Part shown: positions 1 through 64,000 of the stretch, piece by piece | Numbering within the stretch: position 1 is the stretch's first letter | Layout of the letters: every line of letters starts with the position of its first letter | DNA from: Candidatus Moraniibacteriota bacterium | GTDB lineage: Bacteria > Patescibacteriota > Minisyncoccia > Moranbacterales > UBA1568 | DNA length: 64,000 nucleotides | Direction: 5' to 3' | Assembly (NCBI GenBank): GCA_903859375.1 | Contig: CAIOMK010000030.1 | Location: 5,238-69,237, forward strand | The notes under the pieces: model-generated | Seen by the model: the letters and a program-made list of their open reading frames with translations, nothing else | The model's database searches: none | What the model was told of the DNA's origin: nothing | Position numbers and translations under genes: made by a program

Positions 1-8
1 GTTGGACG

Positions 9-1178
9 TTATTTCTCTACCACGACGGTCTCATCGAGCTCGTCGAGATCGCGGGTCTTCTTTATAGTGAGTGATACCGATTCCTTGTCCGGCACTTTCG
101 CGGCGTCGATAGCCTGGCGTGCCGAAACGGGTAGAACGGGGAGAATCCCCTTGAGTGCCGTACCATTAATCTTCCTTATTTCGTCCCATTTGTCAAGGGG
201 CTCAAGTATCTCTTTGAGCGTATTTTCGTCATATTTCCATGTCCGACGGACTGATTTTCCGACGATGCCGGACGATCCGAACACACGATCTACCTGCTTT
301 TCGTCCATATAACTGAGCAGTTTCTCTTGGAGCTCTGCAAAGTGCGATTTGTCGGATTTCATCTTGTCGCGGAGTATCAGGACTTCCTCGATGGCGGTCT
401 GCGCGTCGTCGTCTTCGATCGTTTTTTCTTCGAGGAACTTGTGTTTGAAGAACGGGCACAGTCGTTGGAATCCACAGTAGTCACAAAGAGCCGTCAGTGT
501 CGGTTCGAACTCGGCGGCCTCGATATGCGAGATGACCTCGAGAAACTGTGCGTCGAGATTGTCGAGCTGTTCACGGGTGCGCGTCGAGGAGAGTTTCACT
601 CCGTGACGGAGATAATAGAGGCTCACAGTGATGCGATCGAGGTGTTCGGTCTCCTTGGGATAGCGGGCAAGGAACGCGCGCAGATAGATGGAGAGCTGGA
701 GGTCGTTGTCCACTTTCTCCTGTGACGGCATTTTGCGCGCGGTCTTGTAGTCGATGATTTCAAATCCGTCCGGAGTCGCGTCGATGCGGTCGATGGTGCC
801 GGCGATGATGTGTCTGCCGGTCGCATCGTCGCCGATCTCGATCGCGAACCTACTCTCCAGGTCCACTATGGTGAACTCATTCGGATCGTTCTTCGCGTAA
901 TAGTCCGAAATGATTTTCACGCCCTGTGAGAACGCCGTGCGTTCGGCTATCTCGTCGTCGTAGAGGTCGCTGTTCCATATCTGTGAGAACTGATTGAGCG
1001 CGGCATCGAGAGACGGCTGTACCGGTCCGGGAGTATGTATGTAGCGAAGCACCGAATGGACTATCGTCCCGAACACCTGTTCGCGGGACTTCGGTTCCCT
1101 GATGCGGTCGATATACTGGAACCGGTACTTGAGCGGACAGTTCTTGTATGAGTCGAGACCGGAATAGGAGATGCGCAT
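9..1178 (-). CDS. PD-(D/E)XK nuclease, Cas4/AddB-like with Fe-S cysteine cluster
   Basis: 389 aa ORF ending with TAA at 9-11. N-terminal Cys (NCPLKY) plus C-terminal CDYCGFQRLC cluster gives the 1+3 Cys arrangement of Cas4/AddB Fe-S nucleases. D...EIIDYK motif (TIDRID...FEIIDYKT) matches the PD-(D/E)XK core. Motif reading only, no search run. Confidence 0.6.
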   Translation of the reverse strand: MRISYSGLDSYKNCPLKYRFQYIDRIREPKSREQVFGTIVHSVLRYIHTPGPVQPSLDAALNQFSQIWNSDLYDDEIAERTAFSQGVKIISDYYAKNDPNEFTIVDLESRFAIEIGDDATGRHIIAGTIDRIDATPDGFEIIDYKTARKMPSQEKVDNDLQLSIYLRAFLARYPKETEHLDRITVSLYYLRHGVKLSSTRTREQLDNLDAQFLEVISHIEAAEFEPTLTALCDYCGFQRLCPFFKHKFLEEKTIEDDDAQTAIEEVLILRDKMKSDKSHFAELQEKLLSYMDEKQVDRVFGSSGIVGKSVRRTWKYDENTLKEILEPLDKWDEIRKINGTALKGILPVLPVSARQAIDAAKVPDKESVSLTIKKTRDLDELDETVVVEK

Positions 1179-1851
1179 AAGCAGGTGACACTTAACATGG
1201 AACAGAGAACAGGGATCAGGAGTCTTTCAAAAGAGATGAGCAGTTACTTGCCTCCTCTATTGTAGCAGAGAACAGCCCTGTGCGTCGTACGTAATATGTT
1301 TGACAGTATATTATATTCGTGTCCTTATATACAAATTTACGATTCAGCAGGGGAGGGGCGATTTATGAATTTGAAGATATCCGGTCGGTCTTTCGTATTT
1401 CGAATCGATATATGGAGGCATATCAGTCGTGACGAGGTATCTTGTGCTTGTTGTCCTTTATGTCGGAAAGGGATTACTGTGTGTGTATTCAAATATATTT
1501 GGCTTTATGTATGCTATTTTAATATAAATAGTACGTCGCCTAATGTAACTTATGCGACATACTATGTTAAAACTACGGAAGTATGGAGAAGTGTGTGCGT
1601 GATATGCCATTCGGCGATTCGGAGTGGCACTTCTGCCCCATATTCTTCCCCCCGTGTGTCCTACGATCATATATACGTATCCCCTTTCAATCATGAATCC
1701 GAAATGCTGTCGTCTCTGTCTGTGCGATTCTCTCGTTTGTGGTATTTCGGAAACGGTCAGTCAACCACTTCGTGTGATATATACATGGTCTGATGTTCGT
1801 CTTCTTTGTGTCATCGCTGGGACGATGCGCTAGGATCGTTTGTACGATCTG

Positions 1852-2190
1852 AGTGGCACCTGATGTACACCTGACGCGGTTCGAATTATACATTTTTACT
1901 TTTGTAATTTTTGAAGAGGTGTCCTCCCCTATATTTTTCAAAAATAACAGCAGGGCAGTATGGGTAAAATAATTATCGTGAAATGGACGGCATGTGGTGG
2001 TACCTGATGTACCCTTCGTATGAATCGAATTTTTAATTTTATAATTATATAATTTTTTACTGACCAGGCAGTAAGGGCGTCAGCGGAAATGCGAAATGAG
2101 CGATATGAAGTGGCACCTGATGTACACCTGATACTGCTCAATTTTTACATTTTTACTGTTGTAATTTTTGAAGGGCAGTACTCCCCTCTT
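1852..2190. repeat. Triplicated ~20-nt motif GTGG(C/T)ACCTGATGTAC(A/C)C at 1852-1874, 1994-2014 and 2109-2131. Copies 1 and 3 are each followed by a similar ~60 nt A/T-rich tail (ATTTTTAC..TGTAATTTTTGAAG..CTCCCCT).
   Basis: Direct reading of the sequence. Copy 2 contains the inverted repeat GGTAC-CTGAT-GTACC. The repeats lie in a ~38% GC noncoding stretch (1179-2262) between two minus-strand genes. Confidence 0.45.
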
Positions 2191-2262
2191 TATTATAAAA
2201 AAGAAGGGTGATGTTTCAGCTAAAATTATTCGGCAGTGCAGAACTTGTATGAAGCCGGTTTG

Positions 2263-2922
2263 TTATTTGAACAGTCTCGGAAAAGAATTGCCTCCGGCTT
2301 TGAATTTCGACGGTATCGGTCGGGGTCCGGCGCCGTGTCCTGAAATGGACGGAGAAATCGGATCCTGTCGTGAAGATTGGGACGTTTTTCTATTCAATCC
2401 CGATACGAACGACTTTCCGAAATAATTGTCGACAGCAGCCGTCCTCCGGGCGATAAATGAGGACCCGAACCGCTTCGGTTTTGAAGCGGTCGATGTCGAT
2501 CCGGCCTGAGGGGACTGCTCGGGTGATTTTTTGTTCGAATCGAACTCATAGAGTTCTTTGACGTATTCCCGTTTATAATGACCGGTCGACTTGAGTGTCT
2601 TCTCCGCGGCATGTATCGTCTCCTTGCGGTTCAGGGCACCTGATTTCCTCATGTCCTCGAGTGTCTTGATAAAATCACCCTCGGTATAACCGAAACGGTC
2701 TTTCGATTTTGAGACGGTTCCCCCACCGGCCTGGTATATTTCCTTGCCGAGCGCCTGTCGTTCCGAATGTCGGTTGAACACGCTTTTCAACTCCGGATGT
2801 TCCTTGAGAAACGCATCCGCGACACGGTATTCCTTGCCACCGGTCCCGAGTTTTTTGACCGTGTCCCGGCTCATGAGCGTCTGGTCCATCTTGGGCCTTT
2901 TCCCGAACAGGTATGATGCCAT
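2263..2922 (-). CDS. hypothetical basic protein, Lys/Ser/Gly-rich C-terminal half
   Basis: 219 aa ORF with no recognisable family; coding-like composition. Low-complexity C-terminus. Confidence 0.4.
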   Translation of the reverse strand: MASYLFGKRPKMDQTLMSRDTVKKLGTGGKEYRVADAFLKEHPELKSVFNRHSERQALGKEIYQAGGGTVSKSKDRFGYTEGDFIKTLEDMRKSGALNRKETIHAAEKTLKSTGHYKREYVKELYEFDSNKKSPEQSPQAGSTSTASKPKRFGSSFIARRTAAVDNYFGKSFVSGLNRKTSQSSRQDPISPSISGHGAGPRPIPSKFKAGGNSFPRLFK

Positions 2923-2961
2923 AAAACGTCTCGTGTGAAATACGGAACACGGCGTCGGACA

Positions 2962-3429
2962 TTATCCGAAGATCTTCCTCATGAGCGAATGCTTTTCGGT
3001 CTGAGTTCCCGGTTCGGTCGTGTCGGTATTCCTGATGTCTTCAGTTTTCATCTCATGAACGGACCCGGGATCCTTTTCTTGTTCCTGTTCCTTTTTCGCT
3101 TCCGGCTTTTCGGGATACGTGAAATATTTCGGATCGCGGTTTTCGGTCAGCAGGGCATCGGCAATACGTTCCACACTCCCCTTCGAGACATGCGAATTTC
3201 CGGCGTATAATTCACCGAACACCGCCCTGAGGCTGTCGGTATCGATTTCTCCATGCGCGTTGAGATGTCCGGACAAGGCCTCGAAAAAATCCCGTTGGCG
3301 GACGCGGTCGAGGAGGACGGACGCGACTTTCGGATTTTTCATGAGCTCCTCCATCGCCGGACTCGTATCGAATTTTTGTGATGCACTCCCCTTGAAATAT
3401 TCCCTTCCGAACATGACGGTATTTTTCAT
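2962..3429 (-). CDS. hypothetical protein
   Basis: 155 aa ORF immediately upstream of the 2263-2922 gene on the same strand. No recognisable motifs. Confidence 0.4.
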   Translation of the reverse strand: MKNTVMFGREYFKGSASQKFDTSPAMEELMKNPKVASVLLDRVRQRDFFEALSGHLNAHGEIDTDSLRAVFGELYAGNSHVSKGSVERIADALLTENRDPKYFTYPEKPEAKKEQEQEKDPGSVHEMKTEDIRNTDTTEPGTQTEKHSLMRKIFG

Positions 3430-3430
3430 A

Positions 3431-4744
3431 TCAGTTCTTGTTGTATATTATCATCTGATTTACCGACGTGGCACTCTTGTTTCCGAGGCTGCCGACAAGC
3501 GACCTCGAAGTATCCAGGTACATGTTCGCACCGAAATACGGATCATGGACGACATAGCGACCCTTGTTGTCTTTGGTGTGGATGACGACATAGTGACCGC
3601 CGCCGGAAGACCGTTTGATATAGACGATGACCGGATTGTCGTTTTTCAGTTCTTCATCGATCGTCTTCCAGTCGATATTCCCGTGCGCGATGGAAGAAGA
3701 CCGTTTGATCGTTTCGGACGACCAGGCATCGGGCCAGATGATGAGGTCGCGATCGAACAGGCTGTTCTTGTTGGCGAGTGTTCCCGGAGTCACGGTGGCA
3801 CCGAGCTTGGTGAAGGACATGGCGATCGAGGCGACGGCGCATCCCCAGTCGGCCATTTTTGAATTGGTTTTCCCGATATCTTCCGAGGCCCATCTGGAAT
3901 CCCTTTGTGAATAATACCAGGACGTGGATGCCCAATATTTTTGGTCAGGCTTGTCATAGGAAGAAATGCTCGCGAACACTTCGGAGAGGTTTGCGGAGGC
4001 GCTGAAATCAAGCAGTTCGGACTTCTGCTCTTTCACCTTGACCAGCAGGTCCTCGTACTTCGCCTGTTCCGTCTGTGTTTTTTGGAGCAGTACCGCCTTA
4101 CTTTTTTGTGTGATGACGAGCTCGGCATTCTGAGCCCCGAGAGAAGTTTTGAGCATATCGGCCTCTGTCTTTTTCCCGGTGAGTGTCTGCTTGTCCCCCT
4201 CCAAAGCTTTTTTGACGGAGGCCATATCGCGAAGGATGACGACGACACGATTATTGGTTTCCGACATCCAATCTTCCCGCTTCATAAGGAAATCAAAATC
4301 ACTTCCGCTCGATGCGAGTAGGATGTTCGATCCGTCATCAACACTCGAAGAATATTCCTGTATGAGTTGGGACAAAGTCCTCCGCTCGTGAGCCATGACG
4401 CTCTCCTTTTCGCTGATTTTTGCCTGCGTGTCGTCGATCTTTGCCGTCAGGTCGCGTAATTGCGATTCAGCTGAGACGATCTGATCCTTGAGCAATTTTG
4501 ATTTGTTCGTCAGTGTGGTTATCTGATTGGTCAATGTCGTGCCTTGGGCTATCTTCATGTCGACGATCTTCTGATAGGCTTTCGCTTTGGCGCTGAGCTG
4601 GTCGCATGTATCCTGTTGGTCGGGTGTCAGTAGTTCGTTATTGCACTCATCGGCACGAGCCTGTCTCGCCAAAAACAGCCCGGAGCAGATGCATCCGGTC
4701 ATTAAGACGACAAAAGAAAAAGATTTCATTCGTAAAGTCTTCAC
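3431..4744 (-). CDS. secreted coiled-coil protein with C-terminal papain-like (C39/CHAP-like) peptidase domain, PcsB-like architecture
   Basis: 437 aa. N-terminal signal/TM segment (MKSFSFVVLMTGCICSGLFLA). About 250 aa of heptad-rich, Q/K/L/E-rich sequence. C-terminus has a Cys motif DWGCAVASIAMSF and a downstream His motif GGGHYVVIH, as in peptidase C39-like / NlpC-CHAP folds. Confidence 0.55.
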   Translation of the reverse strand: MKTLRMKSFSFVVLMTGCICSGLFLARQARADECNNELLTPDQQDTCDQLSAKAKAYQKIVDMKIAQGTTLTNQITTLTNKSKLLKDQIVSAESQLRDLTAKIDDTQAKISEKESVMAHERRTLSQLIQEYSSSVDDGSNILLASSGSDFDFLMKREDWMSETNNRVVVILRDMASVKKALEGDKQTLTGKKTEADMLKTSLGAQNAELVITQKSKAVLLQKTQTEQAKYEDLLVKVKEQKSELLDFSASANLSEVFASISSYDKPDQKYWASTSWYYSQRDSRWASEDIGKTNSKMADWGCAVASIAMSFTKLGATVTPGTLANKNSLFDRDLIIWPDAWSSETIKRSSSIAHGNIDWKTIDEELKNDNPVIVYIKRSSGGGHYVVIHTKDNKGRYVVHDPYFGANMYLDTSRSLVGSLGNKSATSVNQMIIYNKN

Positions 4745-4790
4745 GACGGCATTATAGCACGGATTGGGAGTCCGGATAAGGGGGTCGGAG

Positions 4791-5183
4791 TCAATTCATG
4801 AAATCACGGTCGTGATCCAGACGTGCACGCCATGCCATGAAATTGGTATACAAAAAGAAAATCGTCACGGTGACAAGAAGCCCGACACGCCGTTCATGTT
4901 CGATGACGACATACTGTACGAAGAGATAGGTGGCCGGGAAGGCGACGAGCGGAAACAGGACGTCGGCAGTCTTGTTCCGGATATTCTCTTTGATTCGCTC
5001 CTGTACCTCGAAAAATTCCCAGATGATGGCCAAGATAAGGGTCGCGATAAATCCGAAAACGGCAGGAACAGCTATAACGACGGTCAGCAAGGCCGTTACT
5101 GCGCCGAAAAGGAAGTGCGGAATCGACCAATAATCAATCGAGTGTCTCATTTTGAGAAAACGAACGATGTCGGAGCGTTTCAT
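4791..5183 (-). CDS. small integral membrane protein (3-4 TM), function unknown
   Basis: Start trimmed to the ATG at 5181-5183 (MKRSDIV...), which overlaps the gltX stop as ATGA. The longer ORF-track start (5300) would lie inside gltX. Confidence 0.45.
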   Translation of the reverse strand: MKRSDIVRFLKMRHSIDYWSIPHFLFGAVTALLTVVIAVPAVFGFIATLILAIIWEFFEVQERIKENIRNKTADVLFPLVAFPATYLFVQYVVIEHERRVGLLVTVTIFFLYTNFMAWRARLDHDRDFMN

Positions 5184-6721
5184 AATACGTTTTGTGCTTC
5201 GATTATCCGTGACAAGGTGGCGTCCTTGCCGATGACCCAGGCGATGTCCTGCGGTGGCGGCGACTGTTTCGCTCCGGAGAGGGCGACCCGAAGAGGCCAC
5301 AAGAAGTCTCCTCGTTTCTCGCCGGCCGCTTCAAGCAGGATTTCCCCGAGGCGTTCCCGGGTCCATTCGGAGTCGGAAAGTCCCGCAAGCAGTATTCTCG
5401 CTTTTTCAAGTGATTCCGCGGTCATTTCCCTGTCGTTCCCCTTCCATGGAAGGAGGCTCGGATCGATGACAGGCTCGGCAAAGAAAAACGGGTGTTCGTC
5501 GCCGATCGCCGAAAGGACGGAGAGTCGCTCTTGACCGATAAGGGCGACGCGTCCGATGTAGTCGGCGGTTTTGCGATCTTCTGATGCCGAGAGGAAAAAC
5601 GGTTTTTCACGAAGAAACGGTGTGACTCGCGTCGCAAGCTCTCCGATCGGCAGGACCTTTATGTATTGGGCGTTCAGCCAGTCGAGTTTGCGCGTATCAA
5701 AAACGGCTCCCGATCGATTCACCTGTGAGAAATCGAAGGCTTCGGACAATTCGGGAAGCGTGAAAACTTCTTTCGTGCTCCCCTGCCCCGGATTCCATCC
5801 GAGGAGTGCGACGAAATTGATGAGTGCTTCGGGCAGATACCCTTTTGCGAGGTAGTCTTCGACGGCGACGTCGCCCTGCCGTTTGGAAAGCTTGCTTTTG
5901 TCCGGATTGAGCAGCAGCGGGAGGTGTGCGAATTCCGGCACCTGCCAATCGAACGCCTCGTAGAGGAGGACGTGTTTCGGCGTGCTCGGGAGCCACTCCT
6001 CGCCTCGGATGACATGTGTGATTTCCATCAGACGATCGTCGACGACACTCGCGAGATGATAGGTCGGATAGCCGTCGGTTTTCACGAGGATCTGGTCATC
6101 GATATTGCGTGCGTTTATGGTGACATCGCCCCGTACGAGATCATGGAAGACGATATCGTCACGGTCTTCCGGCACATCGAGGCGGATGACTGACGGTTCA
6201 CCGGCGGCAATGCGACGGGACACTTCCTCGTCCGACAGGGACAGGCAGAGTTTGTCATATTTCGGCGCTTCGTGATCGGCGGTCTGCTTCTCTCGCAAAA
6301 GGTCGAGCCGTTCACGGGAGCAGAAACATCGGTATGCCTTTTTGGATTCGATCAGTTTTTCCGCATAACCGGCATACAATTTCAGACGCTCGGACTGGAT
6401 GTACGGACCGTATGTGCCCACTTCCGAGACCCCTGGGTATGTTTCGGAGTGCCGGGATGCGACGCGTTCTGGGGTGTTCGGATCGTCTCGAAGGAAGACT
6501 CCCTCATCCGGAATGACGCCTATTCCCTCGAGGCTCCGGACAAGTCCTTCGAGCGCGCCTTCCACGAAACGGCCCTGGTCGGTATCCTCGATGCGGAGAA
6601 TGAACGTGCCTCCGTTTTTGCGGGCGAACAGGAAATTGTAGAGCGCCGTCCGAAGACCGCCGACATGGAGCATTCCTGTCGGGGAAGGTGCGAATCGTAC
6701 TCGGATCGGTCGGTCGGTCAT
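5180..6721 (-). CDS. gltX: glutamate--tRNA ligase
   Basis: 513 aa. Class I aaRS HIGH-type motif PSPTGMLHVGG near the N-terminus and KMSKS-type KLSKRQGD. Overall GluRS-like sequence. Confidence 0.9.
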   Translation of the reverse strand: MTDRPIRVRFAPSPTGMLHVGGLRTALYNFLFARKNGGTFILRIEDTDQGRFVEGALEGLVRSLEGIGVIPDEGVFLRDDPNTPERVASRHSETYPGVSEVGTYGPYIQSERLKLYAGYAEKLIESKKAYRCFCSRERLDLLREKQTADHEAPKYDKLCLSLSDEEVSRRIAAGEPSVIRLDVPEDRDDIVFHDLVRGDVTINARNIDDQILVKTDGYPTYHLASVVDDRLMEITHVIRGEEWLPSTPKHVLLYEAFDWQVPEFAHLPLLLNPDKSKLSKRQGDVAVEDYLAKGYLPEALINFVALLGWNPGQGSTKEVFTLPELSEAFDFSQVNRSGAVFDTRKLDWLNAQYIKVLPIGELATRVTPFLREKPFFLSASEDRKTADYIGRVALIGQERLSVLSAIGDEHPFFFAEPVIDPSLLPWKGNDREMTAESLEKARILLAGLSDSEWTRERLGEILLEAAGEKRGDFLWPLRVALSGAKQSPPPQDIAWVIGKDATLSRIIEAQNVL

Positions 6722-6803
6722 AGGGAAGTCTCTAAAGTTCGTAACGTTTGAAAAAATTCATAAAGCCGTGTAAGCCATGACTTTATGGACTTTCGACTTT
6801 TGA

Positions 6804-7538
6804 CTATCGACTATTGCTTATCCTATCAGAAAGGCAGAGAAAAGGGAAAATTACGGTCGCAGTCCATATCCTTTGCATTCTTTTCGGCTGGATAGCAAGA
6901 CGAAAAAGCCATTCCAGTCCGATTGAACGGATCCATTCCGGGGCTCGTTTCCGTTTGCCGGTAAGGAAATCGAATGACCCACCAACACCCATGGCGAGTC
7001 GTACCACGCTGTCCGTATGCCGAAGCGACTCGAGGAAGTATTCCTGTTCGGGAGCTCCGAAATTGCACAGCACCATATCCGCGTCACGGATGCCGTCCGG
7101 CAGGGAGAATGAGATGGGATTGAGATCGGCTCCGCATATACGCAGACGGGGAAACGATGTACGGAGTATCGTGCGTATTTCATTGAACGAAGAAAGCCCG
7201 TCTTTCCGTATGGCGAGATACACGGTTGACTCCTGTCCATTTGCCGTTGCCAGTATCGTTTTCAGGAAGTCCGCTCCCGGATAGCGGGTCAGGTGGCATC
7301 CGGAAAGCAATCCGGCGATGGCGATGCCGGTCCCATCGGCTATGCGGATATCCGCCGAGAGCAATGATGAAAGGAATGTCTCACTCCGTTTCGCTAGGAC
7401 TGCGAATTCAGGGTTCACCGTGGCGATACGGTGAAACGAGGTTCCCAAAAGATACTTCCGCACTACCGCATCCAGTTCGGCTTTGGAGCGCTTGTCTATG
7501 GTGATACCGAGAATCCTGCACGTGTCTGTCTTGCGCAT
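6804..7538 (-). CDS. WecB/TagA/CpsF-family glycosyltransferase (GT26)
   Basis: 244 aa. C-terminal GLEWLFRL..QPKR motif characteristic of the GT26 N-acetylmannosaminyltransferase family. Confidence 0.75.
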   Translation of the reverse strand: MRKTDTCRILGITIDKRSKAELDAVVRKYLLGTSFHRIATVNPEFAVLAKRSETFLSSLLSADIRIADGTGIAIAGLLSGCHLTRYPGADFLKTILATANGQESTVYLAIRKDGLSSFNEIRTILRTSFPRLRICGADLNPISFSLPDGIRDADMVLCNFGAPEQEYFLESLRHTDSVVRLAMGVGGSFDFLTGKRKRAPEWIRSIGLEWLFRLAIQPKRMQRIWTATVIFPFLCLSDRISNSR

Positions 7539-7591
7539 AGCTTCTGTGGTGACGTCCGTCGAAAGGGATATGACCGTTTATCCCGACGGTG

Positions 7592-8182
7592 TTACTCTTG
7601 TTGATCGTTGTCCGTCGAATGCTGATCATACCGACCCAGTGGAAATTCATCCATCGACAGATATTGACGTTTCGCGCCGGCGCCGATGCTTTCCAGGAGC
7701 AGGATCGATGATACGGGTTCCGCAAGCGAAACGGTCTGTGGGAACATGGCAAGCTTCTCTTCGGGAAGTAAGGGGAACTCGGCCCGCTTGACCTGGGCGA
7801 GCGTCACACGGGGACGGAACCGTTTGCCGTCGACTTTTTTTCCTGCCAGATCACGCTCCAGCGCATTGCGAAGGGCGAGCAGTTGAGGACTCTCTTCCCC
7901 GACCAGTTGGATCATTTTCGTCGGTCCTTCCGCCGGTGCGAGCTCGATCGTGTCGAACATCAGATCGAACGGCTCGAACTCGGCACAGACCGCTTCAGCT
8001 TTTTCGGCGATCTCGACCGCGTGTTCGTCCGTCACGAATCCGAGAAAAAGCACCGTTACGAAAAGATTCTCCGGACGGGTCGGAAACATCGGCAGACTCC
8101 CCCACTTGGAAATGCCCTGTGCCAGGCGTGTACTCAATTTTCCGGACAAAGGTATCCCGAGATAGAGCTTTCGTTCGTTCAT
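7592..8182 (-). CDS. 2H phosphoesterase-like protein (LigT/ThpR fold) with both catalytic His positions substituted
   Basis: Start placed at the ATG at 8180-8182 (MNERKLYLG). Two LigT-like repeats, ENLFVTVLFLG and FRPRVTLAQV, align to the H-x-T-x motifs (ENLHLTLAFLG / FHPHITLAR) with H->F and H->R. Confidence 0.5.
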   Translation of the reverse strand: MNERKLYLGIPLSGKLSTRLAQGISKWGSLPMFPTRPENLFVTVLFLGFVTDEHAVEIAEKAEAVCAEFEPFDLMFDTIELAPAEGPTKMIQLVGEESPQLLALRNALERDLAGKKVDGKRFRPRVTLAQVKRAEFPLLPEEKLAMFPQTVSLAEPVSSILLLESIGAGAKRQYLSMDEFPLGRYDQHSTDNDQQE

Positions 8183-8268
8183 AGTGTGGATATCGATATG
8201 GGTCCAGAGTAACAGGAAATCATCAATGACGGCAAGGAAGCGAGCCCCCGCACGTTCCGACACCCTCC

Positions 8269-9246
8269 TTATTTCCGTCCGTCACGTCCTTTGATCCACG
8301 TGCTCCCATCTTGATTCATGATGATTGGAATATCGCGAAACGAAAGATTTTTCGTCGTCATATCAACGGTCATTGAGACAAGCAACCCGTTTTTTGTATT
8401 CTCGTCCCCATATTGGTCGAAGATGAAATTGCCGAGGGAATAATATATCGTTTTGTCATTGTACGTTTCCGTCTCCTGTACGATATGTGGATGAGAGCCG
8501 ATGATCGCATCGCATCCCGCCTCGATGAACGAATGCGCGAGCGTGCGGATGTCGTCTTGGACCGGCAGATATTCCAAGCCCCAGTGGGCATAGAGAATAA
8601 CGATATCCGCTTCGCCACGCGCCTTCGTGATATCCGCAAACGCTTTCTCTTTCCCTTTGTATGCGAACGCATCGTAGTTCACGAACGCGATTTTCGTATC
8701 CGATATCGTCCGTATGGATATGCGGTCATCGGAAGTCGGATCACCGAAAAAAGTGACGCCGGCTTGGCTGAGATATTGTTTCGTTTCCGCGATACCGGGT
8801 GTCCCCTGATTGGATATGTGGTTGTTGCCGAGATTGACCGGGCCGATTTTTTCCGTGGCGAGCGTCGTGGCCCACCTCGGATCGAATGTGAAGTGATAGT
8901 TTTCACTTGACCCGATCTCGGAGCCGATACTCGTCGATACGGCATTGGTGATCGGGCCCTCGAGATTGGCCACTGTCATGTCGTGAGCCAGGATTTCGGT
9001 ACGTACGCCGTTGAAGACGAACCCATTCCCCTTCTTCGCGGTCATCTCCCGTATCCACCGATCGAACATCATGTCACCCCCGAATAGGATGCGGAATGTG
9101 CCGGCATCCCGCGAGACGGTCTGTTCTGAGACGACGCGTCTTGATGCGGCTTCGGAAGCCGACGACCGGACATACCACAAAAACATGACCAGGCCGATGG
9201 CAACCAGTCCCCCGAACACCGATATGATGATATGACGTGTCCTCAT
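8269..9246 (-). CDS. CapA-family (PGA_cap) metallophosphatase-like protein, membrane-anchored
   Basis: Start at MRTRHIII (ATG 9244-9246) avoids overlap with the upstream DUF1294 gene. N-terminal TM segment. CapA-like motifs (ILYAHWGLEY, GCDAIIGSHPH). Confidence 0.65.
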   Translation of the reverse strand: MRTRHIIISVFGGLVAIGLVMFLWYVRSSASEAASRRVVSEQTVSRDAGTFRILFGGDMMFDRWIREMTAKKGNGFVFNGVRTEILAHDMTVANLEGPITNAVSTSIGSEIGSSENYHFTFDPRWATTLATEKIGPVNLGNNHISNQGTPGIAETKQYLSQAGVTFFGDPTSDDRISIRTISDTKIAFVNYDAFAYKGKEKAFADITKARGEADIVILYAHWGLEYLPVQDDIRTLAHSFIEAGCDAIIGSHPHIVQETETYNDKTIYYSLGNFIFDQYGDENTKNGLLVSMTVDMTTKNLSFRDIPIIMNQDGSTWIKGRDGRK

Positions 9247-9257
9247 CCCGCTTCGCC

Positions 9258-9563
9258 TCAATGAATCAGCCGATCTCCGGATATGAATGCGTATGTGAGA
9301 TACAAAAAGGCGAGATTCTCGATCATGAGGATCGGGATACCGACCAGGAAATACCACTTGCGTATCTTGTGGTGTAGCAAAAACATGCCGGCATATATGC
9401 CGAAACTGCCAAATGCCGCGGCCATGAAAAATAGTATACCTTCGGGAATCCTTTGCGTGCCGTCTTTCCGTGAACGTTCCTTGTCGATAAACATAGTCGT
9501 TATCGCGACGATATTCGTGGCGATAAAGAAGGTGATGAAGATGAGTAATGCTGCGTTTCCCAT
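9258..9563 (-). CDS. DUF1294-like small membrane protein
   Basis: 101 aa, 3 predicted TM helices. Pattern GILFFMAAAFGSFG..HHKIRKW resembles DUF1294. Confidence 0.45.
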   Translation of the reverse strand: MGNAALLIFITFFIATNIVAITTMFIDKERSRKDGTQRIPEGILFFMAAAFGSFGIYAGMFLLHHKIRKWYFLVGIPILMIENLAFLYLTYAFISGDRLIH

Positions 9564-9716
9564 GGCGTTTTCGTATTCATGATCAAAAACAGTCGTCTGA
9601 TGTATCCGTCTCGCGTCACCATCCTAGCATTTACCGCACATATGCTCAATCGACATACCACGAACCGCGACGGTGTCAATATCGCTACATTGTCATTAAA
9701 ACTGTACAATGAAGCC

Positions 9717-11678
9717 ATGAAACGGAATATGATTTATTTTTGCGATATCGCGCCGGTTCTGCCTATCCCGCTGGGAAACAGGCAGGTGTTTTCCTATCTT
9801 TCGGAGTCGGAGATCAAAAGGGGCGCACTTGTATGGATACCGTTCGGACCACGTACCGTAAAGGGAGTCATCTTGGCGTGTGCCGAAATCACGCGTGCCG
9901 AACATCCGAGTGGCAGATTCAAATTCGTGAAGTCGGTCATACGGGAGGCGTTCCTCACCGACGGACAGGTGTCTCTCGCCGAATCCGTTTCCAAGGAATG
10001 TCTTACCCCTCTCGGCAAGACCTTTCGTCATTTTCTTCCGGCAGTCGTCAAAGAGCGCCAGAAAGATGCGATGGCCGATCCGATGGAAAAACCCCCGTTC
10101 CGAATGACGGATGACGAGAAGGAAGCCGTCGCCGTACTTACCGGGCCGTCCGATGGACGACCGTATTTTTTGGAGGCGGATATCGGACAATCACTTCGCA
10201 TCGTGATCGGTGCAAAGCGGACGCTCGGTCAGAAATCCCAGGTACTGGTTCTCGTTCCTGAAATTATTTCCATACCGTACGTGGAGCGTACGTTGCGAGA
10301 ACGGTTCGGTTCGGATTCCGTCGCGTCTTTGCATAGCGGACTCGGTTCCGGTGCGTTTTTCTCGGCATGGGAGCGGATACGAAGTGGAGAGGCGAACGTC
10401 ATCGTCGGGACGAGACAGGCTCTTTTCGCGCCGTTTCAGAATCTCGCACTCATTGCCATGCTCGAGGAGGCGGAAACGGTCGGCTACAAACAATGGGACA
10501 TGAGTCCGCGCTATGACGCCCGACATGTGGCATCCACGCTCGCCTCACTTCATACCGCACACATCTTGTTCGCCGGTTCGGTACAGGGTCTCGATACCGG
10601 ATTGCGTGAACGGCTCGGAGAGGTCCGTGTCCTGAGGATAGGAGAAAGTGAGCCTCTTCCGACACCACCGATCACGATGGTCGATATGCGGAAAGAACGA
10701 TGGAAGAAAAACTATTCCCTGTTTTCCGAAGATCTCCGAAGCGCCATCACCGATGCCCGCAGGAACGGCCGACATGTCATTCTGATAGCGAATCGTGGTG
10801 GACTCGACTCATTTTCAGTCTGTGTCTCGTGCAAGGAAGTGCCACGCTGTCCGGAATGCGATCGGGCGCTCCGTTCGACACGGGAAGGAAGTTTCCGCTG
10901 TCCGGCCTGTCCTTATAAGACGAAAACATTTCCCCGATGCGCGAAATGTGGATCACTCGAGTTCAAAAACATCGGATCCGGTACCGAAAAGATCGAACGC
11001 GAGGCGGCTCGTGCGTTTGGAAACGCGTCGCTGTTCCGTATCGACGAATCCTCATTCAGAAAGTCAGATCGGGAAAAGGCATACGATGCGGTGATTTCTT
11101 CCGGGATTGTCGTGGGGACCCCGTCCCTTCTCAATATCGGTAAGTTGCCTGATAGCCCGCTTATTGCTATCATGGATGCAGATAATTTCCTTTCATTTCC
11201 TGACTTTCAGGCAGATGAACGGTTCCTGAGGATCGTCGCCAAAGCACTTTCCATCGCCGGGGCGGGCGGACGGGTCATCATCCAGACATTTCATCCGGAA
11301 CGGGAGATGCTTATGCATATCTCGGACCAATCCGTCATCACATTGATGGAGAAAACATCCAGGGACCGGGAAGTTCTCCGATACCCCCCATATTTTAGGA
11401 TTTTCCGCATCGCTTTCCGAGATCGGGTCGAGGCGGAATCGATCCGCTTGGCGGACGAGGCATACACCCTCCTTTCGGCGCAGGGTGTCGCGGATGCGAA
11501 TATCCGCATTTCTCCCCCGATGAAACCGCTTTCTCCGAAAGCCCGCGGGCGATATGAACGGATTATCCTTGTCACCGGACCCCGGGATGAGCCTTTTCCG
11601 GAATCGTTACAATCCATATTACTCGGCATGTCCAAATCATGGGCATTCGATCCGGATCCCTTGTCCATGCTCGGATAA
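9717..11678 (+). CDS. priA: primosomal protein N' (PriA)-like with degenerate Walker A and DExH motifs
   Basis: Start at the ATG at 9717 (MKRNMIYF); the ORF-track start at 9579 adds a non-PriA-like extension. PriA-specific 4xCxxC zinc region is present (CVSCKEVPRCPECD...CPACPYK...CAKCGS), as is VLVLVPEI. Motif I reads ADIGQSLRI in place of GVTGSGKTE, and motif II reads MLEEAE in place of IDEEHD. Confidence 0.65.
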   Translation: MKRNMIYFCDIAPVLPIPLGNRQVFSYLSESEIKRGALVWIPFGPRTVKGVILACAEITRAEHPSGRFKFVKSVIREAFLTDGQVSLAESVSKECLTPLGKTFRHFLPAVVKERQKDAMADPMEKPPFRMTDDEKEAVAVLTGPSDGRPYFLEADIGQSLRIVIGAKRTLGQKSQVLVLVPEIISIPYVERTLRERFGSDSVASLHSGLGSGAFFSAWERIRSGEANVIVGTRQALFAPFQNLALIAMLEEAETVGYKQWDMSPRYDARHVASTLASLHTAHILFAGSVQGLDTGLRERLGEVRVLRIGESEPLPTPPITMVDMRKERWKKNYSLFSEDLRSAITDARRNGRHVILIANRGGLDSFSVCVSCKEVPRCPECDRALRSTREGSFRCPACPYKTKTFPRCAKCGSLEFKNIGSGTEKIEREAARAFGNASLFRIDESSFRKSDREKAYDAVISSGIVVGTPSLLNIGKLPDSPLIAIMDADNFLSFPDFQADERFLRIVAKALSIAGAGGRVIIQTFHPEREMLMHISDQSVITLMEKTSRDREVLRYPPYFRIFRIAFRDRVEAESIRLADEAYTLLSAQGVADANIRISPPMKPLSPKARGRYERIILVTGPRDEPFPESLQSILLGMSKSWAFDPDPLSMLG

Positions 11679-11711
11679 CCGATATTACCCTCTCCAGAAT
11701 TTTTCCTGTTT

Positions 11712-12182
11712 ATGTTCAATATCATCACATTTGACAATGACGATGCCGCCGTCTTGAGAAAGAAGGCTTCCCGTATCGCCGATCCGACCTCGCCCGAGAT
11801 GATCGCGCTCGTTCCGAAAATGATCGAGGCGATGAGACTCGCCGACGGCACCGGACTTGCCGCTCCGCAGGTCGGTCTTTCAATCCGCCTATTTGTCATC
11901 GAGACGGGCGGTCGTGTCACAGTCGTGTTCAACCCGGTCATCATCGAATATTCCGAGGAAAAGACCGTTTCCGAAGAGGGTTGCCTCAGTGTGCCGAACG
12001 AGTACTTTCCCATCGAGCGTTTCACCCGCATCAGGATGGAATATCAGGATATCGAAGGAAAGAAACATATAATAGACGCAGATGGGTTTCTTTCGACCGT
12101 GCTCCAACATGAGTACGATCATCTCGATGGAGTACTTATCATAGACCGTTTCACTCTGCAACATTCACCCGATCGCCTATGA
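11712..12182 (+). CDS. def: peptide deformylase
   Basis: 156 aa. Motifs GLAAPQVG, EGCLS and QHEYDHLDG are the three PDF signatures. Confidence 0.85.
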   Translation: MFNIITFDNDDAAVLRKKASRIADPTSPEMIALVPKMIEAMRLADGTGLAAPQVGLSIRLFVIETGGRVTVVFNPVIIEYSEEKTVSEEGCLSVPNEYFPIERFTRIRMEYQDIEGKKHIIDADGFLSTVLQHEYDHLDGVLIIDRFTLQHSPDRL

Positions 12183-13219
12183 CATTCGACATTACGCCGA
12201 AACAGGAACCGATACCCCCGATCGACACGGCCGAGGCGCAGGCAGCTGGCAGGATATCTCGTCCGGCGACACCGGACATCCGGGTCGTTTTCATGGGGAC
12301 GCCCGAATTTTCGAAAGACATACTCGAGGGGTTGCTCGACTGCGATTACCATATCGTCGCGTGTTACACGAGGCCGGACAAGCCTGTCGGACGAAAACAG
12401 GAATTGACGCTTTCTCCCGTGAAACGGCTTTCCATAGAGCGGAATATTCCCGTTGAACAGCCGATCAGATTCGATGTGGCAGCGATCGATCAGCTCCGTT
12501 CATATCATCCGGACCTCGTCGTCGTCGCCGCGTATGGCAGACTGCTCCCGGAACATGCGCTTTCCGTTCCGAAATTCGGATGCCTGAACGTCCATACGTC
12601 CCTTCTCCCCCGTTGGCGCGGTGCTTCGCCAGTCCAAAACGCATTGCTTGCCGGCGATACCGGTACCGGAGTTACCATAATCCATATGGACGCCGGAATG
12701 GACACCGGACCGATACTCGCACAGGAAGCGTTTCATATACGCGATAACGATACCCGAGATTCCCTCCTTTCACGCATGACGGAGGATGGGATTCGGCTTC
12801 TGGTAGACAGTATCCCGCGATGGGTCGAGCATCGGATTATTCCCCTTGAACAGGACGGCTCTCAGGCCACACTCTGCCAGCTTATAGAACGCGAAGACGG
12901 GCATATCTTTTGGAGCGAATCGGCCGAGTCTGTTTTGAACCGGTATCGGGCGCTTCATCCGTGGCCCGGCATTTTCACCTTTTGGAATCGTACGGAAGGC
13001 CTCCTCCGCCTCAAATTGGTCCGCATCTCGATCCAGAAGTCAGATCCGTCCACCAGTCATTCTTTCGGAGAAGTATTTCAATCGGGTGAGAAGATCGCTG
13101 TTCAGACCGGAGTGGGCTTGGTGTTCATCGAAGAGGTTCAGCCGGAAGGCAAAAATGTCATGCCTATACGTGATTTTCTGAACGGCCGGCCGGATTTTAT
13201 CGGTGCCATACTTACCTGA
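12179..13219 (+). CDS. fmt: methionyl-tRNA formyltransferase
   Basis: ATGA overlap with the def stop. Core begins RVVFMGTPEF; the HxSLLPxxRG motif is present (NVHTSLLPRWRGASP). A ~33 aa N-terminal extension is implied by the ATG at 12179. Confidence 0.85.
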   Translation: MTFDITPKQEPIPPIDTAEAQAAGRISRPATPDIRVVFMGTPEFSKDILEGLLDCDYHIVACYTRPDKPVGRKQELTLSPVKRLSIERNIPVEQPIRFDVAAIDQLRSYHPDLVVVAAYGRLLPEHALSVPKFGCLNVHTSLLPRWRGASPVQNALLAGDTGTGVTIIHMDAGMDTGPILAQEAFHIRDNDTRDSLLSRMTEDGIRLLVDSIPRWVEHRIIPLEQDGSQATLCQLIEREDGHIFWSESAESVLNRYRALHPWPGIFTFWNRTEGLLRLKLVRISIQKSDPSTSHSFGEVFQSGEKIAVQTGVGLVFIEEVQPEGKNVMPIRDFLNGRPDFIGAILT

Positions 13220-13303
13220 CCGATCGCATCCTCCCTGAAAAGTGGTATACTGTCGTCAATGATTGAAACGTTTCATTCATAATGTAAAACGAACAGGAAA
13301 ACT

Positions 13304-14107
13304 ATGAGACAACAGATTCTTTCCAGACAGGATGTGACAGCCGTAGTCGTCGGTTTCAGTCTTATCGTTGTAGTGAGCTCGTTTTTTCTTCTGAGGGGTT
13401 CTTTTGAGGATTCCAAGAAAACGCAATCTGCATCAGACCAAAGCGGTACCGCAAAAAAGGTACTGCTCCCATTCGTGGCCGTCCTCGATCTCCGGACGCT
13501 TCTGGTAACGGATGCCGCCGCCATACGAGTGGTGGATCTTAGGACTGATTCCGATTTTCGTCTCGCTCATGTGGTCGGTTCGGTTTTAGCCACTTCTCCC
13601 GACGCCGTTTCTGCCGTCAGTCTCCCGTCCGGAGGAACGCTCGTTCTCATTCCTTCCGGAAACGACGATATCAATCAGGCCGTTCAAGAGGATCTCTCCA
13701 AAGGTGAGCGGAAGTTCGCGTTTCTGAAAAACGGTCTCTCCGACTGGGTGTCCGCAGGTGGAACCATCGTTACCGAGCCGAATTTTTCATCGGCAATCGA
13801 CCGCTCGAAAGTCACCTTCATCAAGCCTGTCGCCTGGAACGATATGATTGCGAAGAAGGACATACGGTACCGCATTCTCGATGTCCGACCTTCATTCGAA
13901 TCATCCAAATCTGCCATAGTCGGAGCCTTGAATATTCCCTTTGATGAACTTGAAAACCGTCGCGCCGAGTTGCCGATAGCCAGCAATATAGCCCTGTGCG
14001 CAGGCAACACCGACGACGCGTACCGTGGGGCGATACGGCTTTTCGACCTTGGTTTCTTTTCGGTAAAGACTCTCGATGGGGCATGTTCCGATATCGCGGT
14101 GAAATAG
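13304..14107 (+). CDS. membrane-anchored rhodanese-like domain protein
   Basis: N-terminal TM helix. Rhodanese-homology features (RILDVRP...GALNIPFDEL; CAGNTDD loop). A canonical C-x5-R active-site loop is not evident. Confidence 0.55.
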   Translation: MRQQILSRQDVTAVVVGFSLIVVVSSFFLLRGSFEDSKKTQSASDQSGTAKKVLLPFVAVLDLRTLLVTDAAAIRVVDLRTDSDFRLAHVVGSVLATSPDAVSAVSLPSGGTLVLIPSGNDDINQAVQEDLSKGERKFAFLKNGLSDWVSAGGTIVTEPNFSSAIDRSKVTFIKPVAWNDMIAKKDIRYRILDVRPSFESSKSAIVGALNIPFDELENRRAELPIASNIALCAGNTDDAYRGAIRLFDLGFFSVKTLDGACSDIAVK

Positions 14108-14136
14108 TTTCCGAATCACGACCGCATCTTCATCTT

Positions 14137-14835
14137 ATGGAATTCGTACGTGGATACTCGAAAAAAGACGACGGGTCGATGTATCTGTCCGCGAACGGGT
14201 TCGATCCGGAGAACGTCTCGAACAGACGACGTTTTTTCAGTACGGAAGGACATGACGGGATGCCGGTCATCGCGGCCGGCCTGATACATGGCACGGCGAT
14301 ATCCGTCGTCGACTTGAAATCGCCGGTATACATCAGCGAGACAGACGCGCTTGTCACGGACAAGCCCGGTATCCTGCTATCGCTTACCGGAGCCGACTGT
14401 TTCCCTGTTTTTTTCGAGGATCCGTATGCCGGGAACATCGGTATCTGTCATGCAGGGTGGCGAGGTATCCTCGGTGGTATCGTGCCGGGAACAGCCGAGG
14501 CTCTCCATACGCTCGGTTCGGATACGAAGCATATCGCCGTTCATATCGGGTCGGGAATCTGTGCCGATCATTTTGAAATCGGACCGGATGTCGTCCCCTT
14601 CTTCGAGTCGTACAAAGAAGCGATTCATCATATCGGCACGGGTGATGACAAGAAAATTCTCGTCGATCTGAAACGGATTATACGACGCCAGCTTACTGAT
14701 ACCGGCATCACCGAGGACCATATTTCGGATGCGAATGAATGCACTTATTGCCTGGAGGAAACATACTATTCGTTTCGGCGGGACCATCCGGACACGCCGC
14801 AGACACAAGTCGCCTATATCGGAATGAGGGCATGA
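14137..14835 (+). CDS. YfiH/PgeF-family (DUF152, laccase-domain) protein
   Basis: Start at the ATG at 14137 (MEFVRGY), downstream of the rhodanese gene stop. Conserved LTGADC and HAGWRG motifs. Confidence 0.75.
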   Translation: MEFVRGYSKKDDGSMYLSANGFDPENVSNRRRFFSTEGHDGMPVIAAGLIHGTAISVVDLKSPVYISETDALVTDKPGILLSLTGADCFPVFFEDPYAGNIGICHAGWRGILGGIVPGTAEALHTLGSDTKHIAVHIGSGICADHFEIGPDVVPFFESYKEAIHHIGTGDDKKILVDLKRIIRRQLTDTGITEDHISDANECTYCLEETYYSFRRDHPDTPQTQVAYIGMRA

Positions 14836-14862
14836 AAAAACCACGGACACCCGTGGTTTTTC
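14836..14862. terminator. bidirectional intrinsic terminator between convergent yfiH-like and groES
   Basis: AAAAACCACGG-ACAC-CCGTGGTTTTT. A perfect GC-rich 6-bp stem is extended by an A-run on one side and a T-run on the other. Confidence 0.5.
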
Positions 14863-14876
14863 AGAAGATGGCGTTC

Positions 14877-15155
14877 TTATTTTTCCACAATCGCGAGTAC
14901 GTCTTTGGTGGCGACGATGACATGGTCGATACCGTCGACTTTGACGTCCGCACCACCGTAGCGGGTGTAAATGACGGTCTGCCCCTTCTTCACCTTGATC
15001 TTCTCACTGTCTCCGACAGCGATCACCTTGCCTTGCTGCGGCCGTTCTTCCGAGGCGTTTTCCGGAAGATAGATTCCGGCCGATGTCTTTTTCTCCGGCT
15101 TTTCCGGAGAGATGAGGATGTATTCCCCGAGCGGTTTTACGTTCGTTGTCGACAT
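14877..15155 (-). CDS. groS: co-chaperonin GroES
   Basis: 92 aa. Cpn10 pattern (PLGEYILIS..SAGIYLP...GKVIAVGD...VKKGQTVIY...VLAIV). No groEL immediately downstream. Confidence 0.8.
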   Translation of the reverse strand: MSTTNVKPLGEYILISPEKPEKKTSAGIYLPENASEERPQQGKVIAVGDSEKIKVKKGQTVIYTRYGGADVKVDGIDHVIVATKDVLAIVEK

Positions 15156-15175
15156 ATGTATTCGGTATTTTCTGA

Positions 15176-16498
15176 TTATTTCCCGATCAGCTTCAGCATA
15201 AGTTCGATCGCCTTGTCTTTTTGGGGATCATTACCGGCTTTGATATCGTCAATCGTTATGCCGACTTCCGTATCGGGAGAGATGCCTTTTTCATTGATCT
15301 GATTCCCATTCGGGGTGAGCCAGCGGGCGATGGTGACTTTGACCGACATGTCCGCGCCGACGGGAATGAGTTCCTGAACGGATCCTTTGCCATATGACTT
15401 CTTGCCGACAAGCGAGACATTTGTCCGGTCCTCACGAAGCGCTCCCGCGAGTATTTCCGATGCGCTCGCGCTTCCCTCATCGATAAGTACGATGGTCGGT
15501 ATATCGGACAACACGTCGCCGCCGAGCGTATTTTCAGCTTTCTTTTCGCCCTTGCCGTTCTCTTCCCAGACGACCGTCTTGCCGGATGGGATCATGAGAC
15601 TGGCCATGGATACCGCCGCGTCGAGGAGCCCTCCCGGATTGCTCCGTAGATCGAGGATGATGCCTTTCGGAGGTTTCGTTTTCAGTTGGGATACGGCGAC
15701 ATGGAATTCGCTGTCCGTGTCGTCACCGAATTTGCTGACCCGCAAGACGGCGATACCGTCGTCACGGACATCAAGTTTCACGCTCTTCACATTGATGACA
15801 TCGCGGATAACGGGAATTTCGCGTGATTCCAATTCACCGCTCCGATAGATGGTCAGTTTCACTTCCGTTCCTTTCTGTCCGCGTATCTTGCCTACAGCCT
15901 GTTCAAGCGCCATTCCTGTCGTCTTTTCGCCGTCTATTTTGAGCACCTTGTCGTTCGGACGAAGACCCGCTTTCTCTGCCGGGGTTCCGTCGAGTGGCGC
16001 GATAACGGTCAGGATGTCGTCCCGCATGCCCATTTCGGCACCGATCCCCTGGAACTTCCCGGACATATCTTCATTGAAAGACTTCTGTTCTTCCGGATCA
16101 AAAAATGTCGTATACGGATCTCCGGTCGCCGCAAGCATTCCCTTGATTGATCCGTAGAAAAGCTTTTTCGCATCAAGATTCCCCCGGTCGACATATTTAT
16201 CCTTGAGAATATTCCAGACTTTCCAGAACAGGGAGAAATCGATCGTGTTTTCTTGGTTGGCCGTGTTGGAAAAAACCGCCGAGCTCGGAGAAAGGACTGA
16301 TGAGGCATTCGAACCTGTCCCGATTGATCCCCGGTCCAGACCGAACAGATAAGAACCATACATGGCGGCACACACGAAAAACACACCGAGCACTTTGGTG
16401 ACGAGACGGCGGTTGCTTCGTTCCATGTTCGCCGGGTCCGGCGTCGGTTCGGAAGTATTGACTGCTTCTCCAGGTGTCGTTTGTTCTTCGTTCATCAT
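15176..16498 (-). CDS. ctpA: carboxyl-terminal processing protease (S41 family) with PDZ domain
   Basis: 440 aa. N-terminal TM anchor, PDZ-like segment, catalytic Ser motif GSASASEILAGAL and Lys motif SYGKGS. Confidence 0.8.
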   Translation of the reverse strand: MMNEEQTTPGEAVNTSEPTPDPANMERSNRRLVTKVLGVFFVCAAMYGSYLFGLDRGSIGTGSNASSVLSPSSAVFSNTANQENTIDFSLFWKVWNILKDKYVDRGNLDAKKLFYGSIKGMLAATGDPYTTFFDPEEQKSFNEDMSGKFQGIGAEMGMRDDILTVIAPLDGTPAEKAGLRPNDKVLKIDGEKTTGMALEQAVGKIRGQKGTEVKLTIYRSGELESREIPVIRDVINVKSVKLDVRDDGIAVLRVSKFGDDTDSEFHVAVSQLKTKPPKGIILDLRSNPGGLLDAAVSMASLMIPSGKTVVWEENGKGEKKAENTLGGDVLSDIPTIVLIDEGSASASEILAGALREDRTNVSLVGKKSYGKGSVQELIPVGADMSVKVTIARWLTPNGNQINEKGISPDTEVGITIDDIKAGNDPQKDKAIELMLKLIGK

Positions 16499-17373
16499 TC
16501 GTGTTTTGGAAGTGGTTTACCGAAATATTTCCAAAAATACTTCATTGCGCTCGATATATGATACCATGTCAGCCGATTCAGTAGAAGGGAACGGAGGAAG
16601 CTGCCGCTCGCACTCCCCTTTCCGTGATAATGGTAGACGGGAATGGATGGAACATGCATGACCTTCCATCCGGCATCCCAAAATCGGCGACACCAGTCGA
16701 CATCCTCCATATACATGAAAAATCTCGTATCCATGGATCCGATTTCCTCGGCCGCGGACCGGCGTACGAACATCGCCGAGCCCATGATCCAATCGACCGT
16801 CCGTGGGTCCTTCCGGTCATAGTCCTTCATGAGGAACCAATCGAGATGCCTCCGACCGAACGGAAGCTTTCCCAACATGGTTCGACGATAGAGAATCGTC
16901 CAGGGTCGATAGAAGCGGAAACAGGATACCTGCTCGCTCCCGTTGAAATTTATCTGTCTCGGTCCGATAACGCCGATATGTGGATCGGACTCCATGAACC
17001 GGATCAAGGAAGGAACCGTCTCTTCGGTCAGGATGATATCGTGATTAATAAGAAAGAGGAATTCCCCTTTTGATTCCTCGAGTGAGCGATTGAGTAGTAC
17101 ACGGAATCCGACATTGCGTTCATAGGGAAAAAACCGTGCCTGTGGAAATTCTTCCATTACGAGTCGGGTGGCCTCTTCGGTGTCACTGTCAACGACGAGC
17201 ACCTCGAAATCCTCCTTTCCTGCGAAGCGAAAAACCGACTCGAGGCAGAGACGGAGCAATTCCGGGTTGCGATAACTGTTGATGGCGATGGAAATTTTCG
17301 GTCGCATGTGTTTGGATTCATCTGATTCTGATACCGTCTCTTCAAGATTTCGGGAGAGTGCTATGGCTTTCAT
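16495..17373 (-). CDS. GT2-family glycosyltransferase
   Basis: GT-A features (ISIAINSYRNPE, VLVVDSDT, DxD-like DVDWCRR). Its stop overlaps the ctpA start as ATGA. An alternative start exists at 17307 (MRPKISIA). Confidence 0.7.
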   Translation of the reverse strand: MKAIALSRNLEETVSESDESKHMRPKISIAINSYRNPELLRLCLESVFRFAGKEDFEVLVVDSDTEEATRLVMEEFPQARFFPYERNVGFRVLLNRSLEESKGEFLFLINHDIILTEETVPSLIRFMESDPHIGVIGPRQINFNGSEQVSCFRFYRPWTILYRRTMLGKLPFGRRHLDWFLMKDYDRKDPRTVDWIMGSAMFVRRSAAEEIGSMDTRFFMYMEDVDWCRRFWDAGWKVMHVPSIPVYHYHGKGSASGSFLRSLLLNRLTWYHISSAMKYFWKYFGKPLPKHE

Positions 17374-17451
17374 CCACCATCCCCCTGGGAAAGGCTATCG
17401 CACTTGTGGCTCCCGGGCAAGCGGATGAACCCGCCTTGTCTCTCTGAATCG

Positions 17452-18615
17452 TCAGTCGGTCCGATCCGAAACGGACATATAACACGAAATCATCATTCCG
17501 GCGCTCGCGCCCCAGTCGAAGGATTCGAGCCTGATTTTTCCGGCCGTACCCGCCTTGCGAGCGGCTGTCTTGTCGACGAGGAGCATCCGCAACGAATCTG
17601 CGCAGGCGGAGACGTCCATCGGATCGAAGTACGTCACCGCTTCTCCCCCGACCTCGCGAAATGGCGGGATATCCGAAGCGACGACCGGAGTGCCGGCGGC
17701 AAACGCTTCGAGAAGTGGTATGCCGAATCCTTCATATCGTGACGGAAAAGCAAGTATCGACGCAAGACGATAGAGTGCAGGCATATCTTCTTGCTGCACA
17801 TACCCCGGAAAGACAATCGAATCTTCAAGTCCGTCTTCCGACTTGATAGCATCGTCAATCGCGGTATCATAGTGCCTGCCTCCATGACCGCCGACCAAGA
17901 CGAGTTTGAGGTTGGGAAACTCTTTTCGTATTTTGGCGAATGCTCCGATCAGGGTCGGTATATTTTTTCGCGGTTGCATCGTGCCGACGGACAGAATGAA
18001 AGATTCCGGAAGTCCGTTCCGTGATTGTGCGAGGGCAAGCATCTCCGTTGTCGGTTCGACGAGAAACGACGGGTCGACCGCGTTGTGTATGACGGTTATC
18101 CTGTCTTTGGAAACACCATACGAAGAGATGATCTCATCACGGGTGAACGCCGATGGAACGACGATCATTTCCGAGCGTCTCATGGTATGCGGTATGAAGA
18201 AAGAGAGAAACAACCGATCTGCCACCCCGATGTATTCCGGGAACATCCTGAAGGAGATGTCATGAATATGAGTGACGACTTTGGTTCTTCGGGGAACGAA
18301 TGACGGAAGGATATATTGCGTATGGAACACGTCCACCGATCGTTTCGATAGGAATAGGGGCACGGAAAAAAAATTCCATTCGTATCGGTTTCGGGCCCGA
18401 AGCACGACGATTTCCGCGTTCTCCGGAAGCCGTCCGTCTTTCCCGAGCAACGTCAATATACGGTCGGTCGATTCCGAGTCGGCCTTGTCGGTCAAGAGCA
18501 GGTATCGGTTGACGGTATCGGCCGTGAGCACTTCGCGGGTGAGATTCCGAAATACCGCTTCGTCTCCGGTGCGGTTTTGTCCGATAAGGCGTATGTCTAT
18601 GGCGATTGTGATCAT
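17452..18615 (-). CDS. GT4-family glycosyltransferase (GT-B)
   Basis: EGFGIPLLEAFAAGTPVVASD motif. Overlaps the upstream Wzy-like gene by 4 nt. Confidence 0.75.
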   Translation of the reverse strand: MITIAIDIRLIGQNRTGDEAVFRNLTREVLTADTVNRYLLLTDKADSESTDRILTLLGKDGRLPENAEIVVLRARNRYEWNFFSVPLFLSKRSVDVFHTQYILPSFVPRRTKVVTHIHDISFRMFPEYIGVADRLFLSFFIPHTMRRSEMIVVPSAFTRDEIISSYGVSKDRITVIHNAVDPSFLVEPTTEMLALAQSRNGLPESFILSVGTMQPRKNIPTLIGAFAKIRKEFPNLKLVLVGGHGGRHYDTAIDDAIKSEDGLEDSIVFPGYVQQEDMPALYRLASILAFPSRYEGFGIPLLEAFAAGTPVVASDIPPFREVGGEAVTYFDPMDVSACADSLRMLLVDKTAARKAGTAGKIRLESFDWGASAGMMISCYMSVSDRTD

Positions 18616-20192
18616 AACGTTTCGGAAAATTCAGAAACATGCGCCAGATACGATCCGGCGATGCCGAGTAATGCCCAGAAAAATCCGAGAAGAATGCCGG
18701 AATTGAAGAGGTCGAATACGATTAGCCCACCGAATGCCGAAAGGAGAAACAACGGGAATGTCCCTTTGTGGCGGGAGAAATCACGAACCGCCCCGGTGAC
18801 GAGCATGCACAGGAATCCGATCCAACCGATAATGCCGAGAAGCCCGCTTCCAAGCCAAATTTCGAGAAACACATCACTGGCGTTGAGACCCGCTCCGCGT
18901 GCGTCGATTCCGAGAGCCCGTGTCACACTTCCCCAACCGATGCCGAGTACAGGGTGTTCCCGACCGAGTGATACGGATCGTTCATATATTTGTTTGCGTA
19001 TGGATATGTTCGGATCGTTACGATTGATTTCGGTGACGAATCGTCCCGTCGATTTTTCCGTATCGATTTCATCGAGATCGATGTGTCGACAACCGAGCGA
19101 TGCAAGGTCTTCCACTGTGGCGACATACGCCGGCAACGCTGTTTCCCGTTCACAAGAGACCGTTATGGTCTGTAGTCCGGAGCCGATACTCCCCGCACGG
19201 CCGAACAGGTCGAAGGTAGTCAGCGGGATGGCTACGACGAGACAGATGGCCATGATACTGCCGGCCACGATACTCGCGGTCATGGTACCTGCGACCTGTC
19301 GTCGTTTCACGGCAAGCGGGAGGGCGACGGCAATGAGTACCGTGACGACCGTACCGAGCCATGCACTCCGACTGACCGACAAGACAAGCGCGACCAGGTT
19401 CATGGACAAGATGAAGAAGAGAGCGAGCGACCGCTTCATTCGGAAAAGTTCGCGTACCGATTCCGTCCGTGTCGCGATCATATACCACGCCGATATGAGT
19501 ACCGCGATGGATACGATAAGGAACATACCGAGCCAGTCCGGCTCCGCGAAAAAAGCGTTCGGTCGTCCCGGCATCACCTCGAGCAACCCGTTTCCATATA
19601 TGAAATACAGGTTCTGACCTATGGCTGCGACGACGGAAAGAAATGAGGAGACGATAAAAAAAGGAAGGATTCGTCCGACATCTTCCGAAGAGCGGATATA
19701 GATACGGAACAACGCATACAGCGCATAGTACGTGAAAAGAATGACTGAAAGCCGGAGTGATGCTCCCGGAGCGGATGCGTTGACGACGGCGAAGAGAGAC
19801 CCGATCGGAATCAGGAGCAACAACGCGTCGACCAGATGTGGCTTTGGAATGGCAGGGAGCGACCGGCGCATCAGAAATCGGATACCGAGTCCGACAATTA
19901 TCGACATCATCAGGAATTGATACGGGCGGATCCCCGTTCCAAAGGACGACGGCGCAAGATTGACTGTCTCGAGTGGCAATACGGATACGAGCAGAAGGAA
20001 CACCCATCCCGGCCGATATGCCGCTGCGAGCGAGACGATCAGGAAGAAAAAGAGGAAATCGGAAATGCGAAGAGGAACATAGCCCGCATATGCAAGCAAC
20101 GGCAGTATGATCGAGAGTCCGCTTCCCACATACAAGAGCGTCTTCGCGATGGTCGACATCGCAATCTTCGGAAAAAGGGCGCGGATATGCAT
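18612..20192 (-). CDS. O-antigen ligase/polymerase-family (Wzy_C) membrane protein
   Basis: About 12 TM helices. SRSAWLG motif in a large periplasmic loop, typical of the WaaL/Wzy_C domain. Start trimmed to the ATG at 20190-20192 to avoid overlap with the upstream GT4. Confidence 0.6.
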   Translation of the reverse strand: MHIRALFPKIAMSTIAKTLLYVGSGLSIILPLLAYAGYVPLRISDFLFFFLIVSLAAAYRPGWVFLLLVSVLPLETVNLAPSSFGTGIRPYQFLMMSIIVGLGIRFLMRRSLPAIPKPHLVDALLLLIPIGSLFAVVNASAPGASLRLSVILFTYYALYALFRIYIRSSEDVGRILPFFIVSSFLSVVAAIGQNLYFIYGNGLLEVMPGRPNAFFAEPDWLGMFLIVSIAVLISAWYMIATRTESVRELFRMKRSLALFFILSMNLVALVLSVSRSAWLGTVVTVLIAVALPLAVKRRQVAGTMTASIVAGSIMAICLVVAIPLTTFDLFGRAGSIGSGLQTITVSCERETALPAYVATVEDLASLGCRHIDLDEIDTEKSTGRFVTEINRNDPNISIRKQIYERSVSLGREHPVLGIGWGSVTRALGIDARGAGLNASDVFLEIWLGSGLLGIIGWIGFLCMLVTGAVRDFSRHKGTFPLFLLSAFGGLIVFDLFNSGILLGFFWALLGIAGSYLAHVSEFSETL

Positions 20193-20217
20193 ATGACCGT
20201 TGAAAATGATGTCGTGA

Positions 20218-21414
20218 TTAAGAGGTGATCGATATGTGCTTCGCGGCATCCTCCTTCAAGAGGACATAGTCCGAGACGATTTCCGTGTAGAGAGTTTCGG
20301 CGAACGAGTCCCAGGAGAATGCCTTGATCCGTTCCTTCCCCCGTTCGACAAGTGTTTCACGGAAAGAGGCATCATCGATCAGCCGCTCCAATCCGACGGC
20401 GATTGCGGCTATATCTTTCGTTTCTACCAGGAGCGCGGCTCCGCCCGTTATTTCGGGTACCGAGCCTGCCGTCTGACCGGCAAGAACCGGTGTCCCGACG
20501 GCGAAAGCTTCGACTATCGGCAACCCGAATCCTTCGTATAGTGATGGAAAAGCGAAAAAGAGCGCGCCGCGATACAGTGCCGGCAGATTTTCCTCCGGAA
20601 CGAATCCAAGAAGCTTCACGCACTCCCCAAGCCCGAGTTTCTCGATGATGCCGGAGACATCGGTCGCCAGCCGGTTGTGTCTGTCATGCACCCGTCCCGA
20701 GATGACGAGAGTCGGGATATCTGTGCGATCACTTCGCAACATCGCATACGCTCGCAACAGACGCTCTGTGTTCTTGCGCACTTCGAGGCCTCCTCCGTGG
20801 TAGATATAACCGGTCGTCAACCCGTATTCGCTGTTCAGATACGTGGCTTCCTGCAAGGAAAGAGATTTTCTGAACAAAGGGGCGCAATCTGGATAGGCGA
20901 CCGCTATGTGAGCCTCGTCTATGCCAAGATTGAGTACGAGGTCGCGTTTCGTCGTTTCCGAAACCGCAAAAATCCGGTCTGCGGCGGCGATCGCACCCGT
21001 GATGAGGTTCGAGTGAATCTGATTCATGAGCGTCCCCCGATAGGTCGGGAACAGAATCGGTACGATATCATGCACGATCATGATATGCCGGATGCCGGAT
21101 TTCTTTGGGAAAACGGTCGCCGATTGGGATAGGCTCACGAATGCGTCACAGCCGTCCTCCGATGCCTTGGAAGAGAGCATCCGTTCCCAAAGAATCTTTC
21201 TCGGTACGTCGTCCCGGGTCCACTTCGGAAGAAATATGTGTTTCTCGAAATTCCCCGAAAACATCGCGGTGTCGGCGTATTCCTCAAGATACAGTATGAA
21301 TCGGTGCCGTGCGGAGTCCGGCATGCGCGACAAAGCACAGAGCGTCTGTTCCGTCACCACCCCGATTCCGGTCCCGGGTTTCCGCAGAAATGAGGCGTCT
21401 ATGCCTATGATCAT
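20218..21414 (-). CDS. GT4-family glycosyltransferase
   Basis: EGFGLPIVEAFAVGTPVLAG motif; GT-B layout. Confidence 0.75.
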   Translation of the reverse strand: MIIGIDASFLRKPGTGIGVVTEQTLCALSRMPDSARHRFILYLEEYADTAMFSGNFEKHIFLPKWTRDDVPRKILWERMLSSKASEDGCDAFVSLSQSATVFPKKSGIRHIMIVHDIVPILFPTYRGTLMNQIHSNLITGAIAAADRIFAVSETTKRDLVLNLGIDEAHIAVAYPDCAPLFRKSLSLQEATYLNSEYGLTTGYIYHGGGLEVRKNTERLLRAYAMLRSDRTDIPTLVISGRVHDRHNRLATDVSGIIEKLGLGECVKLLGFVPEENLPALYRGALFFAFPSLYEGFGLPIVEAFAVGTPVLAGQTAGSVPEITGGAALLVETKDIAAIAVGLERLIDDASFRETLVERGKERIKAFSWDSFAETLYTEIVSDYVLLKEDAAKHISITS

Positions 21415-21536
21415 ACACTCAGTATATCCCGAAAGGATGAAAAAGGAAATTCGAAAAGTAAAGGGAGAGAGGCACGACCACGCGAAATGGTTTGGTTATT
21501 TTCCCGGGCATGGAGGTACTATTATTCGCATGATGA

Positions 21537-21565
21537 TTGATTTATTCCCGCTTTTTCGTTACAAT
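21537..21565 (+). promoter_or_regulatory. sigma70-like promoter TTGATT-17-TACAAT upstream of the nucleotide-sugar dehydrogenase
   Basis: TTGATT at 21537-21542, 17-nt spacer, TACAAT at 21560-21565. The gene start at 21592 lies about 27 nt downstream. Confidence 0.35.
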
Positions 21566-21591
21566 GCGTTTGAATCTCATAACACTATCCT

Positions 21592-22896
21592 ATGGCTGAA
21601 ATAGCCGTCAATCATTCCGGGAAGGACAAATCGGTCTGCGTCATCGGCCTCGGGTACGTCGGATTACCGATCGCCATGCGTGCGGTAGAGCGTGGGTATA
21701 CCGTTTTCGGACTCGACCTCGACGAACGCAAAATCGCACTTATCAATGACGGCAAGTCCCCTATAGAGGACGCCGGGATTTCCGAGGAACTTCCGAGGTA
21801 TCCGTTTACCGCAACCACCGATCCCTCCATCATTTCCGAGGCGGACATCATCCTCATCTGCGTGCCGACGCCCGTCGACGATCTGCATATGCCAGATCTT
21901 GGTCCGGTCAAAGGCGCGACCGACTTCATCGCGAAGCATGCGAAAAAAGGCGCCTTGGTAGTCCTCGAATCGACAGTCAATCCGGGCGTATCCGAAGAGA
22001 TCGTCAAACCGATTCTCGAAAGCGCCGGTTTTGTCGTCGGTAAAGATATGTTTCTCGCCCATTGTCCCGAGCGCATCAATCCCGGTGACAAGAAATGGTC
22101 GGTCAAGAACATCCCCCGTGTCGTCGGTGCGACCGATTCCATCGGACTGGAACGGGCAGCCGCCTTTTATCGGAGCATCGTTGACGGTGAAATCCGCCCG
22201 ATGAAGTCCATCCGCGAGGCGGAAGCCGTCAAGATCGTCGAGAATTCTTTCCGCGATATCAATATCGCATTTGTGAACGAGCTTGCGAAGTCTTTCGACC
22301 AGCTCGGTATCGATGTAAAAGATGTCATCAGAGGAGCGGCCACCAAGCCGTTCGCATTCATGGCGCATTATCCTTCCTGCGGTGTCGGCGGTCACTGTAT
22401 CCCGGTAGACCCGTACTACCTTATCGAACGTGCCAAGTTGTCCGGATTCGATCACCGATTCCTCAAGATCGCACGCGAGATCAATAATTCGATGCCCGCA
22501 TATACCGTCGAACTCCTGCAAGACGCGCTCAATTCGATCAGTCTGCCGTTGCAGGGAACCAAAGTTGGCGTCCTGGGCCTTGCTTACAAGCCGAACGTCG
22601 ACGACATGCGCGAATCCCCCGCCGAAGACGTCATCTTGGCGCTCGAACAGCATAGTGCCGATGTCGCGACGTTCGACCCACATGTACTGCGACTTTCGAC
22701 GACGAAGACGCTCACCGAGATACTGGAGCGTTCCGATGCGCTCATCCTGACGACCGCCCACAAGGAATTCATTGAATCGATCACGCCGGAGCTGCTCAAA
22801 GAGCATGGGATACGCGTCTTGATCGATGGACAGAACGCCTTCGACCGTGAGGCGATCACCGCTGCGGGAATCATTTACAAGGGCATAGGCCGATAA
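21592..22896 (+). CDS. UDP-sugar dehydrogenase family (WbpA/WecC/Cap5O-like UDP-N-acetylhexosamine dehydrogenase)
   Basis: GLGYVGLP Rossmann motif. Catalytic-Cys motif CGVGGHCIPVDP. 434 aa. Confidence 0.8.
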   Translation: MAEIAVNHSGKDKSVCVIGLGYVGLPIAMRAVERGYTVFGLDLDERKIALINDGKSPIEDAGISEELPRYPFTATTDPSIISEADIILICVPTPVDDLHMPDLGPVKGATDFIAKHAKKGALVVLESTVNPGVSEEIVKPILESAGFVVGKDMFLAHCPERINPGDKKWSVKNIPRVVGATDSIGLERAAAFYRSIVDGEIRPMKSIREAEAVKIVENSFRDINIAFVNELAKSFDQLGIDVKDVIRGAATKPFAFMAHYPSCGVGGHCIPVDPYYLIERAKLSGFDHRFLKIAREINNSMPAYTVELLQDALNSISLPLQGTKVGVLGLAYKPNVDDMRESPAEDVILALEQHSADVATFDPHVLRLSTTKTLTEILERSDALILTTAHKEFIESITPELLKEHGIRVLIDGQNAFDREAITAAGIIYKGIGR

Positions 22897-22905
22897 CTAT
22901 ACGCT

Positions 22906-23142
22906 ATGTTTTCTTTGCTCCGTCTCACTATCTGGATAGCGGGCATCATCACGGTAGCGACATTCGCGTTGGGGTATTTCGGATTCGCAATCAATACCGG
23001 CTATTTTGTCGAGCAAAAAGACCAGTGTGCGACCATTATTTCCGAATGCCGTGATACGTTCATTCAGAAAGGAACGGAGGGTGTCATTTCGAAGTGTCAG
23101 TGGAACTGTATCGATCTGCGTATGCTGGTCAGAAAAAAATAA
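22906..23142 (+). CDS. possible small Cys-containing membrane protein
   Basis: 78 aa ORF filling the gap between two genes. One TM helix and 5 Cys. No family recognised. Confidence 0.25.
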   Translation: MFSLLRLTIWIAGIITVATFALGYFGFAINTGYFVEQKDQCATIISECRDTFIQKGTEGVISKCQWNCIDLRMLVRKK

Positions 23143-23166
23143 CTTGTCCCAATTTTACGAAACGCT

Positions 23167-24120
23167 ATGAAACTGATCGTGAACATCCCCGCTTTCAACG
23201 AGGAGGAAAAGATAGGTGAGACCATCCGTCGGATACCCCGTTCTTTCAAAGGTGTGGATGAGGTCGTCATACAGGTCGTCGATGACGGTTCGAAAGACGG
23301 CACGGGTAAAATGGCCACCGAAGCGGGCGTCACGCTTCTTCGCACGCATAGGACGAATCGAGGCATCGGCAAGACATTCCGTACCGCCGTCGAATTCGCG
23401 CTCGAGAACGGCGCGGATATCATGGTGAATATCGACGCCGACGGCCAGTTCGATCCGAACGATATCGACAAGCTTATCGCGCCTATTCTTGCCGGTGACG
23501 CGGATATCGTGAGTGCCGACCGTTTCGACCATCTCAAGGCCAAGAACATCCCGTTCCTCAAAGACGTACTGAACCGTCTCGCCTCAAAAATCATCGGTGG
23601 ATTCATGAACGCCCGGATCAAGGATCTTACCTGTGGGTTCCGTGCCTATGACCGCGAGTCGCTTCTCCGACTCAACCTCCCCGGCGCGTTCACCTATACG
23701 CAGGAAGTCATTATCGATGCACTCGGCAAAGACCTGAAAGTCCGATGGGTTCCTGTCGAAGTCACCTATTTCGAAGGACGGAAATCCAGAGTCGTCAAAA
23801 GCGTATACAAATACGTGAACAACAGCGCCAAGCTTATCTTGAAGGCGGTACGCGACGTGCGACCGGTCAAGTTTTTCGGTGCTCCGGGATTATTCCTGCT
23901 TTTGGTTGGCTTTATCGGCTTCCTCGGCTTCCTGATACAGTATATCGCCAGCGGATTCAAGATTTCGCCCTACCTCAACTACCTCATATTGGGGAGTATT
24001 TCCTTCATCATCGGTTCACAACTGCTCATCTTCGCGTTCATAGCCGATATGATCAAGTCGAACCGGAATCTGATCGAGGAGCAGACCTATGCGATAAAGA
24101 AAGAGCGTTATCGGAAGTAA
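23167..24120 (+). CDS. polyprenyl-phosphate glycosyltransferase (GT2; Dpm1/ArnC/GtrB-like) with C-terminal TM helices
   Basis: NIPAFNEE, QVVDDGSKDGT and IDADGQ (DxD) motifs. Two C-terminal TM helices typical of the bactoprenol-phosphate sugar synthase subfamily. Confidence 0.75.
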   Translation: MKLIVNIPAFNEEEKIGETIRRIPRSFKGVDEVVIQVVDDGSKDGTGKMATEAGVTLLRTHRTNRGIGKTFRTAVEFALENGADIMVNIDADGQFDPNDIDKLIAPILAGDADIVSADRFDHLKAKNIPFLKDVLNRLASKIIGGFMNARIKDLTCGFRAYDRESLLRLNLPGAFTYTQEVIIDALGKDLKVRWVPVEVTYFEGRKSRVVKSVYKYVNNSAKLILKAVRDVRPVKFFGAPGLFLLLVGFIGFLGFLIQYIASGFKISPYLNYLILGSISFIIGSQLLIFAFIADMIKSNRNLIEEQTYAIKKERYRK

Positions 24121-24121
24121 T

Positions 24122-25237
24122 ATGAGGATACTTTTGATTTCACGAGCCTTCCCACCCGTTATCGGAGGTATCGAAAACCACAACCGAGATCTGGCTCTCT
24201 GGCTCGCGAAAAAAACCGACTGCACGCTTATCGCGAACCATCGCGGAAAAAGTTTTCTCCCGTTGTTTCTTCCATACGCCTTTATCAAGGCATTGTTTCT
24301 GATGCGTACACACGATGTACTCCTTCTTGGTGACGGCGTCCTTGCCCCGCTTGCGGCAGCGGTATCCCTGATCTATCCGCACAGGAAAACCGCCTGCGTG
24401 GTACATGGGCTCGATATCGCGTTCGGTACGAAACAGGGATTCTTATCGCGCGTCTACAAATCCGTAAACCTCCCGTCATTGCGCCGTCTCGATCGCATCT
24501 TCGCCGTTTCCGAGCATACCAGTCACGTTGCAATCGATGCCGGAGTGGATCCCGAACGCATCACGATTATACAGAACGGGATCGATCCGTTGGAATTGGT
24601 CGTCCCTCGAGATCGGGCCGCCCTCGATACTCTGCTCGGTGTCGAAACCGCACACCAGTTCGTTATCGTACGCATCGGCCGATATGTGAAACACAAAGGT
24701 GTCGAGTGGTTCATCAGGAATGTGGTACCCAGACTTTCCGATGATGTCCTCTTCGTCGCCGCGGGCGGTGTCGTCGCCGGAAAGACCGCCGGTGATGACG
24801 ATTACTTCCCCGCGTGCGAACAGGCAGTCCGAGATCTCGCCCTCGAAGGGAAAGTGAAGCTCCTCACGAATCTTCCCCGCGCAGACATCCTGACGCTGCT
24901 CAATTCATCCGACCTTGCCGTCTCACCGAATATTCCCGTTCCCGGAACGATGGAAGGATTCGGGATCAACGTCATCGAAGCGAACAGTTGCGGACTCCCT
25001 GTCATCGCGTCCGATCTCGAAGGACTTTCCGAAGCGGTCCACGACGGTGAAAACGGACGACTCGTACGTCCTTCTGATGCCGATGCGTATGTCGAGGCCA
25101 TCCGTCTGTATTCGGATGATCGACGACAACTCAAAATCGACGGCGAAAAAGCGGCTGCGTTCGTTTCATCCCATTTCCTCTGGGACACGCTTTCCGATCG
25201 ATACAAAGATGTCCTCGAAGCGGAACTCACCCGTTAG
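24122..25237 (+). CDS. GT4-family glycosyltransferase
   Basis: MEGFGINVIEANSCGLPVIASD motif. Starts 2 nt after the upstream stop. Confidence 0.7.
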   Translation: MRILLISRAFPPVIGGIENHNRDLALWLAKKTDCTLIANHRGKSFLPLFLPYAFIKALFLMRTHDVLLLGDGVLAPLAAAVSLIYPHRKTACVVHGLDIAFGTKQGFLSRVYKSVNLPSLRRLDRIFAVSEHTSHVAIDAGVDPERITIIQNGIDPLELVVPRDRAALDTLLGVETAHQFVIVRIGRYVKHKGVEWFIRNVVPRLSDDVLFVAAGGVVAGKTAGDDDYFPACEQAVRDLALEGKVKLLTNLPRADILTLLNSSDLAVSPNIPVPGTMEGFGINVIEANSCGLPVIASDLEGLSEAVHDGENGRLVRPSDADAYVEAIRLYSDDRRQLKIDGEKAAAFVSSHFLWDTLSDRYKDVLEAELTR

Positions 25238-25285
25238 CATATCCGTTTTTTTGGATTTCTTCGTTTCGTCGGGTATACTGTCCAT

Positions 25286-27253
25286 ATGATATTCATTTCA
25301 TTTCTTTCAGTCACACTCGCCATTCTCTTTTCCGGATTTCTGCTTCTTCGTGGCATATTCGGTGCGCGTATGCCACTCTCGTCGCTCGAACGACTCGTGA
25401 TGTCGTTCACCCTCGGAATCGGTTCCCTTGATTTCTCGATGATCGCGCTCGGAAAAGCCGGTATTCTCCTTTCCGCGAGAAACATAAATATCGCCATCTT
25501 CGCGGTACCGCTCGTGGCTGTGCTCCTCCGTCTCGCCTATGACCGGTTTTTTCCTTCACAATGGAAGCCGGCGATACGGACCAACGCAAAACCGGACAAC
25601 GTCCGTTTTTCTCCGACCGAACGCAAACTGTTCCTGCTCCTTATCGGACTCACATTGTTTCTGAAAACTATTTTTCTCTTGGGTACGGGGTTGCCGACTG
25701 CTACAGACCTCGGTCATCATATGTATTGGTCCAAGGTCATTTCCGATACCGGACGTCTGCCTGATTATTCGAAGAGTGAGATCGTCGACACGACCGACGG
25801 GCACACAGCGCTTTCCGAACCGACGCCGATTTCCGATTTCATCATCGGGGAACACCTCCCCTTCGCCGCAATCGCGAAGATTTCCGGCGTCTCTTTCTTC
25901 TCAGCCTTTCCGGTCTCATTCCTGCTCCTCGTGAATATCTTCTCCATTATCGCGCTCTTCCTCCTGACGATCCGATTTGCCGCGCTGTTGTTTCCGAAAA
26001 CCGGAATCTCAGCCGTTTCAGTCGGGCTCGCCGTCCTGTTTTTCGCAGGCCCGTTATTCGCGCTCTCCTCACCGGAAGCGAAATTCGTTTCCGGTGGCGT
26101 CATCGGCAACCTGTTCGGCAATCTCATCATACCGCTCGCGATCCTCGCCTTTTTCCGCGCATTCGTCGAAGAAGATTCACGTTTCCTCGGACTCGGCATC
26201 CTTCTTACACTCGTACTTGCCTATACCCATCATCTGTCGACATTCGTTCTCGCTTTCATTCTCTTCGGTATAGCCCTTTCCCTCGTCGCAGTCTCGTTCC
26301 GGAACATTCCCGGACTGTTCGCCCGCATCGGGAAGCTGTTTCTTTCACCATATGTGATACTGACCATCCTGTTTGTCTGCGCATTCTTTTTCCTTGTCGC
26401 CAAGCCGACCTATATCGAGACACAGGCCCTCGGCACCGTCGTCGGGACCCCGTCGAAAACGACCCGGACCGGCTTGTCGTTCGCTCAGACGTCCGGTTCC
26501 GCTGGGACGGCACGAATGGCGATCGGCCTTGTGGCACTCCTTATCGCATCGTCGCTCCGTTCCGTCCGTCGATCTCCGGCATTTCCATTTCTCCTCGGGT
26601 GGTCTGGTGCCCTACTCATCATGGCGCTCCGACCGGGATGGGTATTCCTCAATATTCCATCGAACCGCATCGGCACCTATCTCTCCTTCCCTTTTTCTAT
26701 CCTTGCCGGTCTGTTCCTCGCTTCGTTCCCTATCCTATTCCGCAATCCTGCCAAACATCCGTCGGGCGTCTTTCTCCCCGGAAACATATTCCTGTTCGCC
26801 TCACTCGTCTTATTCTCCTTCTCGGCATGGGACGGGTCACAGGACAACCAATCCTCCCTTCCGAGCGCCGGAAAGGCACAGGAGGCGCTCGAAGTCTTTC
26901 ACGCGTCGCGGTATCTCGCCGATCGGTCCAAGCCGTCGGATCTCTTGCTCAAAGACCACAATTATCTTTCCGCCGACTCATGGATGAAACTGTTTTTCAT
27001 GCGCGATTATGCCTACCCGCTTTCCCGCGGATATTTCAAACGGTATGAGGATGAGACGAATCCCCGCGAACAGTGTACGCTTCGAATGATCTCGGTCCCG
27101 AACCTTGCCGATGGTCGCGCCTGTTTCGATGACCTGCATGTGAATCTTATCGCCGTCAATCCCGCATATGACTCCGCCCAGTTTGAGAAATCCCGTGACT
27201 TCTCCCGTATCTACGCAGGAACAACAATACAAATCTATGAGCGCAACCGCTAA
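25286..27253 (+). CDS. large polytopic membrane protein (about 14 TM), function unknown; possibly a GT-C-like transferase or polymerase
   Basis: 655 aa, hydrophobic throughout, with a roughly 150 aa soluble C-terminal domain. No diagnostic motif recognised. Confidence 0.55.
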   Translation: MIFISFLSVTLAILFSGFLLLRGIFGARMPLSSLERLVMSFTLGIGSLDFSMIALGKAGILLSARNINIAIFAVPLVAVLLRLAYDRFFPSQWKPAIRTNAKPDNVRFSPTERKLFLLLIGLTLFLKTIFLLGTGLPTATDLGHHMYWSKVISDTGRLPDYSKSEIVDTTDGHTALSEPTPISDFIIGEHLPFAAIAKISGVSFFSAFPVSFLLLVNIFSIIALFLLTIRFAALLFPKTGISAVSVGLAVLFFAGPLFALSSPEAKFVSGGVIGNLFGNLIIPLAILAFFRAFVEEDSRFLGLGILLTLVLAYTHHLSTFVLAFILFGIALSLVAVSFRNIPGLFARIGKLFLSPYVILTILFVCAFFFLVAKPTYIETQALGTVVGTPSKTTRTGLSFAQTSGSAGTARMAIGLVALLIASSLRSVRRSPAFPFLLGWSGALLIMALRPGWVFLNIPSNRIGTYLSFPFSILAGLFLASFPILFRNPAKHPSGVFLPGNIFLFASLVLFSFSAWDGSQDNQSSLPSAGKAQEALEVFHASRYLADRSKPSDLLLKDHNYLSADSWMKLFFMRDYAYPLSRGYFKRYEDETNPREQCTLRMISVPNLADGRACFDDLHVNLIAVNPAYDSAQFEKSRDFSRIYAGTTIQIYERNR

Positions 27254-27659
27254 GCATCCCGAAAAACCAGCTTCACCTCAGTTGAAGCCCAAGAAACGCA
27301 CTTCCGGAGAAGCGATATCCGTGTTTGTCGTCCTTGTGCTGTTCGTCGTCGCCTCAGGTGTCCTATTCTCGAATGTCGATCGGAACATCGACCCGAACAT
27401 CGACAAGAACTGGTGGACACTCGCATTCGAGTCACGGGAGACGGAGAATTCTGATTTCACCGTGGAAAATCATTCTTCGACCACACGATTCACCTATACC
27501 GTCACCCGGGACAACGCCGTACTGAAGACCGGCGTGATTTCGATTGCCAAAGGTGCGCTTCGGACCGTATACCCCGCACTTCCGGCCAGCCCCGGACGGA
27601 CGACTGTGTCGGTTGTCGGTGATGACGGCTCCAAGAAGGACATTTACCGGGAACGGTAA
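27237..27659 (+). CDS. hypothetical membrane-anchored protein
   Basis: Start at MSATAK overlaps the upstream stop by 17 nt. One TM helix (ISVFVVLVLFVVASGVLF) followed by a ~100 aa soluble domain. Confidence 0.35.
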   Translation: MSATAKHPEKPASPQLKPKKRTSGEAISVFVVLVLFVVASGVLFSNVDRNIDPNIDKNWWTLAFESRETENSDFTVENHSSTTRFTYTVTRDNAVLKTGVISIAKGALRTVYPALPASPGRTTVSVVGDDGSKKDIYRER

Positions 27660-27744
27660 AAAGTTGCAGACATCAACAACGAGAAAATATAACGAAAAAG
27701 CCTTTTAATGGGCTTTTTTCTGTATATATCCTGAAATACGAATA

Positions 27745-27773
27745 TTGACAATAATTTAATTATGATATATAAT
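27745..27773 (+). promoter_or_regulatory. consensus sigma70 promoter TTGACA-17-TATAAT
   Basis: TTGACA at 27745-27750 and TATAAT at 27768-27773 with a 17-nt spacer. Perfect match to both hexamers in a ~25% GC intergenic stretch. Confidence 0.5.
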
Positions 27774-27823
27774 ATATAGTCAATTTGAAATGTTATTTTA
27801 CAAAACAACCAAACGGAGCAACC

Positions 27824-28090
27824 GTGAAATACAATCCAATCGCGCTCATATCTATCCTGTTCGCATTCGGTTTGACCGGAGGTGACGCATTACTTATTCC
27901 GGTCGATGATCATTATTATCACCGGGAGCGTGTACTCATAGTCCCCGAACAGCAATGTTATCCTCCTCCTGTACGGGAACGGGTGATATTTGTCCCACCT
28001 TTTCGGTATGTTCCCGTGATGCCACGGCCGATGTCGTTCCCACGATACAACGACGGCCACAGGAGACATGGAAGATACGGCAGATACTGA
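27824..28090 (+). CDS. small secreted Tyr/Pro/Arg-rich protein
   Basis: GTG start at 27824 preceded by GGAG at 27815-27818; the ORF-track alternative is the ATG at 27785. Signal-peptide-like N-terminus (KYNPIALISILFAFGLTGGDA). Mature part rich in Y, P, R, H. Confidence 0.45.
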   Translation: MKYNPIALISILFAFGLTGGDALLIPVDDHYYHRERVLIVPEQQCYPPPVRERVIFVPPFRYVPVMPRPMSFPRYNDGHRRHGRYGRY

Positions 28091-28112
28091 TATCCGGATT
28101 CCATATATACGC

Positions 28113-28141
28113 CTTACTTTCGAGTAAGGCGTGTTTTTTTA
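28113..28141 (+). terminator. intrinsic terminator
   Basis: CGCCTTAC-TTTCGAG-TAAGGCG hairpin followed by TGTTTTTTT. Confidence 0.55.
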
Positions 28142-28248
28142 TCGTCGTCATACGGAGGCCGATATCCGAAACGCGTGTTTTCCAAATGGCTCAAAATACG
28201 GTATGATATAAGGTAGATATCGCCGGATAATACACATTATACCGATTT

Positions 28249-29373
28249 ATGCTCGAAGAAAAGAACGTCCTCCTCGTCACCCGGCCACTGTGTCTCCCGT
28301 GGGACGAAGCATCCAAGAATTTCGCCTATTTTCTCGCCAAATCCATATCTGGTCCGTCATTGTCCGTCCTCACTCACGGCATCATACGCGGTCTGCCCGA
28401 ATCGGTCACACAAAAGCAGATATATTCGTCCGGCCGATTCGATTCTCCGGCCAAAATACGCCTTTTTTTCTCGCTTCTTTTTTCGCGTGGATCATACGAC
28501 ATCACTCACTATCTTTTCACGCCCACAAAGGTGAGTTCGTCTTTGTTCAAGACGATACTCCATCCGACGAAAGGCAAAACCATCCAGACCGTCGCCACAT
28601 TGCGGGAAGATCTCTATGCGACCGAGGATCTTCGAAGTATTTTTTTTGCAGACCGCATCATCACCTATTCCGACACCTCGAAGAAGCGTCTCGATGAGAT
28701 CGGATTCACGAATGTCAAGCGGATCTATCCGGGAATCGACCTCGAACTTTATCAGTCCAAACCGAAAGACCCGTCGCTCATGGCATGGTTCAAATTTACG
28801 GAAGAGGATTTCATCGTCATCTATCCGGGAGAATACGTACGCCTCGGTGCGACAGACATGCTTGCGGACGGCCTGATCGCCCATTATCGGGAACAGCCGG
28901 AATCAAAACTGCGTTTCATGTGGGCATGCCGTATCAAGAACGAGGCGGATGCGAGAAAAAAGGAAGAGGTGCGCAAGAAGTTCGCCGATGCTGGAATGGA
29001 AGACCGTTTCCTTTTTTCGGATACCTTTGCCGATATGCCGAAGCTGTACAACCTGGCGGACGTCATCGCGTTCCCGGTCGGCGACATGAAAGGAAAGTTC
29101 GACGTCCCGCTTATCATCATCGAGGCATATGCCTGTGGCAAGCCGGTCATTCTTTCCGATATTCCCCTCTTCCATGAGTTTTCGAATGCGGATATTTCGG
29201 CGACCGTTCCGCGCGGAGACGGCAAAGCCTTCTTCTCGGTCGTAGACGAATTGGCTCATGACAAAAATCGCGTGGAGACGATGGGAAAGGCCGCCCGTGC
29301 CTATGTCGAAAAGGAGTTCGACCTGCTCGTGACCGCGAAACAGTACACGGAAGTCTACCGAAGTCTCGAGTAA
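28249..29373 (+). CDS. GT-B fold glycosyltransferase (divergent GT4-like)
   Basis: 374 aa. C-terminal half has a GT4-like pattern (FPVGDMKGKFDVPLIIIEAYACGKPVILSD). The N-terminal half is divergent. Confidence 0.5.
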   Translation: MLEEKNVLLVTRPLCLPWDEASKNFAYFLAKSISGPSLSVLTHGIIRGLPESVTQKQIYSSGRFDSPAKIRLFFSLLFSRGSYDITHYLFTPTKVSSSLFKTILHPTKGKTIQTVATLREDLYATEDLRSIFFADRIITYSDTSKKRLDEIGFTNVKRIYPGIDLELYQSKPKDPSLMAWFKFTEEDFIVIYPGEYVRLGATDMLADGLIAHYREQPESKLRFMWACRIKNEADARKKEEVRKKFADAGMEDRFLFSDTFADMPKLYNLADVIAFPVGDMKGKFDVPLIIIEAYACGKPVILSDIPLFHEFSNADISATVPRGDGKAFFSVVDELAHDKNRVETMGKAARAYVEKEFDLLVTAKQYTEVYRSLE

Positions 29374-29418
29374 TCCCCTCTCAGACGGTCCGGTTCACAT
29401 AATCCGCAACGCAAACGT

Positions 29419-29688
29419 ATGAACACAGAAAAACCGATCCACATCGCGACGATTTCAATCCTCGTGAAGGAGCGCGAGACGCATGCCGGAATAGTGAACG
29501 AGATTCTCTCCCGGCACGGCGACCGCATCATCGCGCGTCTCGGTGTGAATCTCGGTCGTGCCGGCGTACGCACATACAGCGGACTTATCGAAATCGTCAT
29601 CGAAGGGTCAAACGAAGAAATCAAATCGCTCTCCGACGAGCTCGATGCCCTCTATGGCATCGTCGCCAAGACAAACATTTTGGATTGA
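29419..29688 (+). CDS. TM1266-family ACT-like small protein (family annotated as 'iron-only hydrogenase system regulator')
   Basis: 89 aa. Pattern IATISILVKERE..VNEILSRHGDRIIARLGV.....GLIEIVIEGSNEEIKSLSDELDALYGIVAKT matches the TM1266-like family as remembered. No search was run. Confidence 0.45.
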   Translation: MNTEKPIHIATISILVKERETHAGIVNEILSRHGDRIIARLGVNLGRAGVRTYSGLIEIVIEGSNEEIKSLSDELDALYGIVAKTNILD

Positions 29689-29721
29689 CCCGCCCGCTCA
29701 TCCGTTCAATCTGTTTTTATT

Positions 29722-30462
29722 GTGAATGCAGACACACTGCACCGTGCCGATATCATAGAGCAGTCACTCGTTGATACGGTCCGAAAAGCTCTGAGTACCG
29801 ATCTCGTCAGTTTGTTTGTCGTAGGCAGTTACGCGAACTATGACATCGTTGAAGGATACAGCGACTATGACGTGCTCGCTTTCGTCGATACCCCCGACCC
29901 GGCAGGCTCACAAATCGATTTCGCAGTCCTTTCGAAAAAGTACGCAGTCGAAATCAAATGCACGGTTCGTCCGTTGTCCGATTTTAAAAACAGGATCCTC
30001 GACAACGACCGTGCAACGAGATTCGTCGGCAATCTCACGTTGCTCGACTTGAAACTTCACGCCCGGCTACTGTACGGAAAAGATATAGTCTCATTGATAC
30101 CGGACGTCCGGGACTTGCTCACAAGAGATCTTCAATCCGAATTACAGGCAGAATATACGCATGCCCTCGACGTAGACAAAGAGAAGAACATCTTTGTCCG
30201 TGAACCGAGGGACTGGTGCAACTATGTCATCAACATGTGTGGCGCCCTTTTACTTGCCGTAGGAATATCGGCGCGAAAGGATACCTATCCGGAGCTGATT
30301 TCACGTCATCATCCGGAGTTCGGAGGTGTACCGTATCTCAAGGAAGCGTTGCAGTTGAGGTCGACGATGAGTGTGCTTCATGTGAGCGACACAGAGCGGG
30401 ATAATTTCAAAAATGTCCTTGCCCTTTTCTTGGATGAATATAGAAGGTATACTTTTAAATGA
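29722..30462 (+). CDS. pol-beta superfamily nucleotidyltransferase (KNTase-like, NTase plus helical domain)
   Basis: GTG start. GS-x11-DYD motif (VVGSYANYDIVEGYSDYDVLAF) followed by an alpha-helical C-terminal domain. Confidence 0.6.
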   Translation: MNADTLHRADIIEQSLVDTVRKALSTDLVSLFVVGSYANYDIVEGYSDYDVLAFVDTPDPAGSQIDFAVLSKKYAVEIKCTVRPLSDFKNRILDNDRATRFVGNLTLLDLKLHARLLYGKDIVSLIPDVRDLLTRDLQSELQAEYTHALDVDKEKNIFVREPRDWCNYVINMCGALLLAVGISARKDTYPELISRHHPEFGGVPYLKEALQLRSTMSVLHVSDTERDNFKNVLALFLDEYRRYTFK

Positions 30463-32009
30463 GCCTTTTCGGCATTCCTCAACCTCATAATGACGACCTT
30501 ATGACGAACGACCAGCGATTCACAAAGAAAGGCGACTTCAAGAGCGAGATGAAGACCGACCGGATGAAAGTACCGGTCGTGTTTCATATCCAAGACGATC
30601 TCCTGCCGGCCGAAGGCACACTCGCCCAGCTCGAAAGCGTCGCAAGCAACGACGGCCTGTTCCGCCATATCGCCGCGATGGCCGATGTCCACTCCAAGCC
30701 GGGACGCAAGAACGCGACCGGCACGACGGTAGCCTCGGAAAAATTCATACTCCCGCAGGTGAACGATACCGATCCGGCATGCGGTATGCGTCTCGTACGG
30801 ACGAACCTGACCGAGGATGATCTTTCCTCGGAGGACATCGATACGCTCTTCGCCGCGCTCGTCGACCGTGTCCCGACCAAGGCCCTCGTCGGCACAGTAC
30901 TCCCCTACCGTGTCATCGTGGACATCTGTCGCAAAGGCGTGGGTGCCGCCGTCGAATACCTCGGGATCGAGACGAAATACGAGCGGGAAAATTCTCTTGA
31001 CCGTGGAAACTTTTTTGGAGAAGAGGTTTCCAAAAAGAAAATCTATGAAGTCATACCACGACTGTTTCTCTTCTTCGCGAAATTCCGATTGGGCATACTC
31101 GGAGCCGCCGGCAACCACTTCCTCGACCTGATGAAGGTCACCGACCTGCCGGACCCGGTGCTTGCGGAAAAGCTCGGGATCAGGAAAGGACAGTATGTCT
31201 TCATGATTCACTGCGGTTCCGGCATCCTCGGTCAATACACGATGTACATGTACACCGCCAAGAAGCGTGAGCATCTTTCGCAGGCGTTCATGGCGTGGCT
31301 CGGACGGATGACGTTTTTCACGTCACGCAGACATGTCATCGACGCCATCGCAACGAAAATCAAAGACTTCGATTTCGGCACCAAAGAAGAGCTCTTCACC
31401 TTCGACGGCGACGGCGAGGACGGGCGCATATATATGGAGGCACGCAACGCCTGCTCAAACTTTGCCCATGCGAATCGCGCCATCATCGCGCACAATGTGT
31501 CGCAAACGATCAAGGAAGTCCTCGGGCGTGATCCGGGCTTCGAGCTCGTCTATGATATGCCACACATCCTGGTTTCCGAGGAGGAACACTACGGCAAGAG
31601 CGCATGGATCCACCGCAACGGCACGAGCCGTGCCTACGGGCCGACCCGCATGGCAGGCCATCCCGTTTTCAGCGAGACAGGCGAACCGGCTTTCATCCCG
31701 ACTTCGATGTCGACAGACGGCTATCTCTGTGTCGGTACGGATGGCAACGAATCGACGTTCTTCTCCTGCAACCACGGTGCCGGCAAACCCAAAGTCGCCG
31801 CCGAATCGGTCGTCCCGACCAGTCGCGAAGAGCTCGACAAAAAACTCGAGGCAAGAGGTGTCCGTCTCTATAACGGTCGCTCATCCAAAGTCATCGAACA
31901 GGATTCCGCCCATTACAAGAACGCCGATGCCGTCATCGCGAGCGTCAAGGAGAACAATATCGTCAAACCCGTCGCCAAACTCCAGCCGGTCGCGGTGATC
32001 ATGTACTAA
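30459..32009 (+). CDS. rtcB: RtcB-family RNA 3'-phosphate/5'-OH ligase
   Basis: ATGA overlap with the NTase stop. Conserved RtcB metal and GMP-binding residues are present: DTDPACGMR, GNHF, HCGSG, HNV and CNHGAG. Confidence 0.8.
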   Translation: MSLFGIPQPHNDDLMTNDQRFTKKGDFKSEMKTDRMKVPVVFHIQDDLLPAEGTLAQLESVASNDGLFRHIAAMADVHSKPGRKNATGTTVASEKFILPQVNDTDPACGMRLVRTNLTEDDLSSEDIDTLFAALVDRVPTKALVGTVLPYRVIVDICRKGVGAAVEYLGIETKYERENSLDRGNFFGEEVSKKKIYEVIPRLFLFFAKFRLGILGAAGNHFLDLMKVTDLPDPVLAEKLGIRKGQYVFMIHCGSGILGQYTMYMYTAKKREHLSQAFMAWLGRMTFFTSRRHVIDAIATKIKDFDFGTKEELFTFDGDGEDGRIYMEARNACSNFAHANRAIIAHNVSQTIKEVLGRDPGFELVYDMPHILVSEEEHYGKSAWIHRNGTSRAYGPTRMAGHPVFSETGEPAFIPTSMSTDGYLCVGTDGNESTFFSCNHGAGKPKVAAESVVPTSREELDKKLEARGVRLYNGRSSKVIEQDSAHYKNADAVIASVKENNIVKPVAKLQPVAVIMY

Positions 32010-32018
32010 ACGATTTGC

Positions 32019-32052
32019 ATAATAAACAACGACCCACTCTCTGCTGAGAGGG
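32019..32052. terminator. intrinsic terminator after rtcB
   Basis: ACGACCC-(15 nt loop)-GGGTCGT followed by TTTTTG. Confidence 0.5.
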
Positions 32053-32066
32053 GTCGTTTTTGTATC

Positions 32067-32300
32067 TTACGAAATATACCCGCCGGCCCATTCCGCATAC
32101 AACCGATCCAGCCGGAGTTTCAATGCGACGATCACGTGTATCCTTGAATAATCGATCATGCCGGTTCTTCGGGAATATTCTTCCGCGAGTCTCATCTCCT
32201 TCGCGATGGAGTTCTTCGTCTGCGCGATCTTGGTAGGCCGGTAATTTCCGCCTCCTAATGAAAACAGTCTGCTGACCGCCTTTTGATTCAGGAATGCCAT
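32067..32300 (-). CDS. hypothetical small protein
   Basis: 77 aa ORF downstream of the Wzy-like gene on the same strand. No motifs recognised. Confidence 0.25.
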   Translation of the reverse strand: MAFLNQKAVSRLFSLGGGNYRPTKIAQTKNSIAKEMRLAEEYSRRTGMIDYSRIHVIVALKLRLDRLYAEWAGGYIS

Positions 32301-32379
32301 ATTCGTCTCCGTTGACCTGTTATTGACGTAAAGAAACTATAATCGAACCTCATGACACTAGCGAACGATGAGGAATATG

Positions 32380-33690
32380 TCAATCATCAGACGTTGTGAT
32401 GCCGAGCGCGACGAAGAGAAACAGCAATCCGAAGTTGGAGTCCCAGAGGAAGTGATCGAGAAGAAGGCTTGGCAGAAAGACAAGGAATGTTCCGGCAAGG
32501 GTCGGGACATTTTTCTTTCGTAGCCACGGGAGCGCGAGTGAACCAAAGAAACAGAGTGACAAGACGAGACCCGGTATGCCGAGTTCGGAACAGATGAGCA
32601 GTGGCACGTCATGTGCCGGCTGGATATCCCAGAGAGGTTGTTCCGGTCGCAGTCGTATCAATTCCGCCGTCATATTCCCAACGCCGACTCCGAGAAGCGG
32701 ATGGACACAGATGATCCCGAGTGCGTCACGATAAGTCGTCATCCGGTCGGTCACTGACCGTTCCTGTCCGACTGTCGCCTGATCGAATCGAGGGAACACT
32801 GCCTCACGCAAGATGAAGGAAAATATAACACTGGAAAGCACGACGACACTTATCGTCGCGTACAGACGCATCCTGATGTGTCTCCCGCCACTGATAATCG
32901 TTTGTGCCATCAGGAAGGCGAATCCGATAGCGAACCCGGCCCATGCCGATCTGGAAAACGACAAGATGAGTCCGAGCAGAATAACCGGGACCACTCCGAC
33001 CGTCACGACCCTTTCAATCGTCTGTTCGGCACCGCGTGTCATCGACATGATCCGATGGGCCACCAAGAGCAATCCGACCGCAAGGAACAGCCCATATATA
33101 TTCGGGTGAGGAAAGGTCCCATATGCGCGGAGGAACCGTCCGGTATCGTTTTTCAATACCGATGTCCCCGCTTGCCAGGATTCATACGCGCTCGTCCCGA
33201 GCAAAGACGAGCGGAAACTCTCCTGCATCAGAAACTGCCCTATGCCTATACCGGCCTGTATGACGACGGCAAGGAGCAACACCGATATGACCTGTCTCAA
33301 CTTTCCACGACGCACCATATCCCGAGTCATGACAAACGCATCCGCAACGAGAAGAATCTTACAAAACGAATACATGGCCAGCATCGCATCCTGCGCCCAC
33401 AGAAGAGACAGACCCGACCACAATACGAACAGGAGCAAAAATGCATCAGTTTTTCTTTCCCGCCACAACGTCTCCATCCTGATGCCGATCGATATGTTCT
33501 GTATTTCTTTTTCTCGCGAGATCGCCACGATCAGTATCGCGATGGCCAGCACCAGTGATGAAGCATATATTCCGATCGTCCCATACTGCCATTTTTCACC
33601 ACCGATCATCGGCTCACGCAACAAATACACCGTCTGAAACGGCAGAATGAAGAGAAAAAACAGGAATAGTGAATCAGAAATTTTCCGCAT
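32380..33690 (-). CDS. O-antigen ligase/polymerase-family (Wzy_C) membrane protein, second copy
   Basis: 436 aa, about 11 TM helices. SRSAWAG motif in a periplasmic loop. Confidence 0.6.
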   Translation of the reverse strand: MRKISDSLFLFFLFILPFQTVYLLREPMIGGEKWQYGTIGIYASSLVLAIAILIVAISREKEIQNISIGIRMETLWRERKTDAFLLLFVLWSGLSLLWAQDAMLAMYSFCKILLVADAFVMTRDMVRRGKLRQVISVLLLAVVIQAGIGIGQFLMQESFRSSLLGTSAYESWQAGTSVLKNDTGRFLRAYGTFPHPNIYGLFLAVGLLLVAHRIMSMTRGAEQTIERVVTVGVVPVILLGLILSFSRSAWAGFAIGFAFLMAQTIISGGRHIRMRLYATISVVVLSSVIFSFILREAVFPRFDQATVGQERSVTDRMTTYRDALGIICVHPLLGVGVGNMTAELIRLRPEQPLWDIQPAHDVPLLICSELGIPGLVLSLCFFGSLALPWLRKKNVPTLAGTFLVFLPSLLLDHFLWDSNFGLLFLFVALGITTSDD

Positions 33691-33884
33691 GGATATCTCG
33701 TATTATTGCCCATTATAGCACTTTCTGGTACTCTAACGATAGGTTTGTAAGGGTTTCTGTAGGCTTATTGGAGACAATCGGTCCCGCTCGTCTTCATTTC
33801 CTGGGATTCCTGTTCCATTCGCGCCTCGTGCCGTATCCGGTATATGCATGGGAGCGTCGCACCTTCTTTCGGTTATTGAACGAT

Positions 33885-34499
33885 ATGTTGATAATCACCT
33901 TCTCCGGTACGGACGGGTCCGGGAAATCCACCCAGCTCGACCTTCTCCGGAAACATTTTGAAAGGATAGGCAAGAACGTCGCATATTTCCATGCGATAGA
34001 GTTTTCGCTGGCCAACAGGCTGAGCCGTGCAATCAAAGGGACAAAAACATTCACCCCGGGTCACGAGAAGGCATCGACGACCGCATCCCCGTTCCTGATA
34101 CTTCTGAGAAAGACGTTCCTTCTGATTGATCTTATCCGCTTCCGACTCTTTCTGCACGTCCTCCGCCAAGATGGCATCGATGTCCTCGTCTCGGACCGAT
34201 ACTTTTACGATTCGGTCGTCAACATCGAGTTCCTTGCCGGCTCCACCGGGAGAGAACGGTCGTTCCAGTTTTTCGACGAATTCATCCCTTCCCCGAACTG
34301 GTCATTCTTTCTCGATGTCGAACCGGATGTCATCGCGTCCCGTGAGCGGGTTCCGGAACAGGGAATAGAATACCTGACCCGTAAACACTCTCTCTTCCAA
34401 TCCGACGTGAAGCGTTGGGATCTCATCGTCATCGACGGCAACGGCGACCCCGAAGACATCAGCAGGCATATCTGGAAACGCATAGAAAAAACCTCCTGA
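33885..34499 (+). CDS. thymidylate kinase-like P-loop kinase
   Basis: Start at the ATG at 33885 (MLIITFSGTDGSGKSTQ), avoiding overlap with the upstream gene. P-loop G-x-DGSGKST and DRYFYDS (the TMPK DRY motif). Confidence 0.55.
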   Translation: MLIITFSGTDGSGKSTQLDLLRKHFERIGKNVAYFHAIEFSLANRLSRAIKGTKTFTPGHEKASTTASPFLILLRKTFLLIDLIRFRLFLHVLRQDGIDVLVSDRYFYDSVVNIEFLAGSTGRERSFQFFDEFIPSPNWSFFLDVEPDVIASRERVPEQGIEYLTRKHSLFQSDVKRWDLIVIDGNGDPEDISRHIWKRIEKTS

Positions 34500-34553
34500 T
34501 ATGTATCCGGTCCGAGAGATATTTTCTCATATTTTCATAAGACGAACACATCG

Positions 34554-36020
34554 ATGAAACACTTTTCCCGTGCCCTCTTGTGGCTCACCGTTTCCGAAAT
34601 AATTTTCAACGCCTCGGGGTATCTCATCCATTCCGTACTCGGACGATTGCTCGGACCGGCAGAGTACGGCCGATACGGTCTCATCGTGAATCTCACGACC
34701 ACCGTCATCATCCTCATCGGCAACGGCATTCCGACGGCAATGTCGAAATATCTCAGTGAGATATTCGAGACGCATCCCGAGAACATCCTCGGCATCAAAC
34801 GCAAAACGGTTCTCCTACAGACGATCGTCATGTCGGTGGTCACGCTCTTGTTTTTCCTGCTCGCACCCGCGGTCGCATCACTCCTCGGCGATCCGACCCT
34901 CACCCCGCTGTTCCAGCTCTCATCGCTCATCATCCCCGCTTTCGCCGCCGCGTCGTTTTATTTCTCGTATTTCACCGGCCTTCATTTTTTCCGGCTTCAG
35001 GCCGCACTCAAAACGACTCGCGCGATCACACGGATGGTTTTCATCATCCTGCTCGCCTGGTTTTTCGGCGTAAAGGGCGCCGTCGCCGGCTATATCGTCT
35101 CCCCGCTCGTCGTGTTCGGCGTCGCGCTCCTGCTCGATTTCATCTGGACCAAGAAATATTTCCCAGCCGTCGCGGAAAAAATATCTACGGCCTTTCCCGC
35201 CAAAAAACTTCTCGACTACGCCTGGCCACTCACGTTGTTCCTGCTTTTTTATCAGCTTATCACCTCACTCGATCTGTTCCTCGTGAAAGCGCTTCTGCGT
35301 GACGACCACCTGACCGGTCTCTATAATGCCGTCATCACCGTCGGCAATATCCCGTATTATCTCTTCTACGCGCTCACCATCATCTTGTTGCCGGCGATAT
35401 CCAAGACATCGGCGAACCGCGACGAGGCCGAGACCAGGTCCCTCGTCAACAAATCTTTGCGACTGCTCGCACTCATCTTATTCCCCATCGTCACATTGCT
35501 GTCGGTTTATGCCGGGCCGGTCATCAACCTGTTCTACGGCACCGCCTATGCCGATGCAACCGCTTCCATGGGAGTCTTCGCGATAGGCAACGGATTCCTG
35601 ACCGCCTTCTACGTCCTCGCATTCGCCGTCAGCGGAGCGGGACTGGTCCGGATCCCCATGTACGTCGCCGGCGTCGGCCTCGTCGCCTCGGGGGCGCTCA
35701 ATGCGTTCCTTATTCCCCTCTATGGAATCGTCGGCTCGGCGATCGCCACATCGGTTGTCGCGTTCATGCTCATGGTCGGCATCCTTATCTTCACCGACCG
35801 ACATTTCAAGGTCCGCATTCCTTTGAAATTATGGCTTGTCTCATTCGGCTCCTCCCTTATACTGATACTTTTTGCCGGACTGCTTCCGCAAGGCAGTATT
35901 TCTTTCATGGTATGTGGTGGAGTCCTGTTCCTGCTTCATTTCGGAATACTCCGAGTCTTCGGCGTTCTCGACAATGCCGATTTCGCCCCACTACTCCGTT
36001 TCATTCCCGGTCGCGCATGA
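34554..36020 (+). CDS. wzx: polysaccharide/oligosaccharide flippase (MOP superfamily, Wzx-like)
   Basis: 488 aa, about 12-14 TM helices. Composition and size typical of Wzx/RfbX lipid-linked oligosaccharide flippases. Confidence 0.65.
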   Translation: MKHFSRALLWLTVSEIIFNASGYLIHSVLGRLLGPAEYGRYGLIVNLTTTVIILIGNGIPTAMSKYLSEIFETHPENILGIKRKTVLLQTIVMSVVTLLFFLLAPAVASLLGDPTLTPLFQLSSLIIPAFAAASFYFSYFTGLHFFRLQAALKTTRAITRMVFIILLAWFFGVKGAVAGYIVSPLVVFGVALLLDFIWTKKYFPAVAEKISTAFPAKKLLDYAWPLTLFLLFYQLITSLDLFLVKALLRDDHLTGLYNAVITVGNIPYYLFYALTIILLPAISKTSANRDEAETRSLVNKSLRLLALILFPIVTLLSVYAGPVINLFYGTAYADATASMGVFAIGNGFLTAFYVLAFAVSGAGLVRIPMYVAGVGLVASGALNAFLIPLYGIVGSAIATSVVAFMLMVGILIFTDRHFKVRIPLKLWLVSFGSSLILILFAGLLPQGSISFMVCGGVLFLLHFGILRVFGVLDNADFAPLLRFIPGRA

Positions 36021-36062
36021 CATCGGCGGATGGTACCCGACAGAACTCTCCAGACAAAAGAA

Positions 36063-36100
36063 AGCCCCCTCTAGCCGTTATGGCCGGAGGGGGTTTTGTT
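36063..36100. terminator. bidirectional intrinsic terminator between convergent wzx and the 36108-36662 gene
   Basis: CCCCCTC-(15 nt)-GAGGGGG stem with a T-run downstream on the plus strand and an A-run on the other side. Confidence 0.45.
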
Positions 36101-36107
36101 GTTGATA

Positions 36108-36662
36108 TCAGTTCATGTTCATGGGACGATCATTGAACAGTTCGAAGCTATGCACGCGTTCAAACCGTTCCTGACCCTCCGGAATATGAAGATATCCGAT
36201 AGACTCGACAGTGAGCATCGTGGCGTCGTCCTGTCCGTCATCAAGTTCGGGACAAGACTTGCCTTTTTTCTTCATCGCGCGATACCAGGGATTCGAGTTC
36301 ACCCGGTCAGCGACATACATTCTCGCCTGATCGGACAGCCAGTTCGATTCCATTTCCTCGCCGAGGAGTGATTTGTTCGCCCGTTTCTTCAGGGACTTCA
36401 ATTCATTCCTGAACTTCGGTTTCGTAAAATCTTCGAACTGACAGAGCAGGCTGTCTATGCACATCTGCATCGCGTTCGAATACCGGAAGTCGTCCTCGAA
36501 GTATTCATCCGCTTCCCCTTCATCGGTGATTCCAATCATGAACGCGATGAGGTCATCGATCCCCTCGGACTTGTCATCATCCAAAAAGAGCTCATGTTCT
36601 TCATTAACATCATAGAACAACAGGTTCAGGATGTCCCCGATATAAAACTTTCTCTTGCTCAT
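36108..36662 (-). CDS. hypothetical acidic cytoplasmic protein
   Basis: 184 aa, strongly acidic (D/E-rich). No recognisable family. Confidence 0.45.
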   Translation of the reverse strand: MSKRKFYIGDILNLLFYDVNEEHELFLDDDKSEGIDDLIAFMIGITDEGEADEYFEDDFRYSNAMQMCIDSLLCQFEDFTKPKFRNELKSLKKRANKSLLGEEMESNWLSDQARMYVADRVNSNPWYRAMKKKGKSCPELDDGQDDATMLTVESIGYLHIPEGQERFERVHSFELFNDRPMNMN

Positions 36663-36791
36663 TGTGAAGGTTCCGGTTTCGTTCCCGCAAACGCCGCGGT
36701 GGGCTCAGCCGTCTCTTTCAACGTCAGTGTAGCGCATATTCCCACAAAAATGCAATGTGACGCGGTTATCGTCCGCGGACGACCATGACGG

Positions 36792-38405
36792 TCATTTCCG
36801 GATTAGTTGCTCGATGGAAAATCTTCCATAGATGCCAAAGTCTGGGGCGCTGTATGTTTCAGCGACCGATTTCGTGAGTTTTCCCTTGCTCTTCGCATTT
36901 CCGATGAGGACGATCGGTTCGCTTCCGGTCAACTGCTTTTTTTTGGACAACGGCTTGAGGGCGACACCCTTTTGTGCCGTGAAATACTCGATCGATTTCA
37001 GATATTTGAAGATATAGGTCTGCTTGCCTTTCAGAAGCACCGTCTCGCCGGACTGGAAATGGCTTGTAATGTATTCCGCTATGCCCTCGACTTCCCCAAG
37101 GGTGATTTCGGTCGAGGTCGATCCACTGACCAGAGTCTTCCCGGAATGATCGAGGAAGGCCGTCCATACGGCCATACTATTCGTACACAGGACGATTGCG
37201 AGTATCGAGAGCGTCGCTATGAGCATCTGCTTCCGATATGTACCCGCGAATACGGAAAGTGCCTCTATCCACAATCCGAGCAGTATGAACGGGACGAACA
37301 TCGACGCCAGATAAAACCGCAAGGAGATCTCATTGGCAAGCGGTATGAACAGAATGAAATTTATCAGGGCATACATGCCGGTCAGCTGGAGAAAAAGCTT
37401 CACCTGTCCGTCCGTCGATTTTCTGATTGCGCGTATCCACAGCCACGCGCCACCGACTGAAAACAAGACGGAAAGGAATAGTCCCACCAGAAACGGCAAC
37501 TTTCCCGACAGGCCTTTCGCCTTTTGATAAGTCGAGATGACCATGTCGGTCCCACATTCGTCATCGTTGCCGATTCCGGAAATGATGAATGCGTCGGCCT
37601 GTGCCTGACATACGGCATCGGTCGCCAGATCTCCGAGAAGGGTCTTCCCGTTCGCCGTCTTCGTCGTCGTGGCTCCGAAGAATGCCTTTACGTTCGCACC
37701 GTTCGTCTGTGCCAGATCGATGACCTGTCCGATATTGAGCGCGAACGCCACGGCAAAGACGATCGCCGCCGGACGCCACAATGAAGGAGTCTTTCTGCCG
37801 ATGAACATGAAAAAGAGTAGCGCGGTTATCGGCATGACAACCAGAAGTACGGTGTGGAGCTGTACGCCGATGCCGAGCGCCACGCCGGCGACCAGAGCCC
37901 ACCGCAACTTCTTCACGGTCTTCGCGTCCGCAATCGCGAGCAGCGCGTAGAGGAACAGTATCGAATACAACGGCGCCGAATTCGGATTCCATGCGAAGCG
38001 AGCATACTTTATCGCGAAAACGCTCACACTTAGGCCGGCGGTCAGCAGGAGTGCCGTACGAGCCTGAAACGCCCTACGCATCAATAGAAACAGGAGCGGG
38101 ATGGTCAGTATGGACGCGAACAGGTCCGGATAGGCCATCTTGTCAGGGCTGTTTCCGAACACTTTCGCGGAAACGATCTGCAGATAATAAAATGCACCAC
38201 CGAGCTTGAACGTCGTGCCTCCTGCCTTCGGACCGAGCAACGGCCATGCCACATTGCCATCAACCACATGACTCACCAATGACGCGTCACGGGACTGATC
38301 CGCGTTGAACCGGAGCCAATCATGGAACTGATAGGTCCTGAGGAATATCCCGACCGATATGATGCCGAACAGGATGAGTGCGACTGTATTGATTCTTATC
38401 TTCAT
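36792..38405 (-). CDS. GT-C fold glycosyltransferase, ArnT/PMT-like (GT39/GT83-type), paralog A
   Basis: 537 aa, about 11-13 TM helices. N-terminal signature FLRTYQFHDWLRFNADQSRDA in the first extracytoplasmic loop. Divergent C-terminal soluble domain. Confidence 0.7.
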   Translation of the reverse strand: MKIRINTVALILFGIISVGIFLRTYQFHDWLRFNADQSRDASLVSHVVDGNVAWPLLGPKAGGTTFKLGGAFYYLQIVSAKVFGNSPDKMAYPDLFASILTIPLLFLLMRRAFQARTALLLTAGLSVSVFAIKYARFAWNPNSAPLYSILFLYALLAIADAKTVKKLRWALVAGVALGIGVQLHTVLLVVMPITALLFFMFIGRKTPSLWRPAAIVFAVAFALNIGQVIDLAQTNGANVKAFFGATTTKTANGKTLLGDLATDAVCQAQADAFIISGIGNDDECGTDMVISTYQKAKGLSGKLPFLVGLFLSVLFSVGGAWLWIRAIRKSTDGQVKLFLQLTGMYALINFILFIPLANEISLRFYLASMFVPFILLGLWIEALSVFAGTYRKQMLIATLSILAIVLCTNSMAVWTAFLDHSGKTLVSGSTSTEITLGEVEGIAEYITSHFQSGETVLLKGKQTYIFKYLKSIEYFTAQKGVALKPLSKKKQLTGSEPIVLIGNAKSKGKLTKSVAETYSAPDFGIYGRFSIEQLIRK

Positions 38406-38414
38406 ATGTTTTCA

Positions 38415-40073
38415 TTATCGGGCACTATTCGCCATAACCGTATATACGTATGTTTTCTGACCTATTTTCTCATACTCCGTATTATTTTCCGAATCCAATT
38501 CATTGTTCACGTAAAATACGGGGGCACCGGAACGCGAAAACGTCCCGATATCCGTATCATCCACCCATATGAGGTTTTTTCCTTGTTCCGCAATCAGATA
38601 GGACAACGGCTGAAATGAATAATCCATGATTTTGTAATCCCCTCCCAGGTAGATGTCTGTCTGTCCGCCAGAATGGTCAATCAGATATTTCACTATCGGT
38701 TCGATCTCGCCCAAGACGACCGAATGCGAATAGATACGTTTCTGAGCCTGCAGTTCTTCGATGATGGACGAGTATGCCTTGGCATTCGACGCCAGTAAAA
38801 TCAAGAAAACGAGAGAGACAATCGCCCACCCCCATTTTTTATGGAGCCCGATCGCATATTCGGTCAGGAAACCGAGAAACATGAACGGCACGAAAAATGC
38901 GAAGCTGAAATATCTGAGTTCAAGCTTCTCTCCGACGATAGGCAACATGATCAACAGTGACAATCCGAGATATGAAACGACGAACCTGATCCACATTCGT
39001 TTATCACGGTCTTTCTCCCGCAGGAAGCGGTATGCGAGCATCACGTACCCGAATATCGAGAATGCGAGTCCGGCGAACAGCGATGGCATGAATATCCGAC
39101 TCTTGAAATCTTTCAACGTCCTTCCGAATAACAAGGAGTCATAATAGTATGCACAGCTGTCCTGTCCGAATGACGAAATCATATACGAGTTCGCTTCGAT
39201 ATGACAGCCGATATCGTTTATCGGTCCATATCCGCGATTGACAGACGCTTGCCCATCGACCGCCTCGCTCTGTGCAAAATAGTTCAGGAATATTCCCATA
39301 TTAGCGAAACCCGTCTCCGCCTCACTCCGTATCTGTCCGATGTTCAACGCTGCCGCAATGACGCACACGACGAGCAATCGTTTCCATACGCCTCTTTGCC
39401 GGACCAACATATGAACGGATACGAGCAGAAAGAACGATGAGAACAATATGAGCAGTATGACATGCAGCTGGATTCCCACACCGAGTGCCGTCCCCAGAAG
39501 GACAACCCATCGCCATCGAGCCTGTTCACCCTTGATTTTGAATTCATACAGGGAAAGCAGAAACAACAGGACAAAGAACGGTATGAGGTTCGAATTCCAT
39601 GCGAAACGCGAAAAGCGGACAGCGAAGAATGAGACGGCATACAGGCCCGTCAGAGCAAGTGATACGCTGTCATCAAAGAGCTTCTTAAAAAAGAAAAATA
39701 GGAGCGGGATGGACAGGATACCGAAAAAAACATCAGGATACGCCATAGCCTCGGCTTTCATACCGAATATTTTCGCCGAAAGTATCTGGAAATAATAATA
39801 TATCGGGCCCACTTTGAAATGCGTTCCGTTGTCGGTCGAATAGTTTCCCATCGCCGGCCCGAGGAGCGGCCACACCGCACCGTTCTCGACGACGCCTTGA
39901 ACCAGGCTCGCATCTCGGGACTGATCGCCCTTGAACTCGAGCCAGTCGTGGAAATGGTATGTGCGCAGGAAGAGTCCGACTGCCAATATCGAAAACAATG
40001 CCGTCAGAAGAGCAACTTTTTTTGATATCCGCAGGCCATGTATAACGTATTCGTTCATAGTTGTGGGTATCAT
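38415..40073 (-). CDS. GT-C ArnT/PMT-like glycosyltransferase, paralog B
   Basis: 552 aa. FLRTYHFHDWLEFKGDQSRDASLV signature. Lies 9 nt from paralog A. Confidence 0.7.
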   Translation of the reverse strand: MIPTTMNEYVIHGLRISKKVALLTALFSILAVGLFLRTYHFHDWLEFKGDQSRDASLVQGVVENGAVWPLLGPAMGNYSTDNGTHFKVGPIYYYFQILSAKIFGMKAEAMAYPDVFFGILSIPLLFFFFKKLFDDSVSLALTGLYAVSFFAVRFSRFAWNSNLIPFFVLLFLLSLYEFKIKGEQARWRWVVLLGTALGVGIQLHVILLILFSSFFLLVSVHMLVRQRGVWKRLLVVCVIAAALNIGQIRSEAETGFANMGIFLNYFAQSEAVDGQASVNRGYGPINDIGCHIEANSYMISSFGQDSCAYYYDSLLFGRTLKDFKSRIFMPSLFAGLAFSIFGYVMLAYRFLREKDRDKRMWIRFVVSYLGLSLLIMLPIVGEKLELRYFSFAFFVPFMFLGFLTEYAIGLHKKWGWAIVSLVFLILLASNAKAYSSIIEELQAQKRIYSHSVVLGEIEPIVKYLIDHSGGQTDIYLGGDYKIMDYSFQPLSYLIAEQGKNLIWVDDTDIGTFSRSGAPVFYVNNELDSENNTEYEKIGQKTYVYTVMANSAR

Positions 40074-40076
40074 TTC

Positions 40077-41729
40077 CTATTCTTGTTTCACTGTCTGATA
40101 TATATACAGGCTTTCACCACTCCAGCGATTCAGAACGTCCTTCTGATCTGTCGTTTTTGCACAGCCCATAAAGAACGTCCGGGCATCCTCCGGAACATTA
40201 CCATACGAATCATTCGCCCTCATCACTGTAACTCCCCGTTTATCCGCCAAATATATTACCGAATTGAGTGCAGACGACAACCGCCTGTCTTTGGACACAT
40301 ACACGCTTTCCCTGTCCGAATGGGCGGAAATAAAATTCACGAGAGGCTCGATTTCACCAAGCGTCGTCGCGCCGGAACAGGTTGCGTTCTGCGCCGAAAG
40401 TACCGCGGACTTTCCTCCGACGACGGTCAGATTGAAGAAGGCAATCAATATGAACAAAATGACGACAAACACAATCGCATTCACACGGTTCCAACTCTCG
40501 AATATTGATTTTACAAGCAATCCGAACAAGACATACGGCACAAAAAAGATGAAACTGAAATATCTCAGGTCGGCGATGGAACCGTCACTCAAAGGGTACA
40601 TGACGATGAACCCGAGTCCGCAATATAAAGCGAACAATCGGAGGAAATATGACTTTCTTTCTGTGTTTTCTTTCCAGACATTCCGAGCCAACAAGACATA
40701 TCCGGCAGTGGACAAAACGAGACCGAGGAGCAGAAGAGCAGCATCGCTCGCACTATGAGGATTCCTTACGTGGATATCACTGAAGTCTCCTGAAAGAATT
40801 TTGGCATAATCATGGGTGCAGTTGCTGAGCCCGAACGACGATCCATATGATGACAGATACAGGAAATTCGCCTCGATATGACAGCTCACGTCGTTTCCCA
40901 GCTTGTTCAGGATACCTCCACTGGCAGGATTTATCGAGGCGTCTGTGTTGGAAAAAAATCCAAAGAAGGCTTTGGTATTGCCGAAATCCGTCATCGACTC
41001 GTTCACTATCTGACTCCCGTTCAATAACAAGAATATCGAAAGGACAATCGCCCATTCTTTCCATATGACAGGGTCCTTCCTCATCGAAAAGAAAAAGACG
41101 AAAAAAACCACACCTGAGAAAAGGATCATCGTTATGGCATGCAGTTGGAAACCAACCCCCCATGCGATTCCGAGCAATATCGCCCACAACCACGGACGTT
41201 TCTCTTTCTCCCCTATGAATTTCAGGAGGGAATACAGGAAGAGCAGGACAAAAAACGGGATCGGGTTGCTGCTCCATGCGAATCGTGAATAACTGATGAG
41301 ATATGCCGATATCGAATAGAGGCCCGTAAGACCCAATGATAGGTTCCTATCGAAATACATCCTCATGAAGAGAAAGAATAGAGGGAGTGAAAGTATGGAG
41401 AAGAACACGTCCGGATATGCCAACGTATCCGGATAATTCCCAAACACTTTTGCCGATACGATCTGGAAATAATAATAGATTGGTCCCACATGGAAGGACT
41501 CTGCCTCAGTGGCTCCCGAATGGCTCAAAAAAGGTCCGAGGAGAGGCCATGAGGATTCTCCGGAGATGACTTGGTCTACACGGATCGCATCCCTACTCTG
41601 ATCGTCTCTGAATTGCAGCCAATCGTGAAAATTGTAGGTACGAAGAAAAACACCGACTGCCATGATGGCGAGCAGAATCCATATATGCCTCGAAACAGGC
41701 CACATCTTCCTCCACGAAAATGGCGTCAT
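40077..41729 (-). CDS. GT-C ArnT/PMT-like glycosyltransferase, paralog C
   Basis: 550 aa. FLRTYNFHDWLQFRDDQSRDAIRV signature. 3-nt gap to paralog B. Confidence 0.7.
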   Translation of the reverse strand: MTPFSWRKMWPVSRHIWILLAIMAVGVFLRTYNFHDWLQFRDDQSRDAIRVDQVISGESSWPLLGPFLSHSGATEAESFHVGPIYYYFQIVSAKVFGNYPDTLAYPDVFFSILSLPLFFLFMRMYFDRNLSLGLTGLYSISAYLISYSRFAWSSNPIPFFVLLFLYSLLKFIGEKEKRPWLWAILLGIAWGVGFQLHAITMILFSGVVFFVFFFSMRKDPVIWKEWAIVLSIFLLLNGSQIVNESMTDFGNTKAFFGFFSNTDASINPASGGILNKLGNDVSCHIEANFLYLSSYGSSFGLSNCTHDYAKILSGDFSDIHVRNPHSASDAALLLLGLVLSTAGYVLLARNVWKENTERKSYFLRLFALYCGLGFIVMYPLSDGSIADLRYFSFIFFVPYVLFGLLVKSIFESWNRVNAIVFVVILFILIAFFNLTVVGGKSAVLSAQNATCSGATTLGEIEPLVNFISAHSDRESVYVSKDRRLSSALNSVIYLADKRGVTVMRANDSYGNVPEDARTFFMGCAKTTDQKDVLNRWSGESLYIYQTVKQE

Positions 41730-41741
41730 ATCTTCGAACGT

Positions 41742-43361
41742 TTATCGGATCCGATATATACCCACCTGCCCGACGTCCCGATGGTCGATGAAGGTCATCC
41801 CGCCGATTTCCCGATTACCGCCATCCCCGAGTATCGACCCCACATAGAATGCAGAAGCACCGGAAGGGACGCCTCCGATATCGATGCCTCGTTTTAGGGT
41901 CAACCCCTTTTCAGCAGACAGATATATGAGTGTCTTGTTGTATGGGGAATAGTATTTGGTTCCGCCGAACAGGTATGCCGTCTGTCCGGAAGAATTTTCG
42001 ACGATAAAATCGGCAAGCAGTTGAGCCGCATCCAAAACGAGATATCCGGAATCCGCGCGCGTCTTGTCCGCCAACGAAAGAGCCTCGGTACGGATGGACG
42101 AGAGGTTTGTTCCGATAAGGATGGCGAACAGTGCAATCGTTATCGCAAGATATTTCCTCGGATAGTTCCGCTTCAGGTATCCGATCAACAGGCCGATGAA
42201 GACGAACGGCAGAAACGTCATGTGGATGAAATAGCGCATCGGTGCCAGATCGATGATCGGCAACATGACCAGAAATGACATCACGGAATACAGGAGGACG
42301 ACTCCGGTGAAGTATTTTTTCGTCTTTTCCTGTTCCTTCCACGTCATATATACGAGCATCCCATACCCGAAGACCGAAAAACAGAGGCTCGCGAATATTC
42401 CAAGCCGGGCGGATTTACTGCTCGGCAGACGCAATGCGGAATTCGGTTTCATATTTCTCGCCTTCGAGTAGAGAAAATCGCAGTTCTCCTTGTTGCCGAG
42501 AGACGAGGAAATAAGAGAATTCGCCTGCGCCGTACACGCGATATCGAGCACCGTATTCCTCAGGAACCGGCTTCCCCCGCTATTGTCAGACTTGTCCGAA
42601 AACGATGCGAGGAAGACTTTCGTATTCGCGTAATCGGTTCGCTGTTCATGAATAATCTGACCGGTATTCGCCGCGACGACGAGTACGGCTACCACCGCCC
42701 ACCGACTCCATGTCTTCCGACTTTTTATCATCAGGAACAGGAACGACACTCCGGCTGTTCCCAGCATGGTCAGGAGCAGTATCGCGTGCAATTGGGAGCC
42801 TATCCCGATTGAAATACCCAAAAGGATGATCCATATCCATCGAGTCTTTTCTTTCGCAAGAAGAAACTCCCAAAGTGAAATCAGGAACAGTATCACGAAG
42901 AACGGAATCGGGTTCGGATTCCATGCGAACCGTGAATACTCGATCGCATAATACGATATGCCGTACAGTCCCGTCAGGGACAATGCGACTTTTTTATCGA
43001 AATACCGCTTCAGGAACACGTAGAGGAGCGGGATGGACAGAAGATTGAAGAACAGGTCCGGATACGCCAGCTTGTCGGGACCGATTCCGAATATCTTTAC
43101 CGAAACGATCTGAAAATAATAGTATGCCGGACCGAGGAGGAATCCGGTATTCCCCATCGACGATCCGAGCAGCGGCCAAGGGGCGTTGTTTTTCACCACG
43201 TTCTCCACGAGGAATGCGTCCCGAGCCTGATCGTTCCCGAAATGAAGCCAATCGTGGAAATTATATGTCCGAAAAAAGACGGCGAGCACGAAGAGAGCTA
43301 CGATCATAAAATAAAACGTCCGTTCCGACCGGATAATCCGGCAGATTCGTTCCTTCATCAT
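41742..43361 (-). CDS. GT-C ArnT/PMT-like glycosyltransferase, paralog D
   Basis: 539 aa. FFRTYNFHDWLHFGNDQARDAFLV signature. Confidence 0.7.
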   Translation of the reverse strand: MMKERICRIIRSERTFYFMIVALFVLAVFFRTYNFHDWLHFGNDQARDAFLVENVVKNNAPWPLLGSSMGNTGFLLGPAYYYFQIVSVKIFGIGPDKLAYPDLFFNLLSIPLLYVFLKRYFDKKVALSLTGLYGISYYAIEYSRFAWNPNPIPFFVILFLISLWEFLLAKEKTRWIWIILLGISIGIGSQLHAILLLTMLGTAGVSFLFLMIKSRKTWSRWAVVAVLVVAANTGQIIHEQRTDYANTKVFLASFSDKSDNSGGSRFLRNTVLDIACTAQANSLISSSLGNKENCDFLYSKARNMKPNSALRLPSSKSARLGIFASLCFSVFGYGMLVYMTWKEQEKTKKYFTGVVLLYSVMSFLVMLPIIDLAPMRYFIHMTFLPFVFIGLLIGYLKRNYPRKYLAITIALFAILIGTNLSSIRTEALSLADKTRADSGYLVLDAAQLLADFIVENSSGQTAYLFGGTKYYSPYNKTLIYLSAEKGLTLKRGIDIGGVPSGASAFYVGSILGDGGNREIGGMTFIDHRDVGQVGIYRIR

Positions 43362-45016
43362 TTTTTCATTAATGTATATATCATGATCCTCCCGAACCGT
43401 TCATATCCGAGAATGGCGTTGCCATCTACCTTGTCCCCGATCATATACGGCCTCGATTTGATACCGTCTATGTAGAAAAATCGTGTCCCACTTACGAAGG
43501 GTTCCTTGTTTCCCGGACGTACCACAACAGACCCCGATCGTTTGGCGATATAATCGAACGGTTTGAGAAATCGTTTCAGATACATCGTCGATCCATCGAT
43601 ATGGACGGTCCCAAGAGAATCGGTATTCGCGATGAGAAAGGCGACCATCGATTCGGCTTCGCCCAATATGCTGTCGTCGACGGAACTTGCGCTTTTGTCC
43701 ACATACGGCCGTGCCGAAACTATCAGCACAGACACATTCACAAAGAGGAACATCACCATGACAAGTACGTCGGCGGCACCCAGTCGTATCGCTTTCATTT
43801 TTTTCCCAGCGCATGTGTCCAACCAGAGTCCGAGCAAAATGAACGGGATGAAAAACAGGATACTGAAATAACGGACTTCTATCTGGGAAGCCACCGGAAC
43901 GAGCACGATGAACGAAATGAAATTATAGAAAAGTATCAATCCGAGGAACGTGCGTTTCTCTTCGCGCGGTTCCTTTCTCAGGGCTCGTATGGCGAGAACG
44001 TATCCGCCGATTGAGAACAACAATGTCGCAATCATCTCCGCAATGAACAAAACGCCATTTACTGTGGCTCCCGCCGGAACCAACCGGTTTATTTTGAAAC
44101 TCTTGGCAATATTGAACATTCCTCCGCATTCCTGTACGTTTATCGCGGAAAATATGATATGAGTGTTCGCCTGCATCTGACACGATGTGATGAGCGATAT
44201 GTTCCGCAGCAACGTATTCCCCTGCACGCTTGATTCACTGCCGGCACCCCTAAATAACTGACTGCTATTGGCGCCACCGGTACGTAGCTCGTACGAGATC
44301 TGGCCGTAATTCATCAGGAGAAAGAAAGAGAGCACCACTACGAAAATCTGCCACGTAAGATTTTTTTTCACGAGCAGGTACACGCACATTCCGACGGCTG
44401 TCAGAGGCATGATCAAAAACAGCAGGGTATGCAATTGGATGCCGACGCCCATACCGACACCGACCGATATGGCCGAACGATATTTTCCCGCTTTTCCATT
44501 GTCCGCAAGGCCGAGGAGTCCGTAGAGGAACAGGAGCGTGAAAAAAGGGATAGTATTAGGATTTGATGCGAACCGCGAAATCTGAATCGCGAAAAGCGAC
44601 ACACTCAGCAATGCGCTCAGGAAAAGTGACATTCGTACGGAAAAATATTTCCGCAGGAAGAGAAACAGCATCGGAATCGAGAGAATCGAAAAAATCAAAT
44701 CAAAATAGGCGATCTTGTCAGGAGCGTTTCCGAAAACGAGGGCCGACACATATTCGGCCTGATAGTAGAGCGGGCCGAGATAGAACTGTGTATTCCCCGC
44801 CTGCGGACCGAGCGCTGGAAGAGGCGCCTTGCCCGTGATGGCGTCGCTGATATAAGTCGCATCACGCGCCTCGTCGGGGCTGAATCGGAGCCAGTCATGA
44901 AACTGGTATGTACGGCAGAATACGCCCACGATCATGATGGCGAGCAATACCCAGAAATATTTCGGAACCGCCCTGATCCGCGAAACGATAGCTTTATTCG
45001 TCATAGGAAACAACAC
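43358..45016 (-). CDS. GT-C ArnT/PMT-like glycosyltransferase, paralog E
   Basis: 552 aa. FCRTYQFHDWLRFSPDEARDATYI signature. 4-nt overlap with paralog D. Confidence 0.7.
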   Translation of the reverse strand: MLFPMTNKAIVSRIRAVPKYFWVLLAIMIVGVFCRTYQFHDWLRFSPDEARDATYISDAITGKAPLPALGPQAGNTQFYLGPLYYQAEYVSALVFGNAPDKIAYFDLIFSILSIPMLFLFLRKYFSVRMSLFLSALLSVSLFAIQISRFASNPNTIPFFTLLFLYGLLGLADNGKAGKYRSAISVGVGMGVGIQLHTLLFLIMPLTAVGMCVYLLVKKNLTWQIFVVVLSFFLLMNYGQISYELRTGGANSSQLFRGAGSESSVQGNTLLRNISLITSCQMQANTHIIFSAINVQECGGMFNIAKSFKINRLVPAGATVNGVLFIAEMIATLLFSIGGYVLAIRALRKEPREEKRTFLGLILFYNFISFIVLVPVASQIEVRYFSILFFIPFILLGLWLDTCAGKKMKAIRLGAADVLVMVMFLFVNVSVLIVSARPYVDKSASSVDDSILGEAESMVAFLIANTDSLGTVHIDGSTMYLKRFLKPFDYIAKRSGSVVVRPGNKEPFVSGTRFFYIDGIKSRPYMIGDKVDGNAILGYERFGRIMIYTLMKK

Positions 45017-45017
45017 T

Positions 45018-47165
45018 TTATTTGGACTCTATCGTTATCGAATCGACCAGGGCCGCCTGGTGCTTTTTCTTCGCCGTCGAGATCTGCACCGCTTTTCCCG
45101 CATCATCACGTATCGAGAATGGGACATCGTTTTCTCCGGGCTTAAGAGTACTCGTGACGACATACTCCCGCAGATCGCCGTCAAGGGTACCCGCGGACTG
45201 CACATCGTTTTGGATCGAGAATTTCAGACCGGACGAAGCCCCTTTCAACGAAACATGTATCGTCACCGTCTTGGCGACCGTATCCATATTGAAGATTTTG
45301 AGCCCCGCGCCGTCGCCGATCTCGCGGTATTGCTTTTTGTCATCACCTGCGAACTGAGTCGAGATCTGATCGTTCTTCAATCCGAGCGAGAAATAATATC
45401 CGGTCGGAACCTTCTGTGCGATTTCGTAGGCGATCAGAGAGTCGTCCTCATACCGGTTTGCATAAGCGATATATTTCTCGATGAACGACTGTGCGAGCCG
45501 TTGCATGGCCTCGTCGGCATACGTCTTGCTGATGGTGACATATCTCACATGATGATAATTCAGGATGTCGGTCGCCTGCGACCAATCAAACCCCTTCAGG
45601 ATATCGGTCATGTCCTTCTTGTCCGGATCGTTTCCTTTTGGAATCGTATACAGCAGTTGCTTGATGATCGGCGTCTCCTGTTGCATGTCGAACTGACCGC
45701 TGATCTTGCGTGCAAGTGGCATGCCGTTGAGCACTGGCTTCTTATGCACGGTATCGGTCAGCATCGCGTAACTGGCGAACTCGTAATTCGTCGAACCGGG
45801 TATCTCGATGAGTGAGTACGACTCGGTATCTTTCGCGATTCGGTCGTAAAACGGCGAATAGGCAACCATCATGGTCGACATCGGCGCCACCCAGAACTCG
45901 AACAGGATCACCACTGAAAACAAGGCGGTGTACACGTTTTTTTTCAGCGTATATTTTGTCTGCAGGAACGCCGACGCATACGCGGTCAGCATTGCCACTC
46001 CCGCCATCGAGATGACGAAGATGCGTCCCGTCGTACGGATATTCTCATAGAAAGGGACGAACTTATAGATCAGATAGTACGGCAGATACACGGTGAATGA
46101 CCCGAGAGAAAAGGATGCTCCGAGCGCGAGCACGTAAAATACCACCGTCACGGCACCCCACAATATCAGATCCTGGCGATATCCCTTATCCTTGAATCCG
46201 ACGCCCTTGTCGCGTACGAGGAAGTACAGGAAATACGCGATTACTGCCAGGACGGCGAATCCGACGAAGTACGATCCCCTGTTGGAATCGCCGAATACAT
46301 GGTCTTGGATCTTCGCACTGAGACCGCCCCATATCGCATGGAAGACCGGAGGCATGATCGGGTCGAGTATCTTGATGGAATATTTGTTCGCCGCGTTCAT
46401 GCCCGCGGACAAGAAGTTGTTGTCCGATGTGGCGACTTTCAACATATCCCCGAACATGCCGAATATCACTATCGTGAGCAGGCACGCCGAACCGACGACG
46501 TAGAACCAGAATTTTCGATTGCGGACCGTTTCACGGTTCACATATATCCGATATGCCGCGAAAAAGACGACATAGATCAGTGTGAATGCGAGAAATTGAT
46601 GCTCGCTCATCGCGATAAGAAAGGCGAACAGTCCGGTCGTCGCGAAATGCCTGAATCGCAGATCATCGAAAAATTTGGCCAGGAACAGCATCAGGAAAGG
46701 CAACCATTGCTGTTGCATTGTCCCGAGATGCACCGCGACCGATTGGTAATAATGAAACGGGGCGAACGCGAACACCAACCCTGCCACGAACGACGCACGG
46801 TCGTTTTTCGTGTAGTGTCTCGCCAGAAGAAACATGCCCACTCCGCTGAGAACGTACGTCAGGAGAAATATCACATTGTACGCCGCTATCTTTCCCATCA
46901 GCAGGCCCAGGAGGACATATGGTGTGAACGTGTTCAGACTTTTCAGGATGGACAGGGAGCCGTGGATGAAATCCGACGATCGGACCTGCACTATCCTGGT
47001 ATCGATACTGGAAATGACCTGATAGACGTCTCCCCCACCCTTCGGGATCTCATTTCCCATCCTCAATACCAACGGGAACGTGAACAACAGGGCTATCACG
47101 AAATACAGCGCGGAAGCGGTAAGGACGGGATGCTTTTCCGCCAATTTCAGTATCGTTCTTTTCAT
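45018..47165 (-). CDS. large polytopic membrane protein, possibly YfhO-like (GT-C-related)
   Basis: Start at the ATG at 47165 (MKRTILKLAEKH). About 715 aa, multi-TM N-terminal two-thirds and soluble C-terminus. Gene-level confidence is higher than the family guess (about 0.3). Confidence 0.55.
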   Translation of the reverse strand: MKRTILKLAEKHPVLTASALYFVIALLFTFPLVLRMGNEIPKGGGDVYQVISSIDTRIVQVRSSDFIHGSLSILKSLNTFTPYVLLGLLMGKIAAYNVIFLLTYVLSGVGMFLLARHYTKNDRASFVAGLVFAFAPFHYYQSVAVHLGTMQQQWLPFLMLFLAKFFDDLRFRHFATTGLFAFLIAMSEHQFLAFTLIYVVFFAAYRIYVNRETVRNRKFWFYVVGSACLLTIVIFGMFGDMLKVATSDNNFLSAGMNAANKYSIKILDPIMPPVFHAIWGGLSAKIQDHVFGDSNRGSYFVGFAVLAVIAYFLYFLVRDKGVGFKDKGYRQDLILWGAVTVVFYVLALGASFSLGSFTVYLPYYLIYKFVPFYENIRTTGRIFVISMAGVAMLTAYASAFLQTKYTLKKNVYTALFSVVILFEFWVAPMSTMMVAYSPFYDRIAKDTESYSLIEIPGSTNYEFASYAMLTDTVHKKPVLNGMPLARKISGQFDMQQETPIIKQLLYTIPKGNDPDKKDMTDILKGFDWSQATDILNYHHVRYVTISKTYADEAMQRLAQSFIEKYIAYANRYEDDSLIAYEIAQKVPTGYYFSLGLKNDQISTQFAGDDKKQYREIGDGAGLKIFNMDTVAKTVTIHVSLKGASSGLKFSIQNDVQSAGTLDGDLREYVVTSTLKPGENDVPFSIRDDAGKAVQISTAKKKHQAALVDSITIESK

Positions 47166-47176
47166 GTGAGATATGG

Positions 47177-48982
47177 TTATTCGGCACCGTCGATTCGGAT
47201 AGCGTTCGCATTGTCGTCCGTGATACCGAACACATCCTTCCAAAAAACTCGGTCGGTGTTGGTCTTCGCCTTGTTGAATTTATATTCCTCCACGATACGG
47301 TTCGGGAAGTTCAATTCATACACCATCAGCTGTCCGAACTGTTTCGAATCGATGGCGGTGATGTCGGTCCCGAATTTCTTGGTCACGGGAGCGAGTCCGT
47401 TCTTGGCCGGCGTGACCGCAAAGAACTGCGCGTCGGCATCGGTCTTGTTCGTCATCGTTGCCGATCTCAGGCTCGCATCATGCTTCGAGTAGAACAGGAA
47501 TTCGATCGGCCTCACATGCTCCGGCTTCACATAATAGTACAATGTCGACCCTTCCTTGTGGCGCGCGTACATCCAATCGGTCACTCCTTTCAGCTGTCCC
47601 AGGGTAACCCCGTCCTTCGCTTTCAGGATCAAGGTCCGTTTCACAGTGAAATCGCTCTTCTGAGACTTCGCCTGCTCTTTGAACCATGCGTACGTCCCAT
47701 AGGTGTTCCATCCCACAATACCCGCTGTGAGGAGGAGTGCGATCGCGATGGCATGCGTGCGTTTCAGCTTCTCATCCAGATATTCGAAGACGAGTCCGAG
47801 CAGTATGAACGGGACCGCGAACACCACGATATAGAACCGCGGCCGGAGCTGGAACGCGACCGGCACCGTCAGTATCGTAAACACCGCCACCCAGGCGATG
47901 ATCAGGACGAGGAAGTCCTGTTGCGTGTCCGTGAGCGTTTTTTTCCTCAGATTGCGGAATATGAGGACGGCGCCGGCAAGAAATATGAGCGCCGTGACGG
48001 AAAGCGCCGGCAATTCAGCGGTCATCGAACCGCCATAGCACTGGGATGTCGTCACGAGGCAGTAATACTTGGCATTCTCCGTCACCGTCTTCACGAGCTT
48101 GTCGGCAAACGGCTTTTTCTCAGCCTTCGATCCGAGCGCCTCGATGAAATTCTTGGTGTTCTGTCCGTTCTTATAGTATTCGCTGATGAACACCGGCGTA
48201 TAGAAGAACGAGAACACGAGCAGTGCGATTCCGGAATACAGCGCGATCTTTTTGAGCGTTTCTTTCTTCACGCATGCGACAATCGACTCCTTCTTCCAGA
48301 GTCGGAAATGCGTGATAAACAACAGTCCGGAAATACCAACGAGACTGAAAAATCCGAAAAAGTGCAGCTGCGAGCCGATCGTAATACCGGTCGCCCACAT
48401 GATCAGCCACCATTTCCTACGTCTCCCGTCCGGCTCGTTCAGGAATCGGAGCAAGCCGTAGAAACTGAGCAACAAGAAGAATTGGAGCGAATTCGGATTC
48501 CACGCGAATCGCGAATACTGGATGATGATGAACGAGAACGCATACATCGCCGTTATGAGCAGAGCGTTCCGTTTGGAGAAGTACAGACCGGCGAGGAGGA
48601 ATACCAGCGGTATCGCGAGTATGGAAAACAGTAGATCAGGGTAGGCGTAGACATACGGCTCCGTCGAATTGAACAACACTCCGGACGCGTATTGGAAATA
48701 ATAGAATATCGGCCCGAGGCGCAGAAACCCGTGTTTGAGAGCCACAGCACCGGCGCGAGCACCGAGCAAAGGCAAATATTGCGGCCCGTTCAAGACGGCA
48801 TTGCTGATAAGGAGCGCGTCCCGGCTTTGGTCCATCTTGAAATAGAGCCAGTCGTCGAATGTGTAGGTGCGCACGAATATCGCCGCGAGGAGGATGGCCA
48901 GGAGCGCCAACCACACCGCATTTTTGCTGATGAATTTTTTCAGGTTCTGCATATGTTCGTTACTACTCTTCGAGACTGTCAT
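47177..48982 (-). CDS. GT-C ArnT/PMT-like glycosyltransferase, paralog G
   Basis: 601 aa. FVRTYTFDDWLYFKMDQSRDALLI signature. Confidence 0.7.
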   Translation of the reverse strand: MTVSKSSNEHMQNLKKFISKNAVWLALLAILLAAIFVRTYTFDDWLYFKMDQSRDALLISNAVLNGPQYLPLLGARAGAVALKHGFLRLGPIFYYFQYASGVLFNSTEPYVYAYPDLLFSILAIPLVFLLAGLYFSKRNALLITAMYAFSFIIIQYSRFAWNPNSLQFFLLLSFYGLLRFLNEPDGRRRKWWLIMWATGITIGSQLHFFGFFSLVGISGLLFITHFRLWKKESIVACVKKETLKKIALYSGIALLVFSFFYTPVFISEYYKNGQNTKNFIEALGSKAEKKPFADKLVKTVTENAKYYCLVTTSQCYGGSMTAELPALSVTALIFLAGAVLIFRNLRKKTLTDTQQDFLVLIIAWVAVFTILTVPVAFQLRPRFYIVVFAVPFILLGLVFEYLDEKLKRTHAIAIALLLTAGIVGWNTYGTYAWFKEQAKSQKSDFTVKRTLILKAKDGVTLGQLKGVTDWMYARHKEGSTLYYYVKPEHVRPIEFLFYSKHDASLRSATMTNKTDADAQFFAVTPAKNGLAPVTKKFGTDITAIDSKQFGQLMVYELNFPNRIVEEYKFNKAKTNTDRVFWKDVFGITDDNANAIRIDGAE

Positions 48983-49200
48983 AATAATGACGTATTATCA
49001 CAGTTTTTGGCTTATTTGAGAGGACTTTTTATTTTTTTTTCGGTATATGCCCGTACCGACTAAAAACGCCTCTTCCAAACGGAATTATACCTGTAAACAA
49101 CCCCCTTGCGCAAGCCACCGAAGCCGGTCCGAAACTCCATAAAACGTTATTTTTATGCTACTATACGAATATTATATTCTAATCGACGAGACCAAACCGT

Positions 49201-51045
49201 ATGTGTCGTATACTTCAAAAATACACCGTTCATTTCATCATCTTCATAGTTCTCGCGCTCAACCTCTTTCTCAGCCTTTCCCGACTCGGTACCTATTCCG
49301 CGGTCGACGAACCGTACTGGACCTACGGTCGCACGTCCAAGTTCTGGACCGCCGTCGATCAACATAAGTGGAAATCGACCAATATCAACGACAAGCCGGG
49401 TATCACGGTGGCCCTCTTGTCAGGTTTCGGTCTGCTGAAATACGACCCGATGCAGTACGAGCATATCAGAGGCGAGATCAAAACAGATGCGCAACGGGCG
49501 GATATCGACTCGATCAATTTCTTTTTCCGACTACCGATTTTCCTCTTCTGCACCTTCATGCTTCCGCTCTTTTATTTTTTCCTCCGTAAACTGTTCAGCA
49601 AGACGACGGCGCTCATCGGGTTCGTCTTCATCGGTCTCTCGCCGATCCTACTCGGTATCTCACTCATCATCAATCCGGACTCGCTTCTCTGGATATTCCT
49701 CCCGCTTTCCCTCCTCGCCTACCTCACCTACCAAAAGAAGCAAAAAACGGGTTATCTGATCGCGACCAGCGTCCTCCTCGGACTTTCGCTTTTGACGAAG
49801 TATGTCGCGAACATACTCTATATCTTCTTTTTCATCCTCCCGTTCCTCGAATATGTCTTCGCGGAAAAAAAGCCAGAGCTGAAAGGATATCTGATTAAAT
49901 CATCCAAAGACTATCTCGTCATCGCCACCGTCTCGATGGCGACCTACTATCTCCTGTACCCCGCCGCATGGGCACATCTGAACGTGCTTCTCGAGGGGAC
50001 GTTCCTCAGCAAAGCCTTCGTGAAAGTCTGGCCCGTCTTCGTCGGCATCATCGCCCTGATGGCCGCCGACATATATCTGTTCAAGAACCGTCTCACGCAA
50101 CCGCTCCTCGACGTCCTGTCGCGGTACCGGACCGTCCTCTCGACGGCGCTCATATCCGTCTTCATTATTCTCATCGCCGTCACGATGGCAGACACCTATC
50201 TGGGAATGAAACCATTCGACCTCGAGGCGATACTCGCTTCTCCGAAAGGCATAGGCATAAGCGGGAGCGGACTTCCGGCCGCCATCGCCGGAGCATTCCT
50301 TGCGAACACATACAGTCTCATTTTCGGAATGGATCCGATCGTCTTCATTTTCCTCATACTCGGACTGTTCTCCGTACCGTTTTCGAAACAGACGTATTCA
50401 TGGGAGAAGAAAACCACGATCTATTTCGTCTTGTTCATCGTCCTCTATTATTCCGCTTCCACGTTCAACGACGTGATCGCGACGATCCGGTACCAGATAA
50501 TCCTCTATCCGCTCGCGTTCATCATCGCCGCCATCGGCGCCACACGGCTTCTGTCATGTGAACGGGTGCGCCGGCACGTCCCATCAATCGCCGCGACGGG
50601 AGCGCTCCTCCTTATCCTCGCGATTCCGTTGTTTCAGGTAAAACCGTTCTATTTCACGTACGCCTCGCCACTTCTTCCCGAACAGTATCTCCTCAACACC
50701 AAGGACATGGGAGACGGGAGCTTCGAGGCCGCCTCCATGCTCAACGCCCTTCCGAACGCACGCGATCTCGTCGTCTGGTCAGACAAGGGAGCGGTCTGTA
50801 CCGAATTCATCGGCACCTGCAATATCGGCTTCAGCAAGAAAGATATAACCGGCAAGAGCTTCGATTATTTCGTCATCTCGACGGGGCGCATCAGCCGATC
50901 GATGAAACTTTCGGGTGCCGTGAACGACATCATCGACTTCAGGAAGCTGTACGATGAGAATACACCATACGAGGCCAGTATCGTCGTCGGTGGCCGTCCG
51001 GACAATTTCGTGAGGGTTATCAAAGCGTCGGCAATCGCCAAATGA
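49201..51045 (+). CDS. GT-C ArnT/PMT-like glycosyltransferase with canonical DE-type loop motif, paralog H
   Basis: 614 aa. AVDEPYWTYGR in the first loop is the classical DE motif of the PMT/ArnT family (DEPYY-like). Multi-TM. Confidence 0.65.
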   Translation: MCRILQKYTVHFIIFIVLALNLFLSLSRLGTYSAVDEPYWTYGRTSKFWTAVDQHKWKSTNINDKPGITVALLSGFGLLKYDPMQYEHIRGEIKTDAQRADIDSINFFFRLPIFLFCTFMLPLFYFFLRKLFSKTTALIGFVFIGLSPILLGISLIINPDSLLWIFLPLSLLAYLTYQKKQKTGYLIATSVLLGLSLLTKYVANILYIFFFILPFLEYVFAEKKPELKGYLIKSSKDYLVIATVSMATYYLLYPAAWAHLNVLLEGTFLSKAFVKVWPVFVGIIALMAADIYLFKNRLTQPLLDVLSRYRTVLSTALISVFIILIAVTMADTYLGMKPFDLEAILASPKGIGISGSGLPAAIAGAFLANTYSLIFGMDPIVFIFLILGLFSVPFSKQTYSWEKKTTIYFVLFIVLYYSASTFNDVIATIRYQIILYPLAFIIAAIGATRLLSCERVRRHVPSIAATGALLLILAIPLFQVKPFYFTYASPLLPEQYLLNTKDMGDGSFEAASMLNALPNARDLVVWSDKGAVCTEFIGTCNIGFSKKDITGKSFDYFVISTGRISRSMKLSGAVNDIIDFRKLYDENTPYEASIVVGGRPDNFVRVIKASAIAK

Positions 51046-52787
51046 CACAACCTATGCCCATCACATCGTTACAAGAGCGACTGCTCCGATATTTCAACGG
51101 GAACCGAAGAGAAATCATCGCCCTCATACTGATACTCTGCATCGGTATTTTCTTGCGCACCTACCACTTTTCAGATTGGCTCCATTTCGAAATGGATCAG
51201 GCCATCGATTACGATCTCGTCTCACCCGCGGTCGACTTCGGTCCCGGTCATCTCCCTCTCCTTGGGCCCAATGTCGGCGGAGGATTGCTTCGTCTCGGCC
51301 CCGCATTCTATTACATGGAATATGTGAGTGCGGTCATCTTCGGCAATACGCCGACCGGACATGCCATGCAGGTATTGATCCTTTCGATACTCTCGCTCCC
51401 GCTGTTCTACATATATTGCCGACGGTTTTTCTCCACAATCGAGTCTCTCGGATTGTTGGCTGTCTTTTCGACCTCAGTCTACCTCGTGATGTATTCGCGT
51501 TTTTCCTGGAGTCCGAATGTCCTGCCGTTCCTGTTCCTCGCATCGTTCTATGCGCTTCTCCGGTCCGTATCCCCCGGCGAGCGCCATCCGGCGAGATGGT
51601 TCCTCACGGCAGTCGTAGCGGTCACCATCACTTCACAGATACACTTCAATTCATTCTTCGTTACCCCGCTTATCGCAGTGGCATTCACGGCGATCAAACG
51701 GCCGCGTTTTCCCCTCAAGGTCTGGCTCGCGGGCCTCGCGATCATCCTCACCCTGTATTCCCCGGTCATTCTCAATGACATCCACAACAACAGGGAGAAT
51801 CTGCATTATCTCCGTGAAAAATTCGACAAGACGAAGCCGGGCAGTCTCGTCATGACGGACACGTTGATCCAGACAGTCGAATATGACGCCTACGAATTCT
51901 TTTTCATCACGACCGGAACCGATCTGATCAACGGCATCAAACTGAAAGACTACGGGTTCTCATGCAAGACGTGCGGCGAAAACATGGGACTGAAAATATT
52001 CTCACTCGCGCTCTTCCTCACCGGCCTGGTGTCTATCGCAATCATGGTATGGAAAGAGCGTGACGCGAAGCGGAAGGACTTCCACATCCTGACGCTCCTC
52101 TGGTGCCTGGTGTCCTTTTATCTCATATATTCCATCGCCGATGGCTACCGGATGTATCCGAGATTTTTTCTTCTGCTCGCGCCGCTTGCGGTCATCCTCT
52201 ACGGGTATATCCTGCATCTCATCCAACCGAAACACGGACGAGTCCGATTCTGGATATTTATCTCAATCATCGTAACACTCGTCACGCTCAATATCCACGC
52301 GATCCTGCCCATATTCGACCAGCTCCGGAACGAATCGTTGTCCAAAGGCATGGAAATCGAGGTCGGTGACATCTTCCCGAATACGAACCGCATCACACTC
52401 GCACAACAGACCGCCATCGTCGACTATATCGTGTCGAAATACCGGGACAACGAATACCCGACGTATCTACAGTCGGAATCGGAGTACGAACCGGCTTTCT
52501 GGGCGCTTCTGGAAAGGCACGGTATCCGATACCGTGACGAGATCCGCGACAGCTCGCTCTATTCCGAAGGAAATTACTTCGATATCCGATATGCGGATGA
52601 TACATTCGATACGGATTCAAAGTACACCGTTCTCGAAACGAAACCGTTCGGTACACTGACAGTGAGGTTCTTCAAACCACTTGATGCGGTCGTCGTGGGA
52701 ACCCGTCAATCCGATTCCGAATACAAACAATCCGAAGTGGTCACCGTCATCTCGAAACTACTCAGATGGGACGAGCTGTTTAGATAA
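51042..52787 (+). CDS. GT-C ArnT/PMT-like glycosyltransferase, paralog I
   Basis: 581 aa. FLRTYHFSDWLHFEMDQAIDYDLV signature. ATGA overlap with paralog H. Confidence 0.7.
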   Translation: MTQPMPITSLQERLLRYFNGNRREIIALILILCIGIFLRTYHFSDWLHFEMDQAIDYDLVSPAVDFGPGHLPLLGPNVGGGLLRLGPAFYYMEYVSAVIFGNTPTGHAMQVLILSILSLPLFYIYCRRFFSTIESLGLLAVFSTSVYLVMYSRFSWSPNVLPFLFLASFYALLRSVSPGERHPARWFLTAVVAVTITSQIHFNSFFVTPLIAVAFTAIKRPRFPLKVWLAGLAIILTLYSPVILNDIHNNRENLHYLREKFDKTKPGSLVMTDTLIQTVEYDAYEFFFITTGTDLINGIKLKDYGFSCKTCGENMGLKIFSLALFLTGLVSIAIMVWKERDAKRKDFHILTLLWCLVSFYLIYSIADGYRMYPRFFLLLAPLAVILYGYILHLIQPKHGRVRFWIFISIIVTLVTLNIHAILPIFDQLRNESLSKGMEIEVGDIFPNTNRITLAQQTAIVDYIVSKYRDNEYPTYLQSESEYEPAFWALLERHGIRYRDEIRDSSLYSEGNYFDIRYADDTFDTDSKYTVLETKPFGTLTVRFFKPLDAVVVGTRQSDSEYKQSEVVTVISKLLRWDELFR

Positions 52788-52806
52788 GACTGATACGATA
52801 TTCACA

Positions 52807-54486
52807 ATGACTCATCGTATGAAACATATCGCGAGATGGGGAATAGGCATGCTTTTCCTCCTGACCTTGGCAGGCGCGTTTTCGCCGTTTCCGAAACGGA
52901 TACTCGATACGGCCGAATGGGCGTGGATACCGGACAGGGTCGACATCCCGTCCCAATCCGCATCTCTGCTGCACCCATCCTCTCCTCTTCCGGCCCGTTA
53001 CGAAACGACCGAACTCGCGATATTCAATGACGGAAGCACGGTCACGCCGCCATTCGATATGCCGACCATCGTCCAACCGGTGTTCCCCGACCGGACCTGC
53101 GACATCTCCTCATATGGCTCCGTCGATGGAGGAATCGTCAAGAATACCAAGGCGATCGACGATGCCATCTCCGATTGTGCAAAGCAAGGCGGCGGTCATG
53201 TCGTGATTCCGAAAGGAACCTGGCTTACCGGAGCGGTGCATCTACAGGACAATATCGACCTTCATTTGGAACCGGACGCTTCACTCGTGTTCAGCCCCGA
53301 TCCGAACGACTATCTCCCCGTCGTACTTTCGCGATATGAAGGCATCGACGTCTACAATTACTCCCCGCTCGTCTATGCATACGGGAAGCAGAACATCGCC
53401 ATCACCGGCAAAGGGAAACTGGTCGGCAACGGAAAAAATTGGGAAGGCCTCGGTGACCTGGGTGTCACACACGATCTGTATGCCATGGGAGCCTCGGGTG
53501 TCCCGGTCCCGGAGCGCGTCTTCGGATCGACCGAAAAAATGCTTCGACCCTCGTTCGTCGAATTCCTGAACAGCCGATATATCCTGCTCGAGGATTTCTC
53601 CATCGACGGCGGTCCGATGTGGACGCTGCATCCGACTTATAGCCGGGATATCGTCGTCCGGAACGTTTCCGTCATCACGGACGGTCAGAACAACGACGGT
53701 CTGGACATAGATTCCTCACAGAACGTGCTCGTCGAAAATTCACTTTTCAACACGAATGACGATGCCATTGCGATCAAATCCGGCAAGGCGCAGGACGGTT
53801 TGAAAGTCGGTATTCCCACGGAAAATGTCATCATCCGGAACAATGTCGTCGAAGGCGGTCATGGTGGGATAGCTATCGGAAGCGAAATCGCCGGAGGGGT
53901 ACACAATGTGTTCGGTTACGATTGCACCATGCGCGGCATCCAATATGGCATCAGGTTGAAGGCGCTTGCGACTGAGCAGGTCTCAGCAAGCGACCTGTGG
54001 TTCCGCAATATCATCGCGGACAAAGTCTTGTTCGACACTATACAGATGACCATGCACTACGGTTCTGATCAGGCGGAGGGCGAACCGACAGGAGTACCCG
54101 TTTTCAAAAATATATACTTTTCCGGCATTACGAGTCCCCGAACCCGCGGGTCGATAGAGCTCGACGCGCTCGAGAGCAGCCCGATACAAAACGTGACGAT
54201 CGAGAACACGGATATCACGGCCGGAACCGGTGCGACCATGAATAACGTTATCGACATAACCCTGAAATCCGTTTCTATAAAACCAAAATACGAACCATTG
54301 TTCACCATCACGAACGGTCGCAACGTGTTCATCGATCCGCTGCCATGCACCGCCCCGATGAAGATATGTGCCACAATCGACGGTGCCCTGACGGAAAGTG
54401 TCTCATTGAAACCGAAAACCGGGTCCCTGCCACAGAAAAAAATCCGGATAGGCGCCGACGTCCCGGACGGACAGGTAACCTACTGA
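52807..54486 (+). CDS. secreted glycoside hydrolase family 28-like (right-handed beta-helix; polygalacturonase/rhamnogalacturonase-type)
   Basis: Start at the ATG at 52807 (MTHRMKHIARWGIGMLFLLTLAGA, signal-like). Four GH28 signature segments: QNNDGLDID (NTD-like), NTNDDAIAIKSG (DD), GGHGGIAIGSE (GHG) and GIRLKA (RIK-like). Confidence 0.65.
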   Translation: MTHRMKHIARWGIGMLFLLTLAGAFSPFPKRILDTAEWAWIPDRVDIPSQSASLLHPSSPLPARYETTELAIFNDGSTVTPPFDMPTIVQPVFPDRTCDISSYGSVDGGIVKNTKAIDDAISDCAKQGGGHVVIPKGTWLTGAVHLQDNIDLHLEPDASLVFSPDPNDYLPVVLSRYEGIDVYNYSPLVYAYGKQNIAITGKGKLVGNGKNWEGLGDLGVTHDLYAMGASGVPVPERVFGSTEKMLRPSFVEFLNSRYILLEDFSIDGGPMWTLHPTYSRDIVVRNVSVITDGQNNDGLDIDSSQNVLVENSLFNTNDDAIAIKSGKAQDGLKVGIPTENVIIRNNVVEGGHGGIAIGSEIAGGVHNVFGYDCTMRGIQYGIRLKALATEQVSASDLWFRNIIADKVLFDTIQMTMHYGSDQAEGEPTGVPVFKNIYFSGITSPRTRGSIELDALESSPIQNVTIENTDITAGTGATMNNVIDITLKSVSIKPKYEPLFTITNGRNVFIDPLPCTAPMKICATIDGALTESVSLKPKTGSLPQKKIRIGADVPDGQVTY

Positions 54487-54517
54487 GTCGGCTCTAAATC
54501 ACGAGATCACTCCAATC

Positions 54518-55741
54518 ATGAAAAGTCTTATTCCGTACAAAAGACAGGCGGCCTTTGTCGCACTCATCGTTTTCGCCTTCGTGGTCTGGATCGCCGTCAT
54601 CGTGCTCGGTGACAAGAGTTATGTCGACGAAGGGACGCACGCACGGCAGATCCAACGGTTTTTCAAGGGCAACTATTCGATGCTGGACGACCTGACCAAT
54701 ATCCCCGGTTATCACGTGACCGTGGCAACCATCGAAAAAATAGTTCATCCGAACGAGAAGTATCCCCCGCTTGCGGAATCCAGATCGGTCAGTCTCGCCT
54801 TGTCAGCCACCTCTCTGCTGTTGTTTTATCTCATCTCCAAAAAAATCGGCATAGGCGATCCGAAAATGCGGACCCTTCAATACGCATTTTTTCCGATAAC
54901 ATTTCTCTATTTCCCCCTCGTCTACACGGACATATTCTCACTCGCGTTGCTACTTGCCGCGTTCCTTCCGATCCTCTACCGCAAATACACGCTTTCCGCG
55001 GTCATATCGCTTCTCTGTCTTGCGGTCAGACAGGATGCCATCGTCTGGGTCGGTTTTTTCTGGCTGTTCGCCTTTGTCTCGGAATACGGATTCGTTCTCT
55101 CCATTCGGAATATTTCCCGCCATTTCAGGAACACGATCGGCTACGTGGCGGTATTGATCCTCTTTCTGTCCTTTGTCCTGTTCAACGGTGGCATAGCGAT
55201 CGGTGACAAGGAAAGTCACGTGGTCGGACTGTACTCGGGTGGCATATATTTCTTTTTGGCAACGGTCGGATTCCTGTTCCTTCCCACCCTCGTCACCTTT
55301 TTCAAAACCGCCGATTGGAACCGACTGAAAGGATATCTCACATACATATTGCCTATCGGTACCGTCCTAGGCTTGTCGTTCGTTCTATTTCCTCCGGCGT
55401 TACACAAGTACAATCTCGACGCCCACTTCATACGCAACCTCGTGTTGGAGCAGGCATATACACGATATTGGTGGCTTTATGCCGTTTCGATCGTCCTCGG
55501 TTTTTCGGCGATATACGTCATGAAAATTCAGGGGCGCTTCATCGCGCTTCTCCCGATCATCGTCCTCAGCCTGATACCGTCATTCCTGATCGAACAGCGA
55601 TATTTCATCGTTCCGCTCGTTTTTCTCCTGCTGTTCAGGACCGAATCCACAAAGCATACCGAGCGGGCCCTCACCGTCTTTTTTCTCTCCCTGTCGCTCT
55701 CACTGGTATACATGTTGCTTCGGATGGACTTGTTCTTCTAG
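54518..55741 (+). CDS. DIE2/ALG10-family-like GT-C glycosyltransferase (lipid-linked alpha-1,2-glucosyltransferase homolog)
   Basis: 407 aa, about 10-12 TM helices. First-loop motif YVDEGTHARQIQRFFKGNYS...LTNIPGYH parallels the eukaryotic Alg10 Y-x-DE-x-F-H-x-x-Q-A-Q...G...TTPPGLY block. Confidence 0.5.
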   Translation: MKSLIPYKRQAAFVALIVFAFVVWIAVIVLGDKSYVDEGTHARQIQRFFKGNYSMLDDLTNIPGYHVTVATIEKIVHPNEKYPPLAESRSVSLALSATSLLLFYLISKKIGIGDPKMRTLQYAFFPITFLYFPLVYTDIFSLALLLAAFLPILYRKYTLSAVISLLCLAVRQDAIVWVGFFWLFAFVSEYGFVLSIRNISRHFRNTIGYVAVLILFLSFVLFNGGIAIGDKESHVVGLYSGGIYFFLATVGFLFLPTLVTFFKTADWNRLKGYLTYILPIGTVLGLSFVLFPPALHKYNLDAHFIRNLVLEQAYTRYWWLYAVSIVLGFSAIYVMKIQGRFIALLPIIVLSLIPSFLIEQRYFIVPLVFLLLFRTESTKHTERALTVFFLSLSLSLVYMLLRMDLFF

Positions 55742-56685
55742 TCTCCGGAGGTCATCCGGCTTTTCAGATACATCGGAAGGGCCGTGAAGCTGACGAACAT
55801 CTGCACGATCCTGATGACGATAGATACCGCTATCACCGCCGAAGCGTCGACACCGAAATATCCGAAGAATGTCACGTACGCCCATTCCTGGACGCCGATA
55901 TTGTTGATGCTTATTGGGGCTGCCGAGACGATGCTGATGAGGAATATGACGGACAGGTAATCGAGTATGCCCACGTGGATACCGAGCGCCTGGAACATGA
56001 CGTAGTTCTGCAGAGCCAGACCGACCAGACTGAACGATACCGACAGAATCATCGCGCGTGCGAATACCCCCTTGTGTTCGTAGTATTCGTGCAGTGCGGA
56101 CAGGAATTCCAGGATCTTTTTCGGAATATGTCGCGAAAAACGATCCCAGAACGAGAACTTCATCACGTAGCCGAGGCTCGCGACCCCGATCAGACACAAC
56201 AGTATGCCGATCGTGATATACGAAAGCACGGCGTGTCCGATCACGGTGCGCCAATTGAAAATCGCAAAGAGTACAGAGAGAACCATCGCTCCGATCAATC
56301 CCGTCAACCGATCCATGACCACACTCGCGGCGGCATCCGGGAAACGCCCGCTTCGTCTGCCGATCTGATATGCCCGGTAGGTGTCCCCTCCTATGAAGGA
56401 AGGGAAGAAATTATTGATGAACGATCCGGTCAGATACAAACCGAATGCTTCCGGAAGCGAAATTTCCAATCCTTTGAACTTGGCCAACACCCGCCATTTG
56501 TAGGCGGAAAGAGTCATACCGCAAAGCAACACCGCCACATAGAGTGCGATGTGACCGATCGACAGTCGGGACAGGTACGTTCCGACCTCGGTCCACTCCA
56601 CGCGCAAGACGAGCAGATACAGGAGGATCGCGCTGACGATCAGTTTGAACGAGAATGACAGTACTTTCTTCTTGTCCATAGTCAT
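55738..56685 (-). CDS. MprF-TM-like (lysylphosphatidylglycerol synthase TM region / UPF0104) flippase-like membrane protein
   Basis: 315 aa, 8 TM helices. Conserved FINNFFPSFIGGDTYRAYQIGRRSG block typical of the LPG_synthase_TM family. No C-terminal aminoacyl-transferase domain. Confidence 0.6.
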   Translation of the reverse strand: MTMDKKKVLSFSFKLIVSAILLYLLVLRVEWTEVGTYLSRLSIGHIALYVAVLLCGMTLSAYKWRVLAKFKGLEISLPEAFGLYLTGSFINNFFPSFIGGDTYRAYQIGRRSGRFPDAAASVVMDRLTGLIGAMVLSVLFAIFNWRTVIGHAVLSYITIGILLCLIGVASLGYVMKFSFWDRFSRHIPKKILEFLSALHEYYEHKGVFARAMILSVSFSLVGLALQNYVMFQALGIHVGILDYLSVIFLISIVSAAPISINNIGVQEWAYVTFFGYFGVDASAVIAVSIVIRIVQMFVSFTALPMYLKSRMTSGD

Positions 56686-58601
56686 GATGCGACTGAGGCG
56701 TTATGCGAATCATCGTCGAAAAAAACGAGGAACCACTGCTCCAACATGATGAGCGTCCAGAGTTGCTGCGCGTGACTGACGCCCGTCTTACAGTGCTCGT
56801 CGAGCAACCGTTTCACTTCTTCCCTACGGAAGATATTCCGACTCATGGCGACGTCCGACAGCAGCAGATCATAGGCATACGTCTTGAGTTCCCCACGCAA
56901 CCACACATCGACCGGCACACCGAATCCCATCTTCTTCCGATACAGGATATTTTTCGGAATGATCTCTTCCAGTGCTTTCTTGAGTATGTGTTTTTTGTCG
57001 TTCGAGCCATTGATTTTGAGATCGTTCGGTATCTTCGCCGTCAATTCGAGGAATTCATGATCCAAGAACGGACTGCGCGATTCCAACGAGACGGCCATCG
57101 TGTCTATATCCGTCTTCGCCATCAGATCATCCGGCAAGTACGTCATGAAATCGGCATAGAGCATCTGGTCGAGCGGATCCTCGGAACCGGACTGGGTGAA
57201 ATGTCTCGAAACGTTGAGGTATGAATCCTTGTGTGCCATTTTCTCCAGGAAACCGTCTGTATACATCCGTTCTTTGGCGTCATTCGAAAAGATGCAGATA
57301 TAATTCACGTACCGATACGCGTACGGTTCGGCCATCGTTTTTGCGAAGCGGTAGGCGCGGTCAAAAAACGTGTTCCGTATAATACCGGAAACAATCCATA
57401 ATATCGGCTTCACCACGAAGCGGTTCAGTATCCGCAGGCTCTCATACCGGAGGGAGAATTTCATGATGGCATGACGCTGGTACCCCGCGAAGTTCTCGTC
57501 CCCACCGTCCCCGTTGAGCGCGACGGTCACGAAATCACGCGTCATCTTGCTCACATAATACGTCGGCAAAGCGCTCTTGTCCGCATACGGTTCCTCGAAA
57601 TGATGCGCAAGGAGCGGCACCATCCCTATGGCATCGGATTTGACGATGAATTCCTTGTGATCCGTACCGAACAGTTCCGAGATCTGCTTGGCGTAAGCGA
57701 GCTCGTTGTATTTTTCTTCCTCGAACCCGATGGTGTAAGTCTTGACCGGAGTGTCACTGAGTTTCGTCATCAGCGCGACGACCGCACTCGAATCGATACC
57801 GCCGGAAAGGAACGCACCCACCGGCACATCTGAAATCATACGGAGGCGGACAGATTCCTCCAATTTTTCCAGGATGCGTTTCTTCCACTCGTCCTCCGAC
57901 AAGTCGAGTTTTTCGGAATAATCCAGTTTCCAATACCGTTCATTCTCGACCTTTTTCGTTTTCAGGTCGATGAACAGAAAATGTGCCGGTTCGAGCTTCC
58001 TGATATCTTTGAAACCGGTCAAAGGGGCCGGACAGTACTGGAGCGTCAGATAATGATGTATCGCCTCGTAGTCGGGAGCCTTCTCGTACTCCGGCTGTGT
58101 CAGGATCGACTTCAGCTCGGACGCGAACATGAACACGTCGTCGTCGATATAATACTTGAACGGTTTCTTGCCGACCCGGTCCCGTGCGCAGAAAATGGTC
58201 CGGTCGTGCTCGTCGTAGATCGCGAACGCAAACATGCCACGGAGATGTCGCAGGCATTTTTTCCCGTATTTGTAGTACAGCGCCAAGATGACTTCCGTAT
58301 CGGATTTCGAAGCGAACGAATACCCCTCTTTCTCGAGCATCTCACGCTTCTCCCGAAAATTGTAGATTTCGCCGTTGAAGACGATCTTGTACCGACTAAG
58401 ATACCCCATCGGCTGGTGTCCGAGAGGCGAAAGGTCGATAATCGAGAGTCTCCTATGCCCGAGTCCGACTTTCCGGTCGGGTGAGACATAGACACCGGTG
58501 TCATCAGGTCCCCGATGCGTGATGGCATCGTTCATCTTTTTGACGTCTTTCGCGGTGACTTCGCCGTCTTTGAGAAATATCTTACCGGTGATTCCACACA
58601 T
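56682..58601 (-). CDS. asnB: asparagine synthase (glutamine-hydrolysing)-family amidotransferase
   Basis: 639 aa. N-terminal MCGITG (class II GATase nucleophile Cys2) and PP-loop AFLSGGIDSS. 4-nt overlap with the downstream gene. Confidence 0.85.
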   Translation of the reverse strand: MCGITGKIFLKDGEVTAKDVKKMNDAITHRGPDDTGVYVSPDRKVGLGHRRLSIIDLSPLGHQPMGYLSRYKIVFNGEIYNFREKREMLEKEGYSFASKSDTEVILALYYKYGKKCLRHLRGMFAFAIYDEHDRTIFCARDRVGKKPFKYYIDDDVFMFASELKSILTQPEYEKAPDYEAIHHYLTLQYCPAPLTGFKDIRKLEPAHFLFIDLKTKKVENERYWKLDYSEKLDLSEDEWKKRILEKLEESVRLRMISDVPVGAFLSGGIDSSAVVALMTKLSDTPVKTYTIGFEEEKYNELAYAKQISELFGTDHKEFIVKSDAIGMVPLLAHHFEEPYADKSALPTYYVSKMTRDFVTVALNGDGGDENFAGYQRHAIMKFSLRYESLRILNRFVVKPILWIVSGIIRNTFFDRAYRFAKTMAEPYAYRYVNYICIFSNDAKERMYTDGFLEKMAHKDSYLNVSRHFTQSGSEDPLDQMLYADFMTYLPDDLMAKTDIDTMAVSLESRSPFLDHEFLELTAKIPNDLKINGSNDKKHILKKALEEIIPKNILYRKKMGFGVPVDVWLRGELKTYAYDLLLSDVAMSRNIFRREEVKRLLDEHCKTGVSHAQQLWTLIMLEQWFLVFFDDDSHNASVAS

Positions 58602-58671
58602 ACGATGTTATCAATGATATATAACCAGACCGAGACGGCCACACGGCCTGCCGTACACCCGCATGATGCTC

Positions 58672-59616
58672 TTATTCGACGTTCCTTCTGCGTACGACAT
58701 ACATCGGACGACCTATGACCTCCTTATGGATATTCGCGACATAGATTGCCAACAACCCGATGGACATGAGCAGTATACCGACCAGAAACAGCAACAGTAT
58801 CGCGAGATTCTCGGAATCGGAAAAGGTCGACGCGAACTCCGAACGAAAAAAGTATTTTCCCAGGAAGATATACAGCCCGGAAGCACCCGCGAAGAGCGTT
58901 ATGAATATGCCGAGAAAACCAGCGAGTTTGAGAGGCATCAGGCTCAGAGATATGAAACTGTCGATTGCGAGCCGGAACAGCCGGATGAAACTGTAGCTGG
59001 CCGTGCCGAACAGACGTTCGTTGGCGTCAAAATGGATGAAATCCCGTCGGAACCCGAGCCAATCGATGAGCGCCCTCGTCATACGGCTCTTTTCCGTGAA
59101 CCGGTTGAACTCGTTCACGACGGCCTTGTCGATGAGTCTGAAGTCGGTCGCATTCGGGACGACGTGCACCTCGGCGATCCTGTTGATGATATGATAGAAC
59201 AGCTTCGATCCCATCTTCTTGATCAGTCCCTCACTACGGTTCTTGTTGCGAACCCCGATGACGACGTCGAACCCGCTCTCCCACCGTCGTATGAATTCCG
59301 GTATGAGTCCGACCGGATGCTGGAGGTCTGCATCAATCATGATACAGGCGTCGGCCGTCGATGCGTTGATACCCGCGGTGGTCGCGACCTCTTTCCCGAA
59401 ATTCCTCGAAAAATCGATATACCGGACCGCCGTGTCGACGGTGGCCAGCTTCATTATTTCGCCGATCGTGTCGTCGGTACTCCCATCGTTCACGAACAGG
59501 ATCTGAAACGAATACGTGCCCGAAAACGGCGCGGACACTTCTTTGAGCGCGTCATACACCGGTCGGATGTTCTTCTCCTCGTTACAGGCGGGAATGATGA
59601 TGAGGATCGATTTCAT
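58672..59616 (-). CDS. polyprenyl-phosphate glycosyltransferase (GT2; Dpm1/ArnC/GtrB-like), second copy
   Basis: IIIPACNEE, FVNDGSTDDT, IMIDADLQH (DxD) and two C-terminal TM helices. Confidence 0.75.
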   Translation of the reverse strand: MKSILIIIPACNEEKNIRPVYDALKEVSAPFSGTYSFQILFVNDGSTDDTIGEIMKLATVDTAVRYIDFSRNFGKEVATTAGINASTADACIMIDADLQHPVGLIPEFIRRWESGFDVVIGVRNKNRSEGLIKKMGSKLFYHIINRIAEVHVVPNATDFRLIDKAVVNEFNRFTEKSRMTRALIDWLGFRRDFIHFDANERLFGTASYSFIRLFRLAIDSFISLSLMPLKLAGFLGIFITLFAGASGLYIFLGKYFFRSEFASTFSDSENLAILLLFLVGILLMSIGLLAIYVANIHKEVIGRPMYVVRRRNVE

Positions 59617-59721
59617 TGGGTTTCACGGTCATATTTCAAGCCGATCCGACATGACATTCACATGCAGAGTATACCATGAAACGGCACGCCGAGAGCATAC
59701 CGAAGCGAAGTCGCCCGTTCC

Positions 59722-60678
59722 TTATGGGCCGTCCATCCCGTAGGTCTTTTTCTCACGGAAGAAGAACGGCGCACCGACGAGACTGACGAGAATCTGTATG
59801 AAACGGACGAGCAACGCGACGGCGAGCGCCGACTCCGGCCGGATGCCAATGAGCGGAAAGAACGTATAGTATGCCCATTCCTTGAATCCGATGTTGTTGA
59901 TCGATACCGGCAGACTCGAGACGAGACTGATCAAGAATACCGTCGCGAGATACGGGAAGATCGGCACATGCTCACCGAGCGCATAAAAGAGCACGAGATT
60001 GAACAGACCGACCCCGACGATCGCGAATGCCGTCGCAAGCGCGAAGTTTTCACGCAGAAAAGTCCATTTCGCGTACCGGTCTATCTCCTTGAAAAATTTC
60101 CTCAACCGGCCGGGCAACCGATCGAACAGGCTTTGGCAACGCGGATGAGCATATCCGTATGTGAGCGCCACATTCACGAGCATGAACAAGAACAATCCGA
60201 TACCGAACCACGCAAAGAGCGGTTTCGCGAAAATATGATCGTAACCGAGAAAGCCGAACACGAAAAAAAGGATGATGGTCGTCCACAATCCGATGAAACG
60301 CGTGAACATGACCGTCGAGATTGCCGCAGGATAGCGTTTCTCCGACTTCCCGAGGATATAGCTCTGATACGCGTCACCGCCGAAAAATGACGGGAGAAAA
60401 TTGTTCAGGAAGAGTCCGGCGAAATAGTATTCCGTCGCATTTCGGAATGTCATGGAGAACTTCTTGAACTGCGCCGCACGCCACCACCGCTCGATACACA
60501 TGAACAAACCGATGACATACAGCAGGAGTGCGAGCAACAACAGTGGCAACGAGGCCTGCGCGACCTCGGACCATATCGGCGCCCAATCGACATTCCGGAC
60601 GAGAAGAGAAATCAATGTGACCGCCATGACGGTCTTGAACACGAAAAATAATTTTTTACTTAGGTTTGTTTTCTCCAC
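59722..60678 (-). CDS. MprF-TM-like flippase-like membrane protein, second copy
   Basis: 318 aa, 8 TM helices. FLNNFLPSFFGGDAYQSYILGKSE block, paralogous to the 55738-56685 gene. Confidence 0.55.
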   Translation of the reverse strand: MEKTNLSKKLFFVFKTVMAVTLISLLVRNVDWAPIWSEVAQASLPLLLLALLLYVIGLFMCIERWWRAAQFKKFSMTFRNATEYYFAGLFLNNFLPSFFGGDAYQSYILGKSEKRYPAAISTVMFTRFIGLWTTIILFFVFGFLGYDHIFAKPLFAWFGIGLFLFMLVNVALTYGYAHPRCQSLFDRLPGRLRKFFKEIDRYAKWTFLRENFALATAFAIVGVGLFNLVLFYALGEHVPIFPYLATVFLISLVSSLPVSINNIGFKEWAYYTFFPLIGIRPESALAVALLVRFIQILVSLVGAPFFFREKKTYGMDGP

Positions 60679-60699
60679 GATGTTCCGATTAGGACTCCC

Positions 60700-61842
60700 T
60701 TACGATATGCTCCGACGATATTCTTCCACGTATTTCTCCGCCACGGCGCGCCAGCTCATGGCCTCCGCGCGGACACGGCTCGCGTCACCCATACGGATCC
60801 GTAGTCCGGGGTCGGCGACGAGCGTACCGAGTTTCTCCGCGAGATCTTCGGCCGATCCTGTGTCCACGAAAAACCCGTTCTCCCCGTCTTTCACCAACTC
60901 CTGAGTCCCACCGGTGACCGTCGCCACGATAGGAAGTCCAGATGATATCGCTTCGAGCACGGTGTTGCTCATGCCTTCGTTGAGCGACGGGAGACAGAAG
61001 ATGTCCGCCCCACGATAGACGTCCGGCAAATCCCCATGTGTGATTAGACCGGCGAACTCCACGCGGGAGGTCACGTCGACCTCCTTCGCAAGCGCTTCCA
61101 GGTTCGGCCGTTCGCCACCTCCGCCGACGATGACCAATCGTGCCGTTTTCGGCAGAAGTGCCATGGCACGTATCATAAATCTGATACCTTTTCGCGGAGT
61201 GAGGCGGGATACGATCAATATGCGGACACTGTCGGCCACGGATTTCCGGCTACCCGGTGAAAATTCTTCCGTATCGACCCCGTTCGGTATGACTGGGATA
61301 TCCCGTTTCGAATCCGTCTTGTATGCGAGGTCACGCAGTCCCGTACTATTGGACACGACCCGTCGTGCCCGACGCCAGATGAGTCGGACGACCGGTCGGA
61401 GTACGGCATACAACGCGGTGAAGCGCTCGCTATATCCGGGCACATCCGCCCCACGGAGCGAGACGATATATGGCAGACCGTATTCGATCCGAAGCGCGAG
61501 TGCGAGGAATCCACACGGCACCGTGAAAAAGGCGTGTACAAGGTCGAAATTCCCTTCCGTCCGAATCAGTTTCCGTGAGAAAAAATATGCTTTCCACGAA
61601 TATGTGAGCAGGTTGTTGCGCGATTGATAGTGGAGATTCTTCGGATCCTTTCCGATAGGCAGACGATGGATGACGATGCTGTCTCCTATCGTCTCGCGGG
61701 AGTAGTCCCCGCCCACAGCCGATGTGACCAGATGGACTTCGAGGTCCGCCACCTTCGCGTACTCACGGAGAAGATACGCCGTGGCGTTTCCTGCCCCGCC
61801 GCCAAGCGGTGGATATTCATAATTTAAAAAGAGGATTTTCAT
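60700..61842 (-). CDS. GT4-family glycosyltransferase
   Basis: YPPLGGGAGNATAYL near the N-terminus. C-terminal NEGMSNTVLEAISSGLPIVAT (EX7E-like) motif. Confidence 0.75.
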   Translation of the reverse strand: MKILFLNYEYPPLGGGAGNATAYLLREYAKVADLEVHLVTSAVGGDYSRETIGDSIVIHRLPIGKDPKNLHYQSRNNLLTYSWKAYFFSRKLIRTEGNFDLVHAFFTVPCGFLALALRIEYGLPYIVSLRGADVPGYSERFTALYAVLRPVVRLIWRRARRVVSNSTGLRDLAYKTDSKRDIPVIPNGVDTEEFSPGSRKSVADSVRILIVSRLTPRKGIRFMIRAMALLPKTARLVIVGGGGERPNLEALAKEVDVTSRVEFAGLITHGDLPDVYRGADIFCLPSLNEGMSNTVLEAISSGLPIVATVTGGTQELVKDGENGFFVDTGSAEDLAEKLGTLVADPGLRIRMGDASRVRAEAMSWRAVAEKYVEEYRRSIS

Positions 61843-61843
61843 A

Positions 61844-63169
61844 TTATCTCCCTATCGAACGGTATTCGAAACCGAGTTCTTTCATTTTCTTCGGCTCATA
61901 CAACAGCCGACCATCGAAGACGAGCGGTTCGTTCAATGCCGTCCTGATACGATCGAAATCCGGTGTGCGGAATTCCTTCCATTCAGTGACGACGATCATG
62001 GCATCCGCGCCGGCAAGCGCCTCATATTTGTCTTCAAAATACGTGATGGACAGATTGTCACCGAAATATTCCGGTGTCCGTGCCATTTTCATGGCTTCCG
62101 GATCATGTGCACGGATAACCGCTCCCCGTTCGATCAGCATATTCACGAGCGTGATCGCGGGCGATTCGCGCATATCATCCGTACCGGCCTTGAAAGCCAA
62201 GCCCCATACACCGAATATCTTGCCGGTCAGGTCATCGCCCATTTCGTCCGTCACCATCGTGGCCAAGACGAGTTTCTGCTTTTCGTTGGTATCGAGTGTC
62301 TGCCTGAGCATCAGGGCATCGTATCCGAAATCGCCGGCCGTCTTCACGAGTGCCTTCACGTCCTTCGGGAAACATGACCCGCCAAATCCGGCACTCGCAT
62401 ACAGGAACGCATCACCGATACGAGGATCCGCACCCATGGCCTTGCGGACATTCTCATAGTCCGCACCCGTCTTCGAACAAATGTTTGCCAATTCGTTCGA
62501 TGCCGAAATCTTGACTGCGAGGAAACAGTTCGAGGCATATTTCACGATCTCGGCTGTCTTCGCGTCCATCGCAAAGAACCGACCTTCCCGACGCATGAAC
62601 GGTTCGTACAGTTCCTTCATCGTCTCGATTGCCTTCTGATCGTCGGAGCCGACGACGATACGGCTCGGTTCCAGGAAATCCTTCACTGCCGTTCCCTGTG
62701 CCAAAAACTCCGGATTGCTCACCACCTGAAATGGGATCTCGACACCGCGCGCTTTCAGTTGCTCGGCGATCGTGTTCGAGACCAATTCGGCGGTCCCGAC
62801 CGGCACTGTCGATTTGTCCACGACGATGATCTCGTGATCCATGCATCGCCCGAGGTCGGCAGCCACGCCCAACACATGGCTCAGATCGGCGCTTCCATCC
62901 TCATTCGGCGGAGTACCGACGGCGATGAATATGATATCGCTTGTACTGAGTGCAGCCTCGAAATCGGTCGTGAACGACAGTGTCTTGTTCTTCAGATTCC
63001 GCAAGACGAGCTCATCCAACCCCTTCTCATGAAGCGGGGCTTTTCCTGATTCGAATTTGGCGATCTTGGCCTGGTCCTTGTCGACGCATATGACCGTATT
63101 GCCCATTTCCGCGAAGCACGCGCCGGTCACCGAACCGACATATCCCGTCCCGATTACAGCAATATTCAT
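61844..63169 (-). CDS. ugd: UDP-glucose 6-dehydrogenase
   Basis: 441 aa. GTGYVGSV Rossmann motif and catalytic GFGGSCFPKD. 1-nt gap to the GT4 downstream. Confidence 0.85.
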   Translation of the reverse strand: MNIAVIGTGYVGSVTGACFAEMGNTVICVDKDQAKIAKFESGKAPLHEKGLDELVLRNLKNKTLSFTTDFEAALSTSDIIFIAVGTPPNEDGSADLSHVLGVAADLGRCMDHEIIVVDKSTVPVGTAELVSNTIAEQLKARGVEIPFQVVSNPEFLAQGTAVKDFLEPSRIVVGSDDQKAIETMKELYEPFMRREGRFFAMDAKTAEIVKYASNCFLAVKISASNELANICSKTGADYENVRKAMGADPRIGDAFLYASAGFGGSCFPKDVKALVKTAGDFGYDALMLRQTLDTNEKQKLVLATMVTDEMGDDLTGKIFGVWGLAFKAGTDDMRESPAITLVNMLIERGAVIRAHDPEAMKMARTPEYFGDNLSITYFEDKYEALAGADAMIVVTEWKEFRTPDFDRIRTALNEPLVFDGRLLYEPKKMKELGFEYRSIGR

Positions 63170-63182
63170 ATGTCAGTATGTC

Positions 63183-64000
63183 CTATGAAGTGATAACCTC
63201 CCTGATGTTGTAATTCATTTTCCCCTGAACCTTGTAGTAGTTCTTCAGCATGATATCGGCCAAGAGTCCGAACACGAACAACTGGATACCGACGAGCACG
63301 AAGAACACACCGACCAACGGCCAATTTCTGGTAGCGATCGCCTGGCCCTGATATTTCTCTATCGCCATCCATACCAGGACAAGGAAACCCGTTGCCGCAA
63401 AGACGATACCCGTACCGCCGAACAGATGCAACGGCCGGTTGGAATATTTGCGCCAGAACCAGATCGAGATCATGTCCACGAATCCCTTCATCCCCCGCTT
63501 CCAATTGTATTTCGTCACGCCCGACACCCGCGGATGATGACTCACTTTGACTTCGCCGACGCTGTACCCCTGCATTTCCAATATCGCCGGAATAAAACGG
63601 TGCATCTCGCCGAACAGATCCAGATCCTCGAAACAAATCCGCTTATATGCCTTCAGCGAACAACCGCTGTCATGGATCTTGTCCTGTATCAGGACCTTGC
63701 GCAAAAGATTGGCCGTGCGCGAAAAAATCTTTTTTCCGAGACTGTCCTTTCGCTTGAAGCGCCAACCGGTGACCACATCGAAGCCTTCATCCATTTTTTC
63801 CAACAAAAGTCCGATATCTGCCGGATCGTTCTGGAGATCGCCGTCCATCATGACGATTACTTCGCCTTTCGATTGCTTGATTCCGGCATCGAAGGAGGCC
63901 GTCTGACCGAAATTTTTCCGAAACCGTATCAGCGTAAGCGGGGAAAGACCGACACAATTTCCTACTGTGGCATCCGTAGAACCGTCATCCACGAAAATGA
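63183..64000 (-). CDS. polyprenyl-phosphate glycosyltransferase (GT2; Dpm1/ArnC/GtrB-like), third copy, N-terminus cut by window edge
   Basis: The reading frame stays open to position 64000 (..IFVDDGSTD). MMDGDLQND (DxD) and two C-terminal TM helices. Partial gene. Confidence 0.7.
   Translation of the reverse strand, partial: IFVDDGSTDATVGNCVGLSPLTLIRFRKNFGQTASFDAGIKQSKGEVIVMMDGDLQNDPADIGLLLEKMDEGFDVVTGWRFKRKDSLGKKIFSRTANLLRKVLIQDKIHDSGCSLKAYKRICFEDLDLFGEMHRFIPAILEMQGYSVGEVKVSHHPRVSGVTKYNWKRGMKGFVDMISIWFWRKYSNRPLHLFGGTGIVFAATGFLVLVWMAIEKYQGQAIATRNWPLVGVFFVLVGIQLFVFGLLADIMLKNYYKVQGKMNYNIREVITS

Follow-up and report, generated by a model that had tools for sequence, protein, structure and literature searches.

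In an ultra-small member of Candidatus Moranbacteria (Patescibacteria/CPR), the orthologous and presumably only PriA (primosomal protein N') has probably turned into an ATPase-dead pseudohelicase that recognizes forks and recruits a helicase. Its gene lies in a window of 64,000 nucleotides, the whole stretch of DNA that was analyzed. A non-hydrolyzing, structure-specific scaffold would be the natural reading of this protein, and that reading is supported because the nucleotide-binding residues are gone while strong purifying selection acts on the DNA-binding motifs and the zinc-binding Cys-rich region (CRR).

The gene sits in an open frame running from 9579 to 11678 on the + strand, the only frame in the ORF list at this place, which gives 699 aa when read from 9579. 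Homologues begin at the position of the ATG at 9717 and the extension upstream of it is unconserved, so the longer form was rejected; as annotated it is probably over-extended. The ATG at 9717 is taken from the homologue N-termini as the true start, yielding 653 aa, and the boundaries given in the initial annotation (9717-11678) were thus exact. The gene and the larger parts of its product are as follows.

9717..11678, + strand: priA ORF, probable pseudohelicase, 653 aa (ORF list, homologue N-termini)
9759..10040, + strand: 3'-end-binding domain (3'BD), residues 15-108 (PF17764)
10041..10163, + strand: short linker, residues 109-149, in the place of the winged helix (4NL4 alignment, model)
10821..10949, + strand: Cys-rich region with four CxxC pairs and two predicted Zn sites (alignment)
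11388..11660, + strand: PriA C-terminal domain (CTD), residues 558-648 (PF18074, model)

By whole-protein HMM, fold and synteny this is a full-length, true PriA. The equivalog model TIGR00595, which covers the whole protein, is matched at 263.2 bits, above its cut-off of 230.35 (E 4e-78); the scores of the narrower PRK05580/PRK14873 sub-models are all far under their cut-offs. An alignment to PriA over the helicase core had been claimed at the outset and is borne out by phmmer against K. pneumoniae PriA 4NL4 (E 4.5e-58), in agreement with a MAFFT alignment with 119 homologues. PriA entries of the PDB are matched at E 1e-57 with the single sequence and at 1e-117 with a profile, and sequence identity to the E. 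coli and K. pneumoniae proteins is 24-26%. The AF2 model (pLDDT 89.3, pTM 0.89) has E. coli PriA 8fak_H as its best Foldseek match (TM 0.79/0.80, E 3.7e-46). The best nine matches are all PriA (TM 0.59-0.79); Mfd, the next family, stays below a TM of 0.43, and DEAD-box helicases also come after the PriAs. Two RecA-like SF2 lobes are present as a fold in the AF2 model and the Foldseek matches.

The 3'BD is detected at 47.5 bits (cut-off 22.7, E 1.7e-12), and its F25 and Y27 align to F16 and Y18 of E. coli PriA, Y27 being invariant; E. coli D17 is matched by Ser in the window protein, and a canonical Moranbacteria PriA has Tyr at this position. The CTD is borderline by PF18074, at 27.2 bits with the cut-off at 26.9; its model pLDDT is about 89-96, and the profile alignment runs through the CTD of the PDB PriAs. 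The phmmer alignment stops just short of the SSB-tail pocket (E. coli R697). The winged-helix (WH) domain is absent: the alignment skips about 80 residues of 4NL4 (130-213), query residues 123 and 129 aligning to 130 and 213, and the model shows residues 107-131 free of secondary structure. Over its full length the family profile can be aligned, in one stretch, with 6dcr, a delta-WH PriA. Since the winged helix is also missing from canonical Patescibacteria PriAs of about 650-690 aa, its absence is a trait of the lineage and not part of the degeneration.

In contrast to these canonical relatives, in which Pfam DEAD and Helicase_C are detected, neither model is detected in the window PriA. On the state of the motifs the phmmer alignment to 4NL4 and the MAFFT alignment with the 119 homologues agree. 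The remnants are located as follows.

10164..10193, + strand: strand beta1 and Walker A/P-loop remnant, YFLEADIGQS (alignments, AF2 model)
10461..10475, + strand: motif II/DExH remnant, LEEAE (alignments)
10575..10589, + strand: motif III remnant, GSVQG, where canonical PriA has GSATP (alignments)
11115..11126, + strand: motif V remnant, GTPS, where canonical PriA has GTQM (alignments)
11241..11264, + strand: motif VI remnant, KALSIAGA (alignments)

At motif I the canonical GPAxxGKT has become ADI--GQS, with Lys replaced by Q158, Thr by S159 and two residues deleted; in the phmmer alignment LEADIGQS--LRIV stands against LLAGITGSGKTEVY of K. pneumoniae. In the model a strand (150-153) leads straight into a helix (156-170) at pLDDT 93-97, leaving a P-loop reduced to a turn of two to three residues. 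At motif II DEEQ/H has become LEEA (Asp to L249, Gln/His to A252), and phmmer sets IAMLEEAE against VIVIDEEH. The loss of the P-loop Lys and of the Asp and His of DEEH, both noted in the initial annotation, is therefore seen in the two alignments alike. In motif III SAT is changed to SVQ within G287-S-V-Q-G, and in motif VI the pattern Q..GR..R is replaced by K509..S512-I513..A516, so that the Gln and both Arg are gone. An intact P-loop or DExH box elsewhere in the protein, the possibility that the first reading had left for checking, was not found: regular expressions for [GA]xxxxGK[ST], DExH/Q/D, SAT and QxxGRxxR have no match anywhere in the 699-aa frame. The sole GKT (G100-K101-T102) was rejected as a P-loop because it lies in a helix of the 3'BD, opposite GDV of K. 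pneumoniae.

As read from the alignments, Walker A and Walker B depart from consensus at catalytic residues, which matches the definition of a PriA pseudohelicase (PMC4504706). Because the P-loop is shortened and the Lys, Asp, SAT, Gln and Arg fingers are gone, we infer that canonical ATP binding and hydrolysis, translocation and unwinding are all beyond this protein. An enzyme that still binds or hydrolyzes ATP or another nucleotide through non-canonical residues is very improbable. In its favour, motif II still has Glu250 and Glu251 and motif V its Gly-Thr, and E. coli PriA has been suggested to possess an additional, weak site for nucleotides (PMC5778457). Against such an enzyme stand the cutting of the P-loop to a short turn, the joint absence of Lys, Thr, Asp, SAT, Gln and both Arg fingers in an ORF that offers no alternative P-loop, and the finding that K230R alone abolishes the ATPase of E. 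coli PriA (PMC5778457). For annotation, proteins of this kind should not be named "helicase".

The DNA-contact elements are retained. Three of them are located as follows.

10242..10277, + strand: motif Ia, VLVLVPEIISIP, retained (conservation)
10407..10436, + strand: motif Ic-like segment, GTRQALFAPF, retained (conservation)
10485..10523, + strand: aromatic-rich loop (ARL), YKQWDMSPRYDAR (conservation)

In motif Ia P181 is invariant and E182 is conserved in at least 90%, and the pair P-E occurs in 95% of PriAs that lack Walker A. In motif Ic R233, F237 and P239 are invariant over degenerate and canonical homologues. In the ARL, a loop whose role has been described (PMC10175261), K258, W260, M262, P264, R265 and Y266 are invariant over 62 sequences. 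Motif IV is also among the retained DNA-binding motifs. The four CxxC pairs reported at the start are indeed all there (C369/372, C378/381, C395/398 and C408/411), the eight cysteines being conserved in 111-120 of 120 homologues. Across 66 PriAs without Walker A, retention is 0.13-0.56 for the ATP residues, compared with 0.74-0.95 for motifs Ia, Ic, IV and the ARL and 0.99 for the CRR cysteines. As far as these alignments can tell, the DNA-contact elements have been selectively retained while the ATP residues were lost.

The degenerate motifs could also be put down to a mistake in sequencing or assembly, or to a decaying pseudogene, but nothing besides the motifs themselves speaks for this. 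Such an explanation is hardly credible and was rejected. The ORF of 653 aa is intact and has a confident structure model, and 175 blocks of the assembly collection, as well as 116 contigs, carry the identical protein. All 45 of the 45 closest relatives (42-76% identity) are in the same degenerate motif state with intact ORFs. The sequencing error that had been named as a possible objection is excluded by the identical copies and these relatives. The comparison with a 73%-identical orthologue (L083) gives a dN of 0.20, a dS of about 2.4 and a dN/dS of about 0.08. By domain the ratio is 0.015 for the CRR (94% identity), 0.066 for lobe 1 (HL1) and 0.11 for the C-terminal part of lobe 2 (HL2b), and pN of priA is not above that of def and fmt in the same genome pair. 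Mean pairwise identity is 0.51 both within the degenerate clade and among canonical relatives, and for the CRR, the most conserved domain of the degenerate clade, it is 0.74 against 0.54. The RecA-like lobes are thus still folded and under purifying selection.

The gene is followed by def and fmt, which overlap by 4 nt.

11712..12182, + strand: def (peptide deformylase), conserved downstream neighbour (PF01327, E 8.6e-45)
12179..13219, + strand: fmt (methionyl-tRNA formyltransferase), overlapping def by 4 nt (PF00551, PF02911)

The order priA-def-fmt-rhodanese-(groES) is shared by the window and five other loci, of which P0112 carries a canonical, P0055 an intermediate and P0031, P0003 and P0004 a fully degenerate homologue. 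The window gene occupies the ancestral priA-def-fmt slot, as its canonical relatives do, and is orthologous to them. A scan for promoters and terminators around priA-def-fmt gave the same counts as shuffled sequence and was uninformative. Pfam scans of 30 other ORFs in the window detected no DnaB, DnaC, DciA, PriB, DnaT or SSB.

It is quite unlikely that a second, catalytically intact priA lies elsewhere and that the window gene is a degenerate paralogue or an accessory subunit. The window covers 64 kb of the genome, which leaves room for such a copy. In the window, tblastn with four types of PriA (canonical, intermediate and degenerate ones included) matches this locus only. A scan of GTDB genomes with three peptide patterns found one priA locus per Patescibacteria assembly among the matches listed, a suggestive result, and among the matches listed no other priA was found in four related genomes. 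A canonical copy would be expected at E of about 1e-105 to 1e-118, inside the best 40 listed, and the degenerate gene itself holds the orthologous syntenic position. A compensating helicase such as Rep, PcrA or RecG may be encoded elsewhere in the genome, of which these 64 kb were seen.

The window PriA has many counterparts. The Walker A Lys is missing in 65 of the 145 nearest full-length cluster representatives (50% identity), nearly all of them of patescibacterial size, and the Walker-A-less representatives still keep the zinc fingers and the DNA-contact motifs. Taxonomic breadth was taken from the titles of GTDB loci, some of which are evidently auto-assigned ("Bdellovibrionales", "Gammaproteobacteria"). 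Fitch counting on a neighbor-joining tree puts the losses at about 12 and the gains at 2, or the clades that are degenerate throughout at 15, although NJ at about 30% identity is unreliable; to judge from these sequences the Walker A Lys was probably lost independently several to many times. The count of 65 in 145 suggests that a motor-less PriA is the rule, not the exception, in a large part of Patescibacteria. The literature searched, with incomplete coverage, contained nothing relevant on PriA in CPR, Patescibacteria, Parcubacteria, Saccharibacteria or Moranbacteria. A PriA without a motor is already known in kind; its scale in Patescibacteria was not found in that literature.

How such a protein might act can be read from what it keeps. 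ATPase loss, DNA binding and partner recruitment are all read from sequence here. The retained 3'BD would provide the pocket for the leading-strand 3' end. In E. coli PriA, motifs Ia, Ic and IV and the ARL touch the DNA and act as a wedge at the fork junction, and they would do the same here; the CRR and CTD would form, with lobe 2, a pore for lagging-strand ssDNA and a surface on which partners dock. The protein would recognize abandoned forks or D-loops in which lagging-strand ssDNA is already exposed, and clamp them passively. Its highly conserved CRR surface might then recruit the replicative helicase DnaB, either directly or through a loader, a mode of action like that of D. radiodurans PriA and E. 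coli PriA K230R. To our knowledge there is no PriB, DnaT or DnaC in this lineage, and we know of no PriB, the partner of the CRR in E. coli, outside some Proteobacteria.

The same scaffold could instead have been repurposed for a role other than restart, for example as a sensor of some other DNA structure or as a regulator, with the lobes and CRR serving a new ligand or partner. Such a change would fit the helicase lobes, which are as conserved as in active relatives despite lost catalysis, the CRR and 3'BD even more so, and it would fit replacements that are conserved within the clade (L-E-E-x-E at motif II, R161 in the former P-loop helix). It is nevertheless an unlikely outcome: the gene remains in the ancestral priA-def-fmt slot, the four related genomes have no other priA among the matches listed, the retained elements are exactly those that contact the fork in E. 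coli PriA, and the D. radiodurans precedent favours a kept restart role.

A bolder version of the restart scaffold can be offered tentatively, and it is more doubtful than the scaffold itself. Patescibacteria would have made PriA a motor-less fork sensor many times (about a dozen losses), and the PriA of this clade would be a direct, ATP-independent adaptor or loader for DnaB that works without PriB, DnaT or DnaC. On that proposal the equal or stronger constraint on the dead lobes, and above all on the CRR, would exist because PriA became such an adaptor. If true, this would be a minimal, one-protein pathway of replication restart. The losses also form a natural experiment on which parts of PriA restart needs when there is no motor, with the CRR singled out as the most constrained. 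Small PriAs that lack both WH and motor would be simple subjects for the handover from PriA to DnaB without PriB or DnaT.

Compared with known systems, the window PriA shares with the wild-type proteins of E. coli and K. pneumoniae (8FAK, 4NL4, 6DGD) the 3'BD, two RecA-like lobes, the CRR in lobe 2 and the CTD, as well as the ARL, motifs Ia, Ic and IV and the eight Cys. Unlike them, it has no WH and no functional motifs I, II, III, V and VI. The E. coli delta-WH PriA (6DCR) has the same domain complement but is engineered and retains an active ATPase core. A functional model for the abilities that remain is provided by E. coli PriA K230R and K230A, which are without ATPase, helicase and translocase activity while primosome assembly and PriA-PriB restart still work. 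For example, priA300 (K230R) cells are near wild type and support PriA-PriB restart (PMC5778457), and K230A supports DnaB loading in vitro (PMC10175261); the PriA-PriC route still requires helicase activity (PMC5778457). These variants differ from the window PriA in being one engineered substitution in an intact motor, and they need PriB, DnaT and DnaC.

The nearest natural parallel is D. radiodurans PriA, a pseudohelicase that shows no ATPase or unwinding and binds ssDNA, fork DNA and DnaB (Lopper et al. 2015, PMC4504706). In this PriA orthologue, too, Walker A and B depart from consensus and the CRR and DNA-binding parts are kept, and it has been proposed as a motor-less restart initiator with direct DnaB contact in a lineage without recognizable PriB or DnaT. 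The initial annotation's idea of a motor-less scaffold PriA thus agrees with the tests made on the sequence, and with this precedent it is not new in kind. D. radiodurans belongs to a different phylum, and since the nearest relatives of the window PriA are canonical Patescibacteria PriAs, the loss is independent of that in Deinococcus. The two proteins also differ in extent: in Deinococcus-Thermus the Lys of GKT is changed to Arg, whereas here the loop itself has become shorter and motifs III, V and VI have been erased too, and the winged helix is absent, unlike in D. radiodurans PriA. The D. radiodurans protein has been assayed biochemically, while the window PriA is known from its sequence and predicted structure. 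It would be a second, independent and more radical case after Deinococcus, the sole earlier natural one to be tested.

The sole long open frame in the ORF list at the priA locus runs from 9579 to 11678 (forward strand), and public gene calls give a 699-residue form (P0001). Since the N-termini of 45 close homologues match an internal ATG at 9717 and the stretch ahead of it is not conserved, the true protein most likely has 653 residues, the span (9717-11678) of the initial annotation. Residue n corresponds to nucleotide 9717+3(n-1); all sub-feature coordinates were verified via translation.

This protein is a PriA. Pfam detects the 3'-end-binding domain (3'BD; PF17764, 47.5 bits) and the C-terminal domain (CTD; PF18074, 27.2 bits, cut-off 26.9), and no DEAD or Helicase_C domain. 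The NCBIfam general equivalog TIGR00595 is passed (263 bits vs 230), and phmmer matches in the PDB are PriA only (4NL4, 6DGD, 6DCR, 8FAK; E ~1e-57), rising to E 1e-117 with a 62-sequence family profile. An AlphaFold2 model from the 62-sequence alignment (mean pLDDT 89.3, pTM 0.89) has PriA in 9/9 of its top Foldseek PDB matches. Fork-bound E. coli PriA is the best (8fak_H, TM 0.79/0.80, E 3.7e-46); Mfd, the next family, stays below TM 0.43. The model fits 8fak_H (TM 0.79, rmsd 4.9 Å) more closely than the apo/ADP crystals 4nl4 and 6dcr (TM ~0.69, rmsd ~9 Å). One possible reason is that the model places the Cys-rich region (CRR) in its "pivoted", pore-forming position; an effect of modelling or coverage is just as possible.

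The NTPase motifs are lost, as seen in alignments to K. pneumoniae PriA (4NL4) and to 119 homologues and in clade consensus lines.

NTPase motifs, canonical form and window PriA
Motif I: L-F-G-P-A-x-x-G-K-T-E-V-Y; F-L-E-A-D-I-(2-residue gap)-G-Q158-S159-L-R-I
Motif II: D-E-E-Q/H-D; L249-E-E-A252-E
Motif III: G-S-A-T-P; G-S-V-Q-G
Motif V: G-T-Q-M; G-T-P-S
Motif VI: Q..G-R..R; K509..S512-I513..A516

The initial annotation had proposed the 4NL4 alignment as a check, and both alignments bear out its two claims: the Walker A lysine is replaced by Q158 beside a two-residue gap, and DEEH has become LEEA, with Asp and His lost (L249, A252). In the model (pLDDT 93-97 in this region), helix 156-170 follows strand 150-153 almost without a break; the phosphate-binding loop has thus become physically shorter. 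Intact motifs elsewhere in the sequence would have spoken against the claim; a regular-expression scan of the 699-residue frame found no Walker A, DExH/Q/D, SAT or QxxGRxxR. A lone GKT (residues 100-102) was rejected as a P-loop, being in a 3'BD helix where K. pneumoniae PriA has GDV. The protein very probably cannot hydrolyse ATP, and a non-canonical active site is highly improbable.

The winged-helix (WH) domain is missing as well. In the alignment to 4NL4 the window protein offers no counterpart to ~80 residues of the K. pneumoniae protein, and the family profile aligns with the engineered delta-WH PriA 6DCR in a single stretch.

10041-10163, forward strand: region replacing the WH domain (residues 109-149), from the alignment

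The whole patescibacterial group of ~630-690 residues lacks the domain; catalytically intact members are included, so the loss is a lineage trait. In domain complement these PriAs equal the engineered delta-WH protein. E. coli PriA differs in having the WH domain (~80 residues), which binds the parental duplex.

The four CxxC pairs reported initially are indeed kept (C369/372, 378/381, 395/398, 408/411), and each of these cysteines recurs in 111-120 of 120 homologues. Invariant columns were judged over 62 sequences, degenerate (NTPase motifs lost) and canonical (motifs intact). They include seven of the eight CRR cysteines, the eighth (C381) being present in >=90%, together with:

Aromatic-rich loop: K258, W260, M262, P264, R265, Y266
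GTRxxxFAPF: R233, F237, P239
Motif Ia, P181; motif IV, G362; also G467 and T468

Retention was scored in the nearest 147 full-length sequences (145 cluster representatives, the query and the P0112 reference), of which 66 lack GK[ST] (65 representatives and the query). We take the motifs to contact ATP or DNA as in SF2 helicases generally, and as in PMC10175261.

Fraction of residues kept in the 66 PriAs without GK[ST]
Motif I, ATP-contact residues: 0.13
Motif VI, ATP-contact residues: 0.15
Motifs II and III: 0.43-0.56
Motif IV: 0.74
Motif Ic: 0.88
Aromatic-rich loop: 0.90
Motif Ia: 0.95
CRR cysteines: 0.99

With the ATP contacts lost and these other elements kept, it is unlikely that the function of the PriA scaffold has been repurposed.

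The gene is intact and under selection. An identical protein is indexed in 175 assembly-collection blocks and on 116 contigs (the largest 143 kb). The nearest cluster representatives, 45 in number (42-76% identity), are without exception full-length and share its degenerate motifs; those bearing names are Candidatus Moranbacteria/Moraniibacteriota. A sequencing error, which the initial annotation had allowed for, is thereby ruled out. The 73%-identical orthologue in GCA_037139695.1 (locus L083) gives dN 0.20 and dS ~2.4; as dS is saturated, dN/dS ~0.08 can serve only as something like an upper bound. Broken down by domain, the ratio is 0.015 in the CRR, 0.066 in helicase lobe 1 (HL1) and 0.11 in HL2b (C-terminal part of lobe 2), and non-synonymous divergence is not above that of def and fmt in the same genome pair. 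Mean pairwise identity in the degenerate vs the canonical clade is 0.51 vs 0.51 overall, 0.53 vs 0.56 in HL1 and 0.51 vs 0.57 in HL2b; the CRR (0.74 vs 0.54) and 3'BD (0.55 vs 0.46) are more conserved in the degenerate clade. A pseudogene was rejected on the full-length relatives, low dN/dS and domain conservation like that of the canonical clade, and an artefact or decaying gene is scarcely credible.

The order priA-def-fmt-rhodanese-(groES) is common to the canonical Moraniibacteriota homologue P0112 (L001), the intermediate P0055 (L002), the degenerate P0031, P0003 and P0004, and the window, which makes the window priA a positional orthologue. tblastn with four kinds of PriA found no second priA in the 64-kb window, and both results speak against a stray paralogue. 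In GTDB species genomes scanned by pattern, each patescibacterial assembly among the matches listed showed one priA locus; this includes the closest four (L003-L006, 49-55% identity). This is only suggestive of a single priA per assembly; an accessory copy alongside a canonical priA is improbable. In 30 other ORFs Pfam found genes for envelope glycosylation, gltX, RtcB and the like, and none for replication. Other genes are as follows.

9-1178, reverse: member of the PD-(D/E)XK nuclease family (PF12705, E 7e-38) whose C-terminal part carries a cluster of cysteines (CDYCGFQRLCPFF), recalling nucleases of the AddB/Cas4 type; besides priA, no further gene of DNA metabolism was seen
7592-8263, reverse: LigT-like 2',5'-RNA ligase/phosphoesterase, also found upstream of priA, as a conserved neighbour, in the P0055 and P0031 loci
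9258-9563, reverse: small DUF1294 membrane protein, divergent from priA, also adjoining it in the locus of P0031 (50% identical)
30459-32009, forward: RtcB RNA ligase, sharing the window with the LigT-like gene
36792-45016, reverse: five tandem paralogous membrane proteins (~540-550 residues each); the two scanned match PMT_2 (GT39/ArnT-like glycosyltransferase) in Pfam
45018-47243, reverse: 741-residue ORF after this array, without Pfam match
49201-51045, forward: a further PMT_2/PMT protein, downstream of the array
52681-54486, forward: glycoside hydrolase family 28 (polygalacturonase-like, E 1e-28), unusual for a reduced CPR genome

Envelope glycosylation occupies much of the window (Wzy, GT1/GT2/GT4, flippase, UDP-glucose dehydrogenase).

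Degenerate PriAs also occur outside this clade. Only ~20 of the best 120 matches to the window protein are canonical. Among the others, a large sister group (FLDTSxxxDPKK / TEEQDE-SYKQ / SGTPS / GTQM) has lost motif I as well as the Asp of motif II but kept motif V, and a smaller one has LDFDGHD at motif II. Searched exhaustively with HMMER, 1.84 billion cluster representatives yielded 16,553 PriA-like matches. GK[ST] is missing at motif I in 65/145 of the nearest full-length representatives: 63/106 of those below 720 residues vs only 2/39 longer ones. Of the 65, 61 have at least eight CRR cysteines, 56 lack DExQ/H and 64 lack GRxxR. Among the matches listed, the full G-x4-GK[ST] Walker A is missing in 21/39 patescibacterial GTDB loci, 19 of which also lack motifs II and VI; their labels include Patescibacteria group bacterium, Minisyncoccota and Saccharibacteria. 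A rough tree (neighbour joining, Fitch parsimony) counts ~12 losses and 2 gains, which we read as no more than several to many independent losses. In P0211 Lys->Asn is the sole change in GKT and the other motifs are intact, which looks like an early stage of loss.

Differently degenerate lineages were also seen (L031-L034, L036, L037, L065; P0211, P0227, P0255), among them two long (~805-residue) representatives without GK[ST]. Loci labelled Patescibacteria group bacterium have DADDD at motif II, and another degenerate locus is labelled Saccharibacteria. The Moranbacteria-type PriA with the same synteny occurs in TPA metagenome-assembled genomes titled "uncultured Bdellovibrionales" or "uncultured Gammaproteobacteria" (L005, L007, L010, L012, L013, L036 and others); these titles look like automatic taxonomic mislabels.

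The window protein is probably an ATPase-dead PriA, a pseudohelicase that would recognise abandoned forks and nucleate helicase reloading. The observation in the initial annotation is confirmed, and its interpretation as a DNA-binding scaffold is supported at the level of sequence and structure. We infer that the protein lacks ATPase activity, binds forks and recruits partners. Lacking a motor, it would act only at forks or D-loops already exposing lagging-strand ssDNA, or would depend on another helicase. In E. coli PriA the pore enclosing lagging-strand ssDNA is built from the CRR, lobe 2 and CTD, and PriB docks on the CRR (PMC10175261); the exceptional conservation of the CRR in the window protein suggests a partner-docking surface.

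There is direct precedent for such a pseudohelicase. With E. coli PriA K230R/A, which has lost ATPase, helicase and translocase activity, PriA-PriB restart still works in vivo and DnaB is still loaded in vitro (PMC5778457, PMC10175261). D. radiodurans PriA neither hydrolyses ATP nor unwinds DNA; its affinity for ssDNA and forks is close to that of the E. coli protein, and it complexes with DnaB (PMC4504706). An ATPase-dead PriA is thus not a new principle, the kind being known from Deinococcus-Thermus (PMC4504706), and a 2017 review gave Deinococcus as the sole exception to conserved PriA helicase activity (PMC5778457). The literature searched, with incomplete coverage, contained nothing relevant on PriA in Patescibacteria, CPR, Parcubacteria, Saccharibacteria or Moranbacteria. 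What is added is that motor-less PriA appears widespread and recurrent in Patescibacteria. These proteins are a natural dissection of PriA function, and their "helicase" annotations need correcting. The loss is independent of that in Deinococcus, since the nearest relatives of the window PriA are canonical Patescibacteria PriAs, and it affects a PriA without WH. D. radiodurans PriA has Lys->Arg in a recognisable GKT, whereas in the window PriA the loop is shortened and motifs III, V and VI are erased.

Follow-up and report, generated by a model that had tools for sequence, protein, structure and literature searches.

The RNA ligase RtcB is a resident, conserved core gene of Moranbacteria, which belong to the candidate phyla radiation (CPR). 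The TM1266-like protein, pol-beta nucleotidyltransferase (NTase), and RtcB encoded side by side in the 64-kb stretch of DNA analyzed here (the window) probably do not constitute a dedicated RNA-repair cassette, because RtcB is resident at its site while the content of the slot upstream of it changes between relatives. On balance, we favor an explanation in which a resident RtcB follows a variable slot and the co-transcription of these genes comes from genome compaction and not from a dedicated pathway. RtcB would then be an RNA ligase with a housekeeping role, inherited vertically in Candidatus Moranbacteria and located at a fixed chromosomal position in a conserved cell-envelope glycan block, and the interval between a GT1-family glycosyltransferase gene (GT1) and RtcB would be a slot in which one sub-clade carries a changing subset of the genes for NUDIX, TM1266-like, UPF0173 MBL-fold hydrolase, and NTase proteins. 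This pattern would fit an ancestral NUDIX-TM1266-MBL-NTase array with differential loss, from which the lineage of the window may have kept the TM1266-like and NTase genes.

The gene order around RtcB, namely, GT4, a membrane protein of ~655 aa, a ~140-aa protein, GT1, the slot, RtcB, (a small ORF), Wzy_C, a dTMP-kinase-like protein, and a flippase, is shared by the window and by loci whose RtcB is 91, 90, 86, 84, 71, and 70% identical, and every Moranbacteria locus compared has a GT1 orthologue upstream of RtcB. The initial annotation had placed the three genes in a glycan island, which is confirmed, and had taken them for an inserted cassette, which has to be abandoned: across Moranbacteria whose RtcB is 70 to 91% identical, the gene stays at one site of this glycan island, the GC contents of the genes are unremarkable (0.48 to 0.56 compared with 0.52 for the window), searches for plasmid and phage matches gave nothing, and neither composition nor synteny gives a sign of insertion. 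The content of the slot is different from locus to locus. It consists of TM1266 and NTase in the window; NUDIX, TM1266, and NTase in L001, L005, L014, and L015; NUDIX, TM1266, and MBL in L020; a NUDIX remnant, TM1266, and MBL in L011; TM1266, MBL, and a 110-aa ORF in L006; and DUF7768, TM1266, and MBL in L009 and L010. In L012 and L013 it holds TM1266, MBL, and an NTase cut by an IS, and the contig stops short of the expected position of RtcB. The slot of L007 is empty, and that of L008 is occupied by an Eco57I-like gene and an uncharacterised gene; RNA-repair partners (kinase/methylase) were considered for the latter slot and rejected, as the search gave only a sub-threshold NOL9-cupin match and the PDB gave nothing.

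Whether the three genes are conserved as a unit has a divided answer. The triad is kept in one sister lineage (L001, L005, L014, and L015), in which NTase, TM1266, and RtcB are 61, 66, and 90% identical to those of the window and a NUDIX gene is added, but the genes do not travel together elsewhere. Next to RtcB, the NTase is found in no lineage other than that of the window and this sister lineage, and the gene that follows TM1266 is more commonly the MBL-fold hydrolase than the NTase. Within the sub-clade, which covers at least seven distinct lineages, a TM1266-like gene is always found upstream of RtcB, whereas most Moranbacteria RtcB genes at ~70% identity have neither TM1266 nor NTase, as judged from two such loci inspected. 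The idea that a conserved 33-nt spacer between TM1266 and the next gene marks a precise gene replacement was also rejected, since these spacers range from 14 to 127 nt and their sequences are unrelated. As a separate observation, which speaks against the explanation favored here, the NUDIX, MBL-fold hydrolase, and NTase genes of the slot all belong to classes able to act on nucleotides or RNA ends.

The three ORFs are co-directional on the plus strand of the window at 29419 to 32009, as first described. The TM1266-like small protein of ACT/NikR-C fold (29419 to 29688, 89 aa) is followed, after a spacer confirmed to be 33 nt, by the orphan-family pol-beta-superfamily NTase (29722 to 30462, 246 aa, GTG start) and by the RtcB 3'-phosphate/5'-OH RNA ligase (30459 to 32009, longest ORF 516 aa). 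A strong intrinsic terminator closes the unit after RtcB on the same strand (32028 to 32063), as had been annotated; it is composed of a GC-rich, interrupted 13-bp stem and a U-run, with a dG of −23.5 kcal/mol and a z of −5.2, and none of 200 shuffles was equally stable. The upstream boundary is different from that originally proposed. The perfect promoter/terminator unit thought to bound the triad encloses a separate, stand-alone small gene on the plus strand (27745 to 28134), which is located upstream of GT1 and not of the triad, and forms the upstream boundary of the unit. This small gene has a perfect sigma70-type promoter (27745 to 27773), a Shine-Dalgarno motif GGAG (27815 to 27818), a GTG start at 27824, an 88-aa ORF that ends at 28090 and has a signal-like N terminus and a Pro/Arg/Tyr-rich tail, and a terminator with a 12-bp stem (28107 to 28134). 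The 88-aa ORF has no Pfam match, and neither a homologue nor a DNA match was found in any related locus. An ncRNA (e.g., Y-RNA-like) tied to RtcB was considered for this unit and discarded, as it has no Rfam match, contains a Shine-Dalgarno motif and an 88-aa ORF, and is absent from the relatives.

Because the promoter/terminator pair belongs to this separate gene, the predicted transcription unit is GT1-TM1266-NTase-RtcB, which probably begins at a weak promoter around 28.2 kb, has GT1 as its probable first gene, and ends with the terminator located at 32.03 to 32.06 kb. GT1 (28249 to 29373, plus strand, 374 aa, with Glyco_trans_1_4 and Glycos_transf_1 matches) is preceded by weak promoter-like sites at 28179 to 28231 and separated from the TM1266-like gene by only 45 nt, a gap for which neither a promoter nor a terminator was predicted. 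As NTase and RtcB are directly contiguous in the window, there is no space for the separate promoter present in relatives; expression is therefore predicted to be coupled at the transcript level here, a point that counts against the explanation favored above. In L001 and L009, a conserved promoter-like element is found upstream of RtcB and the spacers are 117 to 460 nt, so that the operon structure is not conserved. Such packing is usual in this genome, which is compact (~92% coding): in the window, the median gap is 33 nt and 6 of 39 same-strand gene pairs have 4-nt overlaps. The genes, packed head to tail, are probably co-transcribed as GT1-TM1266-NTase-RtcB, as an outcome of genome compaction and not as a dedicated pathway.

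The RtcB of the window matches PF01139 at 252.3 bits (cut-off, 27) over profile positions 1 to 424 of 426. Its D105, C108, N219/H220, H251, H369, and H439 align with D95, C98, N202/H203, H234, H329, and H404 of Pyrococcus horikoshii RtcB, which bears out the claim that all of the conserved metal- and GMP-binding residues are present; the active site, with its Asp, Cys, and three His metal ligands and the GMP-accepting His, is intact. Because the active site is conserved and the biochemistry of RtcB is established, we infer that the enzyme would seal an RNA 3'-phosphate or 2',3'-cyclic phosphate to a 5'-OH via a His439-GMP with Mn2+, that is, its chemistry is presumably the GTP/Mn2+-dependent joining of 3'-P and 5'-OH ends. 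More than 900 homologues were found, and the top 120, with identities of at least 65%, are in Moranbacteria/Patescibacteria. The ATGA overlap between NTase and RtcB, which had been read as translational coupling, does exist in the DNA, but the first 14 residues that it adds are not conserved, and the starts of the homologues coincide with Met15 (ATG 30501), from which RtcB is 502 aa long. The overlap is probably unused, because homologues begin at the position of Met15, and may be an ORF-calling artefact. A Pfam scan of ~50 ORFs of the window and the gene tables for related loci showed no RtcA, RtcR, or archease, and no PrfH or Ro/Y-RNA partner of RtcB was found in the window.

The 89-aa protein had been assigned to the TM1266 family, and this assignment holds at the level of the family and the fold but not at that of the equivalog. 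It matches PF21699 (TM1266-like) at 46.6 bits (cut-off, 27) and TIGR03959 (hyd_TM1266 equivalog) at 52.0 bits, which is below the cut-off of 60.8. Its sequence matches TM1266 of known structure (PDB 2NZC) at an E value of 0.005, and its AF2 model (pLDDT 89), which has a predicted beta-alpha-beta-beta-alpha-beta, ACT-like fold, superimposes on 2NZC_A in Foldseek with an E value of 2.5e-7, TM-scores of 0.84/0.93, and an rmsd of 1.4 Å. The ACT-like domain spans the protein from end to end; the N-terminal RHH domain and the His3Cys nickel site of NikR are absent, and there are no cysteines. All 19 homologues are of the Moranbacteria type. As suspected from the outset, the hydrogenase context is missing: neither the window nor 10 related loci contain an [FeFe]-hydrogenase or HydE/F/G. 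The protein is not a hydrogenase regulator here and is most likely a small-ligand-binding oligomer.

The NTase was described initially as a 246-aa pol-beta NTase with a GS..DYD motif, a description that stands, with an invariant core among 20 family members and an ANT-like two-domain predicted fold. It combines an N-terminal core of the NTP_transf_2 type (G35 S36, D48, D50, and D87) with a helical C-terminal domain specific to the family. Of the motif G35-S36...S47-D48-x-D50, all 20 family sequences share G35, S47, D48, and D50, and at least 90% of them also have S36. Against NTP_transf_2 (PF01909), the NTase of the window itself scores 19.6 bits, slightly under the gathering score of 21, but 16 of the 20 family members match the profile (best, 4.3e-7); 6 of the 20 match PF18765. 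The model (pLDDT 79) has ANT(9) and AadA as its top Foldseek matches (E values of 1.5e-6 to 3e-4, TM-scores of 0.48 to 0.57, and rmsd above 8 Å), and the predicted overall fold resembles those of ANT(9), ANT(3'')(9), and KNTase. Because the catalytic Asp pair is invariant and the predicted fold is ANT-like, the NTase most likely has enzymatic activity, putatively with an NTP as the NMP donor and a hydroxyl group as the acceptor. Only 6 close homologues were found in 5.8 billion proteins and only 37 representative clusters of the family in 1.84 billion proteins; it appears to be a very small pol-beta family confined to Patescibacteria-type metagenomic contigs. The four distant family members (33 to 45% identical) are located in unrelated contexts with no RtcB or TM1266 neighbor, and the NTase is not specifically tied to RtcB. 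Membership in RlaP was rejected: none of the 20 family sequences matched PF10127 at an E value of ≤1, while the positive control, T4 NrdC.11, scored 46.6 bits, and hhalign of the NTase with NrdC.11 gave a probability of 0.3%.

It could be proposed that NUDIX, TM1266-like, MBL, NTase, and RtcB form a true cluster, specific to CPR, for the healing and sealing of RNA ends, of which different lineages keep different subsets, with the NTase as a non-RlaP analogue that rebuilds trimmed 3' ends, MBL and NUDIX preparing the ends, and RtcB sealing them. TM1266 accompanies RtcB in every locus of the sub-clade, the accessories are enzymes of nucleotide/RNA-end types, the NTase is directly adjacent to RtcB in the window, and RlaP and the RFH-RtcB-associated NTase provide precedents with the same two-domain build (PMC12776372, PMC6514570). 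However, the distant NTase family members in four contexts are not linked to RtcB, the RtcB orthologues at 70 to 71% identity in two loci lack all four genes, the MBL of the slot is a UPF0173 equivalog and not of the RNase Z/J type, and the two NUDIX genes beside family members belong to different subfamilies. Furthermore, RtcB is retained throughout, whereas an IS disrupts the NTase of one lineage and several others have lost it, and the NTase family does not match RlaP. We therefore regard such a cluster as rather unlikely, and the bolder version, in which NTase, UPF0173 MBL, NUDIX, and a TM1266/ACT sensor are interchangeable accessories of the core RtcB in a modular CPR-specific RNA-end repair, as improbable.

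Two narrower explanations are each given a low probability. The TM1266-like protein might be a dedicated cofactor or sensor of RtcB (either activating the ligase as archease does or regulating it in response to a metal or ligand), with the middle gene being incidental; across the sub-clade, it is the only neighbor that RtcB keeps regardless of the middle gene, its predicted NikR-C/ACT fold is a ligand-binding one, and there is no archease or RtcA within the 64-kb window. This association does not reach beyond a shallow sub-clade with RtcB identities of at least 84%, in which descent can explain the co-occurrence, and other Moranbacteria RtcB orthologues work without a TM1266-like gene at the locus; moreover, the lack of cysteine precludes a NikR-type Ni site, and the TM1266-like gene never adjoins RtcB, with another gene or a long spacer always in between. 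Similarly improbable is an NTase that is an ANT-like resistance enzyme or a defense or toxin-antitoxin NTase (MNT-HEPN, Hailong HalB, or CBASS-like) acquired independently of RtcB, although its best structural matches are ANT(9), AadA, KNTase, HalB, and MntA, PADLOC gives weak cyclase/PDC matches, and the distribution of its family is sporadic. The TM-scores of these matches are just 0.4 to 0.57 at 12 to 17% identity, there is no match in NCBIfam (AMR models included), and PDB sequence searches gave nothing past the N-terminal core (a profile search gave KNTase at an E value of 0.08, core only). No plasmid or phage matches were found, which, with the negative NCBIfam search, leaves an AMR or mobile origin unsupported. 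PADLOC reported nothing at the locus beyond generic NTase-core noise (cyclase/PDC, E values of 0.01 to 0.05), and the neighborhood of the NTase encodes neither a HEPN protein nor a HalA-like membrane or CBASS effector, which leaves the suggested toxin-antitoxin-like pair unsupported; an HEPN-like Rx6H in the C-terminal domain (R213-x6-H220) was dismissed as it is unconserved in the family.

If the explanation of a resident RtcB with a variable slot is right, genes in compact CPR genomes should not be taken as functionally coupled because they are adjacent or overlap by 4 nt, and the label "iron-only hydrogenase regulator" on TM1266-like proteins is misleading here. RtcB, a core gene strongly conserved in Moranbacteria, is not accompanied by RtcA, RtcR, or archease in the window or related loci, which raises the question of which RNA it joins in reduced genomes. 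An RNA-repair cluster, if true, would offer a first way into the functions of three uncharacterised families; the modular version would give the TM1266-like and UPF0173 families their first functions and would mean that pol-beta NTases have been recruited to RtcB three times independently.

Compared with known systems, the RtcB of the window is similar over its full length to the enzymes of PF01139 (P. horikoshii PH1602 and E. coli RtcB) and keeps the metal and GMP-histidine residues, but unlike sporadic repair operons, it is located in a conserved glycan block and behaves as a Moranbacteria core gene. The 89-aa protein is similar to TM1266 (2NZC) in size and ACT-like fold (TM-scores of 0.84 to 0.93) but differs in scoring below the TIGR03959 equivalog cut-off and in the absence of a HydE/F/G or hydrogenase context; it shares the fold of the C-terminal domain of NikR without the RHH domain and without a Cys for the nickel site. 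The NTase has its best global fold matches, by its model, in ANT(9), ANT(3'')(9) AadA, and ANT(4') KNTase, with a predicted two-domain architecture of ~250 aa, and differs from them in its identity of 12 to 17%, TM-score of ~0.5, lack of an AMR HMM match, and lack of mobile-element carriage. RlaP adds 1 to 2 NMP to RNA 3'-OH ends. The combination of RtcB with an NTase, which had been considered unusual, was already published for RlaP, a pol-beta NTase that genuinely cooperates with RtcB (PMC12776372), and for the RFH-RtcB-associated NTase, which is unrelated to RlaP (PMC12776372, PMC6514570). The NTase of the window resembles RlaP (PF10127) and the RFH-RtcB NTase in having an N-terminal catalytic domain, a C-terminal helical domain, and a gene immediately upstream of RtcB. 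However, RlaP comprises >10,000 sequences and recurs with RNA ligases across lineages, whereas the family of the NTase comprises ~37 clusters and is linked to RtcB in two close lineages only.

The third ORF of the triad, 516 aa long when read as the longest ORF (30459-32009, + strand), is unambiguously RtcB by sequence. It matches PF01139 with 252 bits, and alignment equates D95, C98, N202/H203, H234, H329 and H404 of P. horikoshii RtcB with D105, C108, N219/H220, H251, H369 and H439, in agreement with the conserved metal- and GMP-binding residues noted in the initial annotation. Homologues carry the names Candidatus Moranbacteria, Moraniibacteriota or Patescibacteria, and hundreds of RtcB homologues with at least 65% identity occur in this group. 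The ATGA overlap of the NTase and RtcB genes is present in the DNA, but the 14 N-terminal residues that it adds are not conserved: the homologues begin about 5 residues ahead of a conserved FTK.GDF(K/R)SEMKTDRMKVPV block, at the position of Met15 (ATG at 30501). The 3' end of the NTase gene and RtcB together contain the whole of a 298-aa antisense ORF (30378-31274, - strand), for which the most likely explanation is a shadow ORF of RtcB, a GC-rich gene. RtcA, RtcR and archease were absent from the roughly 50 window ORFs scanned. Another RNA-end enzyme of the same genome, a LigT/2H phosphoesterase (2',3'-cyclic phosphodiesterase superfamily), is encoded 21 kb from RtcB (7592-8263, - strand).

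The first gene (29419-29688, + strand) encodes an 89-aa protein whose assignment to the TM1266 family holds at the level of Pfam (TM1266-like, 46.6 bits; gathering score 27) and of structure, but not at that of the TIGR03959 equivalog (52 bits; cut-off 60.8). Its AF2 model (pLDDT 89; beta-alpha-beta-beta-alpha-beta) superposes on TM1266 (2NZC) with TM 0.84-0.93; the next-ranking matches are NikR C-domains and ACT/PII-like proteins. The absence of a hydrogenase context was confirmed, with no hydrogenase or HydE/F/G among the same ORFs. One homologue, P0144 (841-1134 of the related locus L020; 97 aa), diverges completely past residue ~62 and may be a frameshifted copy.

The middle gene (29722-30462, + strand; GTG start, 246 aa) does encode a pol-beta-type NTase. 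The core G35-S36, S47-D48-x-D50 is invariant in 20 family members, and NTP_transf_2 is matched by 16 of 20 relatives, the window protein itself scoring 19.6 bits, just below the threshold of 21. The two-domain AF2 model (pLDDT 79) has its best PDB matches in ANT(9), AadA and KNTase, with Hailong HalB and MntA ranking next, at TM 0.4-0.57 and 12-17% identity. Sequence matches in the PDB extend no further than the N-terminal core of minimal NTases and, marginally, KNTase. The family is rare and context-independent. Six close homologues were found in 5.8 billion proteins and 37 representative clusters (E<=1e-3) in 1.84 billion, with no match in NCBIfam, PHROG, plasmid or phage collections. Distant members (33-45% identical) adjoin YidD, a PNPOx-like gene, YggU and Nfo (L016), a MutT-type NUDIX and FdtA/polysaccharide genes (L018) or GatCAB (L019), or lie on a short contig that carries neither TM1266 nor RtcB (L017); adjacency to RtcB is therefore seen only in the window and in a single sister lineage. 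In a third lineage (L012/L013, 7014-7511) the slot homologue is intact to residue ~128, then diverges to a stop and is followed at the contig end, ahead of any RtcB, by an IS3-OrfA-like ORF (MTKQPKNFTPQEKSQIAIAAIKG), and is thus an IS-disrupted copy.

The synteny of RtcB is deep, whereas the interval (slot) between the GT1 gene and RtcB is mosaic. The order GT4, ~655-aa membrane protein, ~140-aa protein, GT1, slot, RtcB, (small ORF), Wzy_C, dTMP-kinase-like, Polysacc_synt flippase holds in every related locus fetched with RtcB 91, 90, 86, 84, 71 and 70% identical to that of the window, and the GC contents of the TM1266-like, NTase and RtcB genes (0.53, 0.48 and 0.56) lie inside the window range. 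RtcB is therefore an old resident of the glycan island; the glycan setting in the initial annotation stands, but an inserted cassette is ruled out. Between RtcB and Wzy_C, a 77-aa ORF (32067-32300, - strand) without Pfam, PADLOC or PHROG match is 79% identical to its positional counterpart in L020 (3910-4140), while in other relatives its place is taken by unrelated ORFs of 181-231 aa, and this interval is thus a second variable slot. The window also holds five tandem PMT_2-type (GT-C) membrane glycosyltransferase paralogues of ~540-550 aa and at least three more nearby (36792-45016 and 47177-48982, - strand; 49201-52787, + strand), an expansion of unusual size for so small a CPR genome, near a GH28 glycoside hydrolase (52681-54486) and a DIE2/ALG10-like protein (54518-55741).

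Only the GT1-RtcB interval varies among the compared loci. It holds TM1266 and NTase in the window; NUDIX, TM1266 and NTase in L001, L005, L014 and L015; NUDIX, TM1266 and MBL in L020; a 75-aa NUDIX remnant, TM1266 and MBL in L011; TM1266, MBL and a 110-aa ORF in L006; DUF7768, TM1266 and MBL in L009 and L010; and TM1266, MBL and the interrupted NTase in L012 and L013. It is empty in L007, and in L008 it contains an Eco57I-like gene and one uncharacterised gene. The MBL is the UPF0173 "metal-dependent hydrolase" equivalog (NF001911, 217-222 bits). The triad is kept, with an added NUDIX, in the one sister lineage of L001, L005, L014 and L015. Within the sub-clade with RtcB at least 84% identical, TM1266 is the sole constant slot member, followed by unrelated spacers of 14-127 nt; the pattern is most simply explained if this sub-clade had an ancestral NUDIX-TM1266-MBL-NTase array that then underwent differential loss. 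Small genes of nucleotide-salvage type recur near RtcB in relatives (L009 5530-5934; L007 7750-8202; L001 7072-7662), namely DUF7768, a sub-threshold nucleoside 2-deoxyribosyltransferase-like ORF and a NUDIX closest to the IPP-isomerase/YfcD type.

The strong terminator described downstream of RtcB was recovered (dG -23.5 kcal/mol, z -5.2). The promoter/terminator unit thought to bound the triad upstream instead encloses its own gene (27745-28134, + strand) and precedes the GT1 glycosyltransferase gene (28249-29373). It comprises a perfect TTGACA-17-TATAAT promoter (27745-27773), an SD sequence (GGAG), a GTG start at 27824, an 88-aa ORF whose product has a signal-like N-terminus and ends in a tail rich in Pro, Arg and Tyr, and finally a strong terminator (28107-28134). 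As neither a family match nor an equivalent in the related loci was found, this gene is the one clearly lineage-specific insertion in the vicinity of the triad. The 45-nt gap after GT1 contains no predicted promoter or terminator, and the predicted transcription unit is therefore GT1-TM1266-NTase-RtcB. Translational coupling is not supported: 4-nt overlaps occur in 6 of 39 same-strand neighbouring ORF pairs, the median intergenic gap of the ~92% coding window is 33 nt, so that tight spacing carries little information, and the overlap-derived RtcB start is unconserved. In relatives, spacers of 117-460 nt precede RtcB (L001, L009), with a conserved element (L001 8761-8800, L009 7307-7345; also L005 and L014) reading GCATGACAAAATGCC-TTTTTACGGTAT(T/C)CTTGAT, a promoter-like ATGACA-17-TATyCT overlapping a short hairpin and T-run. 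The relatives keep this element whether NTase or MBL lies upstream, but the window lacks it; close relatives therefore differ in how the operon is built.

Of the initial annotation, then, the gene families survive, but the cassette, insertion and coupling do not. We consider it rather probable that RtcB acts as a housekeeping RNA ligase, that the TM1266-like and NTase genes are independent, lineage-specific accessories, co-transcribed with it owing to genome compactness, and that the NTase is a putative active NMP-transferase. The main alternative, an RtcB-centred modular RNA end-processing cluster in which NUDIX, MBL and NTase accessories would work with an ACT-fold sensor, draws on the constant co-occurrence of TM1266 and RtcB, on accessory genes that are of nucleotide or RNA-end type, and on the precedent of RlaP; however, the association is phylogenetically shallow, each accessory is freely lost and distant NTase homologues are unlinked to RtcB, and we regard it as unlikely. 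A toxin-antitoxin-like or defence role of the NTase has no support, as PADLOC returned only core-motif noise, no HEPN or membrane effector partner is present and the R213-x6-H220 motif is unconserved in the family.

The pairing of RtcB with a pol-beta NTase is an already published theme. RlaP (PF10127), named for its RNA-ligase association, has an NTase domain and a C-terminal helical domain and adds 1 or 2 NMPs to RNA 3'-OH ends (PMC12776372), and yet another pol-beta NTase, unrelated to it, occurs in RFH-RtcB systems (PMC6514570). The window NTase is not an RlaP: PF10127 is matched by none of 20 family members, whereas the T4 NrdC.11 control scored 46.6 bits, and hhalign found no relationship. 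In this locus, RtcB has a pol-beta NTase of an orphan family and a TM1266-like protein as near neighbours.

Follow-up and report, generated by a model that had tools for sequence, protein, structure and literature searches.

The gene cluster reported here has four close counterparts among described systems. ArnT (GT83; the lipid A L-Ara4N transferase, PDB 5EZM and 5F15) is encoded by one gene, is ~540 to 550 aa long, and carries a C-terminal soluble alpha/beta domain. The mycobacterial set (EmbA/B/C, AftA-D, and PimE) uses many GT-Cs and polyprenyl-phosphate sugars for one complex glycan, and its genes are more dispersed than the single contiguous array described below. Protein O-glycosylation is represented by Pmt (GT39) and by the Pgf system of S. 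mutans, where PgfS and two GT-Cs (PgfM1 and PgfM2) glycosylate adhesins and Ser/Thr-rich disordered regions (PMC12041528). Gtr-type systems, such as SccN/SccP with SccM/SccQ of S. mutans and CsbB/GtcA/YfhO, follow a three-component logic of a GT-A Und-P-sugar synthase, a flippase, and a GT-C (PMC11754754, PMC7389260); in the S. mutans-type logic, several GT-Cs each add a sugar at a separate position of a wall polysaccharide (PMC11754754), and known systems have one to three GT-Cs.

Here, we describe a cluster of ten GT-C enzymes within a 64,000-nucleotide stretch of DNA, analysed as a whole and referred to as the window. By its best homologs, the host is an uncultured member of Candidatus Moranbacteria, a CPR lineage known for very small genomes. 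The cluster probably builds or decorates a complex extracellular surface sugar coat.

Gene content and organization

Nine long intact ORFs (A to I) tile positions 36792 to 52787, and J, the tenth GT-C gene, follows I after an intervening GH28 gene. Predicted features, in window coordinates, are as follows.

32380-33690, minus strand: Wzy_C (O-antigen ligase/polymerase-type) membrane protein (PF04932, 1.7e-17)
34554-36020, plus strand: MOP-family flippase, Wzx/SpoVB/MurJ-like (Polysacc_synt, 1.2e-26; SpoVB and MurJ matches)
36792-38405, minus strand: paralog A, 537 aa, DQxRD-family GT-C
38415-40073, minus strand: paralog B, 552 aa, DQxRD-family GT-C, variable cassette
40077-41729, minus strand: paralog C, 550 aa, DQxRD-family GT-C, variable cassette
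41742-43361, minus strand: paralog D, 539 aa, DQxRD-family GT-C, member used for the structure model
43358-45016, minus strand: paralog E, 552 aa, DQxRD-family GT-C with D-E in place of D-Q
45018-47165, minus strand: F, 715 aa from ATG, modelled distant GT-C fold with C-terminal CBM-like beta-sandwich
47177-48982, minus strand: paralog G, 601 aa, DQxRD-family GT-C, first gene of the minus-strand operon
48983-49200, no strand: divergent intergenic spacer, 218 nt, separating the G-to-A string from the H-I-GH28-J string
49201-51045, plus strand: H, 614 aa, PMT_2-type GT-C with DE motif, different subfamily
51042-52787, plus strand: paralog I, 581 aa, DQxRD-family GT-C (DQAIDY), conserved ortholog group
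52807-54486, plus strand: GH28 glycoside hydrolase (alpha-D-galacturonidase-like), signal-anchored (Glyco_hydro_28, 1.2e-28)
54518-55741, plus strand: J, 407 aa, DIE2/ALG10-family GT-C, the tenth GT-C
55738-56685, minus strand: flippase-like membrane protein (LPG_synthase_TM/TIGR00374)
56682-58601, minus strand: AsnB-type glutamine amidotransferase, EPS-associated type (Asn_synthase, 4e-99; TIGR03108, 3.5e-181, below cut-off)
58672-59616, minus strand: GT2 polyprenyl-phosphate glycosyltransferase, PgfS/ArnC-like (Glycos_transf_2, 3.5e-26)
59722-60678, minus strand: second flippase-like membrane protein (LPG_synthase_TM, 2.5e-34; TIGR00374, 1.9e-17)
61844-63169, minus strand: UDP-glucose 6-dehydrogenase, TuaD-like
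63183-63992, minus strand: second ArnC/PgfS-like GT2, N-terminus toward the window end

The minus-strand genes are tightly packed, with gaps from A to G of 9, 3, 12, -4, 1, and 11 nt (the F-G gap measured from the ATG start of F), in agreement with the 1- to 12-nt gaps or 4-nt overlaps given in a preliminary description of the locus. The same description placed eight genes on the minus strand and two on the plus strand; the minus strand holds seven, while H and I, which overlap by 4 nt beyond the 218-nt divergent spacer that follows G, are on the plus strand as stated. A promoter scan of this spacer gave signal no higher than chance. DNA repeats in the array have a period of 1.6 to 1.7 kb and 60 to 78% identity; given this period and the gene order kept in other genomes, chance does not explain the array.

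The DQxRD family

A to E, G, and I are true paralogs, with 27 to 40% identity over near full length (BLASTP, E values of 1e-24 to 1e-113). A matches B to E, G, and I at 30 to 37% identity, E matches A to D at 1e-65 to 1e-110, and I matches the other six at 1e-24 to 1e-55. Nine paralogs had been proposed, but H (E > 0.03 against every one of the seven) and F (unrelated at the BLAST level) stand outside the family. As first noticed, seven proteins share an N-terminal signature: the block F-x-R-T-Y-x-F-x-D-W-L-x-F-x-x-D-Q/E-x-R/I-D was found in exactly A to E, G, and I (paralog A, FLRTYQFHDWLRFNADQSRDA), with D-E in paralog E and with I and Y replacing R and A in paralog I. Gln replaces Glu at the second motif position in ~90% of family members.

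D44 (D numbering) is present in 167/167 motif-matched family ORFs and D48 in 166/167. Neither Asp is missing from any of the seven window paralogs, which also keep R31, W38, F41, N150, Q190, H192, and R376. The C-terminal domains are mutually divergent, as described before (mean pairwise identity, 19%, versus 39% over the N-terminal 255 residues), but are still alignable and therefore homologous. From these comparisons, A to E, G, and I are classed as a lineage-specific ArnT/PMT-related subfamily; its NCBI name is "glycosyltransferase family 39" (GT39).

GT-C assignment

At the PMT_2 (PF13231) gathering cut-off of 26.1 bits, six of the nine array proteins pass (A, 41.3 bits, 2.4e-10; B, 43.1 bits, 6.5e-11; C, 32.9 bits, 9.3e-08; D, 38.9 bits; G, 28.4 bits, 2.2e-06; H, 45.1 bits, 1.6e-11), E and I score just under it (24.9 and 23.4 bits, respectively), and F has no Pfam match. 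PMT (PF02366) is above cut-off for G (42.1 bits, 9.6e-11) and H (7.6e-07). The models have the GT-C fold, with a polytopic N-terminal module containing the GT-C helical core and an extracytoplasmic soluble domain, and the model of F also adopts it. Structural matches include Pmt2 and Pmt4 (top), AftA, AftB, AftD, PimE, and EmbA, together with the solved hetero-complexes Pmt1-Pmt2 and EmbA-EmbB; at the sequence level, the family had no PDB matches, even with the family profile.

The preliminary description had placed an acidic motif at the position of the ArnT/PMT DE motif, and profile alignment points the same way. Against a 47-sequence ArnT profile, the family profile aligned from TM1 to ~TM7 (hhalign, Prob 90.6%, E value of 1.3e-6), with D44-Q45-x-R47 falling on D31-E32-x-R34 of E. 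coli ArnT, which is invariant in the ArnT profile and corresponds to PDEGRY in the C. metallidurans ArnT structure. Going by this alignment, the conserved N-terminal block is more than an anchor. The invariant D44 of D-Q-x-R-D, in the predicted first extracytoplasmic loop, would thus match the Asp of the ArnT D-E-x-R motif, an equivalence drawn from profile alignment and not from three-dimensional superposition. An acidic first-loop residue right after TM1 is present in all GT-C types here (D44 in the family, D36/E37 in H, D46 in F, and VDEGTH in J).

Identity with ArnT itself was rejected, since the best equivalog score (NF009784) was 19.9 bits (A) versus a cut-off of 567, and in the family profile the positions aligned to ArnT K61 and D135 are nonconserved or hold Asn; active-site chemistry may therefore differ from that of ArnT. 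The proteins resemble ArnT in length and in the C-terminal soluble domain, and an ArnC-like GT2 is nearby, but arrays of 7 to 12 copies contrast with the one ArnT gene, Glu has largely become Gln, and no lipid A pathway gene lies in the window. J and the donor-supply genes had been overlooked in the preliminary description. A eukaryote-type protein O-mannosyltransferase (GT39 PMT) was also rejected, given the predominant D-Q motif and the lack of a MIR domain match in any of the nine proteins (Pfam, E ≤ 0.01).

The outliers H, F, and J

H carries the canonical AVDEPYW, as reported earlier, and none of its residues D36, E37, W40, and R44 varies among 46 orthologs. Its family aligns to the ArnT profile with an hhalign Prob of 95.5%, and H was found in 29/34 large array loci. 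By sequence, H is classed as a distant PMT_2-type GT-C, tied to the paralogs only at the superfamily/fold level.

F had been called YfhO-like, a label that its sequence does not support: F has no match to YfhO (PF09586) at E ≤ 10, and 0/31 F-family members match at E ≤ 0.01. The family is restricted to Moranbacteria, has an invariant D46, and shows sporadic matches among its 31 members to PMT_2, DUF6044, GT-C_AftD, and PTPS_related. Modelling suggests that F, too, joins the paralogs only at the superfamily/fold level, with a GT-C fold and a C-terminal CBM-like beta-sandwich; AftD has a similar build, pairing its GT-C module with one or more CBM-like beta-sandwich domains. The comparison already drawn with mycobacterial multi-GT-C (Emb/Aft) sets is apt, with differences: A to I have no Emb/Aft Pfam matches (one F homolog matches GT-C_AftD at 5e-4), and one paralogous family supplies seven of the cluster's ten enzymes.

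J matches DIE2_ALG10 (PF04922) at 129.2 bits (cut-off, 27; E value of 3.1e-37), with VDEGTH inside the match. H, F, and J are three more, distantly related GT-C enzymes, bringing the cluster to ten. Overall, the preliminary description is supported in its reading and partly confirmed in its observations; every condition under which it was to fail (no significant GT-C HMM match, models lacking the GT-C fold, or a conserved N-terminal block unrelated to catalysis) was checked and turned out in its favour.

Conservation of the array

As the comparison with relatives bore out, the nine-gene order recurs at ~70% identity in three other loci (L001, L002, and L008). Across 71 fetched loci, the median number of family members within ±10 kb was 3 and the maximum 10, the latter by family HMM in L003, which has a run of at least 12 consecutive PMT_2 genes. 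For nearly all family members (227/231), the closest relative lies in a different locus and not among the neighbours in their own array, and the best within-locus identity among the 231 has a median of 36%. Judged from these identities, the paralogs are ancient and each individually retained, which points to probably nonredundant assembly or branching steps.

B and C are variable cassettes. B has only 52% identity to the nearest relative's syntenic gene, is missing from L004, and has a low GC3 (0.586). C has 44% identity to the syntenic gene of L002, its best relative (~50%) in more distant genomes, and the lowest GC3 (0.561).

Genomic context and proposed function

The GT2 at 58672 to 59616 matches the NCBIfam models for PgfS (7.9e-64; 216 bits versus an equivalog cut-off of 500) and ArnC (4.3e-37), both below equivalog cut-offs. 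It has two C-terminal hydrophobic segments (residues 220 to 254 and 264 to 298) and so has the features expected of the GT2 in a Gtr-type system, where a polyprenyl-phosphate sugar synthase bearing TM helices at its C-terminus is encoded close by. A further ArnC- or AglJ-like GT2 gene lies at 23167 to 24120. The scanned ORFs gave no GtrA-family match; instead, the GT2 has a flippase-like TIGR00374/LPG_synthase_TM protein on each side. The GH28 protein matches an NCBIfam BT4155-type model (3e-98, below cut-off), has one N-terminal hydrophobic segment, and is syntenic beside I in L001, L003, and L013. Other polysaccharide genes in the window encode GT4s, a TagA/WecG enzyme, two Wzy_C proteins, and two UDP-sugar dehydrogenases. 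A MOP flippase is within 10 kb of 23/34 large arrays; GH28, GT2, and flippase-like genes were seen within ±10 kb of only 12 to 13 of the 34 large loci, a point against the function proposed below and a lower bound because locus flanks are cut.

With moderate confidence, and going by gene neighbourhood beyond fold and motif, we favour a reading in which the ten GT-Cs act on the outer face as one arm of a three-component, Gtr-type glycosylation system, whose acceptor is most likely a polysaccharide. ArnC/PgfS/AglJ-like GT2 enzymes would load monosaccharides on polyprenyl phosphate at the cytoplasmic face, the two flippase-like proteins would carry the lipid-linked sugars across the membrane, and each GT-C would add a sugar at its own position or linkage of an extracytoplasmic acceptor. 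This acceptor would most likely be a polysaccharide that is associated with the wall and probably contains uronic acid; the island's cytoplasmic GT4, GT2, and TagA-like enzymes would make it together with the MOP flippase and Wzy proteins. F may hold the glycan via its CBM-like domain, the signal-anchored GH28 may trim or remodel the product, and the B and C positions could serve as swappable cassettes that vary it between strains.

A glycan acceptor is favoured by the GH28 gene beside I, the UDP-sugar dehydrogenases, the AsnB-type protein, TagA/WecG, both Wzy_C proteins, and the MOP flippase. The last matches SpoVB, MurJ, and Wzx-type models and may be a lipid II flippase kept in synteny, which counts against this reading. 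The uronic-acid idea is weak because the window has no UDP-GlcA 4-epimerase. As in Gtr-type systems, PgfS/ArnC-like GT2s, candidate flippases, and GT-Cs share one island, but there are ten GT-Cs, the flippase candidates are not of the GtrA/GtcA type of characterised three-component systems, F is not of the YfhO family by HMM, and the host is a CPR bacterium.

The best NCBIfam model of the GT2, PgfS, comes from a protein O-glycosylation system and also counts against a glycan acceptor. In a Pmt/Pgf-type system, polyprenyl-phosphate donors would supply the sugars, and the Ser/Thr residues accepting them would be on secreted proteins or on those of the surface (pilins, S-layer, or disordered tails), with paralogs recognizing separate protein targets or lengthening an O-glycan stepwise. 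We consider this rather unlikely. PMT_2 and PMT matches, the GT39 name, and Pmt2/Pmt4 as top structural matches are in line with it, but the PgfS score is far under its cut-off, no member has a MIR domain or other protein-substrate module (Pfam), and the motif is DQ and not DE. The context is also glycan-oriented, with the CBM-like domain of F, the syntenic GH28, and abundant polysaccharide genes. To our knowledge, no bacterial system characterised for protein O-mannosylation or of the Pgf type comes near the seven to twelve paralogs present here.

Very unlikely, in our view, are lipid-anchored targets as for ArnT, Rgt, or YfhO (glycolipids of the membrane, a polymer resembling lipoteichoic acid, or wall precursors linked to lipid), whose glycosylation would tune charge or antimicrobial-peptide resistance. 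GT-C enzymes do glycosylate LTA via three-component systems (PMC7389260), ArnT is the only characterised enzyme with an EL1 motif aligning at the profile level, and A and other paralogs weakly match ArnT and Agl23 NCBIfam models. Besides the low ArnT score and the nonconserved K61 and D135, the window has no lipid A or LTA-synthase gene, and one lipid target does not account for seven to twelve paralogs that diverged long ago and are each conserved.

That several paralogs are noncatalytic, as hetero-oligomer subunits (of the Pmt1-Pmt2 or EmbA-EmbB kind) or as flippase-associated proteins similar to Agl23, with far fewer reactions than genes, is improbable: B to E, G, and H weakly match TIGR03663 ("flippase activity-associated protein Agl23"), both hetero-complexes are among the structural matches, and tight operon packing with 4-nt overlaps favours cotranslation and coassembly, but all seven paralogs keep the invariant residues, Agl23 scores are 21 to 29 bits versus a cut-off of 126, and hetero-oligomer subunits such as Pmt1/Pmt2 are catalytic themselves.

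Extending the outer-face Gtr-type reading, we suggest, tentatively and with some doubt, that Moranbacteria assemble or heavily branch a surface polysaccharide almost wholly outside the cell, on a line of at least ten GT-Cs built around an uncharacterised D-Q-x-R-D subfamily, with B/C cassettes swapped between lineages. If so, the cluster would be a convergent, nonactinobacterial counterpart of mycobacterial arabinogalactan/LAM synthesis, and B/C exchange would vary the glycan for host attachment or phage recognition. G belongs to a conserved ortholog group, with orthologs at 50 to 78% identity across Moranbacteria loci, and I orthologs have 40 to 67% identity.

Gene array and paralogy

The interval 36792-52787 is tiled nearly gap-free by nine long intact open reading frames (ORFs), with spacings, in order from A to I, of 9, 3, 12, −4, 1, 11, 218, and −4 nt. 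The ORF listing places seven genes (A to G) on the minus strand, one fewer than the preliminary description had counted, and the 218-nt spacer between G and H divides them from the divergent plus-strand set. Promoter and terminator scans gave signals not above shuffled expectation.

ORFs of the array, from the ORF listing (window positions, strand, description)
36792-38405, minus, A, D-Q-x-R-D family GT-C
38415-40073, minus, B, D-Q-x-R-D family GT-C
40077-41729, minus, C, D-Q-x-R-D family GT-C
41742-43361, minus, D, D-Q-x-R-D family GT-C (source of residue numbering)
43358-45016, minus, E, D-Q-x-R-D family GT-C
45018-47165, minus, F, distant GT-C fold with a C-terminal carbohydrate-binding module (CBM)-like beta-sandwich; C-terminal domain, about residues 590-715; 715 aa from ATG, 741 aa as a TTG-extended ORF
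47177-48982, minus, G, D-Q-x-R-D family GT-C
49201-51045, plus, H, PMT_2-type GT-C of another subfamily
51042-52787, plus, I, D-Q-x-R-D family GT-C

Judged by all-against-all BLASTP, A to E, G, and I are true paralogs, mutually 27 to 40% identical over nearly their full length (E values, 1e-24 to 1e-113). Of the nine paralogs originally proposed, these seven stood, whereas H had no significant BLASTP match to them (E > 0.03) and F was unrelated to them at that level. The N-terminal signature that had been read in seven proteins is carried by exactly this set (F-x-R-T-Y-x-F-x-D-W-L-x-F-x-x-D-Q/E-x-R/I-D). Identity among the seven was highest over the N-terminal 255 residues (39%) and lower in the second transmembrane block (25%), the large loop (20%), and the C-terminal soluble domain (19%). 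The C-termini, earlier called mutually divergent, are thus the most divergent part, yet they are still homologous.

An origin of the array by recent tandem duplication or gene conversion was rejected: paralogs within a locus are at most 57% identical (median best identity, 36%), and DNA repeats in the array are short motif stretches only (25 to 87 nt, 60 to 78% identity, period 1.6 to 1.7 kb). For 227 of 231 family members, moreover, the closest relative lies outside their own locus; the paralogs are ancient and individually retained. The sole neighboring family pair more than 55% identical among the 231 sequences (56.6%; 14809-18035 of L003, an array locus from a more distant genome) is the one pair that might stem from a comparatively recent tandem duplication.

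Family assignment

PMT_2 (Pfam) reached the gathering score in A, B, C, D, G, and H and fell just below it in E and I, in keeping with the GT-C assignment made from the sequence alone, and PMT was above its cut-off in G and H. The NCBIfam ArnT and Agl23 models gave weak, sub-threshold matches only. The paralogs belong to the GT-C superfamily and fall outside both the ArnT equivalog and the eukaryote-type PMT groups. No PDB sequence matched D or a 34-sequence family profile even at an E value of ≤10, so that fold comparison was required instead. With hhalign, the H family showed overall homology to the D-Q-x-R-D family (Prob, 93 to 96%).

F had no Pfam match. It had been described as YfhO-like, a reading rejected because HMM searches found no YfhO match for F or any member of its family. 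Its homologs occur only in Moranbacteria, as "hypothetical proteins," and members of the F family sporadically match PMT_2, DUF6044, GT-C_AftD, or PTPS_related.

A tenth GT-C gene, J (54518-55741, plus strand; 407 aa), encodes a bacterial protein that Pfam assigns to DIE2/ALG10 (3e-37), a family otherwise known as the eukaryotic endoplasmic reticulum Dol-P-Glc glucosyltransferase. Its first loop carries YVDEGTH, and 9 of 69 loci have relatives of J close to their arrays.

First-loop motif

The family alignment shows no variation at R31, W38, F41, D44, or D48 (D numbering). D44 was present in all 167 motif-matched family ORFs, drawn from 71 loci, and D48 in 166 of them; residue 45 was Q in 151 ORFs and E in 8. 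The family profile was aligned (hhalign) with an ArnT profile built from 47 diverse homologs that a representative-library search supplied, giving a Prob of 90.6% and an E value of 1.3e-6 over 223 columns. In this alignment D44, Q45, R47, and D48 correspond to D31, E32, R34, and Y35 of Escherichia coli ArnT, of which D31, E32, and R34 are invariant within the ArnT profile. The significance owes to the diversity of that profile: the single E. coli sequence gave the same DQ-to-DE alignment at a Prob of just 4%, and a word-indexed homolog search yielded only relatives 77 to 100% identical, of little use for a profile. From the basic N-terminus before the first transmembrane segment and a helix predicted from residue 43, the first extracytoplasmic loop (EL1) opens with the motif. 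The proposed location of the motif at the DE-motif position of ArnT was therefore borne out at the profile level, and equivalence of D44 to the ArnT first-loop Asp is supported by this alignment. In the solved C. metallidurans enzyme the counterpart of the E. coli stretch PDETRY is PDEGRY, which we take to hold D55, a residue reportedly studied by Petrou et al. in 2016.

ArnT K61 and D135 are not conserved in the D-Q-x-R-D family, which marks it as a distinct subfamily; together with the sub-threshold NCBIfam matches, this led us to reject the paralogs as ArnT orthologs. In H, D36-E37 is invariant, and the H family aligned with ArnT at a Prob of 95.5%. The alignment of the D-Q-x-R-D family with the H family had near-zero confidence in EL1, placing DEPYW against HDWL, and was for that reason not used in motif mapping.

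Distribution and synteny

Metagenome-assembled genomes of Candidatus Moranbacteria/Moraniibacteriota supply the best homologs, which NCBI names "glycosyltransferase family 39 protein." With one genome per GTDB species, 289 relatives were confirmed by tblastn, nearly all from Moranbacteria or Parcubacteria assemblies. The nine-gene order is kept in a relative (L001, L002, and L008), with conserved flanks (a GH28 gene beyond I; a MOP flippase, thymidylate kinase, and Wzy beyond A), and identities to the syntenic genes of the nearest relative were 77% (G), 72% (D), 68% (F), 68% (H), 67% (I), 65% (A), 64% (E), 52% (B), and 44% (C). At least 12 consecutive PMT_2 genes occur in the more distant L003. 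Across the 71 fetched loci, a family HMM identified a median of 3 members, and at most 10, within ±10 kb. Clear lineage-wide orthologs exist for G, I, and H; A- to E-type members are roughly equidistant between distant genomes.

B and C (38415-41729), the least conserved in the nearest relative, look like variable cassettes that may have undergone replacement, judging from identity, gene content, and composition. Locus L004 is without both, and L005 has B duplicated; the best relative of C is ∼50% identical and occurs in more distant genomes. The lowest GC and GC3 of the array are in B (GC3, 0.59) and C (0.56), with most neighbors at 0.64 to 0.73.

Linkage was counted within 10 kb of 34 large arrays, and as locus flanks are cut, the counts are lower bounds: H, 29/34; MOP flippase, 23/34; GH28, 13/34; flippase-like protein, 12/34; GT2, 12/34; F, 10/34; and J, 5/34.

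Glycan island and proposed function

The window is a glycan-biosynthesis island. Upstream of the array are a MOP flippase, a Wzy_C protein, an AglJ/PpgS-like GT2, several GT4 genes, a second UDP-sugar dehydrogenase, a second Wzy_C membrane protein (18612-20249, minus strand), and a TagA/WecG-family transferase (6804-7538). Downstream are two flippase-like proteins of the TIGR00374/LPG_synthase_TM type, an AsnB-type amidotransferase, a GT2 that resembles PgfS and ArnC and has two hydrophobic segments at its C-terminus (58672-59616), a GT4, a TuaD-like UDP-glucose dehydrogenase, and a second ArnC-like GT2 (63183-63992, not full length). The ten predicted outer-face glycosyltransferases lie within ∼19 kb, and the surrounding island spans ∼40 kb. 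Between I and J, with J directly following, is the GH28 gene (52807-54486, plus strand; signal anchored, alpha-D-galacturonidase-like; NCBIfam, 3e-98, below cut-off), in a synteny kept in distant Moranbacteria; its start is probably ATG 52807 and not TTG 52681, which overlaps I.

In the published three-component scheme, a GT-A Und-P-sugar synthase, a flippase, and a periplasmic-face GT-C act together, and separate GT-C enzymes decorate separate positions of a wall polysaccharide (PMC11754754; PMC7389260). The gene set of the island matches this scheme, and on that match we propose that the ten GT-C enzymes would be its outer-face transferases, each responsible for one distinct step. A serious rival is that the battery serves protein O-glycosylation, as in the PgfS/PgfM1/PgfM2 system (PMC12041528). 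A polysaccharide acceptor is favored, short of proof, given the CBM-like domain of F, the GH28 synteny, and the uronic acid-related genes; the same CBM-based reasoning for a glycan acceptor has been published for AftD, which like F carries a CBM-like domain.

In fold, first-loop Asp, and inferred donor logic the proteins follow known GT-C enzymes, and they are already autoannotated as GT39. The enzymology is expected rather than surprising, and the array is real, conserved, and biologically suggestive. In the searchable literature we found no paper linking CPR bacteria with GT39, GT-C, or ArnT-type enzymes, and no description of the D-Q-x-R-D subfamily itself or its presence in a bacterium of a small-genome lineage, of conserved arrays of 7 to 12 anciently diverged members, or of their pairing with H-type, F-type (CBM-bearing), and ALG10-type GT-Cs. 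CPR bacteria (Patescibacteria) are generally reported to have genomes of ∼1 Mb and to live attached to other cells, and to our knowledge their cell surfaces are almost unstudied. The arrangement conserved across Moranbacteria and the retained ancient paralogs imply an elaborate, strongly selected surface glycan. Candidates for heterologous tests are the D-Q-x-R-D family, CBM-bearing F, the GT2 donor synthases, and GH28, and the natural series of 7 to 12 related GT-Cs, presumably differing in specificity, should be useful for studying acceptor and linkage choice in this fold.

Other genes in the window

No tRNA genes or Rfam families were found across the whole 64-kb window (1-64000; Rfam gathering thresholds). 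A polytopic membrane protein of 655 aa whose C-terminal part is soluble (25286-27253, plus strand), encoded directly downstream of the AglJ/PpgS-like GT2 (23167-24120) and a GT4 (24122-25237), had no Pfam or NCBIfam match and no significant hhalign match to four GT-C profiles; it could be another GT-C-like transferase. Other envelope-related genes encode a C39-like peptidase-domain protein (3431-4744, minus strand) and a PGA_cap (CapA-like) protein (8269-9357, minus strand). RNA-repair-type genes also occur inside the glycan island: a LigT/2'-5' RNA ligase-like protein (7592-8263, minus strand) and an RtcB ligase (30459-32009, plus strand) preceded by a small nucleotidyltransferase-domain protein (29722-30462, plus strand).
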